From Prorocentrum cordatum (taxonomy: Eukaryota), in the NCBI GenBank assembly GCA_963575745.1, contig CAUYUJ010000120.1, positions 1-64,000 on the forward strand: a stretch of 64,000 nt of DNA. The letters are read 5' to 3'. Under the pieces are notes generated by a model. That model worked only from the letters and a program-made list of their open reading frames with translations. It had not been told where the DNA came from and searched no databases. Made by a program: the position numbers and the translations under genes. This document shows positions 1-64,000 of the stretch, in pieces. Positions within the stretch are counted from its first letter, which is position 1. Every line of letters starts with the position of its first letter.

Positions 1-1465
1 GGTGGAGCTAGTTGACCGACCCGGCGAGAAAGGACAAAGTGTTAACTTTTGGGTGGTTTTTCAAATATTTGAAAAAAGATATTTGACATTCATTTTGAGA
101 AAGCAGATTTTTCGCACCTGTAGTGGGTTAAGACGCGTCTGCCAGTAAAATTTCCAGGTCCGTAGGAGCATTATTTCTATCAAAACACTTGGAGGAACCG
201 ACGTTCGATAAAAACAGAAAAACGTGATTTTTCGGTTTTTGGGTTTCTCACTCCAGAAGCTTACTGCCTGTGTTCTGAGAGGCGTGGTGTGAGAAAAGAG
301 CTCTACGAGGGTCCCGGCGGTAACCTGGTTGACGGTTTACCGCCGGTTCCCAGTTGGCAAGAAAAATCTCGACGGACCTTTTGGTGACTTTTGGTCGGTT
401 GAAAATTTTGTTCCCAAAATTTGACCATTCGTTAGAACTCTAGTATTTTTTCCCGTGATATTCGATCTTATTCCCGCTCGCCATCTTGATCTCAGCTCGA
501 TCGGGTAACTTTGAAGGCACACGGGCGGGAACGGCCGTTTCGAGTCATCTTGATATGCGCTGTCGGTTTTCTCAAGATAACTCGAGCTCTAGGGCAGCTA
601 CAGAGCTGATAAACACAGCTAATGCATGCAGAATGATCAGGCGCGTTCGCCTGTTGAAGGTCTGAACTCGGTCTGTCAGCCGAGCTAGGTCCGCAAACCT
701 GTTTGTATTACGCGTTGTCGGTATTTTCTACTCAACTCGAGCTGTAGGGCAGCTACAGTGCTGGTAAGCACTCGTATCGCACTCAGAATGATCAGACGCA
801 TCCGCCTGTTCAATCCATAGGTCTAAACTCGGTCTGCTAGCCGAGCTAGGTTCGCAAACCTATTTGTATTATTTGAGTCCACTTGATACGCGTAATCGGT
901 ATTTTCTACTTAACTCGAGCTGGAGGGCAGCTACAGTGCTGGTAAGCACACCTATCGCACTCAGAATCATCAGGCGCGTTCGCCTGTTGAATCCAGCTCT
1001 GAACTCAGTCTGTTGCGTCCAGAATTACGAAACTGTTCGCATTCTTCCAGTCATCTTGAGAGCTGCTGTCGGCGTTCTGCACTTAATTCGGGCTGTAGGG
1101 AGGCTGCAGGGCGGGCAATCACAGAATCGATTCGGAGACATCAGACGCGTCCGTCTGTCGCATTCAGAGGTCTGAACTCGGTCTGATACTCGAGTTGGGC
1201 TCAAAAACTATTCGTTCTCTGCAATTTTTTCCGACAGCATATGTTGTCAGGAAGCTCTACGAGTCCCCCGGCGGTAACAAAGGTTGACGGTTTACCGCCA
1301 GCGCCCAGTTCGGGCGCAGGGTGGAGCTAGTTGGCCGACCCGACCAAAAGAGACAATGTACCTCGTGGAGCTCTTCGACGAGATGAGCTAAGAGGAATTC
1401 GGGCGCAGGGTGGAGCTAGTTGGCTGACCCGACCAAAAGAGACAATGTGATAACCTGGGGTAGGT

Positions 1466-1915
1466 ACCTCGTAGAGCTCTTCGGCATCGATGAGCTAGAG
1501 GAATTCCGGCGCGGGGTGGAGTAGTTAGTCGACCCGGCCAGAAAGGACAAAGTGATAACTTTTGGGTGGTTTTGCAATTTTTTAAAAGATGTTTGACAAT
1601 TCATTTTGAGAAAACAGATTTTTACTCCGAGCATTGACATATTTTATTTGTTCCCTCAGCAGCTCAGCCCTCTAGAGCCATTTTCAGTGCCAGTTCACTT
1701 GGAGGAACCGACTTCATGTTGACTCCAAAAAATCCCAACTTGAATTTTTTCCCCACCGTTCACCCCCCGGGTCCCGTTTTGTCTGGGGCAGTTGCTGTTG
1801 CGTAGAAAAAAGCTTCCAGAAGCTCCCGCTTTGATGCTGAGCTTTCTCACGGATTCAAGGAGCTCTACGAGGTTCCCGGCGGTGACCAGGTTGACGGTTC
1901 ACCGCCGGCGCCAGT
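1466..1915 (+). mobile_element. Short-family element nested in another element
   Basis: Starts ACCTCGTAGAGCTC after GT and ends GAGCTCTACGAGGT-hairpin-CGCCAGT. Flanks rejoin to the uninterrupted sequence seen near 2630-2655. Confidence 0.75.
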
Positions 1916-4900
1916 TTTGGAACATTGTGCAAGATTTGACAATTTGTTTTCATAAGTTGGATTTTTCCTACCTACAATAAGCTATGGCGCATCTGCTGGT
2001 AAAATTTTCAGGGCTCTAGAAGCAATATTACTATCAAAAGACTTGCGGGAACCGACTTTGCCCGCATTACAGTTTGGCAGGTGACGGTGGTTGGCTTTAC
2101 TTAACTCGAGCTGTCAGCAATCTACAGACCTCTCACGCACACCAGTCGATGCAGAATGATCTGACGCGTCACACTGGAAGCTCGAGAGTTCCTCGAAATG
2201 GCTGAGTCAGGAGTTACGATCGAAATACCGTCTCTATGTATGCGTGTTGCGAACGGTGTTTCGATGATAACTCGAGCTGAGTGCATGCTATGCATGCCAG
2301 GTACATTCCAATCGAAGTAGCGACATGCGAGACATCGAATGGGAGCCTCGAGAGTGCCCAAATTGATTAGAATTTTCAAAATTAATGAAAAATATCGATT
2401 TGTACAATTTTACATTTTTTGTGTCGGATGATTTTTTCTAATTTATATCGATCTATGGGTGACATAGAGAGTTCTGGTGCATTTTTGTCGACGCAGAATG
2501 GTCTCGCGCTCTCACTGAGAGCGCGAGACTTCATACCTCGTTCGAGCTTCTTCGACGCGATGAGCTATAGAGGACTTCGGGCGCAGGTTGAAGCTAGTTG
2601 GCCGACCGACCAAAAGAGACAATGTGTTAACCTGGGGTCGGTTTTTGGAACATTGTGCAAGATTTGACAATTCGTTTTCATAAGTTGGATTTTTCCTACC
2701 TACAATAAGCTATGGCGCATCTGCTGGTAAAATTTTCAGGGCTCTAGGGGCAATATTACTGTCAAAAGACTTGCAGGAACCGACTTTGCCTGCAGTGCAG
2801 TTTTGCAGGTGACGGTGGTTGGCTTTACTTAACTCGAGCTGTCAGCAAGCTGCAGACCTCTCACGCACACCAGTCGAGGTCGCGTGCCTTGGCGCTGTCA
2901 CACTGGAAGCCCCTGTTTCTTTTCGTAGAGCCTTCGGCATCGATGAGCTAGGAGGAACTTCCGCGCGGGGGAGCTAGTTGGTTCGACCCGGCAAGAAGGA
3001 CAATGTGACAACTTTTGGGTGTTTTTGAGAATTTTTGAAAGATATTTGACAATTCATTTTGAGAAAGCAAATTTTTCGCACCTGTAAACGAATATGAGGG
3101 CCTCCCTGTCTTAATATGAGCTCTCTAGGCGCACTTTTACTATCAAAACACTTGGCGCAACCATCTTCGTATCGACATGAAAAAAATCATGTTTTCTCTT
3201 TTTCGAGAAATGCTTCCAGAAGCCCTCTCTTTTGATGCTGAGCACTCCTACGCGGGAAGGGGATCACGAGGTTTTCCGGCGGTGACCCCCCCAAAGGAAG
3301 GTGACGGTTTCACCGCCGGCGCAGTGTTAACCTCTTGTTTTGGCTTTTTTTGGGGTTTGTCGGTTTTTGGAAAACATTATGCAGATTTGGACAATTCGTT
3401 TTCATAGTTGGATTTTTCCTATCCTACCTACAATACGCTATGGCGCAAGTCTGCTGGTAAATTCTCAGGGCTCTCTAGGGGCCATATTTTACTGTCAAAA
3501 GACTTGCAGGAAACCGCCTTTGCCGCAGTGCATTTGGCAAGGGACGGTGGTTGCTTTTACTTAACCGAAGCTGCAGCAAGCTACAGAACTCCCACGCACA
3601 CCAGTCGATGCCAGAATGACCTGGCGCGGTTCGTCACACTGGAAGCTCGAAGAGTTCTAGAAACAATGGCTGAGCAGGACGAGTTATGCTCGAAATACGT
3701 CTCTATGTATGCGTGTGGCGAACGGTGTTCCGATGATAACTCGAGCTGAGTGCATGCTATGCATGCCAGGTACATTCCAATCGAAGTAGCGACATGCGAG
3801 ACATCGAATGGGAGTCTCGAGAGTGCCCAAACTGATTAGAATTTTCAAAATCCATGAAAAATATCGATTTGTACAATTTTGTATTTTTTTGTGTCGGATG
3901 ATTTTTTTTCTAATTTATATCGATCTATGGGTGACCTAGAGAGTTCTGGTGCATTTTTGTCGACGCAGAATGGTCTCGCGCTCTCACTGAGAGCGCGAGA
4001 CTTTCATATGAATAGCTTCGCTGGGAGTGAGAACTTTGGTCCAGCCGGCCGAGGCGGACAATGTGACAACTTTTGGGTGGTTTTGCAATTTTTTTGAAAG
4101 ATATTTGACAATTCATTTTGAAAAAGCAGATTTTTACTCCGAGCATTGAGATATAAACTTCGTTCCCTGATCAGCTCGGCCATCTAGAGTCATTTTCAGT
4201 ACCAGTTCACTTGAAGGAACCGACTTCATGTTGACTCCGAAAAAATCTCAACTTGAAGTTTTTGTAGAAAAGCTCCAGAAGCTCCCGCTTTGATGCTGAG
4301 CTTTCTCACGGATTCAAGGAGCTCTACGAGGTTCCCGGCGGTGACCAGGTTGACGGTTCACCGCCGGCGCCAGTGTTAACCTGGGGTCGGTTTTTGAAAC
4401 TTTGTGCAAGATTTGACAATTCGTTTTCAGAAAACGGATTTTGCTCACATACAGTAAGCTATGGCGCACCTGCTGGTAAAATTTTCAGGGCTCTAGGGGC
4501 AATATTACTGTCAAAAGACTTGCAGGAACCGACTTTGCCTGCAGTGCAGTTTGGCAGGTGACGGTGGTTGGCTTTAATTAACTCGAGCTGTCAGCAAGCT
4601 ACAGACCTCTCACGCACACCAGTCGATGCAGAATGATCTGGCGCGTCACACTGGAAGCTCGAGAGTTTCTAGAAATGGCTGAGTCAGGAGTTATGCTCGA
4701 AATACTGTCTCTATGTATGCGTGTTGCGAACGGTGTTTCGATGATAATTCGAGCTGAGTGCATGCTATGCATGCCAGGTATATTCCAATCGGAGTAGCGA
4801 CATGCGAGACATCGAATGGGAGCCTCGAGAGTGCCCAAATTGATTAGAATTTTCAAAATCAATGAAAAATATCGATTTGTACAATTTTGTATTTTTTGTG

Positions 4901-5950
4901 TCGGATGATTTTTTTTCTAATTTATATCGATCTATGGGTGACCTAGAGAGTTCTGGTGCATTTTGTCGACGCAGAATGGTCTCGCGCTCTCACTGAGAGC
5001 GCGAGACTTCATATGAATAGCTTCGCTGGGAGTGAGAACTTTGGTCCAGCCGGCCGAGGCGGACAATGTGACAACTTTTGGGTGGTTTTGCAATTTTTTG
5101 AAAGATATTTGACAATTCATTTTGAAAAAGCAGATTCTTACTCCGAGCATTGAGATATAAACTTCGTTCCCTGATCAGCTCGGCCATCTAGAGTCATTTC
5201 AGTACCAGTTCACTTGAAGGAACCGACTTCATGTTGACTCTGAAAAAATCTCAACTTGAAGTTTTTGTAGAAAAGCTCCCAGAAGCTCCCGTTGATGCTG
5301 AGCTTCTCACGGATCCCCTTCAGGAAGCTCTACGAGTTCCCAGCTGGCCCAGGTTGACGTTCACGCCGGAGCCCAGTTGGCGACCCGACCAAAAGAGACA
5401 ATGTGTAACCTGGGTTCGGTTTGAAACTCTTGTGCAAGATTAGGACAATTCGTTATTTCAGAAAAAGGATTTTTTGTCTTTTTCGTTTTTTTCTCACATT
5501 TTCACATACATTAAGCTATGGCGCAACTGGCGGGTATTTTCAGGGCTCTAGGGGCAATATTAGTGTCAAAAGACTTGCAGGAACCGACTTTGCCTGCAGT
5601 GCAGTTTGGCAGGTGACGGTGGTTGGCTTTACTTAACTCGAGCTGTCAGCAAGCTAAAGACCTCTCACGCACACCAGTCGATGCAGAATGATCTGGCGCG
5701 TCACACTGGAAGCTCGAGAGTTCCTAGAAATGGCTGAGTCAGGAGTTATGCTCGAAATACTGTCTCTATGTATGCGTGTTGCGAACAGTGTTTCGATGAT
5801 AACTCGAGCTGAGTGCATGCTATGCATGCCAGGTACATTCCAATCGAAGTAGCGACATGCGAGACATCGAATGGGAGCCTCGAGAGTGCCCAAATTGATT
5901 AGAATTTTCAAAAGTAATGAAAAATATCGATTTGTACAATTTTGTATTTT
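1916..5950 (+). repeat. Four to five imperfect tandem copies of a ~0.6-1 kb element body
   Basis: Block GAGCTGAGTGCATGCTATGCATGCCAGGTACATTCCAATCG recurs near 2275, 3745, 4752 and 5806 with shared flanks. Copies near 2880-3600 and 5270-5500 are indel-rich. Confidence 0.85.
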
Positions 5951-7246
5951 TTGTCTTTTGGTCGGTTTTGCGAAAAATTGAAGGATATTTGACAATTCAT
6001 TTTGAGGAAGGAGATTTTTCGCACCTGTGAACGACTGTGAGGGTCTCTCTGTCTCAGTATGAGCTCTGTAGGCGCACTTTTACTATTAAAACACTTGGAG
6101 GAACCATCTTAATGTCGACACGAAAAAAACATTTTTTTTTCTTTCGAGAAATGCTTCCAGAAGCTCTCTCTTTCGACTCCGAGCACTCTTACGCGTGAAA
6201 TGAGCTCTACGAGGTTCCCGGCGGTGACCAGGTTGACGGTTCACCGCCGGCGCCAGTCGATGAGCTAGAGGAATTCCGGCGCGGGGTGGAGCTAGTTGCT
6301 CGACCCGGCCAGAAAGGACAAAGTGGTATTTTTTGGGTGGTTTTGGAATTTTTTGAAATATATTTGATAATTCATTTTGAGAAATCAGATTTTTCGCACC
6401 TGTAAACCTCGTAGAGCTCTTCGTCATCGATGAGCTAGAGGAATTCCGGCGCGGGTGGAGCTAGTTGGTCGACCCGGCCAGAAAGGACAAAGTGTTAACT
6501 TTTGGGTGGTTTTGCAATTGTTTGAAAGATATTTGACAATTTATTTTGAGAAAGCAGACTATGAGGGTCTTTCTGTCTTAATATGAGCTTTGTAGGCGCA
6601 CTTTTACTATCAAAACACTTGGGGGAACCATCTTCGTCGACACGAAAAAAATCATGTTTTTCCTTTTTCGAGAAATGCTTCCAGAAGCTTCATCTTTTGG
6701 TTCTGAGCACTCTTACGCGTGAAAGAAGCTCTACGAGGTTCCCGGCGGCCAGGTTGACGGTTCACCGCCGGCGCCATGAGGGCCTCTCTGTCTTAGTATG
6801 AGCTCTCTGGGCGCAGTTTTCTATCAAAAGACTTGGCGAACCATCTTCATGTCGACACGGAAAAAACAATTTTTCAGTTTTTTCAGAAATGCTTCGAGAA
6901 GCTCTCTCTTCCGACTCCGAGCACTCCTACGCGTGAAACGAGCTCTACGAGGTTCCCGGCGGTGACCAGGTTGACGGTTCACCGCCGGCGCCAGTCTTAA
7001 TATGAGCTCCGTAGGCGCTCTTTTACTATTCAAACACTTGGAGCAACCATCTCCATGTCGACACGAAAAAAATCAATTTTCCCCCTTTTCGAGAAATGCT
7101 CCCAGAAGCTCTCTCTTTCGACTCTGAGCACTCTTACCCGTAAAAGGAGCTCTACGAGGTTTCCGGCGGTGACCAGGTTGACGGTTCACCGCCGGCGCCA
7201 GTTCAGAGCTTTCCACGAAGCGTGTCCAGCTCCCGCAGAGCTTCGC

Positions 7247-7247
<1 letters not shown>

Positions 7248-7277
<30 letters not shown>

Positions 7278-7304
7278 TCGTGTGTGCGTGCTTATGTGCG
7301 TGTG
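7248..7304. repeat. (TG)n microsatellite
   Basis: Direct reading. Confidence 0.95.
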
Positions 7305-8419
7305 CTCGTAACTCGTAGAGCTTCCCTTAGCAAGTTATTGCTGGAAGCTAAGAGCAATTCCGGGGCGCTGGAGAGCTAGTTGGCAAGAAAAATCTCGACG
7401 GACCTTTTGGTGACTTTTGGTCGGTTGAAAATTTTGTCCTCGAAATTTGACAATTCGTTAGAGCTCTAGTATTTTTTCCCGTGATATTCGATCTTATTCC
7501 CGCTCGCCATCTTGATCCCAGCTCGATCGGGTAACTTGAAGGCCAAAAAGCGTCCCGGCGGGAACGGTCGTTTCGAGTCATCTTGTCACGCGTTGTCGGT
7601 ATTTTCTACATTACTCGAGCTGTAGGGCAGCCACAGAGCTGGTAAGCACACCTATCGCATTGAGAATTATCAGGCGCGTTCGCCTGTCAAATCCAGAGGT
7701 CTGAACTCGGTCTGCTAGCCGAGCTAGGTCCGCAAACCTATTCGTATTATTCGAGTCATCATGACAGACGCTCTCGGTATTTTGTACTTAACTCGAGCTG
7801 TAGGGCAGTCACAGTGATGGTTAGCACACCTATCGCATTCATTTCTGTGCAGAAACCGACAATATCAACTCGAATACTAGAATAGTTTCGCGAACCTAGT
7901 TCGAGCAGCAGACCGAGTTCGGAGCTCTGGAATCGACCGACAGACGCGCCTGAGGTTTGAAAATCGATATCTGTCAACCGCAGCACTGTAGCCCTTTCCC
8001 AGCACGAGTTCAGTGCAGAAAAATTGAGAGCACTTCTCATGATAATACGCACAATGCAAATAGTTTCGCGAAGGCTGAGCAGGCCGAGTTCAGAGCTCTC
8101 GCTTGAATCCACAAACGCGACTGATGATTCCCCATCGATGTATGTGACAATGAGCCCTCTAGCTGCCCTACAGCTCGAGTTAAGTACAGAAAACCGAGAG
8201 CGTCTGTCAAGATGACTCGAATAATACGAATTGGTTTCCGGACCTAGCTAGGCTAGCAGACCGAGTTCAGACCTCTAGATTTGACAGGCGAACGCGCCTG
8301 ATAATTCCTCGGGCTGTAGGGGGGCTGCAGGGCTGGGAATCACATGAGTGTTTGCAGACATCAGACGCGCCCGCCTGTCGCATTCAGAGGTCTGAACTTT
8401 GACTTTCGAAATGGGTTGC

Positions 8420-8420
<1 letters not shown>

Positions 8421-8499
<79 letters not shown>
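8421..8499. repeat. Poly(T) then poly(A) run, possibly inflated by sequencing error
   Basis: About 63 T followed by about 16 A where sister elements have only a short T run. Confidence 0.8.
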
Positions 8500-8854
8500 G
8501 GGTTATCTTGAGAGGTCTGAAATCGCTTGGGCTGGAAAATTAATCGTTCTTTGAGTTTTTTTTTTTTTCACACTATATATTGTCAGGAAGCTCTACGAGT
8601 CCCCCGGCGGTAAGAAAGGTTGACGGTTTACTGCCGACGCCCAGTTTGTGTGAGTGCCTCTTTGCTATCTGGGTTTTGGACGCTACCAATTTCACGACTT
8701 TTGCTCAGTTGGAAAATACGTTCTCGAAATTTGACGATTCGTTAGAGCTCTAGTATTTTTTCCCGTGATATTCGATCTTATTCCCGCTCGCCATCTTGAT
8801 CTCAGCTCGATCGGGTAACTTTGAAGGCCAAAAAGCACACTGGCGGGATCGGCC

Positions 8855-9500
8855 GTTTCGAGTCATCTTGATATGCGCTGTCGGATTTTGTACTTAACTC
8901 GAGCTTCAGGACAGCTACAGAGCTGGTAAGCACAGCTATCGCACTCAGAATCATCAGGCGCGTTCGCCTGTTGAATCCAGAGGTCTGAACTCGGTCTGCC
9001 AGCCGAGCTAGGTCCGCAAATCTATTCGTATTCTTCGAGTCAACTTGATACGCGTTGTCGGTATTTTCTACTTAACTCGAGCTTTAGGGCAGCTACAGTG
9101 CTGGTAAGCACACATATCGCACTCAGAATCATCAGGCGCGTTCGCCTGTTGACTCGATAGGTCTGAACTCGGTCTGATAGCTGAGCTAGCTCCGCAAACC
9201 TATTCGTATTGTTCGAGTGAACTTGATACGCATTGTCGGTATTGTCTTCTTAACTCGAGCTGTAGAGCAGCTGCAGTGCTGGTAAGCACACCTATCGCAC
9301 TCAGAATCATCAGGCGCGTTCGCCTGTTGAATCCATAGGTCTGAACTCGGTCTGCTAGCCGAGCTACGTGCGTAAACCTATTCGTATTATTCGAGTCAAC
9401 TTGATACGCGTGGTGGGTATTTTGTACTTAATTCGAGATGCAGGGCAGCTACAGTGCTGGTAAGCACACCAATCGCACTCAGAATCATCAGGGGCGTTCG
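8855..9500 (+). repeat. 178-bp tandem repeat array inside a long element
   Basis: ACTCAGAATCATCAGG recurs at 178-bp spacing (8943, 9121, 9299, 9477). Confidence 0.9.
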
Positions 9501-11075
9501 TCCGCCTGTTGGATCCAGAGCTCGGAACTCGGTCTGCTGCTCAAATTAGATCGGTACAACTTCTACATTGTTCGGTCATTCTCAAAAGTGCTGTCGGTTT
9601 TCTGCACATACCTCGGACCTGTAAGGGGGCGGCAGGGCTGGTAATGACAGGAGTCGATTCGAAGACATACGCGTCCGCCTGTTGCATTCAGAGGTGAACA
9701 AATATTCACTATAAGTCGGAATGTTGGATGCGCGGTTTTCTCAACTAACGTCAAGGTAGGAAGCTCTACGAGTCCCCGGCGGTAACCAAGGCTGACCGTT
9801 CACCGCCGGCGCCCATGATTACCCGCCCTGCAGCCCTCTACAGCCCGAGCTAGGTGCAGAAAGCCGACAGCATCTTTCAGGATGACTCGAACAATACGAA
9901 CAGTTTCGCGGACCAAGCTCGGGCAGCAAACCGAGTTCCGAGCTCTGGATTCCACAGGCGGACGCGCCTGACATCTCCAAATCGATTGCTGTCACCACCA
10001 GCACTCCTACAGCCCGAGTTAAGTGCAGAAAACCGACAGCACCTCCCAAGATGACTTGAACAATACGAACAGTTTCGCGATTCTGGATCGGGCAGCAAAC
10101 CGAGTTCAGAGCTGTGGATTCAAAAGACAAACGCAACTGATGATTCTGAATCGGTTTCTGTAGGTATCAGCCCTGTAGCTGTCCTATAGCTCGAGTTAAA
10201 TACCGAAAACCGAGAGCGCCTGTCAAGACGACTTGAATAATAAGAATAGGTTTGCTGACATAGCTCGGCTAGCAGACCGAGTGATGACCTCTGGTTGGAA
10301 CAGCCGAACGCGCCTGATCATTCTGAATCCATAAAGTGTGCTTACCAGCTCTGTAGCTGTCTTATATCTCGAGCTAAGTTCAGTACACCGACAGCGCGAA
10401 TCAAGATGACTCGAAACGGCCGTTCCCGCCGGAGTGCTTTTTGGCAGTAAAAGGTTCCCGATCGAGCTGAGATCAAGATGGCGAGCGGGAATAAGATCGA
10501 ATATCACGGGAAAAAATACTAGAGCTCTAACGAATGGTTGAATTTCGAGAACAAAATTTTCAACCGACCAAAAGTCACCAAAAGCTCCGTCGAGATTTTT
10601 CTTGCCAACTAGCTCTCCAGCGCCCCGGAATTACTCTTAAGCTTCCAGCAACAACTTGCTAAGGGAAGCTCTACGAGTTACTTGGCAGCGTCCAAAACCC
10701 GGAGAGCAAAGGGAGCCGAAGGAACTGGGAAGCTCCCCTGCAGCGCTGCTGAGGCGCTACCAGAAACGCTTCCATGCGCGCCTGCACGCTTGCAGGCACG
10801 CGTGGAAGCTCGCCGGAAGCTCTCCCAGACCATTTGCTGGCTCACACGAACCCTTGTTCGTCCCAACTAGCGCTCCAGTGCCTCGGAATTATTCTTAAGC
10901 TCCCAGCAACAACTTGCTCAGGGAAGCTCTACAAGTTACTAGCTCCACCCCGTGCCGGAATTCCTCTAGCTCATCGACGACGACGAGCTCTACGAGATAT
11001 TACGCGTCGTTCCATGCCACACTGCCATGTGCACCCACGGATGAACGTGGGCAGAAGCCGAAGGCTCCCGGGAAA

Positions 11076-11372
11076 TTCCCGGAGAGCTCGCTGAGAGCTT
11101 CAGAGTTTAAGATTACAAGCCGAACGGTGGTGGCGCCCGCCAGGAGCTCCTTTCCGTCGCTCCACACGCCTCGCAGCGACGCGCCTGAGCCGGCAACGGG
11201 TCGGGGAGAGCGTCCGGCAAGCTTCCACGCGTGCCTGCATGCGCGCAGGCACGCATGGAAGCGTTTCTGGTAGCGCTTCCGGGGCGCTCCGGGGGGCCCC
11301 CCCAAGGCTCTCCAGGAAAGATTTCCCGTCCCCGAGATTCTCTTTGCTTTCCGGGTTCTGGACGCTGCCAAG
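11076..11372 (+). mobile_element. Third family (C) of GT-ended element
   Basis: Starts TTCCCGGAGAGC and ends GCTTTCCGGG-TTCTGGACGCTGCCAAGT. Related starts at ~11796 and ~38140, related ends at ~8670, 16150, 17190, 26640, 38450 and (minus) 10680. Confidence 0.65.
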
Positions 11373-12535
11373 TGCTGAGAGCTAAATGATTTAAGAATAG
11401 AAACCGGACGGTGCTGGTGCCTGCCAGGAGCTTCTGCATGGCGGTCCACAGGCTTCACAGAAACTCTGGCGACCCGGCAGCGCGTCCGGGTGAGCTTCCG
11501 CAAGCTTCCACGCATGCCTGTATACATGCAGGCACTCATGGAAGCGTTTCTGGCAGCGCTTCCGCAGCGCTCCAGAAGGGCTCCCAAGGTTCTCAGGAAA
11601 GATGTCCCGTCTGTGACTCGCAGAGCTTCCCTGAGAGCGCAGCGGCGAAGCTAAAGAGTGACTCGTAGAGCTTCCCTGAGAGCGCAGCGGCGAAGCTTAA
11701 GAGTAATACCTCGTAGAGCTCTTCGGCATCGACGAGCTAGAGGAATTCCGGCGCGGGGTGGAGCTAGTTGGCCCAGCCGGCCGAGGCGGACAATGTTCCC
11801 GGAGAGCTCGCTGAGAGCTAAAGGGTTTACGATTAGAAGCCGGACGGTGGTGGTGCCCGCCAGCAGCCCATCTCCGCCGCTCCAGAATCCCCGCAGCAGG
11901 TCGTTCGAGCCGGCAACTGGTCCAGGAGAGCTTCTGGCAAGCTTCCAGGCGTGCTGGCGCGCGTGCAGGCAAGCGTTTCAAGCGTTCCTGGCAGCGCTTC
12001 GGAAGCGCTGCGGGGGAGCCCCCCAGAGCCCCAGAAGACCTTCACGAGAGCTTCCGTGGGCTTGCCAGGAAGGTTTTCCAGTGTGTGTTCTTTTTCCCGG
12101 ATAGCTCCTTGGAGGGCTAAGGGTTTCAGAGAAGAAGCCAGAGGTGGGTGGTGAGGGGGACACGCCCACTTCTGCCGGTCCACAATCCTCGTAGCAACTA
12201 ACTCGTAGAGCTTCCCTTAGCTAGTTATAGGTGGAAGCTAAGAGTAACTCGTAGAGCTTCCCTTAGCACAGGAATCGATTCGCAGACATCAGACGCGTCC
12301 GCCTGTCGCATTCAGAGGTCTGAACTCGGTTTCATACTCGAGCTCGATTGCAAAACTGTTCGTTTGTTTTGTTAGAGTCATATTGAGAGGTCTATAATCG
12401 CTTGGGCTGAAAAACTAGCCGTTCTCTGAAATTCTTTTCGCATTATACATTGTCAGGAATCTCTACGAGTCCCCCGGCGGTAACAAAGGTTGACGGTTAC
12501 CCGCCGGCGCCCAGTTATAGCTGGAAGCTAAGAGT

Positions 12536-13730
12536 AACTCGTAGAGCTTCCCTTAGCAAGTTATTGCTGGAAGCTTAAGAGTAATTCCGGAGCGCTGAAG
12601 AGCTAGTTGGCAAGAAAAATCTCGACGGAACTTTTGATGACTTTTGCTCGGTTGAAAATTTCGTTCTCGAAATTCAACAATTCGTTTGAGCTCTAGTATT
12701 TTTTCCCGTGATATTCGATCTAATTCCGCTCGCCATCCTGATCTCAGCTCGATCGGGTAACTTTGAAGGGCAAACAACACTCTGGCGGGAACGCCCGTTT
12801 CGAGTCATCTTGATACGCGCTGTCGGTTTTCTGAACATAACTCGAGCTCTAGGGCAGCTACAGAGCTGGTAAGCACAGCTAATGCATGCAGAACGATCAG
12901 GCACGTTCGCCTGTTGAATCCAGAGGTCTGAACTCGGTCTGTGAGCCGAGCTAGGTCCGGAAACCTGTTTGTATTATTCGAGTCATCTTGACAGAAACTC
13001 TCGGTTTTCTGGTCTTAACTCGAGCTGTAAGACAGCTACAGAGCTGGCAAGCACAACTATCGCAGTGAGAATCATTATGTGCGTTCGCCTGTCAAATCTA
13101 GAGGCCTGAACTCGGTCTGCTAGCCGAGCTAGGTCCGCAAACCTATTCGTATTATTTGGGTCATCTTGATAGGCGCCCTCGGTTTTCTACTTAACTCGAG
13201 TCGTAGGGCAGCTACAGGGCTCGTAGTCACAGAAATCTATTTGACATTACCAGGCGCCTTTGTTCGTTGACTCGAGAGCACTGAACTTGGCCTGCTGCCC
13301 GAGCTAGGTTTACAAAACTATTCGTATTGTTCGAGTCATCCTGAGAAGTGCTGGGGGGAGGCTACAGTGCTGCTGGGGACAGCAATCGATCCAGAGACAT
13401 CAGGCGCATCCGCTTGCGGAGAGAAGAGCTCGGAACTCATCTGCTGCCCGAATTAGGTCTGCGAAACTACTGTATTGTTGGAGTCATCCTGAGAGATACT
13501 GTCATTTTTCTGCACTCAACTCGGGCTGTAGTGGGGCTGCAGGGCTGGTAATGATAGAAGTCGACTCGCAGAGATCAGACGCGTCCGCCTGTCGCATTGA
13601 GAGGACACAGAATATTTACTATGAGTCGGAATGTTGGTAGGTTCTCGGTGTTCTCAACTTGAGTCGAGCTGGAAGCTCTACGAGTCTCCCGGCGGTAACC
13701 AAGGTTGACGGTTTACCGCCGGCGTCCAGT
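12536..13730 (+). mobile_element. Long-family element with internal 178-bp units, inserted in the 5' hairpin of a sister element
   Basis: AACTCGTAGAGCTTCC at 5' end and GGAAGCTCTACGAGT-hairpin-CCAGT at 3' end. Flanks rejoin to GCTAAGA-GT-AATTTCGGCGCGCTGG, the normal element 5' region. Confidence 0.8.
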
Positions 13731-13944
13731 AATTTCGGCGCGCTGGAGAGCTAGTTGGCTCGAAAAAAAAGAATTGAAGTTTTCACAACTTTTTGTCCGG
13801 TGAAAATTATGTTCTCGAAATTCAACAATTCGTTAGAGCTGTAGTATTTTTCCCGTGATATTCGATCTTATTTCCGCTCGCCATCTTGATCTCAGCTCGA
13901 TCGGGTAACTTTGAAGGCCAAAAAGCACACTGGCGGGATCGGTC

Positions 13945-14820
13945 GTTTCGAGTCATCTTGATACGCGTTGTCAGTTTTTCGAACTTAACTCTAGCTGTAG
14001 AACAGCTACAGAGCTGATAAGCACAGCTATTGCACTCAGAATCATCAGGCGCGTTCGCCTGTTGAATCCATAGGTCTGAATCGTATTATTCGAGTCAACT
14101 TGATACGCGTTATCGGTATTTTCTCTTTAACTCGAGCTCTAGGGCAGCTACAGTGCTGGTAAGCACACCTATCGCACTCAGAATCATCAGGCGCGTCCGT
14201 CTGTTGGCTCCATAGGTCTGAACTCGGTCTGCTAGCCGAGCTAGGTCTGCAAAGTTATTCGTATTATTCGAGTGAACTCGATACGCGTTGTCGGTATTTT
14301 CTCTTTAACTCGAGCTCTAGGGCAGCTACAGTGCTGGTAAGCACGCCTATCGCACTCAGAATCATCAGGCGCGTTCGTCTGTTGACTCCATAGGTCTGAA
14401 CGCGGTCTGCTAGCCGAGCTAGGTCCGCAAACCTATTCGTATTATTCGAGTCAACTTGATACGCGTTGTCGGTGTTTTCTACTTAGCTCGAGCTGTAGGG
14501 CAGCTACAGGGCTGGTAAGCACACCTATCACACTCAGAATCATCAGGCGCGTTCGCCTGTCGAATCCATAGGTCTGAACTCGGTCTGCTAGCCGAGCTAG
14601 GTCCGCAAACCTATTCGTATTATTAGAATCAACTTGATACGCGGTGTCGGTATTTTGTACTTTATTCGAGCTGCAGGGCAGCTACAGTGCTGATAAGCAC
14701 ACCTATCGCATTCAGAATCATTAGGCGCGTTCGCCTGTCGAATCCATAGGTCTGAACTCGGTCTGCTAGTCGAGCTAGGTCCGCAAACCTATTCGTATTA
14801 TTCGAGCCATCTTCACAAAC
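13945..14820 (+). repeat. 178-bp tandem repeat array
   Basis: AAGCAC anchor at 14161, 14339, 14517 and 14695 gives an exact 178-bp period. Confidence 0.92.
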
Positions 14821-15606
14821 ACTCTCGGTATTTTCTGTACTTAATTAACTCGAGCTGTAGGCAGCTACAGAGCCTACAGTCACAGAAATCGATTGAGAAT
14901 TATCGGGCGCGTTTGTCTGCTCTATCGAGAGCTCTGAACTCGGCCTGCTGCCCGAGCTAGGTTCGCGAAACTATTCGTATTGTCCGAATCATCGTGAAAA
15001 GTGCTCTCAATTTTCTGCACTCAACTCGTGCTGGGGGAGGGCTACAGTGCTGCGGGTCATAGAAATCGATTTGCACACATCAGGCGCGTTCGTTAGTCGA
15101 CTCGAGAGCTCAGAACTTGGTTTGCTGCTCGAAACAGGTCTGCGAAACTATTATATTATTCGAGTCATCCTGAGAGATGCTGTCGGTTTTCTGCACTTAA
15201 CTCGGGCTGTAGGGGGGCTGCAGGCCTGGTAATCATATGAGTCGATTCGCAGACATCAGACGCGTCCGCCTGTCGCATTGAGAGGTCTGAACTCGGTCTG
15301 ATCAGACGCGTTCGCTTGTCGCATTCAGAGGTCAAAAAATATTCACTATGAGTCAGAACGTTGATAGGTGCTCTCGGTTTTCTCAACTTAAGTCGAGCTT
15401 GGAAGCTCTACGAGTTCCCCGGCGGTAACCAAGGTTGACGGTTTACCGCCGGCGCCCAGTTGCCGGAGGTTGCAGCGGGTCCAGGACCGTGGCTTTCTAG
15501 CGTTTCCCAATACGCGTGGCCCAAGGGTGCGCGAAGCGCTTCGGCAGAGCATCGGCAGAGCTTCGCCAGTGCTCGCAGGCTCCTAGGCAGAGGTGTCGTG
15601 GTAGGT

Positions 15607-16002
15607 ACCTCGTAGAGCTCTTCGTCATCGATGAGCTAGAGGAATTCCGGCGCGGGGTGGAGCTAGTTGGTCGATCCGGCCACAAAGGACAAAGTGGTAA
15701 CTTTTGGTCGGTTTGGCTAAGATTTGAAAGATATGTCACAATTCATTTTGAGAAAGCAGATTTTCACTCCGAGCATTGACGTATAAACTTTGTTCCCTGA
15801 GCAGCTCAGCCCTCTAGAGGCATTTCCAGTACCAGTGCACTTGGAGCAACCGACTTCATCGTCACTCCGAAAAATCTCAACTTCAAGTTTTTGTAGAAAA
15901 GCTTCCCGAAGCTCTCGCTTTGACTGAGCATTCTCACGGACGCAAGGAGCTCTACGAGGTTCCCGGCGGTGACCAGGTTGACGGTTCACCGCCAGCGCCA
16001 GT
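15607..16002 (+). mobile_element. Short-family (~400 bp) element
   Basis: GT|ACCTCGTAGAGCTC ... GAGCTCTACGAGGT-hairpin-GCGCCAGT. Confidence 0.8.
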
Positions 16003-19000
16003 TTCACAGAGCCTCGCGCGTCGTAAAAGACGCCCTCGCAGGCGTCCCCTGCGAGGTTTCCAGCGTCCCACGCATCGTTCCAGGCGGCCTGGCAGAGGTC
16101 GCCGTGCGGCGCTTTGGAGCGCTCTGCGCTTCGCGCCTTGCCTCGCTATCTTGGTTTTGGACGCTTACAAGTACCTCGTAGAGCTCTTTGGCATCGATGA
16201 GCTAGAAGAATTCGGGCGCGGGGTGCAGCTAGTAGCTCGTAGAGCTTCCCTTAGCAAGTTATTGCTGGAAGCTTAAGAGTAATTTCGGCGCGTTCGCCTG
16301 TTGAATCCAGAGGTCTGAACTCGGTCTGCTAGCCGAGCTAGGGTCGCAAACTCATTCGTACTATTCGAGTCATTATAGCAGACGCTCTCGGTTTTTCGTA
16401 CTTAACTCGATCTGTAGGGTAGCCACAGAGCTGATGACCACAGAAATCGATTGAAAATTATCAGGCGCGTTCGTCTGTTGAATCAAGAGCTCTGAACTCG
16501 GCCTGCTCCCCGAGCTAGGTTCGCGAACCTATTGGTTTTGTTCGAGTCATCTTGAGAAGTGCTCTCGGTTTTCTGTATGGGGGGCTGCAGAGCTGCTAAT
16601 AGGAATCGATCCGCAGACATCAGACGCGTCCGCCTGTCGCATTCAGAGGTCTGAACTCGGTTTCATAATCGAGCTCGATTGGAAAACTGTTTTTTTTGTT
16701 TCGTTAGAGTCATCTTGAGAGTCTATAATGGCTTGGGCTGAAAAACTAGTCGTTCTCTGAAATTCTTTTCCACATTATATATTGTCAGGAAGCTCTACGA
16801 CTCCGCCGGCGGTAAGAATGGTTGACGGTTTACCGCCGGCGCCAGTTGGCCAATCCGGCCCGGGCGGACAATGTGGTAACCTGGGGTCGGTTTTCCGAAG
16901 ATGGCGAGAGATTTTGAAATTCGTTTTGCAAATTTGAATTTTTATTTTATGCAGTGACTCATGACGCTTTCGATGATGCGAGTCTGAGGGCCGTAGCTTT
17001 AGTATTCCGATCAAAACACTACGGGGAACGAACATTGTGTACGACCGAAACAATATTTCTTGATTTTTTAAGCTGGTATCGAGCATTGTTTTCTGCTGTT
17101 ATCTCGGAACCGTTTTGGCCTATTCAGAGCTCTACGAGGGTCCCGGCGGTAACCTGGTTGACGGTTTACCGCCGGCTCCCAGTTGCTCTCCGGGTTTTGG
17201 ACGCTGCCAAGTAAGAACTTGACTCTTAGAGCTTAACTCGTAGCGCTTCCCTTAGCAAGTGACTCGCAGAGCTTCCCCAAGCTAGTTGCTGGAAGCTTAA
17301 GAGTAATCTCGGCGTTCTGGAGAGCTAGTTGGCTCGAAAAAAAAAAAGAACTGAAACTTTTGCTCGGTTGAAATATTCGTTCTCGAAATTCAACCGTTCG
17401 TGAGAGCTCTAGTATTTTTTCGTGATATTGGGTCTTATTCCCGCTCGTCATCTTGATCTCAGCTCGATCGGATATCTTTTACTGTCAAAGACCACACTGG
17501 CGGAATCGGCCGTTTCGAGTCATCTTGATACGCGTTGCCGGTATTTTGTACTCAACTCGAGCTGCAGGGCAGCTACAGAGCTGGTAAGCACACATATCGT
17601 ATTCAGAATTATCAGGCGCGTTCGCCTGTTAAATCCAGAGTTCTGAACTCGGTCTCCTAGCCGAGCTAGGTCTGCAAACCCATTCGTATTATTCGAGGCA
17701 GCTTCACAGACGCTCTCGGTTTTCTGTACTTAACTCGAGCTGTAGGGCAGCTACAGAGCTGGTAAGCACACCTATCGCATTCAGAATTATCAGGCGCGTT
17801 CGCCTGTTGAATCCACAGGTCTCAACTGGGTCTGCTAGCCGAGCTAGGTTCGCAAACCTATTCGTATTATTCGAGTCGTCTTGACTGACACTCTCGGGTT
17901 TCTGTACTTAACTCGAGCTGTAGGGCAGCTACAGGGCTCATTCTCACAGACAAGGATGGGAAATCATCATTCGCGTTCGTCTATTGAACCGAGAGCTCTG
18001 AACTCGGCCTGCTGCCCGAGCTAGGTTCGCGAAACTTTTCGTATTGGCCGAATCATCTTGAGAAGTGCTCTCAATTTTCTGCACTCAACTCGTGCTGGGG
18101 GAGGGCTACAGGGCTGCGGGTCACAGATATCGATTTGCACACATCAGCCGCGTCTCTTGGTCGATTCCAGAGCTCGGAACTCGGTCTGCTGCTCGAACTA
18201 GGTCCGCGAAGCTATTCTATTATTCGAGGCGATACTGTCGGTTTTCTGCACTTAACTCGGGCTGTAGGGGAGCTGCAGGGCTGGGAATCACATGAGTGGA
18301 TTCGCAGACATCAGACGCGCCCGCCTGTCGCATTCAGAGGTCTGAACTCGGTTCGATACTCGAACTGGCTTGCGAAACTATTGTTTTTTGGCGAGTCATC
18401 TTGAGAGGTCTATAATCGCTTGGGCTGAAAAGCTAGTCGTTCTTGGGAGTTTTTGTCCACACTATATACTGTTAGGAAGCTCTACGCGTCCCCCGGCGGT
18501 AACCAAGGTTGACGGTTTACCGCCGGCGCCTTGTTATTGCTGGAAGCTTAAGAGTAATTCCGGGGAGCTGGAGAGCTAGTTGGCAAGAAAAATCTCGACG
18601 GACCTTTTGGTGACTTTTGGTCGGTTGAAAATTTTGTTCTCAAAATTTGACCATTCGTTAGAACTCTAGTATTTTTTCCCGTGATATTCGATCTTATTCC
18701 CGCTCGCCATCTTGATCTCAGCTCGATCGGGTAACTTTGAAGGCCAAAAAGCAGGCAGGCGGGAACGGCCGTTTCGAGTCATCTTGATACGCGCTGTCGG
18801 TTTTCTCAAGATAACTCGAGCTTCAGGACAACTACAAAGCTGGTCAGCACAGCTAATGCATTCAGAATGATCAGGCGCGTTCGCCTGTTGAATCCAGAGG
18901 TCCGAAATCGGTCTGCTAGCCGAGCTAGGGTCGCAAACCTATGTATTATTCGAGTCATTGTAGCAGACGCTCTCGGTTTTTCGTACTTAACTCGATCTGT

Positions 19001-19639
19001 AGGGCAGCCACAGAGCTGATAATCACAGAAATCGATTGAGAATTATCAGGCGCGTTCGTCTGTTGAATCAAGAGCTCTGAACTCGGCCTGCTCTCCGAGC
19101 TAGGTTCGCGAACCTATTGGTATTGTTCGAGTCATCTTGAGAAGTGCTCTCGGTTTTCTGTACTTAAATCGTGCTGGGGGAGGGCTACAGTGCTGCTGGT
19201 CACAGGAATCGATTTCGAGACATCAGGCGCGTCCGTTCGTCGAACCGAGAGCTCGGAACTCGGTCTGCTGCTCGAACGAGATCCGCGAAACTGTTGTATT
19301 ATTCGAGTCATCCTGAGAGGTACTCTCGGTTTTCTGCACTTAACTCAGGCTGTATGGGGGGCTGCAGAGCTGGTAATCACAGGAATCGATCCGCAGACAT
19401 CAGACGCGTCCGCCTGTCGCATTCAGAGGTCTGAACTGGGTTTCATACTCGAGCTCGATTGGAAAACTGTTCGTTTGTTTAGTTAGAGTCATCTTGAGAG
19501 GTCTATAATCGCTTGGGCTGAAAAACTAGTCGTTCTCTGAAATTCTTTTCCACATTATATATTGTCAGGAAGCTCTACGAGTCCCCCGGTGGTAAGAAAG
19601 GTTGACGGTTTACCGCCGGCGCCCAGTCCCTAAGCTAGT

Positions 19640-20037
19640 ACCTCGTAGAGCTCTTCGGCATCGATGAGCTAGAGGAATTCCGGCGCGGGGTGGAGCTAGT
19701 TGGCCCAGCCGGCCGAGGCGGACAATGTGACAACTTTTGGGTGGTTTTGCAATTTTTTGAAAGATATTTGACAATTCATTTTGAGAAAGCAGATTTTTAC
19801 TCCGAGCATTGAGATATAAACTTTGTTCTCTGAGCAGCTCAGCCCTCTAGAGTTATTTCCAGTACCAGTTCACTTGGAGGAACCGACTTCATGTTGACTC
19901 CGAAAAATCTCAACTCGAAGTTTTTCTAGAAAAGCTCCCAGAAGCTCCCGCTTTGATGCTGAGCTTTCTCACGGATGCAAGGAGCTCTACGAGGTTCCCG
20001 GCGGTGACCAGGTTGACGGTTCACCGCCGGCGCCAGT
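19640..20037 (+). mobile_element. Short-family (~400 bp) element
   Basis: Flanks AAGCTA-GT and TGCTGGAAGCTT rejoin to the empty site seen at ~17280 and ~38785. Confidence 0.85.
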
Positions 20038-20049
20038 TGCTGGAAGCTT

Positions 20050-20932
20050 GACTCGTAGAGCTTCCCTTAGCAAGGTATTGCTGGAAGCTAAGAGTAATTC
20101 CGGCGCGCCCCACAGCTAGTTGGCTCGAAAAATCTCGACTGAACTTTTGACAACTTTTGGTCGGTTGAAAATTTTGTTCTCGAAATTTAACAATTCGTTT
20201 GTGCTCTAGTATTTTTTCCCGTGATATTCGATCTTATTCCCGCTCGCCATCTTGATCTCAGCTCGATCGGGTGAATATTACTATCGAAAAGCACTGTGCG
20301 GGATCGGCCGTTTCGAGTCATCTTGTTACACGCTGTTGCTTTTTTCCAAGATACCTCGAGCTTTAGGACAGCTACAGAGCTGGTAAGCACACCTTATCGA
20401 TTCAGAATGATGAGGCGCGTTCGGCTGTTCCAACCAGAGGTCTGAACTCGGTCTGCTAGCCGAGCCAGGTCCGCAAACCCATTCGTATTATTCGAATCAT
20501 CTTGACAGGCGCTATCGGTTTTCTGTACTTAACTCGAGCTGTAGGACAGCTACAGGGCTGATACTTACAGAAACCGATTCAGAATTATCAGTCGCGTTTG
20601 TCTGTCGAATCCAGAGCTCTCAACTCGGTCTGCTGCCCGATCCAGAATCGCGAAACTGTTTGTATTCTTCCAGTCATCGTGAGAGCTGCTGTCGGCTTTC
20701 TGCACTTAACTCGGGCTATAGGAAGGCTGCAGGGCGGGTAATCACATGAATCGATTCGGAGACATCAGACGTGTCCGTCTGTCGCATTCAGAGGTCTGAA
20801 CTCGGTCTGATACTCGAGTTGGGCTGAAAAACTATTCGTTCTCTGCATTTTTTTCGACATTATATGTTGTCAGGAAGCTCTACGAGTCCCCCGGCGGTAA
20901 CAAAGGTTGACGGTTTACCGCCGTCGCCCAGT
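20050..20932 (+). mobile_element. Long-family element
   Basis: GACTCGTAGAGCTTCC ... GGAAGCTCTACGAGTC-hairpin-CCAGT. Inserted after TT in GGAAGCTT|(A/G)AGAGTAAT. Confidence 0.75.
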
Positions 20933-23900
20933 GAGAGTAATTTCAGCGCGCTGGGACTTTCCTTCGGCGCGTTGGCAAGAGAAAAAATAACTGAACTTTT
21001 CACAACTTTGGGTCGGTTGAAAATTTTGTTCTCGAAATTTGACAATTCGTTAGAGCTCTAGTATTTTTTCCCGTGATATTCGATCTTATTCCCGCTCGCC
21101 ATCTTGATCTCAGCTCGATCGGGTGAATATTACTATCGAAAAGCACTGTGGCTGGATCGGCCGTTTCGAGTCATCTTGATGCACGCTGACGGTTTTCCGA
21201 AGATAACTCGAGCTGTAGGACAGCTAGAGAGCTCGTAGGCACAGTCAATCGATGTAGAATGAAAAGGTGCGTTCGCCTGTCGAATCCAGAGGCCTGAACT
21301 CGGTCTGTTAGCCGAGCTAGGTGCGCAAACCTATTCGTAGCATTCGAATCATCTTACAGGCGCTCTCGATTTTCTGTACTTAACTCGAGCTGTAGGACAG
21401 CTACAGAGCTTATATTTACATAAACCGATTGAGGATCATCAGTTGCGTGTGTCTTTCGAATCCAGAGCTCTCAACTCGGTTTGCTGCCTGATCTAGAATT
21501 ACAAAGTTATTCGTATTGGTCGAGTCATCTTGAGAAGTACTATCGGTTTTCTTTACCCAACTCGCGTTGAGGGGGGCTACAGTGCTTGTTGTCACAGGAA
21601 TCGATTCGAAGAGATCAGGCGTGTCCGCCTGTCGAATCCAGAGCTCGGAACTCGGTCTGCTGCCCGAACTAGGTCCGCATAATTATTGTATTGTTCGAGT
21701 CATCCAGGTGCTGTCGGCTCTCTGCACTTAACTCGGGCTGTAGGGGTGGTAATGAGGAGTCGATTCGCAGACATCAGACGCGTCCGCCTGTCGCATTCAG
21801 AGGTCAAAAAATATTCACTATGAGTCGGAATGTTGGTAGTTGCTGTCGGTTCTCTCAACTGAAGTCGAGCTAGGAAGCTCTACGAGCCTCCCGGCGGTAA
21901 CCAAGGTTTACGGTTTACCGCCGGCGCCCAGTTTGGGTGGTTTTGCGAAAATTTGAAAGATATTTGACCATTTATTTTGAAAAAGCAGATTTTTACGCCG
22001 ACCATTGGCATATGAACTCCTCTCTGACAGCAGCTCAGCTCTCTCGATGCATTTTTGCATGATTTGACTTCTGGGAACTGAGCGAATATATAAACATCGA
22101 AAAAATCGAATTTCTAGATTTTCGAAAAATCTCCATTTTTTGATTCTCTGTCGATTCTCTGCACTCTCACCAGTGAGAGGAGCTCTACGAGGTTCCGGCG
22201 GTGACCAGGTTGACGGTTCACTGCCGGCGCCAGTTCGAAAACACTGGCAGGCTAGTTGGCTCGAAAATCTCGACTAAACTTTTCACAACTTTGGCTCGGT
22301 TGAAAATTTTGTTCTCGAAATTGAACAATTCGTTTGAGCTCTAGTATTTTTTCCCGTGATATTCGATCTTATTCCCGCTCGCCATCTTGATATCAGCTCG
22401 ATCGGATGAATATTACTATCGAAAAGCGGGACCGGCCGTTTCGAGTCATCTTGATATGCGCTGACGGTTTTTTGAACATAACTCGAGCTCTAGGACAGCT
22501 ACAGAGCTGGTAAGCACAGCTAATCGATGTAGAATGATTAGGCGCGTTCGCCCGTTGAATCCAGAGGCCTGAACTCGGTCTGTTATCCGAGCTATGTCCG
22601 CAAACCTATTTGTATTATTCGAGTCATCTTGACAGAAACTCTCGGTTTTCTGTTCCTAACTCGAGCTGTAGGACAGCGTGAGAGCTGATGTTCACAGAAA
22701 CCGATTCTGAATCATCAGTTGCGTTTCTCTGTCGAATCCAGAGCTCTGAACTCGGTGTGCTGCCCGATCTAGAAGCGCGAAACTAGTCGTATTGGTCGAG
22801 TCATTTTGAGGCGTGCTCTCGGTTTTCTTCAATTAGCTCGCGGTGAGGGGGGCTACAGTGCTGGTGGTCACTGTAATCGATTTAAAGACATCAGTCGCGT
22901 CCGCATGTCGAATCCAGAGCTCGGAACTCGATCTGCTGCCCGATTTAGGTCTGCAAAACTACTTTATTGTTCGAGTTATCCTGAGAAGTGCTGTCGGTTT
23001 TCTGCACTCAACTCGGGCTGTAGGGGAGCTGCAGGGCTAGTAATCACAGGAGTCGATTCGCAGTAATCAGACGCGCCTGCCTGTCGCATTCAGAGGTCAA
23101 GAAATATTCACTATGAGTCGGAATGTTGGTAGGTACTGTCGGTTTTCTCAACTTAAGTCGAGCTAGGAAGCTCCGGCGCCCAGTAATTCGAAAACGCTGG
23201 CAGGCTAGTACCTCGTAGAGCTCCTCAACAAGATGAGCTCAGAGGAATTCGGGCGCAGGTGGAGCTAGTTGGCCGACCCGACCTTAAGAGACAATGTGAC
23301 GACTTGGGGTCGGTTATTCTATCTTTATGCAAAATTTGAAAATTCGTTTTACAAGCAGGTATTTTTCCCACCTGTAGCGGGTTATGCCGCGTCTGCCAGT
23401 TAAATTCCCAGGTCTGTAGCTGTAATATTACTATCACAAGACTTGAGGGAACCGTCGGCCGTTTCGAGTCATCTTGAGACGCGTTGACAGTTTTCTGTAC
23501 TTAACTCGAGATTTAGGACAGCTACAGAGCTGATTCTTACAGAAACCGATTCAGAATCATCAGACGCGTTCGTCTGTCCCATCGAGAAGTCTGAACTCGG
23601 TCTGCTGCTCGAGCTAGGCCCGCAAAACTATTTGTAATATACAATCGTTTTGACGAGTGTTTCCTTTAACTGAAGATTTAGAAGAGCTACAGAGCTGGCA
23701 CGCATATAAACCGACTCAGAATCACCCGGCGCGATTTTTCTCGCATCGAGAGGTCCGAACTCGGTCTGGCAGCTAGGTCGACGAAGCGAAGATGCAAAAT
23801 TAAAAAAAAAACATATTTCCGATATTTCTTCTTCACGCTTCAGAAAGCTTCTTTCGTGTGCTTCGAGCAGCGCCGCGCCAGAATAGAGCTCTACGAGGCT

Positions 23901-24975
23901 CCCGGCGGTTACCTGGTTGACGGTTTACCGCCGGATCCCAGTTGGCTCGAAAAATCTCGACTGAACTTTTCACAACTTTGGCTCGGTTGAAAATTTTGTT
24001 CTCGAAATTCAACAATTCGTTTGAGCTCTAGTATTTTTTCCCGTGATATTCGATTTCATTCCCGCTCGCCATCTTGATCTCAGCTCGATCGGGTACCTTT
24101 TACTGCCAAAAAGCACTCTGGCGGGATCGGCCGTTTTGAGTCATCTTGATACGCGCTGTCGGTTTTCTCAAGATAACTCGAGCTTCAGGACAGCTACAGA
24201 GCTGGTAAGCACAGCTAATCGATGTAGAATGACTAGGCGCGTTCGCCTGTTGAATCCAGAGGTCTGAACTCGGTCTGCTAGCCGAGCTAGGTCTGCAAAC
24301 CTATATGTATTATTCGAGTCGTCGTAGCAGACGCTCTCGGTTTTCTGTACTCAACTCGAGCTGTAGGCTAGTTACAGAGCTCATATTCAGAGAATTCGAT
24401 TGGAAATCATCAGGCGCGTTCGTCTGTTCAATCGAGAGCTCTGAACTCGGCCTGCTGCCCGAGCTAGGTTCGCGAAACTATTCGTATTGTTCGAGTCATC
24501 TTGAGAAGTGCTCTCGGTTTTCTGCACTTAACTCGTGCTGGGGGAGCTGGTGGTCTCAGAAATCGATTCGCAGACATCAGGCGCGTCCGTCTGTCGAGCC
24601 CAGAGCTCGTAACTCTGCTGCTCGGACTAGGTCCGCGAAGCTATTGTATTATTCGAGTCATGCTGAGAGCTGCTGTCGGTTTTCTGCACTTAACTCGGGC
24701 TGTAGGGGGGCTGCAGGGCTGGGGATCACAGGAGTCGATTCGCAGACATGAGACGCGCCCGCCTGTCGCATTCAGAGGTCAGAACTCGGTTTGATACTTG
24801 AGCCGGGTTGCCAAACTGTTGTTTTTTTTTGGCCAGAGTCATCTTGAGAGGTCTGAAATCGCTTTGGCTGAGAAAATAGTCGTTCTCAGGAATTTTTAAA
24901 CATTATATATTCTCAGGAAGCTCTACGAGTCCCCCGGCGGTAACAAAGGTTGACGGTTTACCGCCGGCGCCCAGT

Positions 24976-25993
24976 GACTCGTAGAGCTTTTCTTAGCAAA
25001 TTATTGCTGGAAGCTAAGAGTAATTCCGGCGCGCTGGAGAGCTAGTTGGCTCGAAAAATCTCGACGGAACTTTTGCTGACTTTTGGTCGGTTGAAAATTA
25101 TGTTCTCGAAATTCAACAATTCGTTTGAGCTCTAGTATTTTTCCCGTGATATTCGATCTTATTCCCGCTCGCCATCTTGATCTCAGCTCGATCTGGTGAA
25201 TTTTACTAGCGAAAAGCACTCTGGCGGGATCGGCTGTTTCGAGTCATCTTGATACGCGTTGTCGGTATTTTGTACTTAACTCGAGCTGTAGGGCAGCTAC
25301 AGAGCTGGTGAGGACAGCTCATCGATGTAGAATGATTAGGCGCGTTCGCCTGTCGAAGCCAGAGGTCTGAACTCGGTCTGCTAGCTGAGCTAGGTCCGTA
25401 AAACTATTCGTATTATTCGAATCCTCTTGACAGGAACTCTCGGTCTTCTCTACTTAACTCGAGCTGTAGGACAGCTACAGAGCTGATATTTACAGAAATT
25501 GATTCAGAATCATCAGTTTCGTTTGTCTCTCGAATCCAGAGCTCTGAACTCGGTCTGCTGCCCGATCTAGAATCGCGAAACTATTCGTATTGGTCGAGTC
25601 ATCTTGAGAAGTGCTCGGTTTTCTTCACTCGCGCTGAGCGGGGCTACAGTGCTGGTGGTCACAGGAATCGATTTGAAGACATCAGACGTCGCTTCTCGAA
25701 TTGAGAGCTTGGAACTCGGTCTGCTGCCCGAATTAGGTCTGAGAAACTACTCTATTGTTCGAGTCATCCTGAGAGATGCTGTCCGTTTTCTGCACTTAAC
25801 TCGGGCTGTAGGGGGGCTGCAGGGCTGGTAATGGCAGGAGTCGATTCGCAGACATCAGACGCGTCCGCTTGTCGCATTCAGGTAAACAAATATTATTATG
25901 TCGGAATGTTGGTGCTGTCGGTTTTCTCAGCTAGGAAGCTCTACGAGTCCCCCGGCGGTAACCAAGGTTGACGGTTTACCGCCGGCGCCCAGT
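24976..25993 (+). mobile_element. Long-family element, head-to-tail with the preceding element
   Basis: Junction CGCCCA-GT-GACTCGTAG has a single GT. Complete 3' hairpin end at 25934-25993. Confidence 0.75.
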
Positions 25994-28398
25994 CGCATTC
26001 ACAGGTCTGAGCCGAAGTATTCGTTTTCTCCGAGACATCTGGAGAGGTGCTGTCGATTTTCGCATGTAACTTGGGCTGTAGGAGAGCTATGGAGCTCGTG
26101 CGCACAGAAAACCATCCAGAAGCATGAGGAGCGTTTGGCTGGTGCATCGAGAGGTCTGAAATCGTTTGGGCTGAAAATCGTTTGGGCTGAAAAACTATTC
26201 GTTCTCTGTAATTTTTCTCGACATTATATATGTTCAGGAAGCTCTACGAGTCTCCCGGCGGTTCCCAAGGTTGACGGTTTACCGCCGGCGTCCAGTCGGC
26301 CCAGCCGGCCAAGGCGGACAATGTGGTAACTTTTGGGTGGTTTTGCAAAAATTGAAAGATATTCGACAATTCATTTTGAAAAAGCAGATTTTTCGCACCT
26401 GTAAACGACTATAAGGGCCTCTCTGTCTTAGTATGAGCTCCGTAGGCGCACTCTCACTATCAAAACACTTGGAGGAACCATCTTCATGTCGAAAAAATTA
26501 ATTTTTCCTCTTTTCGAGAAATGCTTCTAGAAGCTCTCTCTTTCGACTCTGAGCACTCTCACGCGTGAAAGGAGCTCTACGAGGTTCCCGGCAGTGACCA
26601 GGTTGACGGTTCACCGCCGGCGCCAGTCTCTTTGCTCTTCGGGTTTTGGACGCTGCCAAGTGACGAGGGCCTCGAACCTTGTCCACTGTGCGCCTGAGGA
26701 TCCCCAGGCTTACGCTTGTAAGGTGGAGATTACCTTCACGGCAAATGACTCGTAGAGCTTCCCCAAGCTAGCAGCTGAAAGCTTAAGAGTAATTCGGACG
26801 CACTGGCGGGCTAGTTGGCTTGAAAATTCCTGGAACTTTTGCTGACTTTTGGTCAGTTACAAGTTATGTTCTCAAATTCAACAATTTGTTTGAGCTCTAG
26901 TATTTTATCCCGTGATATTGAATCTTATTCCCGCTCGCCATCTTGATCTCAGCTCGATCGGGTGCATATTACTATCGAAAAGCGCTGAAGCGGGATCGGC
27001 CGTTTTGAGTCATCTTGATACGCGCTGACGGTTTTCTGAACATAACTTGAGCTTTAGGAGAGCTACAGAGCTCGTAAGCACAGCTAATCGATGTAGAATG
27101 ATTAGGCGCGTTCGCCTGTTGAATCCAGAGGTCTGAACTCGGTCTCTTAGCCGAGCTAGGTCCGCATACCTATTCGTATTGTAACTCGTAGAGCTTCCCT
27201 TAGCAAGTTGCTGGAAGCTTAAGAGTATTCTGGGGCGCTGGGGAGCTAGTTGGCAAGAAAATTCTCGACGGACCTTTTGATGACTTTTGGTGGGTTGAAA
27301 ATTTTGTTCTCGAAACTTAACGCGAGCTATAGGACAGCTACAGAGCTGATGCGTACAGAATCTGATTCAGAATCATCAGTGGCCGTTGTCTGTTGAATCC
27401 AGAGCTCTGAACTCGGTCTGCTGCCCGATCTAGAATCGCGAAACTATTCGTATTGTTCGAGTCATCTTGAGAGATGCTGTCGGTTCTCTGCACTCAACTC
27501 GGGCTGTGGGGGGGTCTGCATGGCTGGTCATGACTGGAATCGATTCGGAGACATCCGCTGCGTCCGCCTTTCGAATCTAGAGCTCCGAACTCTGTCTGCT
27601 GCCCAAACTAGGTCCGCGAAACTCTTCGTATTGTTCGAGTCATTCTGAGAGCTGCTGTCGGTTTCCTGCACTTAACTCGGGCTGTAGGGGGGCTGCAGGG
27701 CTGGTTATCACAGGAATCGATTCAGAGACATCAGGCGCGTCCGCCTGTCGCATGCAGAGATCTGAACTCGGTCTGATACTCGAGCTAGGTTTGCCAAACT
27801 TTTCGTTTTGTTCGAGTCATCTTGAGAGGTGCTCTCGACTTACGCACGTAACTCGGGCTGTAGGAGAGCTACAGAGCTCGTACAGAAGACAATCCAGAAG
27901 CATCGGGGGCGTTCGGCTGTTACATCGGAGAGGTCTGAAATTGCTTGGGCTGAAAAATTATTTTTCCAGTGTGATTTCTTTTCGACATTATATGTTATCA
28001 GGAAGCTCTACGAGTCCCCCGGCAGTAACGAAGGTTGACGGTTTACCGCCGGCGCCCAGTTCGAGTCATCATAACAGGAACTCTCGGTTTTCTGTGCTTC
28101 ACTCGAGATGTAGGACAGCTACAGAGCTGATATTTACAGAAACCGATGCAGAATTATCAGTTTCGTTTGTCTGTAGAATCCAGAGCTCTGAACTCGGTCT
28201 GCTGCCCGATCTAGAATCGCGAAACTATTCGTACTGGTCGAGTCATCTTCAGAAGTGCTCTCGGTTTTCTGCACTCGACTCGCGCTGAGGGGGGATACAG
28301 TGCTGGTGGTCACAGGAATCGATTTGAAGACATCAGGCGCGTCCGCCTGTCGAATCCAGAGTCGGAACTCGATCTGCCGCCCGAATTTGGTTAGCAAA

Positions 28399-28794
28399 AC
28401 TGGCGCCGGCGGTGAACCGTCAACCTGGTCACCGCCGGGAACCTCGTAGAGCTCCTAGCACGTGTAAGAGTGCTCAGCATCAAAAGAAAGGGCTTCTGGA
28501 AGTTTTTCTCAAAAGAGAGAAACATTTTTTTTTCATGTCGACATGAAGATGGTTCCGCCAAGTGTTTTAGTAGTAAAAGGGCATGTACAGAGCTCATATT
28601 AAGACGCAGAGGCCCTCATAGTCTTCTACAGGTGCGAAAAATCTGCTTTCTCAAAATAAATGGTCAAATATTTTCAAACATTCGCAAAGCCACCCAAAAG
28701 TTGCCACATTGTCCGCCTCGGCCGGGTGGGCCAACTAGCTCCACCCCGCGCCGGAATTCCTCTAGCTCATCGATAACGAAGAGCTCTACGAGGT
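28399..28794 (-). mobile_element. Short-family element in inverted orientation inside a 178-bp unit
   Basis: Flanks GCAAA-AC and AC-TACTGTATTG rejoin to the empty site GCGAAACTACTGTATTG at ~13461. Confidence 0.85.
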
Positions 28795-31700
28795 ACTACT
28801 GTATTGTTCGAGTCATCTTGAGAGGTGCTGTCGGTTTTCTGCACTTAACTCGGGCTGTAGTGGGGCTGCAGGACTGGTAATGACAGGAGTCGATTCGCAG
28901 ACATCAGACGCGTCCGCCTGTTGCAATCAGAGGTCGAAAAATATTCACTATGAGTCGGAATGTTGGTAGGTGCTGTCGGTTTTCTCAACTTAAGTCGAGC
29001 TAGGAAGCTCTACGAGTCTCCCGGCGGTAACCAAGGTTGACGGTTTACCGCCGGCGCCCAGTAACTCGTAGAGCTTCCCTTAGCAAGTTATTGCTGGAAG
29101 CTTAAGAGTAATTCCGGGGCGCTGGAGAGCTAGTTGGCAAGAAAAATCTCGACGGACATTTTGAGGAATTTTGGTTGGTTGAAAATTAGGTTCTCGAAAT
29201 TCAACCATTCGTACCTCGTAGGCCGACCCGGCCTTAAGAGACAACGTGGTGACTGTGGGTCGGTTTTGTTAAGATTTCAAAGATATTTGACAATTCATTT
29301 GGAGAAACCAGATTTTTCTCACGTGTAGTGGGTTATGCCGCGTCTGCCACTTAAATTATCAGGTTCGTAGTTGCAATATTGCTATCGAAAGACTTGCAGG
29401 AACCGCTTTTGGATGGAAACCGAAAAATCGTAGTTTTTCGAATTTTTCGGCTCTCGCTTTAGAAGCTTCCTTCATGTTTGCCGAGGAGCGCTGTGCAAGA
29501 AAAGAGCTCTACGAGGTGCCCGGCGGTAACCTGCTCTAGCGCCGGCGGTGAACCGTCAACCTGATCACCGCCGGGAACTCGTAGAGCTCCTTTCACTCGT
29601 AAGAGTGCTCAGAGTCGGAAGAGAGACCTTCTCGAGGTATTTCCCGAAAAAGGCAAAATTGATGTTTTTTTCATGTCGACATAAAAGATGGTTCCCCAAG
29701 TGTTTTGATAGTAAAAGTTCGTCTATAGAGCTCATATTAAGACGAAGAGGCCCTCATAATCGTTTACAAGTGCGAAAAATCTGCTTTGAGAAAAACCTCG
29801 ACGGACCTTTTGGTGACTTTTGGTCGGTTGAAAATTTTGTTCGCGAGATTCCTCAATTCGTTTGAGCTCTAATTTTTTTCCCGTGATATTCGATATTATT
29901 CCCGCTCGCCATCTTGATCTCAGCTCGATCGGATATTTTTTATTGCCAAAAAGCGTCCAGGCGGGACCGGCCGTTTCGAGTCATCTTGATACGCGCTGTC
30001 GGTATATTGAACCTAGCTCGAGATATAAGACAGCTACAGATCTGGTAAGCACACCTTATCGATTCAGAATGATCAGGCGCGTTCGGCTGTTGCAACCAGA
30101 GGTCTGAACTCGGTCTGCTAGCCGAGCTAGGTCCGCAACCCTATTCGTTTTATTCGAGTCATCTTGACAGGCGCTATCGGTTTTCTGTTTTTGACTCGAG
30201 CTATAGGACAGATACAGAGCTGATACTTACAGAAGCCGATTCAGAATCATCAGTCGCGTTTGTCTGTTGAATACAGAGCTCTGAACTCGGTCTGCTGCCC
30301 GATCCAGAATCGCGAAAATGTTCGTATTGTTCGAGTGATCTTGAGAGGTGCTGTCGGTTTTCTGCACTTAACTCGGGCTGTAGGGGGGCTACAGTGCTGC
30401 TGGTGACAGCAATCGATTTGGAGACATCAGGCGCGCTCGCCTGTGGAATCCAGAGCTCGGAACTCGGTCTGCTGCCCGAACTCGGTCCGCGAAACTGTTC
30501 GTATTGTTCGAGTCATCCTGAAAGATGCTGTCGGCTTTCTGCACTTAACTCGGGCTGTAGGGGGGCTGCAGGGCGGGTAATCACTGGAATCGATTCGGAG
30601 ACATCAGACGCGTCCGCCTGTCGCATTCAGAGGTCTGAACTCGGTCTGATACTCGAGCTGGGTTTGCCAAACTATTCGTTTTGGTCGAGTAATCTTGAGA
30701 GTCAGGAAGCTCTACGAGTCCCCCGGCGGTAAGAAAGGTTGACGGTTTACCGCCGGCGCCCAGTTGGTCGACCCGATCAGAAAGGACAAAGTGGTAACTT
30801 TTGGATGTTTTCGCGAATATTTGAAAGATATTTGACAATTCATTTTGAGAAAGCAGATGTTTGGCACCTGTAGTGGGTTATGTCGCGTCTACCAGTCAAT
30901 TTTCAGGTCTGTAGGTGCAGTATTACTATCAAAACACTTGGGGGAACCGATGTTGAATAAAAACAGAAAAACGTGATTTTTGCAGTTTTTGGTTTCTCGC
31001 TCCAGAAGCTTTCTTCATGTGTTTCGACGATCGCCGTGCAAAGAAAGAGCTCTACGAGCTTCCCGGCGGTAGCCAGGTTGACGGTTTACCGCCGGTTCCA
31101 AGTTAGAGCTCTAGTACTTTTTCCCGTGATATTGGATTTTATTCCCGCTCGCCATCTTGATCTCAGCTCGATCGGGTACCTTTTACTGCCAAAAAGCACT
31201 GCGGCGGGATCGGCCGTTTCGAGTCATCTTGATTCGCGCTGTCGGTATACTGAACTTAACTCGAGATATAGGACAGCTACAGGGCTGGTAAGCACACCTT
31301 ATCGATTCAGAATGATCAGGCGCGTTCGGCTGTTGCAACCAGAGGTCTGAACTCGGTCTGCTAGCCGAGCTAGGTCCGCAACCCTATTCGTATTATTCGA
31401 GTCATCTTGACAGGCGCTCTCGGTTTTCTGTACTTAACTCGAGCTATAGTACAGCTACAGGGCTGATACTTACAGAAACCGATTCAGAATCATCAGTCGC
31501 GTTTGTCTGTTGAATACAGAGCTCTGAACTCGGTCTGCTGCTCGATCCAGAATCGCGAAACTATTCGTATTGTTCGAGTGATCTTGAGAGGTGCTGTCGG
31601 TTTTCTGCACTTAACTCGGGCTGTAGGGGTGCTACAGTGCTGGTGGTGACAGCAATCGATTCGGAGACATCAGGCGCGTCCGCCTGTGGAATCCAGAGCT

Positions 31701-32380
31701 CGGAACTCGGTCTGCTGCCCGAACTCGGTCTGCGAAACTGTTCGTATTGTTCGAGTCATCCTGAAAGATGCTGTCGGCTTTCTGCACTTAGCTCGGGCTG
31801 TAGGGGGGCTGCAGGGCGGGCAATCACAGGAATCGATTCGGAGACATCAGACGCGTCCGCCTGTCGCATCCAGAGGTCTGAACTCGGTCTGATACTCGAG
31901 CTGGGTTTGCCAAACTATTCGTTGTGTTCGAGTCATCTTGAGAGGTGCTGTCGATTGACGCACGTAACTCAGGCTGTAGGAGAGCTACAGAGCTCGTACA
32001 GAAGACAATCCAGAAGCATCGGGTGGCGTTCGGCTGTTGCATCGAGAGGTCTGAAATCGCTTGGGCTGAAAAACTATTCGTTCTCTGCAATTTTTTTCGA
32101 CATTATATATTGTCAGGAAGCTCTACGAGTCCCCCGGCGGTAAGAAAGGTTGACGGTTTACCGCCGGCGCCCAGTGTTTCAGCTCCTGTCGGGTCTGCTG
32201 CCACGACGCTTGAAGAGGGCTGGGAGCTGGTCAGCCGTTCCCATCCTCGCGTGACGCCCCAGCTTAGGACCGTGGTAGAGGAGGAGGGTAACAGCACAGA
32301 CAGTACGGAGACCATGATGGAGGACATGGAGGAATGCGTTGATTTAGGCTCGGGGAGGCTCGGGTCAGGGAACCATAATC

Positions 32381-33463
32381 ATGACAGAAGGGGACGCCCG
32401 CGCGCGCTCGCAGGGACTGCGCGCATCAGAGCGCGCAATTGGATCGTGCGAGCAAAGCGCGTTGGCGACAGCGGTTGCTGTTGGTTTGTTTGGCCGTGGA
32501 AGGCGTGTGCGCCAGGCGTGGAAAGCCGTGTGCGATGCCGCCCGGGAGTCCGAGACCCGGAAGAGGCGCGGTTTGGACGAGAGCGACGATGTCCCATTGC
32601 CGTCGCCGCAGCTCGCTGAATTGAGCGAGCAGTTCTTCGCTCGGTATAAGATGGCGTACCCAGCGGAGTGTGAGCCGTCCGAAGCGCTGGTCAGTAAGAT
32701 CAGCAGGGAGCTGGGCAGGCGCCAGGTGACGATGATGAGTGTATGGAAGGTCCGCACGTTGCTGAATGCCGCGAGGGCTGCCAGGAAGCGGCAGCGCATT
32801 GGGGATGTCGAATTCGTGTGCGATGAGAAGGAAGATCCGGATCCCGCGAAGGACTTGAAAACCTATATCGCGTTGCACCAGGTTCTCATGGTGGCATACG
32901 CGCGCGCTGGGGTGAAGCCGATTGACCCGGCGCCCGGGACGCCAGAGAAGGCGTCTTCGGATACGACGGATTTCGTGCAGATTCCGTTGGATGTCGCGAT
33001 GGCCTACCATTTCCGTTTGGTCAAGTACGCCAGTGCGATGCCGTTCTCGATTGCGCTGCCTAACGTCGTGCGTCGGGACGAGGAGGAGCGCGCTTGGTGG
33101 ACGGACAGGGTCCGCACCAGCGAGCTGAGCGTCGGGAAGATAATCCGCGAGGGCTTGCAGACTCGCGAGGTCATGTGGAGCCCGCCCTCACCGCCAGCTC
33201 CCGGGCCGCAGCGGCCGCCGACGAGCGTCGGGCGGAGCCAGCGGACAGGTGGCAAGGGCGCGCAGTTGGGCGATCGGTTGAAAGACGGAACCCAGGTGTG
33301 TCGCAAGTTCAACGCCGGGGAGTGCTCCGAGCCGTGCCCTCGCGGGTATAAGCACGTCTGTTCCGTCGTGATCAACAAGACGGGGCGCTTGTGTGGCATG
33401 TCGAACCACTGCGCCCTCAAGTGCACCAGGAGCCCGGGTCTCAGTTTTTGGTTTCCCTGTTAG
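32381..33463 (+). CDS. Gag-like protein with C-terminal Cys/His zinc-finger region; may splice (33430-33565) and end at TGA 33618-33620
   Basis: 360-aa ORF with CRKFNAGECSEPCPRGYKHVC..LCGMSNHCALKC, lying upstream of RT. The N-terminus overlaps repeat A and may be truncated. Confidence 0.7.
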   Translation: MTEGDARARSQGLRASERAIGSCEQSALATAVAVGLFGRGRRVRQAWKAVCDAARESETRKRRGLDESDDVPLPSPQLAELSEQFFARYKMAYPAECEPSEALVSKISRELGRRQVTMMSVWKVRTLLNAARAARKRQRIGDVEFVCDEKEDPDPAKDLKTYIALHQVLMVAYARAGVKPIDPAPGTPEKASSDTTDFVQIPLDVAMAYHFRLVKYASAMPFSIALPNVVRRDEEERAWWTDRVRTSELSVGKIIREGLQTREVMWSPPSPPAPGPQRPPTSVGRSQRTGGKGAQLGDRLKDGTQVCRKFNAGECSEPCPRGYKHVCSVVINKTGRLCGMSNHCALKCTRSPGLSFWFPC

Positions 33464-33620
33464 CTTAAAGGGGGCGGCCCGGGTCCGGGGGCGCCCTGGG
33501 TCCGGGAAAGGCGACGGTTAGCGCCGAATGTTCGGAACACCCGGCGTTGTAGTTTGCGACACGAGGAACGCGAGCGGGGGCGCGGCCGACGGCGGCAAGC
33601 GCGGCCGCAAGGGCGATTGA

Positions 33621-36390
33621 AACGCACCCGCTGCCGCGCCGCCCGCCGCGGCAGAAGGGGCAGTCACCAGTGGGGTCGCGTGCCCCAGCGTCGTGGGCGT
33701 GCGATGGAGCCAGGCGGACATCGCTGTGAAAATTCGGAAGTCCTTTCCGGAAGAGTGGCTGGTGGGCGTTCCCATCCCGTTCTTGCAAGACTTGTTGAAT
33801 ACTTCGCCATTCGTTGATTTCGCCATCTGGGCGGAGCTGCAGGACGAAGGACTACCTCTGGGATGTTCTCTGGGCAGAAATTCCAAGGGGCGCGCGAGCG
33901 CCGTGTTGGGTCGCCAGGCAGGCGTGCTCGACCACAGGCTAGCGCTGGCGCCGGTTATCGAACTCGGCGTGGGGGAGCGGGCACACCTCGCTCAATGCAT
34001 CGAATTCGCGAGCGCGGGGCGATTGCCATTCGACGATGAGTACATGGCACCCGTTGATTTGAAGTATGCTGCCTTTGCCACGGTTGCGTTCGCGTGGGCC
34101 GGTGGTAATCGGCTGAGGCAGTGGCGCGAGTCTTGCGCCGGGGCGTTGAAGGAGCTTAGTCAAAGGCTGGCGCCGGTGTCCCGCGCCCTTCGGCTCTGGC
34201 AAAGCCCCTCAGTACATGCCGTGGCGCAGAACACCCACATCGCGCTGATTTGTGTTCTGACTTGGGTGATGGGTTGGCCGGATTGGCAGCTGGCCCAGAG
34301 ATTTGTGACCGGCTTCAATATCGTGGGGCGATTGGAGGAGACGGGTGTCTGGGAGCGGTGCGAAAGTTCGGAACCTGTTTCTGAAGACCGCTTGTTGGCG
34401 GAGTCCACCGCGCTTTTACGTTCCAGGGACAAGCGACGGGTTGATCCTGAGGCTGAGTTTCTTTGGGAATCATGCTTGAAGGAATGCGAGAAGGGCTGGG
34501 CTGCTCCTCTGGCGTCGCTGGCCGCGATGGACCGCGAGTACGGCGCCGGGCGCTGGGCGGCCGTGCCGTCGTTCGTGCACGTGCAGCAGAACGGCAAGCG
34601 TCGGCGGATAGACGATGCTAAAGCCGGTGGGCAGAACGGCGCGACGGTGTACCCTGAGAAGTGGCACTTGCCATCAGCGTTCACGCCTGCATTGTATGGC
34701 AAAGTCTTGAGGCAGCGGTCGGGAGGTACGCCAAACACCGGAGGTGGCCTTTTCCCCCTCCCCGCCGGCCGGTGTGTCGCGGGTTTCCCGCGGGCCGTTC
34801 CCCCGGGTCCGTTCGTGTGGGCCTAGTGGGCCCCTCCGGTGTCCAAGGGGCGTGGTCCGGCCCGGTGTTTGGCGTGCGCCCTCAGGCAGGAAGCTGCGGC
34901 GGGAGGCTTTGCCGATGAGGGCTTAACCCTTGAGACTGGAGGCGAGGACCTGCCGGACGCATACAGGTCCGTGCCGGTCAATCCCGCGCAGCTGCGATAT
35001 AACGTCATTGCGGCGCGGGAACCGCGCAGCGGGGAGTGGCGATACTTGACTGCATTCGCCATGCTGTTCGGCTTGTCGTCGAGTGTTATGAATTTCATGC
35101 GGTGGTCTGCCTTTCTGGAAGCCGCTGCCAGGCGCGTGGCGGCATTGTTGCACACAATGTATGTCGATGATGGCAGTCTTGGGGACCTCGGATTGGCGAA
35201 AGGCTCGGGACAGGCTTTACTCAACGTCTTGTTTTCGGAGTTGGGTACCCCGAATGCCAGCGCGAAGCAGCAGCGCATGGCCGCCACTGGGGCATTCTTG
35301 GGAGTCGATCACGACGTGTCTCGGGTTTTTGAAGGCAGAGGGGTGGTCTCCTTTTGGCCGAAGGCCAGCATGATTGACAAAATCAAAGGCCTGCTCGCGG
35401 AGCACCGTGCGCGGAACAGCCTGACACCAGCGGAGGCCTCGAAGCTCCGGGGCATTCTGCAGTGGTCGTCCTCCGCGATGTTCAACGGCGTCGGCAGCGC
35501 CGCGATGGCGCCGCTGAAGCAGAGGCAGTACACTGACGCGCCTCCGTGGGCGTTATCCCACGCGATTCGGCGGTGCTTCGATTACTTCGAATTTGTAATA
35601 GACCTTGCCCCGAAGAGAAGCGTCGACGTGAGCCCGCCCTCGTGTCCGCTGATTGTGATCGCAAGCGACGCGCGGGCTGACGGGGCGACCGCGCCCACAG
35701 GCGGCTACCTCCTGGTCGATTGCTTGACAGGGGAGCGTGTGGGAGGATGGTGTGTATTCGACGATGCCATACTCGCGGAGTGGGGTTTCTCGCCGGCGGA
35801 CCGGGAGAGGGGCGCGAATCCGATCGCCCTCTGTGAGGGGGCCATGGTCCCCATTGTCCTGGCGCAAGAGGCGCGGAGGTGCCGAGGGAGGCGCATCCTG
35901 TGGGTGCTTGACAACACGAGCGCTCTCCACAGCTTCGTGAGTGGCAGGTGCGACCATGCTACCCTGGACCGGAGCGTCAAGCTTATGAATTTCTTCAAGG
36001 CGCGCGCCGCGAGGGCAAATCGCGGGGGGACGCGCCGTGCAGCGTGTCGCGCCAGTTTCACTGCGACATGTCCACCTGGCTCGAGTGGGTAGACTCGAAA
36101 AGCAACTGGTCGGACGGGATCTCACGGCGCGCCGTACGCGCGCGGGGGCGGCCTTCCCCCGAGTCGTCCACTCGCGCGGTGCCAGGCGGCTCGGCGAGGA
36201 TAGCTTCGCCCGGGAGAATGGTTTTCGTACCGGCGAGGTGAGAGTGGACCCGGCCGCGTGGCGCGGGTGCTTACTAGACGCGTGGCGTTGGGTGCTACGG
36301 CGCGCGGAAGGCGCGATCCGCGAGGGCAATTCGCGGGGGGTGGGCCGCGGCGTGCAGCGTGCCGCGCCAGGCTCAGTGGATTCGCCGTAA
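33621..36390 (+). CDS. DIRS-type reverse transcriptase-RNase H (pol) in five putative exons
   Basis: RT motifs KRRRIDD, EDLPDAYR, MLFGLSSSVMNF, YVDD. RNase H motifs IASDA, ALCEG, LDNTSA, WVDSKSNWSDGISR. The frame is continuous after removing 34712-34885, 36000-36055, 36127-36185 and 36311-36370. Confidence 0.85.
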
Positions 36391-38139
36391 AGAAGGAGTC
36401 CGCGCAGGAGAGGTGAGCGCGGGCCCAGCCGCGGGGCACGGGCATGCCTCAGACACGGGGCGCCGTGTACATCGACGCGCGATTGCGGAGCGGCGTCGGA
36501 CCCAGAACAGCGTTGGGGGTGCAGAAACGCGGAGCCAGAGCAGCGTTGGGGAGAGCGGCATTACTGGCGAGCCACGCCAGGGTCTTGCCTTCTTCACGCA
36601 GGTGTTCCATTCGGGGGGTTTGGTCACCCCAAGGTCGTTCTGCACCCCCGGAGCACCGTTACACTTTCTGGGGTCGGGGGACGGGGTATGGGTTGGGGGA
36701 ATGGGTGGGAGGATGGGGCCGTCGCGCGCCGTGTTCGCAGGTGGAGCGCGCGCGCGCGCGGAGGAGCGGGCCGCCCGCGTGCGCTTCGCGCCGCGGCGGG
36801 GCGCGTGCGATTCGCGGCGCGCGAAAGTTGCCAGGGGCCGCGCAGGGCGCGGCGCGGGGAATAGGCTGTCGGTGATTATGCGTTGACTTTAGGCTCGGGG
36901 AGGCTCGGGTCAGGGAACCATAATCATGACAGAAGGGGACGCCCGCGCGCGCTCGCAGGGACTGCGCGCATCAGAGCGCGCAATTGGATCGTGCGAGCAA
37001 AGCGCGTTGGCGACAGCGGTTGCTGTTGGTTTGTTTCCCACCCACCACACCCTGGGCCCCGGTGGGGTTACCGGGGAGAATTGGGATGGGCGCCGGCGTG
37101 GACTTCGCCGTGCAAGAGGCGATGCGCACCGGCTGCGAGGGGTCCTGCCTCGAGTCGGCCGAACGTGTGCGTCGCAGGTGCGAGAACGCCGCGCAGGTCA
37201 GCGCGTGCGGGGAAGGGGCCTTCCTTCCCTGGTGGCCGCTGGCAGCGGTCGCATCACCAGGTGTAACGTCTGACAGGTGCGCGACATGTTTTGCGCGCGC
37301 GAACACGCCCGCCGTATCCCGACCCCCGGTGGGGTGCTCGGGTCGGCGAGGGCGGCGCCGGACGCCGGCAGTGTTCGCTTTCCCCGTGGGGAGAGCGGCA
37401 TTACTGGCGAGCCACGCCAGGGTCTTGCCTTCTTCACGCAGGTGTTCCATTCGGGGGGTTTGGTCACCCCAAGGTCGTTCTGCACCCCCGGAGCACCGTT
37501 ACACTTTCTGGGGTCGGGGGACGGGGTATGGGTTGGGGGGAATGGGTGGGAGGATGGGGCCGTCGCGCGCCGTGTTCGCAGGTGGAGCGCGCGCGCGCGC
37601 GGAGGAGCGGGCCGCCCGCGTGCGCTTCGCGCCGCGGCGGGGCGCGTGCGATTCGCGGCGCGCGAAAGTTGCCAAGGGCCGCGCAGGGCGCGGCGCGGGG
37701 AATAGGCTGTCGGTGATTATGGCAGGAAGTGGAGGATGTGACGACACAGAGTGTTCAAGCTGTTGCGGAATCACCTACTTGTGAAGGTGAACTTATCAAT
37801 GCGGCGATTGTGTCTGCGGCCAGTCAACACCTCATGCACAGGGGCGGCAGGTGCGTCGTCCGAAGAAGCCCGAGGACTTGTGGAGGGTGCAGGAGGACAT
37901 GAAACAGCTTAGGAAGGAGAGGAGGTGGGAGGACTGCAAACAGTTACGAAGGCTTTACCGACCTGCGAAGAGAAGGTACCGTGCAGAGCTTGTCAGGTTT
38001 CAATTTACCAGGGAAGGACGGAGCAAGCGTACTTACAATCAGGTACCGTTGGAGGTGGTTCAGGAGGATGATGGGATACATAGATCGGAAGACTTGGAGG
38101 AGTGGGGGGCGGGGGTTGGACGGTTTGCGTGCGCCACTA

Positions 38140-41100
38140 TTCCCGGGGAGCTCTCTGAGAGCTAGAGGGTTTTAGATTAGAAGCCGGACGGTGGTGGTGT
38201 CTGCCAGCAGCCCATCTTCGCCGCTCCAAAATCCCCGCAGCGACCTGTAAAATGTCGCAGCGGGGCCGGGAGCGCTTCGGGCACGCGTCCACGCGTGCCT
38301 GCACGCGTGCAGGCACGCGTGGAGGCGTTCCCGGCAGCGCTTCAGAAGCGCTGCAGGGAAGCCCCCAGAGCTCCAGAAGCGCTTCATGAGAGCGTCCGAG
38401 GGCCAGCCAGAAAAGCTTTCCGGCGTGTCTTCTCTTTGCTCTCTGCTCTCCGGGTTTTGGACGCTACCAAGTACCTCGTAGAGCTCTTCGCCATCGATGA
38501 GCTAGAGGAATTCCGGCGCGGGAGGGAGCTAGTTGGTCGACCCGGCCAGAAAGGACAAAGTGATAACTTTTGGGTGGTTTTGCAATTTTTTGAAAGATAT
38601 TTGACAATTCATTTTGAGAAAGCAGATTTTTCGCACCTGTAAACGACTATGAGGGCCTCTCTGTCTTAGTATGAGCCCTGTAGGCGTACTTTTACTATCA
38701 AAACACTTGGCGGAACCATCTTTATGTCGACACGATTTTTTCTTTTTTCGAGAAATGCTTCCAGAAGCTCGTAGAGCTTCCCTTAGCTAGTTGCTGGAAG
38801 CTTAAGAGTAATTCCGGCGCGCTGGAGAGCTAGTTGGCAAGAAAAATCTCGACTGACCTTTTGCTGACTTTTGGTCGGTTGAAAGTTTTGTTCTCGAAAT
38901 TCCACAATTCGTTTGAGCTCTAGTTTTTCTTCTGACCACATTCGATCTTATTCCCGCTCGTCATCTTGATCTCAGCTCGATCGGGTAAATATTTCTGCAA
39001 AAAGCATCGCGGCGGGATCGGCTGTTTCGAGTCATCTTGATACGCATTGTCGGTATTTTTTACTTAACTCGAGCTGTAGGGCAGCTACAGAGCTCATTCT
39101 CTCAGGAATTGATTGCGAATCATCAGGCGCGTTCGTCTGTTCCATCTAGAGGTCTGAACTCGCTCTGCTGCCCTAGCTAGGTTCGCGAAACTATTTGTGT
39201 TGTTGGAGTCATCTTGAGAGGTGCTGACAGTTTTCTGCACTTAACGCGGGCTGTAGGGGGGCTACAGGGCTCGTACTCACAGGAATCGATTCGGAGACAT
39301 CAGGCGCGTCCGCCTGCCGAATCCAGAGCTCGGAACTCGGCGTGCTGCCCGAGCTAGGTTCGCAAAACTGTTCGTATTCGTCGAGTCATCTTGAGAGGTG
39401 CTGTCCGTTTTCTGCACTTAACTCGAGCTGTAAGGGGGCTGCAGTGCTGGTAATCACTGGAATCGATTCGAAGACATCAATCGCGTCCACCTGTCGCATT
39501 CAGAGCCCTGAACTCGGCCTGCTGCCCGAGCTAGGTCCGCGAAACTATTCGTATTGTTCGAGTCATCTTCAGAGGTGCTGTCGTTTTTGTGCACTTAACT
39601 CGGGCTGTAAGGGGGCTGCAGGGCTGGTAATCACAGGAATCGATTTGCAGACATCAGGCGCGTCCGCCTGTTGCATTCAGATGTGTGAACTCGTCTGATA
39701 CTCGAGCTAGATTCGCGAAACTATTTGTATTGTTCGAGTGATCTTGAGAGGTGCTGTCGATTTTCGCACGTAGCTCGCGCTGTGCGAGAGCTACGGAGCT
39801 CGTGCGCACTGAAAACGATCCAGAAGCATGAGGGGCGTTTGGCTGTTGCATCTTGAGGTCTGAAATCGTTTAGGCTGAAAAGTTATTCGTTCTCTGCAAT
39901 TTTTTCCGACATTATATATGCTTAGGAAGCTCTACGAGTCCCCCGGCGGTAAGGAAGGTTGACGGTTTACCGCCGGCGCCGAGTTCCGGCGCGGGGTGGA
40001 GCTAGTACCTCGTAGAGCTCTTCGGCATCGATGAGCTAGAGGAATTCCGGCGCGGGGTGGAGCTAGTTGGCCGACCCGACCAGAAGAGACAATGTGACAA
40101 ATTGGGGTCGGTTTTGCTAAGATTTGAAAGATAATTCACAATTCATTTTGAGAAAGCAGATTTTTCGCACCTGTGAACGATTATGAGGGCCTCTGCGTCT
40201 TAATATGAGCTGTGTAGGCGCACATTTACTATCAAAACACTTGGCGGAACCAACTTCATATTGACATGAAAAAACATCAATTTTGCTTTTTTTTCGCGAA
40301 ATGCTTCTAGAAGCTCTCTCTGTCGATTCTAAGCACTCTCGCGCGTGGAAGGAGCTCTACGAGGTTCCCGGCGGTGACCAGGTTGACGGTTCACCGCCGG
40401 CGCCAGTTTGCCGACCCGACCAAAAGAGACAATGTGACAACTTTTGGGTGGTTTTGCATTTTTTTTTGCAAAGATATTTGACAATTCATTTTTAGAAAGC
40501 AGATTTTTCGCACCTGTAAACGACTATGAGGGCCTCTCTGTCTTAGTATGAGCTCTGTAGGCGCACTTTTACTATCAAAACAGTTGGCGGAACCAACTTC
40601 ATGTCGACCTGAAAAAAATCAATGTTTCCCTTTTTCGAGAAATGCTTCCAGAACCTCTCTCTTTCGACTCTGAGCACTCTTACGCGTGAGAGGAGCTCTA
40701 CGAGGTTCCCGGCGGTGACCAGGTTGACGGTTCACCGCCGGCGCCAGTTCAGTGCGAAGAGGCTCGCTACGCTAGTGCTCAGGCGTTGGAGACGGCGAGG
40801 TGTGCAGCAGCAGCCTCGCATCGGGCAGTGGACATTCGTGTGTGCTCGTAGAGCTCTTCGGCATCGATGAGCTAGAGGAATTCCGGCGCGGGGTGGAGCT
40901 AGTTGGCCGATCCGATCAAAGGAGAGAATGTGACAACTTTCGGTGGGTTTTGGTAAGATTTGAAAGATGTTTGACAATTAATTTTGAGAAACCAGATTTT
41001 CGGCACCTGTACTGGGTTATGGCGCGTCCGTCAGTATAATTTTCAGGCCCATAGGCAGTATTATTATGAAAACATTTGGAGTAACCGACTTTTGATGAAA

Positions 41101-41728
41101 ACATAATTACTTCGTAGAGCTCTTCGGGGTGGAGCTAGTTGGACCGGCCGGCCAGAAAGGACAAATTGGTGACTTTTGGTCGGTTTTCGAAAAATTTGAA
41201 AGAGATTGAACCATTTATTTAGAGAAAGCAGATTTTTGCGCGTCGCATTTGCATATAAACTCCTTTCTGACAGCAGCTCAGCTTTCCTGATGCACTTTTG
41301 CATGAGTTGACTTCCAGGAACTGAGCGAATATGAGCATCGACAATATCGAAAATGAAGATGTTCGAAAAATCTATATTTTTTAATTCTGTGTCGATTCTC
41401 AGCACTCTTACCAGTGGGAGGAGCTCTACGAGGTTCCTGGCGGTGACCAGGTTGACGGTTCACCGCCGGCGCCAGTTTTGAGAAACCAGATTTTCGGCAC
41501 CTGTAGGGTTATGGCGCCTCCGTCAGTATAATTTTCAGGCCCATAGGCATTATTATTATGAAAACACTTGGAGTAACCGACTTTTGATGAACACATAATT
41601 GCGCGATGTTCAAGTTTTCCCGATCTTGCCCTAGAGTGAGTCTTTCTGCATATGTACCGAGGAGTGCCGTGCGAGAAAAGAGCTCTACGAGGGCCCCGGC
41701 AGTGACCTGGTTGACAGTTTATCGCCGG
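38140..41728 (+). repeat. Nested hairpin-ended elements (family C, long and short families)
   Basis: Same terminal motifs and 178-bp units as 1-32175. Confidence 0.88.
40007..40407 (+). mobile_element. Short-family (~400 bp) element
   Basis: Flanks GGAGCTA-GT and TTGCCGACCCGAC rejoin to the consensus GGAGCTAGTTGGCCGACCCGAC. Confidence 0.85.
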
Positions 41729-44145
41729 TTTCTGACACATGTTCTTATGCATGGGCTCCAAGGGCGCATATATGAGCCCAGAAGGGAAACCCAGGGACAC
41801 CAGACAATTGTACGCCAACGTCAACGTAACATGGTCGAAGCACTGAAGCACGTCTGGACATCCAAGGTACAGTGATTCACCTTTGCCCCAAAGACACGCG
41901 TGTTGTGAGAGCCTCTTGAGCACCGTCATCATTTCATGTGTTCTATCACTTAGACATAAGAGGTATGAGGCATATCTGCCTAGTGTCTTTGAGCTGTGTC
42001 ATTTTCGGGCACTTCGGTATCAATGTTTCAAGGGTGTTTCTCCAGCACATCGGTGTGAGATGCTCCCGACTGGCCAAGCGCTGAAAGAAGTCACGCACGC
42101 GGCGCACACGCGCCCAGAGAAGCAACTTGCATCTCAGGCGACACGTCGTCGTACGACGCACCCCCTTTCTTCAGTCGTGCACGTTTGAAGGTGTATGGTG
42201 GGCGGATTGGGTGTCTTGGGATATTGCGCGGGAGGAGTGGAGAGCCCCTTCGGGTTCAAGGCGGTGTCCGTGTATCTCTGGGAGAAGGTTGTGCGGCAGT
42301 GGGAGGAGAACGACTATCGGTATGAGTTGAAACCCCCCTTGAGTGGAGGTAGGAGGAGGATTACACATGCTCTTTGGGCGGATAACTTGTAGGTGTGCGC
42401 ACGGTCCTTGGACGAACCTCGGGAGATGATGTCTATGCTCACGGTGCCGTTGGCTCAGGCGGGCCTGCGTTGGAAACCCTCATCGCTTGGATACCTTGTG
42501 GAGGCTGGCCTCGCTGTTCTGATGCCGAGCTTTGAGTGTACGTTCGCCAGATGTCTGTTCTGGGGGTGGAACTTTTCGATGACTGGAGTGATCATCGGGA
42601 CCTACTTTGTCATATGCAACGTGCCAGACGTGCGTGGATGTGTGATGTACAGTTCTATCGCTGTAGACAGTTACCTATGCGTGATCGCTATATGCGCTAC
42701 ATTGCACGGCGGATGAGGGTACCATTCAGAAGTTATATGCGTGGGAGGGACAACTGCTTGTGATTGTAGGGGGGCCTTCGCAAGAAGGCGAGTGAGGATT
42801 GGACAGTGTATACTCAGAGGCGGCTGCGATATGGTCGCCACCACTTCGCCAGGCATGGCTTCCAATCGCTTGTCCAAAGATTTCTCAGAAAGCAGTTTGA
42901 TTGGGCACAGGATGTGGCATCGTTCACTTGTCCGCACTCGCGTGCACCAACGATTGCTTCCACGTCAGTGGAGGAGGCACCAGCCAATCGGCGTCAGCAG
43001 ACGAGGATCTTCCGTGAGTCTGCGAGGGGCCAGCGACAAAGACTTTCGGCAGCCCAGCCCGCGGAGGCACCGACGCCAGCACCACCTGTGTCGGATGACA
43101 TGTTGAGGCCCTTTGTACTTTCACGTGTTGCGATGCTGCGTGGATTGGGGGAGTGGACCGAGAGGAGGGAGGCCATGATTACTGCAAGTAGGAGGACGAC
43201 GGAGATAACCAGACTAAGGGCAGGTGGTTACCTACAGGCTACAGGCCGTGGGACTTCTTATTTGCGCAGGCTGCTGGTGTGAACTGGTGGCACCATCTGA
43301 ATTGGAGCGAACATGGTTTTCGCGAGTTTGCCACTGGTCGACTGTGCGCGGCGGGATTCTCACATATGTTGGAGGGCTCTATCTTAAAGAGGAGGGAAAT
43401 CAGATACACAGAGAGGAGGAGGGGGAGGAGGACAAACAGCCAACACAGGCGGCGCTTGATCGTATTGCCAAGCGCCTTGCTGCCAACTTTGAAAGTGAGA
43501 TCCGCTTCGAACGACGAGGCGGAGTTGCGATGGAGCTTCTAGGTGACTCCATGCTGATAACCAATTGGATGAGGGGAGGGTGGAGCTACAACAACAACAT
43601 ATACCGATCGCAGGTGAGGGAGGTTGTTGACTTGCTAGACGGTGCTTGCCGTAACTTTAATCTGCAGGGCCCTGCCACAGGGTATGTTCTATGGCGTCAT
43701 CACGTTCGTGAAGGCAATGAGCGTGCAGACCGACTTACTTGGGAAATCAGACATCTACCGTTACAATCGAGGTATAGAAGCATTCAACAACATATAAACA
43801 ATACTGAAACATTGATCGCAATCCGTGGTGCGTACGACGGTGGCGTTAGTAGTGCAGGTGCGGGGGGAGGATGGTGGCTGGATGGAGAGTTCACTAGTGC
43901 GCACTCTGGTGAAGGGGCTGGTGATAGCCTGCGCACGTTTACCCGTGCATTGGCGGAGGAGGCTTTCGGCCTGCTTCCCGATGCGACGGTTGCGCAGTGT
44001 GAGCTTGAGGCCGTTTCGAGACTTGCCCGCTCTGCTTGCAAGATACTCCAAGAGTATGACGTTTTTCAGGGTACACCCAACCCGCAGGGGCACCAACCCG
44101 ACCGCCCTTGTAGGGCCCTGTGGTCGGACCGCAATCCGCAAAAAA
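41729..44145 (+). mobile_element. 5'-truncated, 5'-inverted decayed LINE (RT plus RNase H) with ~24-bp TSD
   Basis: Minus-strand RT pieces at 41729-42175 (LIPK..RQICL; DVLQCFDHV). Plus-strand GGVESP, LWADN and RNase H ORF 43224-44207. TSD 41705-41728 vs 44146-44169 (21/24 identical). Confidence 0.85.
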
Positions 44146-47100
44146 ACTTGGTTGACGGCTTATCGCCGGCTCCAAGTAATTGTGCTCGGTTTAATTGGAT
44201 TTCTTGAAATCTGAATGGTCGTTAGAGCTAGTATTTTTCCCCCCCTCTTCGATCTTATGTCCGCTCGCCATCTTGATCTCAGGTCGATCGGGTACATATT
44301 ATTGCCAAAAAGCACTCTGGCGGCGCTGCGTTCCGCCCCGCACGGCCGCCCTGGGCTCCCTGCGCGCGCGGGCCCGGGGGCGCGCCGGTTGGGCGGGCGC
44401 GCGCGCTCGGGCAGCGCGGCGCGCACATGCGCGCGCCACACGCACACGCGCGCACGCGCGCACCACGCGCAAAAACTCGCACGCACGCGCACGGACGTCT
44501 GTACTATGGGTATTATTATTACGCATTGTGGCGTGGCTTGCCGTGCTTTTGGATTGCTACGTGCGCGAGCAGCTGCCTTGTGGTTTCACCTGCTTGCGTT
44601 CGCAGCCGCGCCCGACGGTGTCAGGGCCGCCGTGTGTTCTACTGCTCGGCTATCCGGGTTTTGGACGCCAGCAAATTCGACCTCTTTCCCGCTCGCCATC
44701 TCAATCTGAGGTCGACCGGGTACATATTACTGTCAAAAAGCATGTGGGCAGGATCGATTGCTCAGTGTTCGCTTGACAGGTGCTGTCCTTTTTCTGAACT
44801 TAACTCGAGCTGCAGATAAGCTAACGGGCTGTTCGGCACAGCAATCAGAGAAATATCACTAGGAGCGTTATTCTGAAGTATCTAGATGCCTGAACTCGGT
44901 CTGGCACCATAACTAGGTCAGAACAAATTATTCGTATTCTGGATTTTTTCACAGATGATTATGAGTTTATCGATGTAACTCGAGCTCCAGGTGAGGCACA
45001 GAGGTGTTCGGCAGAGCAATCGGAAGAAAGTCATCGGAAGCGCTAGTTTGAAGTATCTAGATGCCCGAACTCGGTCTGCTAGTAGTACCTGGGTCTGAAA
45101 ATGAATTTGTACTCTGATAGTTCTTCCCAGATGGTGATGAGTGTCTTGATGTGATTCGAGCTGCAGATAATATACATATCTGTTCGGGGCAGCAATCGGG
45201 AGAAAATCATCAGAAGCGGTAGCTAGACGCCCGAACTCGTTCTGCTACCTGAGCTGGGCCGAACAATTATTCTCTCTGCTACTTTCCTATAGTACGATTG
45301 CTTTCTTGAGCTGTAGATGAGCTAGAGAGCTGTCTGGCACAGCCATCGTCAACATCATGAGAAGCGCTCGTCTCAAGTATCTAGATGCCTGAACTCGTTC
45401 TGCTTCCAGAGTTGAATCAAACAACTAGTCGCTCTATTAGTTTTCCCAGACGATGCCTTTCTTGATGTAGCATTTGCAGCAGATAAGATCAGAGCTGTTC
45501 GGCACAGCAATTGGACGAATGTCATCAGGAGCACTATTTGAAAGTATCTACATGTTTGAAATCGGTCTGTTAGCAGAGCTGGAACCAAACAAACTTTTCG
45601 TACTGCTGCTCCTCCTCCTTTTCCTTTTTTACTTCCTCCTTCTCCTTCCTTCTTCTCGTCCGTCCTCCTCCATGAAACCGCGCCCTCGCGCGCGCGGAAT
45701 GCGAGATTGCCGCGCCCGCATTTCAGTCATGTATATCGAGGAAGCTCTACGAGTTCCCCGCGGTAACCAAGGTTGACGGTTTACCGCCGGCTCCCAGTTC
45801 TGGCAATCTCACGACGTCGGTTACATCGAATCGCCCCAGGGCAGCCAGGATGAGGAGGATGTACTGGTAGCGGTGTACCACGCGCGATATGACTCGTAGA
45901 TCTTCGCTAAGAGCGAAGCAGCGAAACTTGAAGGTAATTCCGGCGCGCTGGGGGGCTAAGTGGCAGCAAATCTCGACGGATTTTGTTGCATATGTTCGCT
46001 CGGTTTAAATTCGATTTCTCGGAATTCAACTATTTGGTAGAGCTCTAGAATTTTTCGCTTCATATTCGATCTTATTCCCGCTCGCCATCTTAATCTCAGG
46101 TCGATCCGGTACATATTACTGTCAAAAAGCATGTGGGCGGGATCGGCCGTATAGTGTCATCTTGACAGGTGCAGTCGGTCTTCGGAACCGAACTCGAGAT
46201 GCAGATGAGCTGCAGGGCTGTTCGGCACAGCAATCGAGAGAGAATTATCAGAAGCGCCAGTCTCAAGTATCTAGATGCCCGAACTCGGTCTGCTACCAGA
46301 GCTGGGTTCGAACAACTATTCGTACTCTGCTATTTTTCGAGAACTGATTATGAGTTTATCGCTGTAACTCGAGCTGCAGATGAGCTACAGGGCTGTTTGG
46401 CACAGCAATCGAGAGGAAATCATCAGGAACGCTATTCTCAAGTATCTAGATGCCCGAAATCGGTCTGCTACCATAGCTGGGTTCGAACAACTGTTCATGC
46501 TCTGCTATTTTTCAGAGATGATGCTGAGGTTCTTGGACTCGAGCTGCAGATGAGCTGGAGATCTGTTTGGCACAGAGCCGAAAATAACAATCATCAGAAG
46601 CGATAGTCTGAGGTATCTAGATGCGCCAACACGGTCTGCCACTACAGCTGGGCCCGAAAACTAGTTGTGATCAGGCATTTTTCTTAGAGATGATGATGCG
46701 TTTCTTGAGGTAACTCGAGCTGCAGAGGAGCTACAGGGCTGCTTGGCATAGCAACCGTAATACACTCACTCATCATGGGTGCTAGTCTCAAGTGTCTAGA
46801 TGCCCAAACTCGGTCTGCTTTCGGAGGTGGAACCAAAAACACGATTCGTACTCTACTATCTTTTCAGAGATGACGATGCCTTCCTTGATGTAGCTCGAGC
46901 TGCAGATGATATTAGAGCTGTTCAGCACAGCAATTGGACGAATATCATCAGGAACGCGAGTTGCAAGTCTCTTCATGTTTGAAATCGGTCTGAGCCCAGT
47001 GCTGGAAACAAAGAACTATTCGTACTCCTGTTCCTCCTCCTGTTCCTTCTCCTCCTTCTCCTCCTCTTCCTCCTTCATCTGCTCCTCCTCTTTTTCCTCC

Positions 47101-47590
47101 TGTTCCTTCTCTTTCTCCTTCTTTCTCCTCGTCTTCCTTCTCTTTATCATCATCATCGCCCCTCTTCTCCCCCGCCACCCTCCCCCCTGCAGCTGCGGGG
47201 CTGAGAATTTGACAGGCAGACGCGGCATGACCCACTACAGGTGCGAAAAATACCGGTTCTCACAACGGATTTTCAAATCTCTAACAATATTCGCCCAACC
47301 GCCCCAAAGTTCCCACATTGTCCGCCCAGGCCGGGGGGGCCAACTAGCTCCACCCCGCGCCGGAATTCCATTAGTTCATCGATGCCGAAGAGCTCTACGA
47401 GGTATGTTTGCCCAACCGACCCAAAGTTCCCACATTGTCCGCCCGGGCCGGGTGGTCGAACTAGCCCCACCCCGTGACGGAATTTCTTTAGCTGATTGAT
47501 GCCGACGAGCTCTACGAGGTACTGGCCCCCCAGCGCGCCGGAATGACTCTCTAGCTTCACCGCTTCGCTCTTAGGGAAGCTCTGCGAGTC
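44146..47590 (+). repeat. Diverged long-family (D) elements with degenerate ~178-bp units and CT-rich microsatellite
   Basis: 5' end GACTCGTAGA at 45891, hairpin end 45741-45798, CT tract 47025-47190. Short minus-strand 5' ends at 47220-47590. Confidence 0.75.
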
Positions 47591-47591
47591 A

Positions 47592-48516
47592 CTGTGATCC
47601 CGCCGTGTCTCAGCAGTCGTGCCCCCTTATGGGCAATATGTGTTTCAGTATCCGCCCCCACATTCCACTCCCGATACACCCGCTTCCACGTGCCCCTTCC
47701 CAATTCGGGACTCAAAATATTGATCTGTTGGCTCGTGCCACTAAGGCAGTTAGTTCTGTATGCTGTTGATGATGCGCTCATATCTATGTATTTTTATATA
47801 TATATTACATCTCATTGTAGCGGCGGTATCTTCCATTCAGCCGACTGCCTACAATTTGGCTCTCACCTGTAATCTCCAAAAATATGCCATCGGGGTTGAG
47901 TCGCCAGCGAGTCTCGTCTTCCTTCAGAGCGGCCACTCTTTTCGCTGATCTATCCAGACCCTTTTAAAGCTGGTCCTCCGTCATCTCCTCTCCCCGACCG
48001 CCCTGAGATACCTTTCCGAAATCGGATCGCGCAGGGGGCAACCCTCCAAGACATAGACTAACTGGAGCTCTCTCAAAGTACCTCACAGTACTCCGTAAGA
48101 AATCTTTCCAAGCAGTTTCTGTCCAGATCATATCCTGAGTCCACGGGGGCCCCCTGGTGAGTTCGAGGAGTGACCTTCGCGGCGGTAGCCCGTATAGTAG
48201 TTTCTCCACAGCGGGCCCTCGCAATAGCCTTGGCCTCCTGGGAACCGAAGGACCTGCATAATGCATCGTTGCTCCGTCCAAAGACCCGACGCATGCGACG
48301 TGCACAGGCAGCTCCGCATAGAAGCAGTCGGCCTGCCCCGACGACCCCGGCAACGCGCGCGTTTGGGAGCAGGAAGCACTCAGGGTTCAGGGGGGTCAGA
48401 AAGGCCCACAGCACGTCTCCTCATTCTCGTAGTCTCACGACGTCGGTTACACCGAGTCGCCCCAGGGCAGCCAGGATGAGGAGGATGTATTGGTAGCGGT
48501 GTGCCACGCGATATAT
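47592..48516 (-). pseudogene. Decayed 3' fragment of a fourth LINE of the same clade
   Basis: Minus strand reads GLDRSAKRVAA..LEITGESQIVGSRLNG..KRVYREWNVGAD, matching ALDRIAKRLAA, ELKGDSQCVIRRLEG and VYREGNAEAD in the other LINEs. Confidence 0.7.
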
Positions 48517-50057
48517 GACTCGTAGAGCTTCGCTAAGAGCGAAGCAGCGAAGCTAGAGAGTAATTCCGGCGCGCTGGGGGGCTACTTGGCAACAGCAAAT
48601 TCGGAAGTTTTGCATATTTTTGTTCGGTTTAAATTCGATTTCTCGGAATTCAACTATTTGTTAGAGCTCTGGTATTTTGGTCTCTTCATATTCGATCTTA
48701 TTCCCGCTCGCCATCTTAATCTCAGGTCGATCCGGTACATATTACTGTCAAAAAACAGGTGGGCGGGATCGGCTGTTTAGTGTCATCTTGACAGGTGCAG
48801 TCGTTCTTCTGAACCGAACTCGAGCTGCAGATGAGCCACAGAGCTGTTCGGCACAGCAATCGAAAGATAATCATCAGAAGCGCCAGTCTTAAGTATCTAC
48901 CTGCCCGAACTCGGTCTGCTACCAGAGCTGGGTTCGACAAACTATTCGTGCTCTGATATTTTCGAGACATGATGATGAGTTTATCGATGCAATTGAGCTG
49001 CAGGAGCTACAGAGCTGGTTTGCACAGCAATCGAGAGGAACTCATCCGGAGCGCTAGTCTCAAGTATCCATATGCCCGAAATGGGTCTGCTACCAGAGCT
49101 GGGTTCGAACAACTATTCATACTCTGCTATTTTTTTGATATGACGCTGAGGTTCTTGATGTAACTCGAGCTGCAGATGAGCTGGGGATCTGTTTGGCACA
49201 GGAACCGAAAAGCAATCATCAGAAGCGATAGTCTGAAGTATCTAGATGCACCAACACGGTCTGTTACTACAGCGGGGCCCGAAAACTAGTTGTGCTCGGT
49301 ACCTTTTTTAGAGATGATGATGGGTTTCTTGAGATAACTCGAGCTGCAGATGAGCTACAGGGCTGCTTGGCACAGCAATCGTAAGACACTCGTTCTGAGC
49401 GCTAGTCTCAAGTTTCAAGATGCCCAAACTCGGTCTGCTTCCAGAGTTGGAACCAAAAGCACTATTCGTCTTCTGTAGTTTTTTAAGAGAAGACGATGTC
49501 TTCCTTGATGTAGCTCGAGCTGCAGGTGATGTTAGAGCTGTTCAGCACAGCAATTGGACGAATATGGCCAGGATCGCGAGGTACAAGTCTCTTCATGCTG
49601 GAATTCGGTCTGCATCCAGTGTTGGAACCAAACAACTATTCGTATTCCTGTTCCGCCTCCTCTTCCTTCTCCTCCTTCTCCTCCTCCTCTTCCTCATTCA
49701 TCTGCTGCTCCTCCTGTTTCTCCTCCTGTTCCTTCTCTTTCTCTTCCTTTCTCCTCATCTTCCCCCTCTTCATCATCGTCATCATCATCGTCCCTCTTCT
49801 CCCCCATCCACCCCCCCTCTGCTCGTCGTCCTCCTCTCCCTGCTCCCCCTCCTCCTCCTCCTCCTTCTCTTCCTTAACCTCCTCCATCTCCTTGTTCTCC
49901 TCGCTCCTTCGTCTCCTCCACGCCCCCTTCCATGAAACCGCGTCCTCGCGCGCGCAGAATGCGAGATTGCCGCGCCCGCGTTCCGTTCATGTTTATGGAG
50001 GCAGCTCTACGAGTTCCCGGCGGTAACCAAGGTTGACTTGGTTGCCACTGGGGCTCG

Positions 50058-51705
50058 GTGGCTTCCTCGCGCGGCTCGAGCAGCATTGCGCGGTCAGGGC
50101 CTGGCCCGCCGCGCGGGGGGGCGCGGCGATCGGGCCGCGGGCGTCTCCAGCGTCTTCGGCGAGTTCGAGGCTGCTGGCCGCCTGCATTGTTTGGTATTTG
50201 TTTGTGTGCGTTGCTTGCCGCGACATTTTGTCTGCGGCCCCGTGCTGTTCGGGACGAGTCAGTATCTGCAGATCTGGACCGTTGGGGATCTAACTTTGGT
50301 CACTGGGAGTGGGGCTATCTTGCCAGACAGGTTGGCGTGCCTCGTGGGACTATCTTGCCAGACAGGGACTCCCTGGTTGACGTATCATCTGGACCTCCTG
50401 ATTTGTGTCCAACTCTACCCTTTGATCCTGTTGCCCCATGCGACTTTCGTCAGTTGGGATCTCTTCTGCAGAAGAAACGGACTCGTGAAGATCGTTCTGG
50501 TGTTACCCCTTGTGTTAATCCTGACGATAAGATGGCCACTGCACTTGGTCTTGCTGCCCCAGCGCAATCCGACATGGCGGTGGGGGAGACACCTGCTACT
50601 GTTGATGGGCTTGCAGGGAAGGCTGACGAGGAGGATGAGGACATGGTTGCTGTTCTGAATGAAGATCTTGATGGGGATGACCGTGGGTCGATGTCTCGCC
50701 GTGGCTTGTTGGGTGAGGGAGGTGGGAAGGCTGGGGGGATGGACATGTTCGCGTTCATGAGGCTTGAGTTTGAGAGATTGCACACCTGCTTCAAGACAGA
50801 GCTCCAGGCTAATAGAGTGGAGGTCACCGCTGAGATCAAAACCACTGTGCAGCAAGAAGTTGCGCCTGTTCGTTCTGAGCTGCAGGAGTTGAGGGATCGT
50901 ATCGGGCAACAGGATGTGAAGATCGCCAATATACAGCGTGGTGCCTCGTCGTGTGACGATGCCCAGAGTGCTCGTTCTGGTGTCTCCACTCGTGCGTCTG
51001 CAGGTCCTCAGGTGCGTGCTACCCCTGCTCCCTTTAGTCCGTCATTCATCTCGATCCAAGGCTGGACTAGTGGGGGCCCGAAGGATGTTAAGAGCCGTGC
51101 TAACAATGTGATGGATGGAGGTCGGGCGGGGAGAGTTTCTCAGGCTTTAATGGAGCATGTTTCTGCATCGCGTGAGAACCAAGAGACTAAGATCTTTGAC
51201 CGTACTCGTACCCTGGCGGAACTTACTAACAAGCCCTTTGGGCTATTCCGTATTCGCATCTACTTCCTGAGCTCGACGCCGAAAGAGACGGTCTGGGAGA
51301 TTCGTGTTGAGTGGGCTAATGCATTCAATAGTAAGTCGGTGGCCATTTCAGCTCCAGAGGTGATGAGCCCGTTGCTCGATAATGTCCGCGTCGCGTTCCA
51401 GTGCGAGGTGCCACCGTGGAAGACTGAACAGGTTCATGCTGGTAAGAAGTTTGTTGCGACCTTTTTCAAGCGTAAGTCTGTCTGTGGCATGCACTGGATA
51501 CGTCAAGGTGCAGTATGATCGTAACCCTTCTGTTGCCTGGGCCTGGGCTTACCCTCATGGGCGTCTCAATGCTGATGGTAAGTTCTGCCTGGGTGCCTGG
51601 GCGCTGCAAGATGGGTGGACTCTTCAGGCATCAGAAGTTACCAAGCTGGATCCCAGTATTGATGCAGTTGCGTGGCAGTCGGCTTTGAACAGTAAGTCGT
51701 GGTGA
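50058..51705 (+). pseudogene. LINE ORF1 with predicted coiled coil; one frameshift near 51500, true start uncertain
   Basis: 486-aa ORF with heptad-like VRSELQELRDRIGQQDVKIANIQ, directly upstream of the endonuclease. Confidence 0.6.
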
Positions 51706-51734
51706 CGACGGCTACCTGAGCTACTCCTCTGTGG

Positions 51735-54700
51735 ATGGAATGGCCGCCGTATGGGTATCGTTGCGACGGAAGCTTTCCACCGCATGTCCAACTTGGGCTG
51801 CCGTTTGTTTGCGTTGCAGGAGTGCCAATGGATGTCATCAGTTGCTGCTCTCCATGCGGGTTTGATTGCATATTCTCCTCTCTTGTTGCTGCTGGCGAGG
51901 GCAGAGCTGGCATCTTCTTTGGTGGATTTCTGCGTGCGAGTTTCATTGGGCATCGTGAGGGTAGCAGGTCTTGCATTTGTGCCTTCCAGGGGCTCCTCTT
52001 TGTTTCCGTCTACTTGCCGCATCGTGAGACAATAGGTAAGGCGCGCGGTGAGCAGCTAGAAGCGTTTGGGATGTACCAAGACATTTTGACTAACATGACG
52101 GGTGATGTCATGGATCTAAAACGTAAACATCGTATCACGAAGATGTTCTGCGTGACCTGTATGCTCGCTCCCTTGTCACTGGTATGGCTACGCTCAAGCT
52201 CTCTCTGGCTAACACGTTTGGGGATCGAGTCGCTACTAGCCGTTTACCGTCGGGTCAGGAGTCAGTCTTGGACTATCTTGCTGTGCCGAAGTCGTGGTCG
52301 TGCTCACCTGTGGTGTCTTGGTTGTTCCCGCGCGCTTGTCGGAATCTGCCGAATGTGGAGATGCTCTGGAGTGACCACAAGCTGTTATCGTTGCGCATTC
52401 CGTCTCCTGTGCAGTTAGGCGGCCAGCGCCCCAAGTCCTCGAGTAAGTGGAGGGTGGTTGCCCGGAGGGAGGTTGACCAGGCGCGTCTGTTTCACCATGC
52501 ACTGTGCCCCGATGGTTTCGAGAGGCCTGTACCTGCTGTTTGTAGCCCGCGTTATCGTGTTTGCTCTCGTGGACCGTCAGCCTCTGGGGCTAAGATGAAG
52601 GAGGCTGCTGTGGCGAGCCAATCGTGCCATGTGTTCGAAGGCCCGTCGGATCTCTTCCCGGGGTTGTCTGAGGAGCAGGTTCGGTTCCGCCGGGAGCATT
52701 ACCAGCGTCACAGAGATTGGAAGCGGGGGCTCATTGAGGAGGAGGAGTTCAATAGGAGTAGGAGGAGGTGGACGGCTATCAGAAGGTCGTATCGTAGGCA
52801 GCTTATTGTATATCGTCATCGTGAAGGGCTTAAACATGAGTCTCTGGTCACGCACATGGAGGTGTGTGGGGGATGCTGACGGAGGATCGTTCTAAATGGG
52901 TGGAGGGTCTATCTCAGCATGCCAAATCAAAGTACGAGGATGAGGAGATGAGGATCCTGAATAACAGTTGTCTTGAAGAGCTTCGTGTACGTGCTGATTG
53001 GGCTGCCTCTGTGGGTTCCAGTGGGCCTCGTGAGTGTCCGATCTCAATGGCGGTGCTTCTTCGTGCGCTTTCTAGGCTCAAGGAGGGCCGTGCTGTGGGA
53101 GCAGATGGGATACCTTGCACTGTTCTCAAATCCTTGGCATGGTCTTCTCTTCGTGTGATATCATCGTCGTTCCCGTTACTTTATCGTCGTGAAGTGTCAT
53201 CGCCAGATTCCTGGCGCCAGTTACGTGTAAGCCTCATGTTGAAGGGTCCCAGGTTTCGCCGTTTTGGAGAGTCTCGTGCACTCGCAGTTCTCAGCGTATT
53301 CAGTAAGTGGTATTCGTGCTGCCTCACCCTGTTATTGGACGAGCATGTTCGTCGTGCTCTGCCGTGTACGGGCTGCAATCTCTACGGATTCTGCTCTGGC
53401 CACCGTTTCCGCGAGATCACGGCGGGCCTCAATGTCTTGGCTCATCACTCGAGGCTTTGGGGTAAAGATCAGAACGTCTTCATTGCGAGTCTGGATGTTG
53501 GGCAGGCGTTCGACCACTTAACGATTCCTCTAGCTAGTGCGAGCCTGCAATGGTTACAATATAATGATGAGTTGATCTTCGCTCTTATGGAAGGTGCAGT
53601 TACTAATGCCGCTGACTTTCAATTTCAGGAGGTTCGTTCGCATCCGATGCCCTGGGATTCGTGCATCCGTACTGGGTCTCTGGAGGGCCCACCGTTGTGG
53701 AATGCGCAGTGTATCAGGATGTTTGGGCCTGTATATCAGAATTGGGAGCGCCTGGGAAAGGGCCTTGTCTTGTCGGCGGAGGCTGGAGGCATCTGTGTTT
53801 CTCACTTTGTATGGGCAGACAACGTCATTCTGGTGGCGGGCTCCCTCCCCATGTTGACCTCGATGATCGTCGATCTAAGCCAGCCCTGTACCGCGGGAAA
53901 GGGAGGGGGATCAGAACATCTCGGTTGTGGGCGGGTCGCGCTCGTTCGTTGACGTGGCTGTGGATGATGGTCGCAAGAGAAATCGCAGGCAGGAAATTGG
54001 TGAGATGCAGAGGCAGGCTAAACGTGCCCGTGGGACCTTGTCTCAAAACACTGTCCGTGTGCGTGATGCCTTTGAGCCGTCCCGTGCTGTGCCACCGCCT
54101 GAGAAGAGACGGAGGCTGCGTTGGTCCCCCGAGCCTGTGGCCCCATGTGTGTCCAGCTTTGCTCAGTCTCGCCTGTTGATGTTGCACGCTTCGGGTTCGT
54201 GGACGCGGGCTCGCGATACCCTGATCCATCTTGCTGGGGCCAAGGAGGCTCGGGCGTATACCCGCTTGAGGGGCCAGAGTACGAACCTGAAGGGGCTCAC
54301 GCCGTGGCACCTTATCTTCGAGACGGTGGGGGGCGAACTGTGGCAGTGTAACCTGAGTTGGTGTGAGCACGGCTGGTTACCTTTCGTTCGTGGCGTTTGT
54401 GGTCACTTTGATTTGCCTGATATCCTGCAGTGGTGTGTACTTAAAGACCCCCATCCCTGGAACCCTAAGGAGAAGGAGGATGAGGAGGTGAATGTGACGG
54501 AGGAGCAGAAGGCTAAAGCAGATGATAAGTTAGCTCAAAGACTGGGAGAGTGTACCTGGGAGAGTGTACCTGGGAGAGTGTACCTGGGCATCTTGCGGTT
54601 GAGCTGAAGGGTGACTCGCAATGTGTGATCCGACGGCTGGAGGGATTATATTTCACGGGGAACATAGGATATGCGTCCAAGGTGGCGGAAATGCAGAACC

Positions 54701-55164
54701 TTTTGTGTGATCCCTCCGTCTCCTGTCTAATCCGTCCTCCTGAGTATGGTCGCGATATCTTTAAGTGGGTGTATAGGGAAGGAAACGCGGAGGCTGATGA
54801 AATGACCTGGAACGCTCGGACTGGCAATTGTGGTCTCTGGCATGACGACGACTTTTTGAAATTTATCAAGTTGAACGCAGTTCTGATCGACTGTATCCGT
54901 GGTTCTTTCGACGGAGGTCGTTCCCAACATGGTGTCGGGTGTGGCTGGGTGCTTGATGTGAGGTTTGCTTCTTTCTCTCGCAATATTCTTCCCCCCTCTT
55001 CCTCTATCGTCTGTGGCTGGCGCCGTGTTGCCTCTGAGGCCTTCTTTCTCCCCTCCTCCTGCACTATCGCATCGGCTGAGCTGTCTGCCGCCCACCGGCT
55101 CCTCTCTGCAGGAGTTCTTGTGATTCTGCAAAAGTCAGGCTTCATAGGCATGTGTAGCTCGTAG
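51735..55164 (+). pseudogene. LINE ORF2 (APE endonuclease, RT, permuted RNase H), multiply frameshifted
   Basis: APE: ALQEC, SVYLPH, LDYL, SDH. RT: AVGADG, LDVGQAFD, CIRTGSLEGP, WADN. RNase H: GDS, YREGNAEAD, FDGG, AELSA. Confidence 0.9.
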
Positions 55165-55659
55165 TCTGGACGTGAGCACGTCCTGCCATGACTCTACGCA
55201 AACGCAAACGCAAAACCAAGGTTGACGGTTTTCCGCCGGCTACCAGTCTATGTTCCTCACCTCAGGGTCCGCCCCCTAGCCCACCACCTCAGCCCCCTCG
55301 TCAACATCGCACACCGTGCATACAATATGTTTTGCAAAACACCACTGCTCATATAAAGTAAGTTGCACAAGTGACGGGTGGCAGGAGCTGGGCAGTAGAG
55401 AACGTGCATGTCGAAACCGGGCTCTCCAATCTTCGGCCCAGTCCTCCGCGGGCCGCTTCCGTCGACAACGCATTGCCGGTGGAAATCTCCCCTCCTCCGC
55501 ATGTATCGTCAACAACTTCAACGCATGTGCATCGCATGTTACACCCTCGATGCCGCGCAACAAGTTACTGCGTATGCTGATATAATATATATGCTACTTC
55601 ATCGTTAACAAAATGAATAGGCTCACGTAAAAGGATCCGTCCATCCAACAACTTTTCTT

Positions 55660-58600
55660 TGCCTCGGCCAATCGTGCAGGCGCGGCAATCTTGCATTCCG
55701 CGCGAGTGAGGCTGCTATATCCTGGAGGAGGACGCGGAGGAGAATAATGAGTGAGGAGGAGAAGGGGCTCGAATAAAATAGATAATTTATGATGATCTCA
55801 TAAACAGTTAGCAGAGTAGAGATAGTTGTCAGGTTCCAGCTCTGGCAGCAGACCGAGTTGATGCATCTAGATACGTAATATTTTAGCGTTCCTGATGGTT
55901 TCATTTCGATTGCTGTGGCGAACAGCTCTGTAGCTCATCTGCAGCTCGAGTTAAGTAGAGAAAATCAGCATCATCTCTTTTTAGAATACATAGCAGAGTG
56001 CGGATAGTTGTATTGTCAGAGCTTTGGTAGCTGACCCAGTTCGGGCATCTACATACCTGAGATTAGCGCGTCTGACGATTTCCTCTCGATTGCTGTGCCG
56101 AGCAGCTCCTTGGCTAATTTGCAGCTCGAGTTAAGTTAGGCAAATGCTAATCATATCTTTGTAAGCAGCAGACAACGAATCGTTTTTTGGTTTCGGCTCT
56201 GGTAGTAGACCGAGTTCGGGCACCTAGATACTTAAGACTAGCGCTCCTGATGATCTCCTCCCGATTGTTGTGCCGAACAGCTCTGTAGCTGTCGAGTTAG
56301 ATAAATAAATCGTCATCATCTCCTTAAGCAATAACAGAGTACGAGTATTTTTTGGTCCCAGCTCTGGTAGCAGACCGAGTTCGGGCATCTAGATGCTTGA
56401 GACTAGCGCTCCTGGTCGTTCCGTTTCGATTGCTGTGCCGAAAAACTCTGTAGCTCATCTGCAGCTCGAGTTAAGTTAAGAAAACCGACAGCATCTGCCA
56501 AGATGACACTGAGAAGCCGATCCCGTCCGAGTGCTTTCAGACAGTATCAACCCGATCGACTTGAGATTGAAATGGCGAGCAGAAGTGAGATCGAAGATGG
56601 TGGACAATCTCAGAACTCCAGCAATTGTTGAAATTCGAGAACATAGTTTTAAATAGGCCAAACCAAAACAAAACTGGGGGCCGGAGGTGGGCCGTCAACC
56701 TTGGTTGCCGCTGGGAACTCGTAGAGCTTCCTTCTGATGTGCATGAGTGGCGTGCGGGCGCGGCAATCTCGCGTTCCCCGCGCGCGAGGGCGCGGTTTCG
56801 TGGAGGAGGGCGTGGAGGGGAAGAGCGAGCGAGGAGGGGGGGGGGAAGGCTGAGGAACACAAGCAGGGGGAGGAGAAGGGGCAGGAGAAGGAGAAAAAGG
56901 AGGGGGAGGAGAATGAAGGGGGGGGGATAACGAGCAGGAGGGGGGGGAAGGGTGGAAGGGGAAGAAGGAGGTGATGATAATAATGGTGATGAGGCGGGGG
57001 AGGGAGAGGAGGAGAAAGAGAAGGAGGAGGAGGAGAAAGAAAAGAAAAAGCAAATGGAGAGGGAAGAGGAGGGGGAGAGGAGGAGGGGGGGGGAGGAGGA
57101 GAGGGAGAAGGATGAGAAGAAGGATAATGAGGAGGAGGAGCAGAAGAAGAAGAAGGGAATCTCCTGTTCAGCGGTCTGCTTCCAGGCTCCTTGGCTTGCC
57201 TATAACTCCAATTATGTGAAATCCAACGCCGGCTCTCATAAAACATAATTAGTACATGAACGCAACTAATTATTTGATTGCAGTTTTGGTAGCAGACCTC
57301 AGGCGTTTAGACAGTGTCGATTGATGTGCATCTCAGCTCCTTCGCTGGCCTAGAGCTCGAATGTAATCAGGAAACGAGGGCCATCTCTCGTGCAGCGTTT
57401 ACATTTCGAATAGTTTTCCAGTTGCAGCTGCTGTTGCAGGCCAAATCCGACGCCTCGATACCGCAGGCGCCTGTACCTGGTGGCCTTCTGCTTCTCAAAG
57501 TGCTGTTCTGCTCGCAGCCTACAGCCCAGATGCAGTAGAGAACACAATCAGCAGCTCTCATGCAATAGCAGAGCACGAATAGTTCTTTGATTCCAGCTGT
57601 GGTAGCAGACTGGGTTGCGGCATATAGATACTTGAGAGTGGCACTGCTGATGATGCCCTTTTGAGTGGTGTGCCGAGCAGGTCTGTGGTTCATCTGCAGC
57701 TCGAGTTATTTAAAGAAAATCATTCTTAAACAAAAAGTAGCAGATCACGAATAGTTTTTTGGTTCCAGCTATGCAAGAAGACCGAGCTCGGGCATCTAGA
57801 TACTTAATACCAGCGCTCCTGATCCTTTTCTTTCGATAGATGTGCCGAACAGCTCTGTCGCTGATCTGGAGCTCGAGTTTAGATAAGACCATTATCAGGA
57901 TCGTAAGACAATTACCAGAGTACGAATTGTTTTTGGTTCCATCTCTAGTACCAGACCGAGTTCGGGCATCTAGATACTTCAGACTAGCGCGACGGATGAT
58001 TTCCTTCGACTGCTGTGCCGAGCAGCTCTGTAGCTCGTCTGTAGCTCGACTTTAGTTGAGAAAACCGACAGCACCTGCCAAGATAAGTCTCAACGGCCGA
58101 TCCCGCCCGCGTGCTTTCTGATAGAAGTATCTACCCGATCGGCATGCAAGCAAGATGGCGAGCGGGAGTAATATCGAATATGGGTAGGCGAAATATTAGA
58201 GCTCTAACGAATTGTTGAACTTCGAGAAAACGATTAAAAATAGGCCAAGCAAAGACAAAACTTCAAACTAGCCCGCCGGCGCGCCGGAATTACTCTCTAG
58301 CTTCGCCGCTCCTCTTAGGGAGCTCTACGAGTCGCATCCGTCGAGATTTTTGTCCAGCGCGCCAGAATTTCCTGGGGCCGGCGGGAAACCGTCAACCTTG
58401 GTTGCCGTCAGGAACTCGTAGAGCTTCCTTGCGATATGCGTGAAGTGCATGCGGGCGGGGGAATCTCGAATTTCGCGCGCCGCGCGAGGTGCAGTTTCAC
58501 GGAAGAGGACGTGGAGAAGAAGGGTGATTGAGGAGAAGAAAGAGCTCGAATGAAATAGAGAAAACGATTTGTTTATGTATAGATGTTGTAACAACAAAAT

Positions 58601-58794
58601 AATGTATAATAGCAAAACAGAGTGCGAACAGTGCTTGGTGCTTGGTTCCAGCTCTAATAGAAGACAGAGTTGAGGCATCTGAATACTTGATACTAGCGCT
58701 CCGCATGATGTTCTTTCGATTGCTGAGCCGAACAGCTCTGTAGCTCATCCGCAGCGCGATTTGAGTTCAGAATTTAGCATGTACATATATATAC

Positions 58795-58831
<37 letters not shown>

Positions 58832-59901
58832 GGTATATTCAAAAAACAAAAAAAGCAAAGAGTACGAATAGTTGTCTGGTGCTAGTTTTGGTAGCAGACC
58901 GAGTTTGGGCATCGAGATACTTGAGACTAGCGCTCTTGATGACTCCCGTACGGTTGATCTGCCACTAAACAGCTCTGCAGCCCATCTGCAGCTCGAGTTA
59001 ACCAAGCTGATAAACTCATCATCATCTTAAAACACAGCAGCATACGAACAGTTTGTTATACCAGCTCTGGTAGCAGACCGAGTTCGGGCATTGAGACTAG
59101 CGCTTCTGATGATTATCTTGCGATTTCGGTGCCGAACAGCTCTGTCGCTCATCTGTAGCTCGAGTTAAGTTCAGACAATCATCGTTATCTCTTCGAGAAT
59201 TAGCAGAGTACGCATAGTTTTTTTGGGGTCCCAGCTCTGGCAACATACCGATTTCAGACATCTAGATACTTAAGACTAGCGCTCCTGATGATGCCTTTTT
59301 CGATTGATGTGCCGAACAGCTCTGTAGCTTATCTGCAGCTCGAGTTAAGTGGAGAAAACCGACAGCCTCAATATCACACTCAACAGCCGACCCCGCCCAC
59401 GTGCTTTTTGAGGGTAATATCTACCCGGTCGACCTGATATTAAGATGGCGAGCGGGAATAAGACCGAATATTAGTACAATACATATTAATGCTTCAATGA
59501 ACTGTTGAATTTTGAGGACTTCAATATTTCAAAAAAGACAACATCCGTCGGGATTTTTCGGGCCAGCTAGCCCTCCACCGCGCTGGGATTATTCTCTAGC
59601 TTCGCCGCTTCGCTCTTCGGGCAGCTCTACGAGTCATTCTCTAGCTTCGCCCCTTCGCTCTCGGGGGAGCTCTACGAGTCATTGTCCGCCTGGGCTGGGT
59701 GGGCGCACTAGCTCCATCCCGCGCCGGAGTTCCTCTAGCTCGTCGATGCCGAAGAGATCTACGAGGTACCCTTTAGCTTCGCCGCGTCGCTCTTCGGGAA
59801 CCTCTACGAGTCATGTTCGCCCAACCGGCCCAGAGTTCCCACGTTGTCCGCCCGGGCCCGGTGGGCCGACTGGGAGCCCGCGGTAAACCGTCAAGCAGGT
59901 T
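55660..59901 (-). repeat. Diverged family D elements in minus orientation with GA-rich (56800-57155) and (TA)n (58782-58831) microsatellites
   Basis: Reverse-complement hairpin ends at ~56672-56732, 58372-58428 and 59869-59901. Stacked 5' ends at 59590-59812. Confidence 0.8.
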
Positions 59902-62900
59902 CTTTGCGGTCGACTGTGCAGGCTTTCCAGCCTAGTCGGAGCAAGAGGCGGGCGCATCGGGAGCAGGCGGAAGCCTCGCCGATCCAAACGATCAGAGGCG
60001 TAAGCCAGCTCTTATTTGGAGGATGAGAGGTCAAGCACACACACACACGACACACACAGGCAAGGCGTGAGTGAGCACAATCACTTATTCACATCATGTC
60101 CTGTCCGGAATACGCATGTACAACCCGCGGCACAATCAGAATCGTATGCTCAACGGCCGAGATCTCGGCATCTGTCACTGTCGAAGTTGGGTCAAGCGAG
60201 AACGCCGCACTATACACCTCCGTCCAGATAATATCATGGCTGAGTGGCTGCCTTGAGAGCCTCGATATACGTCCAACATCTATCCAGCACCCGACTCCCA
60301 CGCCGTCGCAAGAGACGCCACAATCGAATCCAGCTCTGATGGCGCAAACGCGAAACACCTGATCTAACTGTGGGGCGTAGGGCCCAATCCTGTCCCGAAA
60401 CACTGGTGGCCCGACACGGGCCGTATGAGTGAGTACATCTGCACGCATGTTCCATTCCCTGTATGTGTGGTCAACAATTTCCCTCCCATGAGAGGCAGGC
60501 CTAATTCCGAATCTCTGACACATGTTGTCTAGTTGGTTAATCATTCTGTTAATCCTATCTTGATAAGTGCGATTTAGCACCCTCCAGACACCCTGAAGCC
60601 AAGACACCACCAGAAGACTGTCCCCAGAGATGTACACCGGAATCCCGAAAGAGTCGAGATCGTACACAACCCCCTTCATTTTTTGTAACGCAATACGTTT
60701 GGCCAGTTCGTCGTTGAAAGCTGGAGTCCCCTTTTGAGCCCCATATGTGTGTAGGTCGTTTTGTGTGATAGTATGCACCTCCTGCAGGGCCCCACCTGTT
60801 GTACCGTACCCTTTTCTCTTCTGAAAATAGCTCAGCATCGTCCGTGTACACATGTGCTCGCAGAACTGAATGTAAGCTGCATCTGTCGGCACAAAGGACT
60901 CCCGCCACTTGAGTCCGTAGAATTCACAGAAAGAAAATAGCCAGCATCTCTGGCCAATAGCTCTACCTGAGCTGATATGTCTCCTCTTGAGCTGTGAAGC
61001 CTCTTGGAAGCGAAATATCCCCCGCAGGAACTCAGAAGCATCCGTCCTGAGTCTGTCCCACAGTGGGCCATATGCAATCGTAGTCATGTGGTGGTCTCGC
61101 CAGTTACGCTGCGTCGAAGAAATGTCCTCATGAGAATCAGCACGCAAGATATAGATAAAATTTGCAGCATCCTTGGCGGAGTTCCACACCATACGGAGAA
61201 AGCGCTGCACCAACGTCGCAAATCCGTAGGATCGAAATTGCTCTCTGGCCTCATGGTACCGTCGTCGGTTCCAGTCCGCCATCGTCTCCTCCTCCCTCCT
61301 TGGCCGTCGAAACATACGGCACAAACGCCAACCCTCGAAGGCATTGAGCATATGTAGTGAGGAGGTATCTGCAGTACAAGTCTCCAGACAATACAATGCC
61401 ATACTCTGCACCTTATCCTGATAACGACAAACTTTATCACGAACAGCAACCGCTCTGTTACGAAAGAAATCCGCCTGTCCGATGGAACAAGCACGAGCCT
61501 CTTTGATGCGATACTCTACATTAGGATGTGCAGGCAATAGGTAGGTATAATATATCTCATGACCCAATACTTTCAATCTGCACACACGTCGAAGACTAAA
61601 GCCCTGATACCCAGAGCATGCAGGAATAATCAAATCCTCACTGGCAGGTATATGTCCATCTCCGTCCACTCTCGCATTTTCCCCACATGTCATGTACAGC
61701 AGGCTGCTATCCTTCCACCTCATCCCCCAGTCGTGTAATGGTAGGGTTAGATCGTGAATCATCTGAGCCAGCATGGTTGAGGAGGCAGACACAAGGTAGC
61801 AATTGTCCGCCCACACAATGTGGTTCACGACTGTCCGTCGCTCATACTCTCCACAGACACCCTCCAGCACATACCCCACTCCTCGACTGTCCCACTCCCG
61901 AAATATTGGTCCCACATGGCACATGTGATAAGGTTGAAGAGAAGAGGCCCCTCAGGGCCGCCCGTCCTGATACAGACGTCCCAATTGATATTGTGAATAG
62001 CCATGCCCTCGACAACTAACGACCCCGTAGTGCAAACCAATGGTGCAAGTAACGCATACTGAAGATAGACAAGAATATTGGCATGGCACATAGCTCTCTT
62101 AGCGTTTTGAAGGCTGCAGTGGTCAAACGCTTGTTTGATATCGGCATTCGCAATATGGACCGTTTGATCCTTTCCCCAGACGTCCCCATGTTCAGCAAGA
62201 GCCTTGAGGGCCCCCACAATTTCCACAGTCTTACGTCCCTCCTGGAAGCCGTAGATGCCCAGAGGTCCCATGAGCCCAGCCCGAGAGACAAATTGTTCGA
62301 CCAAGATCACCACACAAGCATAGTACCAACGGCTGAGACTGTTTTGCAGACAGAGGTACCGTGCATCTGTCAATGATGTCAAGCTCGGCAGCTTGGGCAT
62401 GAAGGCGATCAAAATCTGCCTCCAGTCCTGCGGAAACTGCCGTGTCAATCGAACTATCCCATCAAACATCCGAGCTACACTGCGCAAAGTCGCCCACGGC
62501 AACACCTTGAGTAGTTCGCAAGGCAGCCTGTCGGGACCTGTGGCGCGCGTGGACTTGAGACGTGACCGTGCCTGGCACACCGCCGCCATTGTCAGTCCTT
62601 CTGTGCAGTACCCATCACATAGGTTCTGTTGTGCATCCTTCCTCAACTCCTCCAACATCTCCACATCCCGTCCTCTGACCTCCTCCGAAGTAGATCTCTG
62701 TCCGGTGTACGCTCTGATCTCCTCCGCCCACTCCTCCGTGTCCTCTGATATCCGTCCCTGCACAATAAGATGCTTGATGCTGTGACGTACTTTGCGCCTG
62801 CAAGCTGGGGAGGACCACGCGGCCAACGCCGCGCGATATTCCCTCCGGTGTCTGTTGGCACGTCTGCGCAAAGTGGGTACGTCCACTGACACAGGCAAAG

Positions 62901-64000
62901 GCTTCTGTCGCAGAGTCTCCTGGCAAGCCGTGAGCTCAGCAGGTCTATCTGGCGGTAGTCCCCGTCCCGCGGTGGCAGTCGTGAATCGGATTTCCTCCTG
63001 CTCTGTGCAAGCCCGAATAGTAGTCGACACAAGGTCCCCAGGAGAACAAGTAGTGTTGGCATCTCCTAAGACCCGATCGATTTCCTTTCGTGCCATGTTG
63101 AGGTCTCCCCAATTCACAGTCTTATAACCCACCAGACTCTTTTCACGAGCTGCCGTCGGGATGCTACGTTTGACCAGCTCATCGCCTGGATCACTAAAAG
63201 TCCCCTGAAGCAGGCCGTGGTCACTAAGACGACTACGATTTGTCTTTCCCCCATTATACATAATCGTTCCAACCGTCAACTTATCAATCACCCACGTCCT
63301 GGGAACAGAAATGTAGTCAAGAACCTTCTTACACGTCCCCCACCGAGATGTTTCGTAACTCTCCCATGTATGTAGTCGTCGTGGCAAGAAAAAATTGGCA
63401 GCCTTCATCCCCAGGCGCCCTAAAAAGCAAAGAACACGCTCGCGAAGTTGCTGTCGTACATCCCTCCTCTCCCGTTGTGCACCTCCCTCCTCGCAGGTCC
63501 TCCTCTCCTCCTTGGTAGCGCATCCCACCGCCTCATAGACTGTCCCAGTGCGTGAGCACTGCAGCTGGGTGGATGGAGGCAGCTCGACGTTGGCATCGAG
63601 CAGCACAGATACCGTCGCCCCTTTCCAGCGGCTGCGCAGAGTGAAAATGACTGACTCGAGTGTGTCCAAAACCCCACACTGCACATCTACAGCGTTCTCG
63701 ACGCCGGGGTCGGGAAGATACGCAGAGGCAACAATCACAGGAGCACTCCCACTACCGCAGACCACCACGCAGAACCGTTCGTACTGACACAGTGATTCAC
63801 GCACACATGTACTCCACTCTTTGTTACATAGTAACCCACACTTACCGTCACAACTCACGCGATATGATAGACCACGCCGTCTGATATATGCATCGAATTT
63901 GCCTCCGAAAAGATTCTGGCATTCCTGAACACCCCAGATGCTATCTCGCATATAGAGAGGCTCCTCAGGATCTCATTCCCCTTGAAATTAGCCGACCCCG
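59902..64000 (-). mobile_element. APE-type LINE running off the window; 3' end inside an element hairpin
   Basis: Minus-strand 3' junction ..ACCGCAAAG|AACCTGCTTGACGGTTTACCGCGGGCTCCCAGT. Confidence 0.9.
60089..63951 (-). CDS. LINE ORF2 (~1290 aa): APE endonuclease, RT, permuted RNase H; single frameshift near 61915
   Basis: APE: GVQEC, SAYLPD, LDAN, LDYI, SDH. RT: ATGPD, YGFQEGR, ADIKQAFD, CIRTGGPEGP, WADN. RNase H: GDS, HTYREWNMRAD, FDCG, AEISA. Confidence 0.92.

Follow-up and report, generated by a model that had tools for sequence, protein, structure and literature searches.

A DIRS-like retrotransposon copy of Prorocentrum cordatum with five coding-sequence segments that are most likely spliceosomal introns

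Retroposition normally strips introns, and retroelements that keep them are, to our knowledge, rare. Gammaretroviruses employ stop-codon read-through, with gag and pol in one frame and one stop between them. Penelope-like elements belong to another retroelement order (GIY-YIG endonuclease, telomerase-like reverse transcriptase, RT), reside in animal hosts and contain canonical introns; the spliceosomal introns of these elements were reportedly described by Arkhipova et al. in 2003. Penelope-like elements (see also PMC4209133) keep introns through their own replication, as is proposed for the family described below. For copia, BARE1, Ogre and CRR as well as retroviruses, the accessible text of Chang et al. 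2013 (PMC3735527) describes spliced RNA that is translated and unspliced RNA that is packaged or copied, with one regulated splice that often changes the gag:pol ratio and that in Ogre joins ORFs. Splicing alongside replication of unspliced RNA is a known principle and is not new in itself, because it is known from copia, BARE, Ogre and Penelope-like elements.

In dinoflagellates, the SymbioDIRS elements of Symbiodinium (de Mendoza et al. 2018, PMC5890265) are presented, in the part of the paper available, with the repeat order A-coding-B-A-B, an RT too divergent for Pfam models, N-terminal pol additions and an 'intronless' gene model. Introners, as described in the accessible portions of three sources (Roy et al., bioRxiv 10.1101/2020.10.14.339549; Amoebophrya, PMC7789003; Gozashti et al. 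2025, PMC12130899), are short inserts that start with GC, GA or GT, supplied by a boundary repeat of 4 or 8 nt, and end with AG. Inverted repeats, the copying of one sequence to different sites, and gains at different times with precise presence or absence between relatives are further traits reported there. In the model of Roy et al., as far as the preprint text available covers it, a target-site duplication gives the 5' site and the element end gives the AG; GC and GA donors are reported to be frequent in dinoflagellates, and GC, GA and GT introns to be spliced with very high efficiency.

The retroelement analyzed here lies in a window of 64,000 nucleotides of P. cordatum, the whole stretch of DNA that was studied, with all features on the + strand. 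It spans approximately 32334-37721 in the order A1-coding-B1-A2-spacer-B2, and thus has split direct repeats in place of simple LTRs, a feature of the DIRS order. Terminal repeat A1 (32334..32491) forms a BLAST pair with 36878-37036 at 99.4% identity, and the core of this pair (32343-32491 and 36888-37036) is 100% identical. Repeat B1 (36547..36880) is directly adjoined by A2 (36878..37036), as seen by BLAST and repeat comparison, and is followed after a unique spacer of 350 nt (37037..37386) by B2 (37387..37721), which is 99.4% identical to B1 and forms the right end of the element. The B..B repeats were also identified in two relatives (L036 and L002). The element is therefore DIRS-like with split direct repeats and not an ordinary LTR element, and its repeat order is that of SymbioDIRS. 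No tyrosine recombinase ORF was detected in the window element by the ORF list or Pfam, which distinguishes this copy from SymbioDIRS as described in the available text; the 5' part of the element is deleted. The junction of this internal deletion lies at 32492..32506: sister copies differ from the window upstream of 32507, and other sequence precedes that position in contigs of all four runs compared. The window copy is defective whatever the segments do, because the gag N-terminus and everything upstream of it are missing. In relatives, a conserved ORF of about 700 residues (ORF0) lies upstream; it has no match in Pfam, NCBIfam or PDB, and its AlphaFold model (pLDDT 45.8) is unusable. By eye, the ORF0 consensus R..GKGK..YSNRR..GGW..HLY is recombinase-like, which is a lead only. 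Elsewhere, the 45 flanking ORFs have no Pfam match, and neither an Rfam family nor a DinoSL relic within 3 mismatches was found in the window.

The gene order of the element is gag, a single TGA and pol, the last comprising an N-terminal domain, RT and RNase H; the claim of the first-pass annotation that this is a retroelement with gag and RT-RNase H is supported. The 5'-truncated gag (32507..33429, within ORF 32348-33463), with a CCCH-type zinc knuckle towards its end, is homologous to the gag of relatives, which is about 80 residues longer N-terminally (P0153). In comparison with the gag of a close sister (P0174), 306 of 307 aligned residues match, a 21-residue insert aside. The gag tail NASGGAADGGKRGRKGD (33566..33620) is G/K-rich and resembles that of P0153; the TGA that closes it (33618-33620) is a candidate for read-through. 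Among ten relatives examined, a gag homologue is in frame up to a single stop directly before pol in seven; this stop is TGA in nine of the ten, and A follows eight of those nine TGAs. The stop context in the window, TGA-AAC-GCA-CCC, resembles the TGA-AAC-xCC-CCC of relatives. From the layout alone, which is like the gag-stop-pol of gammaretroviruses, we infer read-through of the TGA between gag and pol. A one-frame gag-TGA-pol was not found described for SymbioDIRS in the available part of that report (PMC5890265).

The coding sequence of pol falls into five parts. Exon A (33621..34711), which was aligned with homologues, encodes the first RT motifs (..GKRRRIDD..) behind an N-terminal domain of unknown fold, and is 95% identical to P0193 and 67% to P0155. 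Exon B (34886..35999) encodes the RT core with YVDD and most of RNase H, and has 1982 homologues at E<=0.001. Exon C FHCDMSTWLEWVDSKSNWSDGISR (36056..36126) is kept in all homologues covering it, exon D LGEDSFARENGF.. (36186..36310) was placed by homologue alignment, and the end of pol (36371..36390) closes with TAA at 36388-36390. No exon of the window element has a Pfam match, a divergence shared with SymbioDIRS (PMC5890265, available part), and its RT-RNase H has no match in PDB; one distant homologue gives a weak RT_RNaseH match (E=0.009), and RVT_1 is carried by lower-ranked Atlas clusters. The top Atlas cluster is labelled Haptophyta, on 5 members. By eye, the motifs DLPDAY, FGLSSS, YVDD, ASDA, DNTSA and NWSDGISR can be recognized in RT-RNase H. 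Some relatives resemble SymbioDIRS, as described in the same available text, in having N-terminal pol additions: among 12 long homologues, five have DUF4326 and one matches DNA_methylase weakly. Of 12 gag proteins from relatives, 4 give Luciferase_N matches below threshold, an indirect hint of dinoflagellate DNA, as is the likeness to the DIRS elements of Symbiodinium; the Haptophyta label of the top Atlas cluster speaks against it.

While SymbioDIRS are annotated as intronless in the text available (PMC5890265), the window coding sequence is interrupted five times. The five segments were re-checked in the window and lie where the first-pass annotation had placed them, four as GC..AG and one as GA..AG, dinucleotides that agree with dinoflagellate usage as given in the accessible text of Roy et al. 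(GT, GC or GA..AG), and with G after four of the five acceptors. Segment i1 (33430..33565, 136 nt) is GA..AG followed by G and holds the TAG that ends unspliced gag. The longest, i2 (34712..34885, 174 nt), is GC..AG followed by G, with an in-frame TAG at 34824-34826 and GCAG at both ends. Within RNase H the frame is broken by i3 (36000..36055, 56 nt, GC..AG followed by T), and it is broken again by i4 (36127..36185, 59 nt, GC..AG followed by G); i5 (36311..36370, 60 nt, GC..AG followed by G) is in frame and free of stops. The GC content of the segments is 64-81%. Their boundary repeats AGGA, AGGCAG, AG, GGCG and AGGC have lengths of 4, 6, 2, 4 and 4 nt; a sixth segment present in sister copies, i6, has one of 9 nt, and an insert in three relatives is flanked by GTCTACT. 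Boundary repeats are partly what any AG|G splice consensus yields by itself.

Once i2-i5 are removed, RT-RNase H reads as a single open frame that starts at 33621, runs for 806 codons, closes with the TAA and contains the peptides quoted in the first-pass annotation. A MAFFT alignment of this in-silico spliced pol with nine homologues has no gap at the i2, i3 and i4 junctions against any of the 6-7 uninterrupted homologues that reach across them (40-48% identity), and the restoration of the frame is therefore beyond chance. Segment i2 is also absent from P0155, in which its flanks are contiguous. Since i5 sits in the unconserved C-terminal tail, in frame and stop-free, its removal is not required for the frame; homologues in the alignment lend its removal no support, the sole support being that i5 is a copy of i3. 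Removal of i1 had been said to extend gag, and it appears to do more than that, as it brings gag into the frame of pol with one TGA between and so would restore the gag-TGA-pol read-through layout of the family. The ends of i1 are fixed by no alignment, their basis being the frame, that layout and the P0153-like gag tail. Judged by these alignments, the ancestral ORF was uninterrupted and the segments were inserted into it.

Sister copies were compared in contigs from four runs of four studies, three guessed to be DNA and one of unknown kind; none of the runs listed as containing the element is an RNA run. The comparison had been suggested by the first-pass annotation, and i1-i5 turned out to be kept in sister proteins and contigs, so the segments are not disruptions private to the window insertion. 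X1 and X2 contigs bridge all five segments, and X7 contigs cover every bin, with variants that differ by 1 nt inside i1, i2 and i4. Copies that are 95-99.9% identical have all five segments in common with near-identical sequence, and sister proteins 87-98% identical keep segments as well; copies inherit the segments. For instance, i2 is present in diverged form and read through in P0193 (exon A 95% identical) and in P0031 (97%), P0024/P0177 (95%) read into i3, and P0013 (90%) has inserts at both the i3 and i4 sites. No segment-less joint was found in contigs of the four runs, and no spliced form among proteins or contigs. No close relative longer than 650 residues, the length expected of a spliced or segment-free form, was found, and the best such match is 69% identical.

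Presence and absence of single segments vary among relatives, and the segments look like having been gained at different times. Carriers of an i3-site segment are P0013, P0024/P0177, P0155 and L001/L015, and it is missing from P0001 and P0156, both inside the clade that holds the carriers. L001 and L015 (53% identity) have a 62-nt, frame-breaking GC..AG|G segment exactly at the i3 codon boundary in a pol that is otherwise open over about 710 codons. This segment is closer to window i3 than any of 300 shuffles (z=4.0); in a MAFFT alignment the L001 segment and i3 do not pair. The i4 site holds an insert of about 21 residues in P0013 and of 25 residues in P0001. In gag, the window is precisely without i6 at GGCAGGCGC (32714..32722), while sisters carry it as 63 nt including the repeated 9 nt; in record 1 of the X1 contigs, 54 extra nt lie between two copies of 32714-32722, and P0151/P0174 and P0152 (an 87% relative) have i6 as a 21-residue in-frame insert. 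The GTCTACT-flanked insert of L011, L013 and L014 is 201-202 nt long and would be GT..AG.

Several properties of the segments agree with those of introners as given in the available parts of the three sources (Roy et al.; PMC7789003; PMC12130899). Their ends and boundary repeats, including GGCAGGCGC at i6, are of the kind expected from target-site duplication; gains at different times and precise presence or absence between relatives agree as well. Among i1-i5, an inverted repeat near both ends occurs in i2 only; it is 14 nt long (positions 17-30 and 151-164) and only modestly unusual, as 13 of 500 shuffles match or exceed it. One sequence has been copied to different sites, i3 and i5 being 85% identical over 53 nt (z=11.6 vs shuffles). 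Copies of the segments outside the element were found neither in the 64-kb window nor in 156.5 kb of related loci, and the folding energies of i1-i5 are no better than those of shuffles. The signature of Symbiodinium ILEs, 'CT at +5/+6' as given in the text available, is absent from i1-i5, which have CC, CG, GC, GC and GA at these positions. The segments are most likely spliceosomal introns and may have arisen from introner-like (MITE-type) elements. Their host 'gene', however, is a retrotransposon, a case not found described in the available parts of the introner literature, and the inserts would therefore be multiplied by reverse transcription.

Codon-level constraint acts on copies that carry segments. 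Between L001 and L015, both carriers, there are 88 exon substitutions: 42 hit the third base of a codon (P=0.0036), and the set divides into 42 synonymous and 46 non-synonymous changes; a crude count puts dN/dS at roughly 0.35-0.4, moderately below 1. Within 34421-34496, a diverged X8 contig has 11 changes, of which 9 affect the third base of a codon (P=0.0014, with codon positions assigned by hand). As both signals come from sequence preceding the i3 site, they do not prove that the part behind i3 is read.

As a whole, these sequence data would be best explained (probability roughly 0.55) if the window region 32334-37721, a DIRS-like retrotransposon copy that is 5'-deleted and non-autonomous, had been colonised by short segments of introner-like form, with unspliced RNA being replicated and spliced RNA translated. 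GC-rich segments of 56-174 nt with G[C/A]..AG ends would have colonised the coding sequence at different times. The full-length unspliced transcript would serve as the template of reverse transcription, so that copies inherit the segments, and only from spliced RNA could gag-TGA-pol and a complete RT-RNase H be made. Partly spliced RNA may be copied now and then, yielding copies precisely without one segment. The same division between translated and copied RNA is known from LTR elements and retroviruses (PMC3735527, text available). In contrast to LTR elements, five or six short, apparently parasitic inserts lie inside conserved enzyme domains of the window family, and all of them would need removal for RT-RNase H. 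A further idea, put forward tentatively and at somewhat less than even odds, is that introner-like transposons ride in a DIRS-like retrotransposon whose RT-RNase H depends on the spliceosome, while the introners are amplified whenever unspliced RNA is copied. Intron-generating elements would in this way gain a second means of spreading, an RNA-based one, in the form of the retrotransposon; whether an RNA joins the translated or the replicated pool would be decided by splicing, excision of i1 would at the same time establish gag-TGA-pol read-through, and occasional copying of spliced RNA would leave segment-less copies as a natural splicing record.

Alternatively, the segments could be MITE-like inserts that stay unspliced and sit in copies which are dead or non-autonomous, with the family spreading through gag and pol provided in trans by intact relatives, or through DNA-level duplication; in-frame versions would be tolerated as peptide loops, and frame-breaking ones would kill the copy. 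The window copy is defective anyway, exons of copies have many indels (7 of the 11 indel variants listed), and the L001-L015 dN/dS is just moderately below 1, all of which would fit. Uninterrupted relatives are also common in nature, as 38 of 43 related loci are without such an insert in the covered part of pol; nevertheless, the nearest of them found are at most 48% identical in RT-RNase H, a long distance for complementation in trans. Stop-free, in-frame versions are found for several segments (54 and 63 nt in P0013, 63 nt in i6, 60 nt in i5, 201 nt in L013/L014), and these could simply be translated; yet about 4 of 9 segment lengths read from DNA are multiples of three, which is no excess. 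Unspliced insertions also sit poorly with the observations that for every segment G[C/A/T]..AG ends can be chosen which restore the frame exactly, that single segments are lost precisely, and that lineages of 53-69% identity have kept a frame-breaking segment at one and the same codon boundary with the flanking ORF open. On balance, this explanation is considered unlikely, while retaining appreciable weight.

Repeated insertion of related short elements at hot spots after landing, for example at the i3 and i4 sites, might also account for the shared positions. Tree parsimony favours separate origins at the i3 site (two gains take 2 steps, one gain and two losses take 3), the L001 segment is weakly similar to i3, and the i4-site insert of P0001 is unlike those of P0013 or the window. 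Such hot spots are nonetheless quite improbable, given that copies 95-99.9% identical agree in all five segments, that the i3-site targets differ (TTCAAG|..|TTTCAC in the window and GTCCAG|..|GGCCAC in L001), and that hitting the same codon boundary twice by chance in about 2.4 kb is unlikely. Artefacts of assembling or sequencing a GC-rich repeat could be suspected from the base composition and homopolymer runs of the segments and from 1-nt length variants inside them, but as the same segments recur both in proteins assembled independently (ENA, NCBI, Logan) and in the contigs of four runs, which come from four studies, the chance of this is negligible.

Intron-keeping retroelements show how translated and copied RNA are separated. 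If the segments are spliced, five or six apparently introner-derived introns would lie inside conserved enzyme domains of a DIRS-like family, and the spread and persistence of introners would become testable on one locus. It would likewise become testable how the genomic RNA of a retroelement escapes splicing despite the very efficient intron removal reported. The precise differences at i6 and at i3 (P0001, P0156) may serve as markers to distinguish intron loss via spliced RNA from DNA-level deletion. As dinoflagellate transposons are modelled as intronless, elements of the type found in this window would be broken into fragments.

For the window copy of the element, a 5'-deleted DIRS-like retrotransposon carrying gag and pol (reverse transcriptase (RT)-RNase H), a script check located all five intron-like segments on the forward strand where the first-pass annotation had placed them. 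These are i1 (33430-33565, 136 nt, GA..AG), i2 (34712-34885, 174 nt, GC..AG, containing an in-frame TAG, in keeping with the stop that had been claimed for it), i3 (36000-36055, 56 nt, GC..AG), i4 (36127-36185, 59 nt, GC..AG) and i5 (36311-36370, 60 nt, GC..AG). As had been noticed, a G follows four of the five acceptors (i1, i2, i4 and i5), and that of i3 is followed by T. Their GC content is 64-81%; i3 and i4 break the reading frame, and i5 is in frame and free of stops. In-silico excision of i2-i5 yields the single RT-RNase H frame that had been proposed; it starts at 33621, is 806 codons long and ends with the TAA at 36388-36390. Excision of i1 extends gag into the same frame as pol, up to one TGA (33618-33620) between them, so the anticipated extension of gag also holds.

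The in-silico spliced pol was aligned with nine homologues, and each junction was scored by the uninterrupted homologues covering it. The junctions of i2 (..GKVLRQ/EAAA..), i3 (..MNFFK/FHCD..W.E.VDS..NWSDGISR) and i4 (..GISRR/LGED..) align without gaps to all of these (six to seven proteins, 40-48% identity). Judged by this alignment, i2, i3 and i4 are insertions into an ancestrally uninterrupted ORF. An intein, a programmed frameshift and a ribosomal hop were each considered as the nature of the segments and rejected, since the segments look non-coding, vary in length among copies and have splice-type ends. Because i5 lies in the unconserved C-terminal tail of pol and is in frame and stop-free, there is no need to excise it; it and i3 are copies of one sequence (85% over 53 nt; z=11.6, 0/300 shuffles as high). 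For i1, no alignment fixes either boundary, and the gag tail obtained by its excision (NASGGAADGGKRGRKGD) is similar to that of a 60% relative, P0153 (KMGGSAKGGAKGGKTS).

The question raised by the first-pass annotation, whether other genomic copies keep the segments, can be answered from run contigs and protein records, in both of which they are retained. Contigs of four sequencing runs were compared with the window copy at a likeness of at least 85% (28 from X2, 493 from X7, 15 from X8 and one from X1). Those of X2 bridge every segment; X7 covers 30 of 30 bins and includes variants whose i1, i2 or i4 differs in length by 1 nt; the single X1 contig spans 32714-36546 with two differences from the window; and X8 has no coverage of bins 33308-33443 and 34668-34803. 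No joints across the segments were found in the contigs of these runs, which show presence, not absence. In homologous protein records, translation runs through i2 in P0031 (97% identity to the window) and through a much more diverged i2 in P0193 (95% in exon A of pol), and enters i3 in P0024 and P0177 (95%). P0013 (90%) has in-frame inserts of 18 residues at the i3 site and about 21 at the i4 site; P0155 (69%) has no break across the i2 site, and its translation continues into a segment at the site of i3; in P0001 (67-68%), i3 is absent and 25 residues are inserted at the i4 site; and P0156 (48%) is without any of the segments. Among proteins longer than 650 residues, the length expected of a spliced or segment-free form, no close relative was found.

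A sixth segment, i6, is carried in gag by all four runs, by P0151/P0174 and by P0152. It comprises 63 nt including a repeated GGCAGGCGC, is in frame as a 21-residue insert (VPLHAEGVTASRARPPMVGRR) between two GGCAGGCGC copies, and its ends are readable as GC..AG followed by G. The window copy precisely lacks it at 32714-32722, the copies being otherwise ~99.9% identical; the gag of P0153 also lacks i6 and has its own 19-residue insert at another site. Upstream of 32507 the window sequence differs from the contigs of all four runs, and the gag of relatives has ~80 extra N-terminal residues, from which it follows that the window copy lost the gag start together with ORF0, the frame upstream of gag in relatives. 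By its sequence, then, this copy is defective.

Among 43 related metagenome loci (31-53% identity), which were retrieved with an alignment query and include no close sister DNA, pol inserts of at least 40 nt were found by script in four, and in L015 by eye; the others are uninterrupted or merely frameshifted. L001 and L015 (53%) carry a 62-nt GC..AG segment, followed by G, exactly at the i3 codon boundary, with pol otherwise open. Its likeness to i3 is weak (z=4.0, 0/300 mononucleotide shuffles), and MAFFT left the two unaligned. An insert of 201-202 nt, with GTCTACT on both sides, is common to the RT of L011, L013 and L014 (43-44%), and its GT..AG excision restores RRLLWLLWVMYVDD.

The history of the i3 site was followed on a 26-row tree comprising 13 proteins and 12 loci besides the window; L004, L016 and L023 were left out owing to stops in the translated match, and the remaining 28 loci are outside the tree. 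A well-supported clade places {P0155, P0001, (window, P0013)} beside {P0156, (P0003, (L001, P0157))}. The segment is present in the window, P0013, P0155 and L001 and absent from P0001 and P0156; the sequences of P0003 and P0157 stop short of the site. A single gain followed by two precise losses needs three steps, against two for a pair of gains at one codon boundary, and these counts cannot decide between the histories. What favours inheritance is that the target sequences differ and that the segments show a weak likeness in sequence.

The segments are probably removed by splicing. The evidence for this is indirect, namely that excision restores the frame exactly, that frame-breaking segments persist in diverged copies with open exons, that segment carriers show codon-level constraint, that single segments are precisely absent from some copies, and that indel variants are commoner in segments than expected. 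Of the 88 substitutions between the exons of L001 and L015, 42 affect third codon positions (P=0.0036), and the synonymous and non-synonymous ones number 42 and 46; of 11 changes counted in a diverged X8 contig, nine affect third positions (P=0.0014). The excess of indels is slight: four of 11 fall in the segments, which make up 12% of the length (P=0.034). Several of the versions carried by sisters keep the frame and could instead be translated, and uninterrupted distant relatives might supply the proteins in trans; the location of the constraint signals upstream of i3 also counts against splicing. No RNA run was among those listed as holding the element.

In their form, the segments resemble the dinoflagellate introner-like elements modelled by Roy et al. 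(bioRxiv 10.1101/2020.10.14.339549), in which the 5' site comes from a target-site duplication of 4 or 8 nt that begins with GH, and the AG from the element end. Boundary repeats of 4 (i1), 6 (i2), 2 (i3), 4 (i4), 4 (i5), 9 (i6) and 7 nt (L011 insert) are present, and close to each end of i2, in symmetrical positions, lie the arms of a 14-nt inverted repeat, which 13 of 500 shuffles equal or exceed. The 'CT at +5/+6' of their Symbiodinium model, however, is not seen in the window segments. The attribution of GC and GA donors to dinoflagellates in the first-pass annotation agrees with the accessible text of that study, which reports both as common and efficiently spliced. Folding of i1-i5 gave z values of -0.30 to +0.32 relative to shuffles, indicating no special RNA structure, and BLAST searches of the window and of 156.5 kb of related loci with i1-i5 as queries turned up no additional copies.

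The element is 63-68% GC, compared with ~49% in surroundings rich in 177-nt satellite arrays. Repeat A1 (32343-32491, extendable to 32334) is 100% identical to A2 (36888-37036), and B1 (36547-36880) is 99.4% identical to B2 (37387-37721), so that the order is A-coding-B-A-spacer-B. The A-coding-B-A-B arrangement is typical of DIRS and was described for Symbiodinium, where the RT likewise escapes Pfam and the elements were, in the accessible text, modelled as intronless (de Mendoza et al. 2018, PMC5890265). A Pfam scan of the five window exons and a PDB sequence search with exon B (the RT core and most of RNase H) gave no matches; exon B has 1982 homologues at E<=0.001 (HMMER, 1.84 billion representatives), and among 12 long ones scanned, five contain DUF4326 and one a weak DNA_methylase match. 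A single-protein query found no relatives in metagenome, viral or genome contigs. The longer related loci have ORF0 (~700 residues), gag, a single stop, a pol of 1200-1370 residues and B..B repeats. As the window revealed no tyrosine recombinase and the relatives' ORF0 is unmatched in Pfam, NCBIfam and PDB, the element is termed DIRS-like and not a proven DIRS member.

ORF0 lies upstream of gag at L005:1663-3774, L011:963-3155, L036:3-2165, L033:912-3434, L002:3-1565 and L007:2-1243. It is conserved (with the L005 copy as reference, identity is 51-57% for five of the six sequences and 22% for L033), profile searches gave nothing usable on its identity, and its AlphaFold model has a mean pLDDT of 45.8. 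By eye, its consensus R..GKGK..YSNRR..GGW..HLY recalls a tyrosine recombinase. The L033 copy has a dual-specificity phosphatase match (E=2e-7).

With regard to the surroundings, satellite arrays with a period of ~177 nt (18 TRF rows; e.g. 31218-31998 and 39026-39783) fill much of 6561-47027, and a 130-140-nt unit adjoining the left flank of the element recurs at least 12 times at 87-95% identity. When the element is excised at a shared ATG (..GGAGGAATG/GCAGGAAG..), the flanking frames 32250-32333 and 37722-37800 join in phase (..TETMMEDMEE-W-QEVEDVTTQ..). Its insertion point seems to lie inside another ORF, of which no empty-site paralogue was found within the window. Just downstream is a palindrome (38278-38333; 28-nt arms, no spacer, 93% complementary). 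Long ORFs with LINE-type RT motifs (e.g. ..IANADIKQAFDH..) that Pfam does not recognise lie at 50037-54607 (+), broken across several overlapping frames, and 60089-63972 (-), where the ORF 61828-63972 (-) falls among endonuclease-RT (LINE) clusters in the ESM Atlas. Scans of 45 flanking ORFs with Pfam, and searches for Rfam families and the DinoSL motif, found none, and the ESM Atlas pointed to no host taxon.

In seven of 10 relative loci examined, a gag homologue is in frame up to a single stop directly before pol. Three loci depart from this: in L007, gag and pol overlap in different frames; in L002, the ORF upstream that shares the frame of pol is not the gag homologue; and in L036, the in-frame part is limited to the gag tail. 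Nine of the 10 stops are TGA, and eight of the nine have A as the next base. After the TGA come AAC, AAA, AAT, ACC or AGG and then a C-rich run (L001, L003, L005, L006, L011, L032, L033, L036 and window 33618-33632), and this conserved context suggests programmed TGA read-through in the family. The window shows the layout (..GAT TGA AAC GCA CCC..) only with i1 excised. At the gag N-terminus, four of 12 relatives' proteins (P0153, P0187, L003:401-1771 and L033:4392-5606) have sub-threshold matches to Luciferase_N (PF05295), full-length and in the same place (24.7, 14.3, 14.2 and 13.3 bits; cut-off 25), so the gag N-terminus may be linked to the Luciferase/LBP N-terminal domain of dinoflagellate bioluminescence proteins. 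PF05295 is not known from outside dinoflagellates. Together with the likeness to Symbiodinium DIRS, these matches hint at a dinoflagellate host.

Penelope-like elements are known to keep introns (PMC4209133), splicing separates translated from replicated RNA in copia, BARE1, Ogre and CRR (PMC3735527), and introners are known in dinoflagellates (bioRxiv 10.1101/2020.10.14.339549; PMC7789003; PMC12130899). The accessible text of the literature searched contains no account of DIRS-like elements with introner-type introns, and one may exist elsewhere. What appears to be undescribed there is the combination: several short introner-type segments that interrupt enzyme domains in a DIRS-like element and are inherited from copy to copy, one of which would set up the gag-TGA-pol layout.

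Follow-up and report, generated by a model that had tools for sequence, protein, structure and literature searches.

Three divergent APE-type LINEs probably integrated at one position of a Helitron2/Helentron-like terminal palindrome in Prorocentrum cordatum

We analysed a window of 64,000 nt from Prorocentrum cordatum (GCA_963575745.1 CAUYUJ010000120.1:1-64000, one strand), a eukaryotic transposon graveyard in which three divergent LINEs end at the same position of the 3'-terminal palindrome of another transposon (the host). We consider it likely that one clade of APE-encoding LINEs integrates by TPRT at a single position of this Helitron2/Helentron-like palindrome; on the basis of three insertions, the palindrome probably adds a new class to the targets known for site-specific APE-type LINEs. 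In the literature searched, no LINE targeting a Helitron terminus is described.

Results

LINE 3' ends coincide at one position of the host palindrome

The 3' junctions lie at 44145/44146 for LINE 1 (...CCGCAAAAAA/ACTTGGTTGACGGCTTATCGCCGG; a slash within a sequence marks the junction or nick), at 55213/55214 for LINE 2 (...ACGCAAACGCAA/AACCAAGGTTGACGGTTTTCCGCCGG) and, on the minus strand, at 59902/59901 for LINE 3 (...GACCGCAAAG/AACCTGCTTGACGGTTTACCGCGGG), which confirms the three positions given in the first-pass annotation. As that annotation had also held, the visible LINE 3' ends in the window share one position and the host orientation: 3/3 fall at CCGGCGGT/AACC within 1 nt. The LINE 1 junction is possibly shifted by one base, and the nick position is ambiguous by 1-2 nt because A residues come from both the LINE tail and the target. 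The site had been placed in the loop of a hairpin; while the hairpin stands, the loop does not, since by DNA fold the insertion nick is at the stem/loop boundary, at the loop-proximal end of the palindrome 5' arm (after T8). Within the window, the LINEs are site-specific in the functional sense of independent insertions at one nucleotide and in one orientation (n=3), and all three lie within 18 kb.

LINE 2 is flanked by a duplication, AACCAAGGTTGAC, that is identical at 13/13 positions (50025-50037 versus 55214-55226), with host sequence in register on both flanks, and the type of host terminus that received it stands intact at 45700-45798. The duplication around LINE 1 (41705-41728 versus 44146-44169) is 21/24 identical, all three differences being transitions; the rare variant TTATCGCCGG is present in both copies of this 24-bp duplication, as is the rare TTATCGCC variant. 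The target-site duplications announced earlier, 13 bp perfect and ~24 bp, were thus recovered, and their lengths show the top-strand cut to be variable. For LINE 3 neither a 5' junction nor a duplication can be seen, because the element runs beyond the window end. The 3' tails of all three LINEs end in CGCAA(A) units, yet differ from each other (that of LINE 2 is (ACGCAA)3), and CGCAAA-unit tails are absent from host copies. A single contig of run X1, a weak case, has a LINE 3-like end with a longer tail, reading TCCGCAAAAAA and then CC on the LINE strand.

LINE 1 is no simple 5'-truncated copy: the stretch 41750-42167 is inverted (tblastn). The inverted segment (residues 493-649 of database protein P0004) is the RT part directly upstream of the direct segment (P0004 674-end), and the end adjoining the flank is the one further 3' in the LINE, as predicted by twin priming, for which an inverted 5' segment is typical. 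This signature shows that the top-strand nick served as second primer. The footprint of TPRT in the window comprises the duplications, the CGCAAA-unit tails and the 5' truncation with inversion of LINE 1; the duplications and the inversion show that these are real TPRT insertions into an intact host terminus.

Table 1. Coordinates of the LINEs, their domains and the adjoining host sequences in the window
Feature	Position	Strand	Remarks
Host copy receiving LINE 1	41477..41728	+	5'-truncated; complete palindrome, lacks only the terminal 8 nt
Upstream duplication copy of LINE 1	41705-41728	+	end of receiving host copy
LINE 1, inverted 5' segment	41729..42200	-	RT part; P0004 residues 493-649 at 42128-41750 (tblastn)
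LINE 1, direct 3' segment	42228..44145	+	RT C-terminal part; tail ...CCGCAATCCGCAAAAAA
LINE 1 domains	WADN 42375; RNase H-like C-terminal domain 43377-44081	+	in the direct 3' segment
Remaining LINE 1 host terminus	44146..44177	+	downstream duplication copy 44146-44169, then CTCCAAGT
Reference intact host 3' terminus	45740..45798	+	3'-ATIR GCTCTACGAG, palindrome CCGCGGTAACCAAGGTTGACGGTTTACCGCCGG, terminal CTCCCAGT
Extra LINE fragment, C-terminal domain region	47623..48134	-	tblastn; flanked by host elements; no visible 3' end
Host copy receiving LINE 2	48433..50037 (start approximate)	+	~170-bp central tandem repeats; includes duplication copy 50025-50037
LINE 2	50038..55213	+	full length, 5176 bp, several frame breaks
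LINE 2 ORF1	~50037-51518	+	493 aa
LINE 2 APE remnant	~52148-52387	+	homology
LINE 2 RT	52855-53883	+	WADN at 53812
LINE 2 RNase H-like domain	54559-55149	+	C-terminal
Remaining LINE 2 host terminus	55214..55247	+	AACCAAGGTTGAC 55214-55226, right arm, then CTACCAGT
Extra LINE fragment, post-RT	55321..55674	-	P0004 residues 834-951; tblastn; no visible 3' end
Host sequence following LINE 3 (right half, terminus)	59869..59901	-	AACCTGCTTGACGGTTTACCGCGGGCTCCCAGT
LINE 3	59902..64000, reaching past window end	-	ORF2 start codon ~63951
LINE 3 3' UTR	60091-59902	-	ends ...GACCGCAAAG
LINE 3, remaining RT and RNase H-like domain	frame 61951-60092	-	620 aa; WADN 61813
LINE 3, APE and N-terminal RT part	frame 63972-61828	-	715 aa

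The host has Helitron2/Helentron-like termini

Scanned with at most 2 mismatches, the palindrome right-half motif TTGACGGNTTNNCGCNGG has 43 matches in the 64-kb window against 0.49 expected from shuffles, a count reached in 0/100 shuffles. As scored by script, 40/43 right halves are continuous with the host's own left-arm side and 38/43 pass a strict test for left arm plus GCTCTACGAG; at 6754 and 58395 the left arm is mutated or deleted, with upstream sequence that is still the host's own. The 3/43 with neither left arm nor host upstream sequence are exactly the three LINE junctions. Host palindromes have a 10-bp stem (outer stem CCGGCGGTAA/TTACCGCCGG) and fold as DNA at -9.9 to -14.9 kcal/mol, the reference terminus of Table 1, counted among the 40 host-continuous copies, folding at -9.9 kcal/mol. 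At the 3' end 4-6 nt separate GCTCTACGAG from the palindrome, with the terminus 8 nt past the latter, while full-length 5' ends read (A/G)ACTCGTAGAGC immediately after the preceding CCAGT and form a 5' hairpin of -8.9 to -14.6 kcal/mol. Host copies are arranged head to tail in arrays, truncated to varying extents at the 5' end but fixed at the 3' end.

Helitron2/Helentron elements are defined by a hairpin-forming inverted repeat within 0-4 nt of the 5' end together with a 3' inverted repeat that precedes a palindrome near the terminus (PMC3627910, PMC4067079), for which 5'-truncated 'one-ended' copies are also described (PMC3627910). The host combines a 5' inverted repeat and hairpin with a 3' inverted repeat before its terminal palindrome. 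It matches the non-autonomous HINE and DINE-1-like elements, as these sources present them, in a 5' inverted repeat lying 1-2 nt inside the 5' end and folding as a hairpin, in a 3' inverted repeat just before a palindrome ending 8 nt from the terminus, in central tandem repeats (in one host family) and in exact 3' ends with 5'-truncated copies; it differs in that the T-rich or TT insertion preference of Helitron2/Helentron elements is not evident. The window yielded no Rep/helicase gene; eight ORFs of 202-421 aa, out of the 29 that reach 150 aa or more within 1-41000, gave no Pfam match at E <=0.01. Judged by its sequence, the host is a non-autonomous Helitron2/Helentron-like, i.e. rolling-circle-like, element, the two types being inseparable without an autonomous partner.

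A right-half scan of metagenome contigs identified 29 host-type termini in 26 loci, all 29 with both arms and the ATIR. The terminal module is deeply conserved; together with the Helitron2/Helentron traits, its recurrence in the 26 loci bears out the earlier proposal of a rolling-circle-like host with a conserved terminus. LINE interruption was seen in 0/29 of these metagenome termini, and the association of LINE and host has therefore been seen in this window only.

The LINEs belong to a divergent APE-encoding clade

All three LINEs have an APE-RT architecture in which WADN replaces the customary ADD, and LINE 2 displays the layout of ORF1 followed by an ORF2 of APE, RT and RNase H-like domain; its ORF1 (493 aa) has no Pfam match. 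LINE 3 carries one frameshift near 61900. The proteins had been said to share little beyond motifs, which is overstated: pairwise identity is 27-35% over segments of 58-283 residues (tblastn). Profile A1 of the clade matches human L1 ORF2p, its closest solved structure, over residues 38-710 from APE through RT (E 2.3e-22), as well as R2 RTs and exonuclease III (E 2.6e-4). Among the relatives, P0001, P0004 and P0005 score above the Pfam cut-off for RVT_1, whereas P0021 and P0063 stay below; Exo_endo_phos falls just under its cut-off in P0063 (23.6 versus 24.5 bits, E 5.1e-5), and LINE 3 alone gives a sub-threshold RVT_1 match of 16.2 bits. By profile and Pfam, an APE-like endonuclease and an RT thus occupy one ORF, as in APE-type LINEs. 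A single-sequence phmmer search of PDB with LINE 3 returned no match at E up to 1, and kinship with L1 ORF2p is therefore remote.

The C-terminal domain appears RNase H-like with circularly permuted motifs. Four acidic residues (D65, D126, D164 and E217 in LINE 3 C-terminal numbering) are invariant in 8/8 sequences, in permuted order. The profile matches RNase H at residues 66-136 only; Pfam RVT_3 matches weakly (positions 63-120 of 123, E 0.011-0.2), and the second half of the domain compares with canonical LINE RNase H at E 0.2 (hhalign). An AlphaFold model (pLDDT 77, pTM 0.73) aligns with RNase H chains in VIA-align at Z 3.5-3.7 over model residues 49-140 only, and Foldseek with this model gave no RNase H match. 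In a small, internal and unresolved tree of the domain, LINE 3 groups with P0004 and not with LINE 1 or LINE 2, at weak support (84/86). The protein comparisons support reading the three LINEs as old, independent lineages of one divergent APE-encoding non-LTR clade.

Discussion

Mechanism and alternative explanations

In the integration that we propose, the LINE endonuclease would nick the bottom strand opposite CCGGCGGT/AACC (bottom strand 5'-...CCTTGGTT/ACCGCCGG-3'), the released ...GGTT-3' end would prime on the A-rich end of the LINE RNA, and a top-strand cut 13-24 bp downstream would generate the target-site duplication, with the insertion orientation fixed relative to the host. The site may be selected by the LINE's own APE domain, possibly with the palindrome's DNA structure as an aid. 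We infer that the specificity, seen in three elements of one window, is clade-wide, and a multicopy transposon terminus would offer LINEs a harmless landing site. Ancestral targeting, as the first-pass annotation proposed, would have these three elements as its basis, and the hitch-hiking raised there is speculative.

Given the abundance of the host, a strong bias of structure or region could contribute in place of sequence-specific recognition. An extruding or breaking palindrome might funnel in any LINE with a weak TT/A preference, or an endonuclease-independent one, so that the apparent specificity would be that of DNA structure and host abundance. The site does lie at the stem/loop boundary of a palindrome with a 10-bp stem, and the bottom-strand nick GGTT/A resembles the T-rich/A sites preferred by L1-type endonucleases. 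Furthermore, a non-LINE rearrangement, the host-to-inverted-host junction at 29506-29527, breaks within a palindrome loop 6 nt from the LINE site, so that fragility may be a general property of the palindrome. However, the three nicks agree within 1 nt, tighter than expected of a fragile loop, and with their 13- and 24-bp duplications and intact 3' tails the insertions look endonuclease-dependent. Apart from the junction at ~29520, nothing is found at the LINE position in the other 40 palindromes or among non-LINE insertions: host 3' ends, and not palindromes, are what precedes the 5'-truncated host copies as well as a retroelement-like insert of 7.8 kb (32176-39984). We regard such a structural hot spot as unlikely. 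The extra LINE fragment at 55321..55674 adjoins the 3' end of the host copy carrying LINE 2.

Still less probable is that the half-palindrome plus CCAGT belongs to the LINEs, as their 3' UTR or a habitual 3' transduction, with the hosts as SINE-like partners. One kind of sequence does occupy all LINE 3' flanks, and the arrays, fixed 3' ends and variable 5' truncation of the host superficially resemble retroposition, but LINE 1 and LINE 2 have the host left arm and 3'-ATIR immediately upstream, with the 24- and 13-bp duplications, which largely refute a shared module; the first-pass annotation had argued likewise on the hairpin half as LINE 3' UTR. Moreover, the LINEs have the right half only, against both arms plus ATIR in host families and all 29 metagenome relatives, host copies are devoid of LINE-type tails, and the host possesses the two hairpins and asymmetric inverted repeats of Helitron2/Helentron elements (PMC3627910). 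That non-specific LINEs merely landed in the commonest sequence of a host-saturated region is the least credible account of all. Host termini are indeed dense (43 in 64 kb), yet under uniform insertion the chance is ~1.0e-3 per insertion (43 sites, 3-nt tolerance, two strands, 64 kb), and one nucleotide on one strand would be hit at ~1e-6 for two further insertions after the first or ~1e-9 for all three.

Targeted TPRT into the palindrome thus remains our preferred reading. A bolder and rather doubtful extension is an old undescribed clade, marked by an xADN RT motif, a permuted RNase H and obligate insertion into the Helitron2/Helentron 3'-terminal palindrome. Such a clade would in effect be a hyperparasite that has followed a transposon terminus, among the most conserved of its kind, through protist lineages. 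What it recognises might be the hairpin in extruded form and not the duplex, and each LINE insertion would inactivate a host termination signal.

Comparison with known site-specific LINEs

Tx1L of Xenopus inserts into Tx1D and so, like LINEs 1-3, targets another transposon. The site-specific LINEs of the Tx1 clade (Tx1L, Keno, Kibi, Koshi, Mutsu and Dewa) likewise encode an APE and use one position of a multicopy sequence, but LINEs 1-3 target a terminal palindrome, that of a Helitron2/Helentron-like element. The C-terminus of Tx1-clade ORF2 carries a CCHC zinc finger. LINEs 1-3, compared here by domains and motifs, differ in their C-terminal RNase H-like domain and RT motif WADN. According to Kojima and Jurka (PMC4640811), known LINE targets include 'transposons', and the Tx1 and R1 clades are the APE-type target-specific groups. 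R1, TRAS and SART of the R1 clade share with LINEs 1-3 the APE type, a precise bottom-strand nick in a target that is repeated, an orientation that is fixed, and short duplications, and their specificity is described as residing largely in the APE domain (PMC1919474). Their targets, however, are rDNA or telomeric repeats in place of a Helitron2/Helentron-like palindrome, and their duplications are defined, whereas top-strand nicking by LINE 1 and LINE 2 is variable (24 and 13 bp). Human LINE-1 retrotransposes by TPRT with variable duplications, 5' truncation and twin-priming inversion, all of which have their counterparts in LINEs 1-3. No RNase H domain is known from its ORF2p, which carries FADD at the position of WADN here, and human LINE-1 is, unlike LINEs 1-3, only weakly site-selective.

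A conserved rolling-circle-type terminus in the host element

The window is eukaryotic DNA dense in repeats, and the most conspicuous of these share a 3' end. Allowing up to two mismatches, we found 43 copies of TTGACGGNTTNNCGCNGG, 39 of them on the plus strand; shuffled sequences held a mean of 0.49 copies, and none of the 100 shuffles reached 43. Alignment of the flanks delimits a terminal module of ~55 nt that is common to the host copies, with divergence beginning 3' of it, and the module is common to several host families whose bodies differ. Full-length copies start with (A/G)ACTCGTAGAGC, the reverse complement of the subterminal GCTCTACGAG, and abut the CCAGT of the copy before without a gap. 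As judged by folding, the 5' repeat and the bases downstream form a hairpin of -8.9 to -14.6 kcal/mol, and the 3' palindrome forms a 10-bp stem, CCGGCGGTAA/TTACCGCCGG, with optional inner ACC/GGT pairing (-9.9 to -14.9 kcal/mol). Many copies are arranged head to tail, with exact 3' ends and variable 5' truncation points.

One host family carries ~170 bp tandem-repeat arrays, which recall the 'central repeats' described for HINE/DINE-1-like elements; a CT-rich low-complexity tract (GA-rich on the other strand) lies between these arrays and the 3' terminus. At 29506-29560 a broken host copy is joined to an inverted one. The missing right half of the broken copy, that is, the palindrome part 3' of the break, was not found nearby, and the junction suggests rearrangement more than a clean insertion. 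Between two host copies lies a GC-rich insert (62-68% GC) with long plus-strand ORFs. Among these ORFs one is gag-like and has a Cys-rich knuckle; there is also an RT-like stretch with TMYVDDGS, and an RNase H motif may be present. Of eight ORFs other than those of the LINEs, the retroelement-like ORFs at 32-38 kb included, none gave a Pfam match at E up to 0.01. The insert is probably a divergent retroelement, whether DIRS/Ngaro-like or of another kind.

PMC3627910 defines Helitron2 by terminal inverted repeats that are asymmetric, by a pair of hairpins and by 5'-truncated copies that are called 'one-ended', and the host shows all of these. It fits Helentron/HINE equally well: in PMC4067079 these elements have central repeats, a palindrome placed 8-35 bp from the 3' end, and subterminal repeats set in by 2-4 nt at the 5' end and by 38-60 bp at the 3' end. 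Because no Rep/helicase gene was found in the window, the two classes are indistinguishable for this element.

The host terminus is not confined to the window. An exact-pattern scan of metagenome contigs for the right half returned 123 matches at 120 loci, of which 94 matches were due to chance and 29, at 26 loci, were true host termini with inverted repeat, left arm and right half all present. These 29 are almost invariant (upstream consensus CCCGGCGGAAACCAGG), run from GCTCTACGAG into CCGGCGG(A/T)AACC(A/T)GGTTGACGGTTTACCGCCGG and come from many different metagenomes; the element bodies are unrelated among loci despite the near-invariant ~55 nt. Across environmental eukaryotes, then, conservation of the terminus is deep, which should make it a useful marker for the transposon family. 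None of the 29 is interrupted by a LINE. No Rfam family matched the terminus (12000-33000, E up to 0.1), and a search of the full-text literature for the host motif strings returned unrelated primer matches only.

Positions of LINE, host and domain features
Feature	Position	Strand	Description
Host terminal module			GCTCTACGAG; 4-6 nt; CCGGCGGTAAC; loop; GTTTACCGCCGG; (C/T)NCC(C)AGT
Terminal module, example metagenome loci			L009, L015, L017, L053, L060, L072 (26 in total)
~170 bp arrays, one host family	44700-47000, 48800-49600, 55800-59300		
Host-to-inverted-host junction	29506-29560		plus-strand copy broken within palindrome loop, after CCGGCGGTAACCTGC; joined to 3' end of minus-strand copy
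Retroelement-like insert	32176-39984		
LINE 1	41729-44145		first ~0.45 kb inverted
LINE 1 duplication	41705-41728, 44146-44169		24 bp
LINE 1 3' junction	44145/44146	+	...CCGCAATCCGCAAAAAA/ACTTGG...
LINE 2	50038-55213		full length; ORF1, then APE, RT, C-terminal domain remnants
LINE 2 duplication	50025-50037, 55214-55226		13 bp
LINE 2 3' junction	55213/55214	+	...ACGCAAACGCAAACGCAA/AACCAAGG...
LINE 3	59902 to beyond 64000	-	5' end outside the window
LINE 3 3' junction	59902/59901	-	...GACCGCAAAG/AACCTGC...
Further LINE piece	47623-48134	-	3' end not visible
Further LINE piece	55321-55674	-	3' end not visible
RT box (LINE 1, LINE 2, LINE 3)	42375, 53812, 61813		WADN
C-terminal domain (LINE 3, LINE 1, LINE 2)	60092-60814, 43377-44081, 54559-55149	-, +, +	RNase H-like catalytic motifs, apparently permuted in order

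Three LINEs joined to the host palindrome at one position

Leftward continuation into the host was seen for 40 of the 43 right halves (38 passed a strict test, and the left arm is mutated or deleted in two), and to the left of the other three stands unrelated sequence, which ends in units of the CGCAAA type. Compared with intact host copies, the 3' junctions of LINE 1, LINE 2 and LINE 3 are all placed after CCGGCGGT, although that of LINE 1 may lie one base further, as A residues blur the LINE boundary by 1-2 nt. All three LINEs share the orientation of the host. The first-pass annotation had described three LINEs at the same position of the host hairpin in the same orientation, which these junctions confirm; it had also put the site in the loop, and here the hairpin holds but the loop proper does not, the site being the loop-proximal end of the 5' arm. 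Two further LINE pieces have no visible 3' ends, so that the informative 3' junctions in the palindrome number three of three within the window. Under uniform insertion, one of the 43 sites would be hit on the matching strand and within 1 nt of the shared offset with a probability of ~1.0e-3, which gives ~1e-6 for the two events that follow the first and ~1e-9 for all three. Insertion of a LINE puts 2.4-5.2 kb between the host inverted repeat and left arm on one side and the right arm and terminus on the other.

Target-site duplications accompany two of the insertions, as had been proposed from the sequence. Upstream of LINE 2 stand the host body, the inverted repeat and CCGGCGGTAACCAAGGTTGAC, and the host resumes downstream with AACCAAGGTTGACGGTTTTCCGCCGGCTACCAGT; the duplication is perfect. 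The longer duplication at LINE 1 is identical at 21 of 24 positions, the three differences all being transitions, and both copies hold the rare TTATCGCCGG variant. The upstream host copy at LINE 1 keeps the whole palindrome and lacks the last 8 nt. The first ~0.45 kb of LINE 1 is inverted: in tblastn with P0004, a database protein related to the LINE ORF2, residues 493-649 match the minus strand at 42128-41750 and residues from 674 onward match the plus strand from 42228. Twin priming yields an inverted piece with its 3'-most position against the flank, which is where the inverted piece of LINE 1 has it; LINE 1 thus shows the top-strand nick used as a primer. LINE 3 has two long frames, one of 715 aa and one of 620 aa, with a single frameshift between them, and its ORF2 starts at ~63951. 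Because LINE 2 carries an ORF1 of ~1.5 kb upstream of ORF2, the 5' end of LINE 3 must lie outside the window, and no duplication is therefore visible for it.

The first ~30 nt of LINE 2 (50038-50070), TTGGTTGCCACTGGGGCTCGGTGGCTTCC, resemble the reverse complement of the host left arm and 3' inverted repeat, so that the LINE start and the upstream host make up a fold-back around GGTTGAC. The likeness is borderline (local alignment score 30; the best of 500 shuffles scored 28), and the start may have arisen by template switching or may belong to the LINE 5' UTR. The two further LINE pieces flank the host copy that bears LINE 2 (~48433 to 55247) and may derive from a single older LINE that this host element split when it inserted, a join that is not firm, as the residue numbering crosses a poorly conserved linker.

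X1, a public sequencing run, was the sole one found for the LINE 2 region and contains 37% (share 0.37) of the sampled words of that region. Among the X1 contigs listed, a single one stops at 59902; its tail is a longer variant with CC after it, and it is weakly compatible with the same target. Summed X1 contig depth over 50000-64000 is higher for LINE 3 (326-1250) than for LINE 2 (3.4-50), where depth does not equal copy number.

Origin of the shared junction

Resting on three independent insertions, site-specific insertion is the best explanation of the shared junction, and a probable one. A structural hot spot, at which the palindrome itself is prone to break, is a possible alternative, and the host-to-inverted-host junction (29506-29527) also breaks in a palindrome loop. 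The LINE nicks, however, agree within 1 nt, and the 5'-truncated host copies and the 7.8-kb retroelement-like insert are found behind host 3' ends, not within palindromes.

That the half-palindrome is LINE sequence, whether a shared tail or acquired by transduction, is not tenable. The host left arm stands upstream of LINE 1 and LINE 2 and the downstream sequence is duplicated there, which rules out the reading of the hairpin half as LINE 3' UTR that had been named as a finding that would overturn the proposal; moreover, no host copy has the CGCAAA tail, and both arms are present in all 29 metagenome relatives. We rejected the host as a SINE-like element on the duplications and host arms at LINE 1 and LINE 2 and the lack of the CGCAAA tail in host copies, and also because both arms and the inverted repeat occur in all 29 metagenome relatives and the host has the paired hairpins and asymmetric repeats of Helitron2/Helentron elements. 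Helitron termination occurs at the 3' terminus, not within the palindrome, and for this reason a nick by a host Rep protein was rejected.

The LINE clade and its ORF2 proteins

The three LINE proteins are 27-35% identical to one another. Of the 595 matches at E up to 1e-3 from an exhaustive HMMER search of 1.84 billion representatives, only 13 reached E 1e-30 or lower; a few of the top matches (P0004, P0005 and P0021) are proteins of more than 1200 residues. A separate homologue search returned one relative, P0001, and a second such search the query alone. With a profile built from 10 sequences, human L1 ORF2p is matched over its APE-to-RT span at E 2.3e-22; R2 proteins, exonuclease III and, over residues 66-136 only, RNase H are matched as well. 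The sole Pfam match on the LINE ORFs is a sub-threshold RVT_1, and the 493-aa ORF1 of LINE 2 has none. Against viral contigs the LINE profile found nothing; against genome contigs it gave a lone, weak match to the RT of a bacterial MAG (E 8e-5), which we set aside as unrelated. At the RT active-site box all three LINEs have WADN where YxDD/FADD is usual, with asparagine replacing the second aspartate; their database relatives have either WADN or YADN.

In the C-terminal domain of ORF2, GDS...H..RE.N..AD comes first and DGG..G.G...T..AEL second, and D65, D126, D164 and E217 are invariant in all eight clade sequences. An AlphaFold model from the eight-sequence alignment (pLDDT 77, pTM 0.73) has a strand, helices, a strand, a helix, and then three long strands and a helix: in the model, the order is that of RNase H elements cut and rejoined. 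Fold and profile support is limited to the first half of the domain. VIA-align places RNase H chains on model residues 49-140 only (Z 3.5-3.7), and positions 63-120 of the 123 in Pfam RVT_3 match at E 0.011-0.2. Foldseek with the model gave no meaningful match (TM at most 0.28), and the second half found no RNase H in phmmer against PDB and was not significant in hhalign against two canonical LINE RNase H domains (E 0.2). The model is compatible with a circularly permuted RNase H, which we put forward as a hypothesis rather than a result because fold support is partial. The canonical LINEs P0140 and P0153, distant matches, align with Pfam RNase_H positions 2-126 in the normal order. A tree of the domain pairs LINE 3 with P0004 (84/86) and resolves no other grouping.

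Comparison with known systems

A LINE in the host palindrome would be a case of transposon-on-transposon parasitism disrupting the host termination hairpin. Two apparent enzyme oddities of the clade are worth biochemistry, namely an RT box of the YxDD type whose second aspartate is replaced by asparagine, and the candidate permuted RNase H. The palindrome target is compact (~34 nt), possibly read as structure and easily tested in vitro, and site-specific LINEs serve naturally as models of how RNA-templated insertion might be programmed to 'safe' multicopy sites.

PMC4640811 reports APE-type LINEs with site specificity from two clades, Tx1 and R1, and names transposons among the known targets. 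Searches of full-text literature, in a library that excludes Repbase Reports and subscription journals, yielded no LINE reported to target a Helitron, Helitron2 or Helentron terminus. The LINEs described here would class as site-specific elements with a probable new class of target, from a clade that has been sampled poorly and whose RT and RNase H features are unusual; next to Tx1 and R1, a third lineage homing to the rolling-circle terminal palindrome would add that target class to those known.

Follow-up and report, generated by a model that had tools for sequence, protein, structure and literature searches.

A probable circularly permuted archaeal-type RNase H as the C-terminal domain of a LINE ORF2 in Prorocentrum cordatum

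Does the ORF2 of the LINEs present in a stretch of 64,000 nucleotides of Prorocentrum cordatum DNA (hereafter the window) end in an RNase H domain whose two halves have changed places? The first-pass annotation had read the motifs GDS, RExNxxAD, (F/Y)D(G/C)G..G.G and (A/C)E..A in exactly this order, and indeed we find all of them, in this succession, in each of three copies of the element (Table 1). The order of structural elements of canonical RNases H, β1-β2-β3-αA-β4-αB..αD-β5-αE, is not the one found here; the domain is a homologous, permuted variant of it. Very probably, the C-terminal ~190 residues of ORF2 constitute a type-1 RNase H of the archaeal/plant kind (aRNH, RVT_3-like) that has undergone circular permutation in nature. 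The basis of this reading is the motif order together with half-by-half homology, the lack of an N-terminal half upstream, the prediction of one single domain and the conservation of residues.

The copies in the window are diverged and broken. Pairwise identities between copies A, B and C are 27-35% over about 185-212 residues (35% over 185 residues for the domain of copy B versus that of copy A), and an alignment of the three copies contains 30 invariant columns, with all motif residues among them. Copy A is co-linear with residues 5-1296 of a full-length relative (P0017): in tblastn searches residues 5-691 match 63942-61912 and residues 642-1296 match 62080-60110, the two ORF2 frames being joined via a single frameshift near 61910-61951. 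Contigs of relatives contain one additional base at 61910; thus the frameshift is either private to copy A or an assembly error. The 5' frame gives a weak RVT_1 match (residues 573-683, E=0.0085, below the Pfam cut-off), and an SDH-like motif can be seen by eye in the N-terminal region. As in LINEs, copies are 5'-truncated and share a common 3' end: tblastn finds the 5' parts missing from copies B and C and from a fragment of a fourth copy (fragment D), and a conserved 25-nt motif, for which a pattern search gave 26 matches in the window (0 expected), is located soon after the stop codon in each of copies A, B and C. With copy A frameshifted and copies B and C decayed, no copy in the window need be functional. 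In fragment D, which had been cited as consistent with the same arrangement, YREWNVGAD is read in the ORF translation near 47608-47793 (reverse strand; tblastn matches 47751-47608, 48014-47814, 47793-47623 and 48134-47823), and only that part of the motif series is carried. The window is extremely repeat-rich. Pfam searches of 14 other long ORFs in it returned nothing meaningful, and a dinoflagellate spliced-leader motif has 0 matches within it.

Table 1. Positions of the LINE copies in the window and of the elements of their C-terminal domains
Feature	Positions	Strand	Remarks
Copy A ORF2 5' frame, 715 codons	61825..63972	-	endonuclease-like N-terminal region and first RT part; ORF translation
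Copy A 3' frame of ORF2, 620 codons and a stop codon	60089..61951	-	remaining RT, helical linker region, candidate permuted RNase H
Conserved helix immediately preceding the domain, PAFNDELAKRIALQKM	60677..60724	-	family consensus ..aKR.r..e....W; modelled helix 81-96
Copy A first domain half (β4, αB, αD, β5, αE), counterpart of the C-terminal half in canonical RNase H	60392..60667	-	
Copy A GDS Asp codon	60620-60622	-	codon checked
Copy A YREWNMRAD (RExNxxAD)	Arg 60458-60460; Asp 60437-60439	-	codons checked
Copy A linker, old C-terminus (αE end) to old N-terminus (β1 start)	60356..60391	-	short helix in model
Copy A second domain half, corresponding to the canonical N-terminal half (β1, β2, β3, αA)	60107..60355	-	
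Copy A FDCG..G.G Asp	60323-60325	-	codon checked
Copy A TDAEISA Glu (AE motif)	60164-60166	-	codon checked
Copy A stop	60089-60091	-	
Conserved 25-nt motif in copy A 3' untranslated tail	59870..59894	-	pattern search
Copy B, decayed ORF2 from the RT onwards, spread over several frames	52855..55164	+	tblastn of P0017, P0032, P0065; translation
Copy B candidate permuted RNase H	~54586-55149	+	
Copy B stop	55162-55164	+	
Copy B motifs	GDS 54610-54618; REGNAEAD 54775-54798; FDGG 54907-54918; AELSA 55075-55089	+	
Copy C, 5'-truncated ORF2 remnant	42228..44207	+	tblastn, translation
Copy C candidate permuted RNase H	~43518-44072	+	
Copy C motifs	GDS 43542-43550; REGNERAD 43707-43730; YDGG 43833-43844; CELEA 43998-44012	+	
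Fragment D, piece of a fourth copy	47608..48134	-	upstream helix region and first (GDS..RExNxxAD) half only

The arrangement is not confined to the window. A profile of copies A-C retrieved 394 database proteins at E<=1e-3 (124 at E<=1e-10), many of which match profile positions ~2-209 in a single stretch, and the full-length relatives, of 1299-1455 residues with RVT_1 (E 2.6e-8 in P0017, 1.1e-7 in P0032 and 3.8e-13 in P0021), end in the same C-terminal motif order. The permuted arrangement is fixed in a whole family of LINEs, and the same co-linear order in database relatives shows that it is more than a chance succession of motifs. Judged by its sequence, the reverse transcriptase upstream in the same ORF is of the non-LTR kind, as in LINEs; Exo_endo_phos gave a sub-threshold match in P0032 only (E 0.05). 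Narrower queries were less productive: a homologous-protein search with copy A residues 410-620 gave 1 match and one with alignment A2 gave 11, none of the 528 pattern matches of a metagenome locus scan with alignment A1 was a relative, and phmmer of P0017 against the PDB returned 0 rows. The relatives are labelled as Prorocentrum cordatum and, in EukProt, as Pyramimonas sp., others carrying no label (sources jgi, ena and ncbi); one of the two host labels could be contamination. Copy A is also overlaid by hundreds of short contigs from marine-sample DNA and poly(A) RNA libraries, so the family is numerous in at least some plankton. As these runs consist of contigs, depth and gaps are uninformative on expression level, and coverage by RNA libraries is no proof of transcription.

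A rearranged or misassembled locus, or short motifs brought together by chance, would account for the unusual order in a trivial way, and both the repeats and the commonness of short motifs like GDS might lead one to think so. However, the order is common to three independent, diverged copies on both strands and to dozens of co-linear database proteins from several sources, whose full-length ORF2 proteins end alike; one DNA run and three runs of RNA libraries contain short contigs, 88-99% alike, that cover the copy A region; and the shuffle controls given below argue against chance. We regard such an artefact as already refuted by these copies, relatives, contigs and shuffles, and the probability left to it is close to negligible.

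If the domain is permuted, each half should resemble the opposite half of canonical RNase H. Against a reference of 45 canonical archaeal-type RVT_3/RNase HI proteins, hhalign matched family residues 107-186 with the canonical C-half (positions 77-145; Prob 99.0, E 2.6e-18) and residues 205-281 with the canonical N-half (positions 4-69; Prob 92.9, E 3.6e-7 with the whole domain, and Prob 94.8, E 4.9e-8 when the N-half was aligned alone). The scores of 44.9 (N-half) and 107.2 (C-half) compare with highest values of 13.7 and 16.1, respectively, in 60 column shuffles of each half, and reversed alignments scored 8.2 and 19.5. An hmmsearch of the PDB with a 62-sequence family profile gave 9 rows, the best 6 of which are type-1 RNases H. 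One of these is 4e19_A (Halobacterium RNase H1, E=1.2e-8), and here, too, the matching stretches are swapped: profile 200-269 corresponds to chain 66-127 and profile 113-187 to chain 134-197. RNase H is thus matched as two exchanged halves by both methods, just as had been predicted, and the label 'archaeal/plant-like' is apt: the solved structures that match best are archaeal-type RNases HI, and the Arg in RExN is the aRNH signature according to the excerpted text of PMC5348765. RVT_3 is matched at E<=1 by 40/62 family members (best 5.8e-8; Pfam), and by language-model features the RVT_3 and RNase_H clusters are the nearest (score 0.92).

Single sequences are less telling. Pfam finds no RNase H family at E<=10 in the copy A ORF frames and the three window domain copies, and 0 families at E<=10 in those three domain copies alone; phmmer of the copy A domain against the PDB gave no RNase H, its one row being a chance match to formate dehydrogenase (E 0.27). 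With the second half only (alignment A3, 18 sequences), a profile search of the PDB had 0 rows at E<=10, and Pfam recognised RVT_3 in 1/18 of these sequences. As the second half alone is weak in PDB and Pfam searches, its assignment as N-half depends on the comparison of profile with profile and on the second stretch in 4e19_A, a conditional match of 12 bits. Taken as a whole, the domain is by sequence similarity a type-1 archaeal-type RNase H (aRNH/RVT_3).

The structural prediction points in the same direction. AlphaFold2 models the 192-residue domain alone as one rigid, compact unit (pLDDT 95.0, pTM 0.90) and not as two separate domains, in line with the expectation of the first-pass annotation. 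The chain order in this model is β4-αB-αD-β5-αE-β1-β2-β3-αA, with strands at 105-119, 122-135 and 147-158 and a helix at 164-187 in the second half, and with the elements E89-92 and H99-104 between αE and β1 forming the copy A linker. A 291-residue construct gave pLDDT 83.2 and pTM 0.73. Foldseek against the PDB found no RNase H with either model; its top matches, PelC and LptE-like folds, reached TM <=0.35 only and were rejected. With VIA-align the best Z scores (5.3-5.7) were those of CinA, HcgF and RlmH-like folds, which we regard as common α/β arrangements. RNase H appeared only at Z about 4 and over one half, the first 87-89 model residues being placed on the C-halves of 3u3g_D, 4e19_A and 3aly_B (Z 3.9-4.1, identity 23-26%). 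Failure of sequential fold searches is what a permutation predicts; from the model, we infer the three-dimensional identity of the domain with RNase H.

The region upstream of GDS bears on a different reading, in which a diverged canonical N-half in that region belongs to the active domain and the C-terminal FDGG..AE part is a relic or accessory of a truncated second copy. A conserved helix (..LAKRIA..) does occupy the canonical place of αA right before β4, VIA-align of 3u3g_D reached model residues 61-187 of the long construct, and retroelements often carry two RNase H domains, as stated in the excerpted text of PMC5348765. Nevertheless, the 105 residues upstream of the domain (residues 1-105) give no RNase H signal in hhalign (Prob 1.0% against the canonical profile) and are modelled by AlphaFold2 as helices only, with no β-strands and mostly at pLDDT 36-70, so that the earlier statement that no DG..G.G precedes GDS holds. 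For the conserved helix itself, similarity could be detected neither to helix A of RNase H nor to the canonical profile, and as a relic of a first-copy αA it reaches Prob <=0.3 against the family's own αA and N-half (hhalign). The downstream β1 Asp (128/130) and αA Glu (107/108) are the family's most conserved columns, which would be unexpected of a relic, and the domain is predicted to fold without the upstream part. We therefore hold a division into one and a half domains to be very improbable; the circular permutation is supported by the swapped-half matches, the one compact model domain and the lack of an upstream N-half.

Is the permuted domain still an enzyme? Conservation was assessed in 159 family sequences. 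All four catalytic columns are covered by 76 of them, of which 71 have D-E-D-D and 70 have D-E-D-D plus Arg; the aRNH Arg is found in 139/143 relatives, and N172 and A175 of the RExNxxAD motif are nearly invariant. Copy A keeps all five residues, D-E-D-D and Arg. The acidic catalytic residues are thus retained as had been proposed, the archaeal-type Arg as well, and with Arg (not His) before the last Asp the set has the composition that characterizes aRNH. Judging from these residues the domain is probably an active RNase H. It might also be a catalytically dead or repurposed fold that serves, as the retroviral connection domain does, in a structural role or in binding nucleic acid, with host RNase H clearing the hybrid: according to the excerpted text of PMC5348765 RNase H is absent from many LINEs, which depend on the host; the window copies are broken; and one of the four acidic residues is missing in 5/76 relatives. 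We consider this improbable, however, as retention of D-E-D-D and Arg at the above frequencies at ~20-40% identity is typical of selection on catalysis and N172 and A175 hardly vary.

Under the permuted-RNase-H reading, the polypeptide would begin at β4 and run through αB/αD, β5 and αE; a linker of ~12-20 residues would lead from αE into β1-β2-β3, and αA would end the chain. On folding, the parts would come together again as a single RNase H-like domain in which the D-E-D-D carboxylates and the aRNH arginine are properly placed. During retrotransposition the element RNA would first be copied by the reverse transcriptase at the nicked target, the RNase H domain would then likely degrade the RNA strand of the RNA:DNA hybrid, and removal of the RNA would allow second-strand synthesis. 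The simplest origin would be a tandem duplication of aRNH followed by loss of the outer halves, and the permuted domain probably records a past dual-RNase H stage; among the proteins found there was no intermediate between the tandem and the permuted state. One protein, P0112, contains three tandem canonical aRNH repeats and is matched by the family profile via their C-halves.

That no description was known is borne out for retrotransposons, in which our literature search found no permuted RNase H; the excerpted text on CIRPIN (PMC13552848) does note that two RNase H-like domains in the AlphaFold DB are related by a circular permutation, which it does not specify. There is a somewhat better than even chance, in our estimate, that we are dealing with a bona fide type-1 RNase H in the first natural circular permutation to be described, that the enzyme is active and fixed throughout an apparently abundant LINE clade of marine protists, and that it derives from a tandem (dual) aRNH that lost its outer halves. 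In that case RNase H-bearing LINEs would be under-counted in these genomes, since Pfam and Foldseek miss the permuted domain: the family stays below the Pfam gathering thresholds and is not picked up by Foldseek, and surveys of RNase H-carrying LINEs would overlook it. RNase H is a standard protein-folding model, and a natural permutant that keeps the catalytic residues would offer a ready-made test of the effect of chain order on folding and activity. If the permutation is real, synthesis of the domain starts with the helical β4-αE part, and the β1-β3 meander and αA come at the end.

How does the domain relate to known systems? Non-LTR retrotransposons bearing an aRNH were reportedly described by Smyshlyaev et al. 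in 2013. The excerpted text of Ustyantsev et al. 2017 (PMC5348765) lists plant Ta11-type L1, oomycete L1 and Utopia elements; these endonuclease-plus-RT LINEs captured an archaeal-type RNase H at the end of ORF2, as did the present family with its RT and putative endonuclease. Their aRNH is described and aligned there in canonical order, 'permut' occurring 0 times in this text, and a CCHC motif lies upstream of it; in the upstream regions of our family, no conserved Cys/His motif was seen by eye. Like our domain, the CIRPIN pair is a case of circular permutation in nature among RNase H-like folds, of a kind that sequential aligners miss; the excerpt (PMC13552848) leaves the proteins, family and cut point unnamed and contains 'retrotranspos' 0 times, and the pair might belong to this LINE family. 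Dual or tandem RNases H are known, according to the excerpt of PMC5348765, from the Tat, Archon and Chronos LTR elements and from the retroviral connection plus RNase H. These elements and P0112 represent the tandem state, which can give rise to a permuted domain once the outer halves are lost, but in them each repeat is canonical and one copy degenerates as a whole, while the LINE family has a single domain with halves swapped. Circular permutation would thereby join the known ways of remodelling retroelement RNase H, i.e. capture, duplication and degeneration into a connection domain.

The closest likeness is to archaeal-type RNase HI (RVT_3, PF13456), of which the enzymes from Halobacterium (RNase H1, 4E19) and Sulfolobus tokodaii (RNase HI, 2EHG/3ALY) and LC11-RNase H1 (3U3G) are solved examples. 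Both halves are homologous to it at the profile level, the set of secondary-structure elements is the same as far as the model of the LINE domain tells, and D-E-D-D and the RExNxxAD Arg are shared, the Arg being the signature given in the excerpted text of PMC5348765. The LINE domain differs in standing at the end of ORF2 behind a conserved helix, in escaping recognition by Pfam models and Foldseek, and in an extra linker, a short strand plus helix, between αE and β1; above all, archaeal-type RNase HI runs from β1...αA to β4...αE, whereas the LINE domain runs from β4...αE to β1...αA.

In the window, three diverged LINE ORF2 copies (A, B and C) end in a domain that is very probably a circularly permuted RNase H, with the canonical C-terminal half (β4 to αE, carrying GDS and RExNxxAD) placed before the N-terminal half (β1 to αA, carrying DG..G.G and AE). 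The swapped motif order noticed in the first-pass annotation holds in all three: the last ~190 residues of copy A read ISGDS, HTYREWNMRAD, GFDCGVSCDGVGVG and TDAEISAVE (codons of the five key residues checked), and copies B and C show the same order, each in its own sequence. Since the three domains are 27–35% identical in pairwise comparison, their common motifs reflect conservation and not recent copying. A stretch at ~47650-47870, previously described as consistent with this order, falls within fragment D, a piece of a fourth copy that retains only the first half of the domain. Copy A is co-linear with residues 5-1296 of a full-length relative of 1306 residues, with one frame change near 61912-61951; contigs of its close relatives have one additional base at 61910, thus the frameshift is either private to copy A or an assembly error. 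Two studies, with one DNA run and three runs of poly(A) RNA libraries between them, supply short contigs (88–99% alike) that tile the RNase H region, so the family is numerous; coverage by RNA-library contigs is by itself no proof of transcription. In the 3' untranslated region of copy A, relatives' contigs from all four runs skip 97 bases including a (TG)n-like stretch, with 3 different letters there, which marks this stretch as an insertion or expansion private to copy A.

Positions of features in the window and of secondary structure elements in the domain model
Feature	Position	Strand	Remark
Copy A ORF2	window's end to stop 60089-60091	minus	almost full-length; two frames, 61825-63972 and 60089-61951
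Copy A, private stretch	59958-60056		3' untranslated region
Copy B, permuted domain	~54586-55149	plus
Copy C, permuted domain	~43518-44072	plus
Fragment D	47608-48134	minus
LINE RT fragment	41690-42128	minus	inverted; adjoins copy C
LINE RT fragment	55321-55674	minus	inverted; just past copy B
25-nt motif, example sites	17158-17182, 45773-45797, 55222-55246, 59870-59894 (minus)
Composite repeat array	1-40000		same orientation
Tandem arrays, 172-175 bp	46191-47027, 57566-57879		adjoin LINEs
G+C-rich region	32000-38000		G+C 0.62-0.68
CT/GA-rich simple sequence	46980-47260, 49540-50030, 56540-57310		adjoins each LINE copy
β4	residues 9-15		domain-alone model
Helices	residues 18-25, 33-53		domain-alone model
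β5	residues 65-67		domain-alone model
αE	residues 74-85		domain-alone model
Short strand and helix	residues 89-104		domain-alone model
Three long strands	residues 105-119, 122-135, 147-158		domain-alone model
Final helix	residues 164-187		domain-alone model

Single sequences of this family are too diverged for identification, and profiles do better: Pfam gave no RNase H match on the window copies and phmmer with a single sequence found nothing relevant in the PDB. When a profile of the 62-sequence family alignment was searched against PDB sequences, the top six matches were type-1 RNases H (4e19_A, E 1.2e-8; 3u3g_D, 5.2e-6; 3aly_A and 2ehg_A, ~3e-5; 4h8k_A, 2.7e-4; 3hst_B, 1.2e-3). As the first-pass annotation had anticipated for profile searches, 4e19_A was matched in two swapped stretches (profile 200-269 to chain 66-127, profile 113-187 to chain 134-197). 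We also gathered 92 canonical RVT_3/RNase HI proteins and aligned the 45 of 125–165 residues as an hhalign reference: family positions 107-186 matched canonical positions 77-145 (Prob 99.0, E 2.6e-18) and 205-281 matched 4-69 (Prob 92.9, E 3.6e-7; second half alone, Prob 94.8, E 4.9e-8). Column shuffles (60 per half) reached top scores of 13.7 and 16.1 against the observed 44.9 and 107.2, and reversed alignments scored 8.2 and 19.5. RVT_3 itself is matched by 40 of the 62 members at E<=1, and language-model features lie nearest the RVT_3 and RNase_H clusters (0.92). A profile of the second half only (18 sequences) finds no match in the PDB, so the assignment of the N-terminal half depends on profile-profile sensitivity.

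AlphaFold2 was run on a long construct of 291 residues (60092-60964, minus strand; family alignment; pLDDT 83.2, pTM 0.73), in which the first ~100 residues are helices only, mostly of low confidence, and residues ~100-285 exceed pLDDT 90. The domain alone (192 residues, 73-sequence alignment) reaches pLDDT 95.0 and pTM 0.90; the two halves are thus predicted as a single rigid body, not as two separate domains. As modelled, the elements are the RNase H set rotated by half a domain, and we infer from the model that sheet order and active-site geometry would equal those of RNase H. Foldseek returned no RNase H match for the models; the best whole-domain matches in VIA-align are unrelated α/β folds (Z 5.3–5.7), and the RNase H chains 3u3g_D, 4e19_A and 3aly_B (Z 3.9–4.1, 23–26% identity) align with the first 87–89 domain residues only. 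Such results of sequential fold searches are what a permutation predicts.

The permutation, claimed earlier as fixed in the clade, recurs across a whole family: among 1.84 billion representative proteins, a profile of the three window copies matched 394 at E<=1e-3, 124 at E<=1e-10 and 30 at E<=1e-30. Many matches cover profile positions ~2-209 in a single stretch at the C-terminus, among them RVT_1-bearing proteins of 1299, 1306 and 1455 residues. One relative labelled Prorocentrum cordatum is 50% identical, four short EukProt entries labelled Pyramimonas sp. are 81–91% identical to copy A, and the remaining relatives are listed under jgi, ena and ncbi. An assembly or chance artefact is excluded as the cause of the swapped order, which independent window copies share with database relatives of several sources. 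For residue conservation, 159 family sequences (3 window, 156 database) were aligned to a permuted-order HMM. The 76 covering all four catalytic columns bear out the claim that the acidic residues are retained (D-E-D-D in 71, with the RExN Arg in 70), and per column the β4 Asp is kept in 110/116 covering sequences, the Arg in 139/143 and the last Asp in 138/143. The permuted domain is possibly a dead structural domain, but its catalytic residues are kept across sequences only ~20–40% identical. Another reading, one-and-a-half domains with a diverged canonical N-terminal half upstream of GDS, is contradicted: the downstream β1 Asp (128/130) and αA Glu (107/108) are very strongly conserved, and the upstream region (family positions 1-105) matches no canonical positions (hhalign Prob 1.0) and is purely helical in the model, in line with the first-pass annotation, which saw no DG motif upstream of GDS.

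Judging from its family, the permuted domain would act on the RNA:DNA hybrid formed during target-primed reverse transcription, removing its RNA template. The new termini would lie at the usual αA-to-β4 junction and the old ones would be joined by a linker of ~12–20 residues, both outside the segments bearing catalytic residues. The simplest origin would be a tandem duplication of an archaeal-type RNase HI (aRNH), followed by loss of the first N-terminal and the last C-terminal half. Tandem aRNH repeats do exist: P0112, a protein of 569 residues among the profile matches, has three, each in canonical order and with Pro/Ala-rich linkers between them (RVT_3, 97 bits); the family profile matches it through C-terminal halves only. 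P0112 may illustrate the duplicated state preceding permutation, and dual RNase H domains are described as a known stage in retroelements (PMC5348765). The first copy's αA might survive as the conserved helix ahead of β4 (..LAKRIA..); we found no sequence evidence for this and no intermediate between tandem and permuted aRNH.

Regarding the surroundings, the inverted RT fragments suggest nested or rearranged insertions. Downstream of the stop in each LINE copy lies a 25-nt motif, which occurs at 26 sites between 329 and 59894 (0 expected), 24 of them on the plus strand, spaced ~1–2 kb over the first 40 kb; it is probably a 3' tail module common to LINEs and many short non-autonomous or 5'-truncated elements. 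The composite repeat array contains 177-bp tandem sub-repeats and other shared blocks (families of 12–37 copies), and the tandem arrays near the LINEs are of the same repeat kind. In the G+C-rich region (surroundings ~0.48–0.50) there are long plus-strand open frames (371, 401, 421 and 284 codons), none with a Pfam match. The CT/GA-rich stretches have long open frames on both strands (Pro/Leu/Ser-rich or Glu/Lys/Arg-rich) and are low-complexity DNA, probably non-coding. A dinoflagellate spliced-leader motif is absent from the window.

Folding studies have made use of engineered circular permutants of E. coli RNase H. The case presented here is a conserved, clean natural permutation of a textbook enzyme, missed by current annotation and probably with the expected cellular role; its topology appears to be new, the kind of domain and the kind of element being already known. 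Full-text literature searches on circularly permuted RNase H gave no description in a retrotransposon, and the authors of CIRPIN state that their own search yielded the RNase T2/BECR case only (PMC13552848; preprint PMC12667903). CIRPIN does report, from AlphaFold DB, a circularly permuted pair of RNase H-like domains, which it does not link to retrotransposons and which may overlap with the present family. In PMC5348765 'permut' has 0 occurrences, and the plant and oomycete LINEs with captured aRNH reported there, unlike the copies in the window, carry the domain in canonical order.
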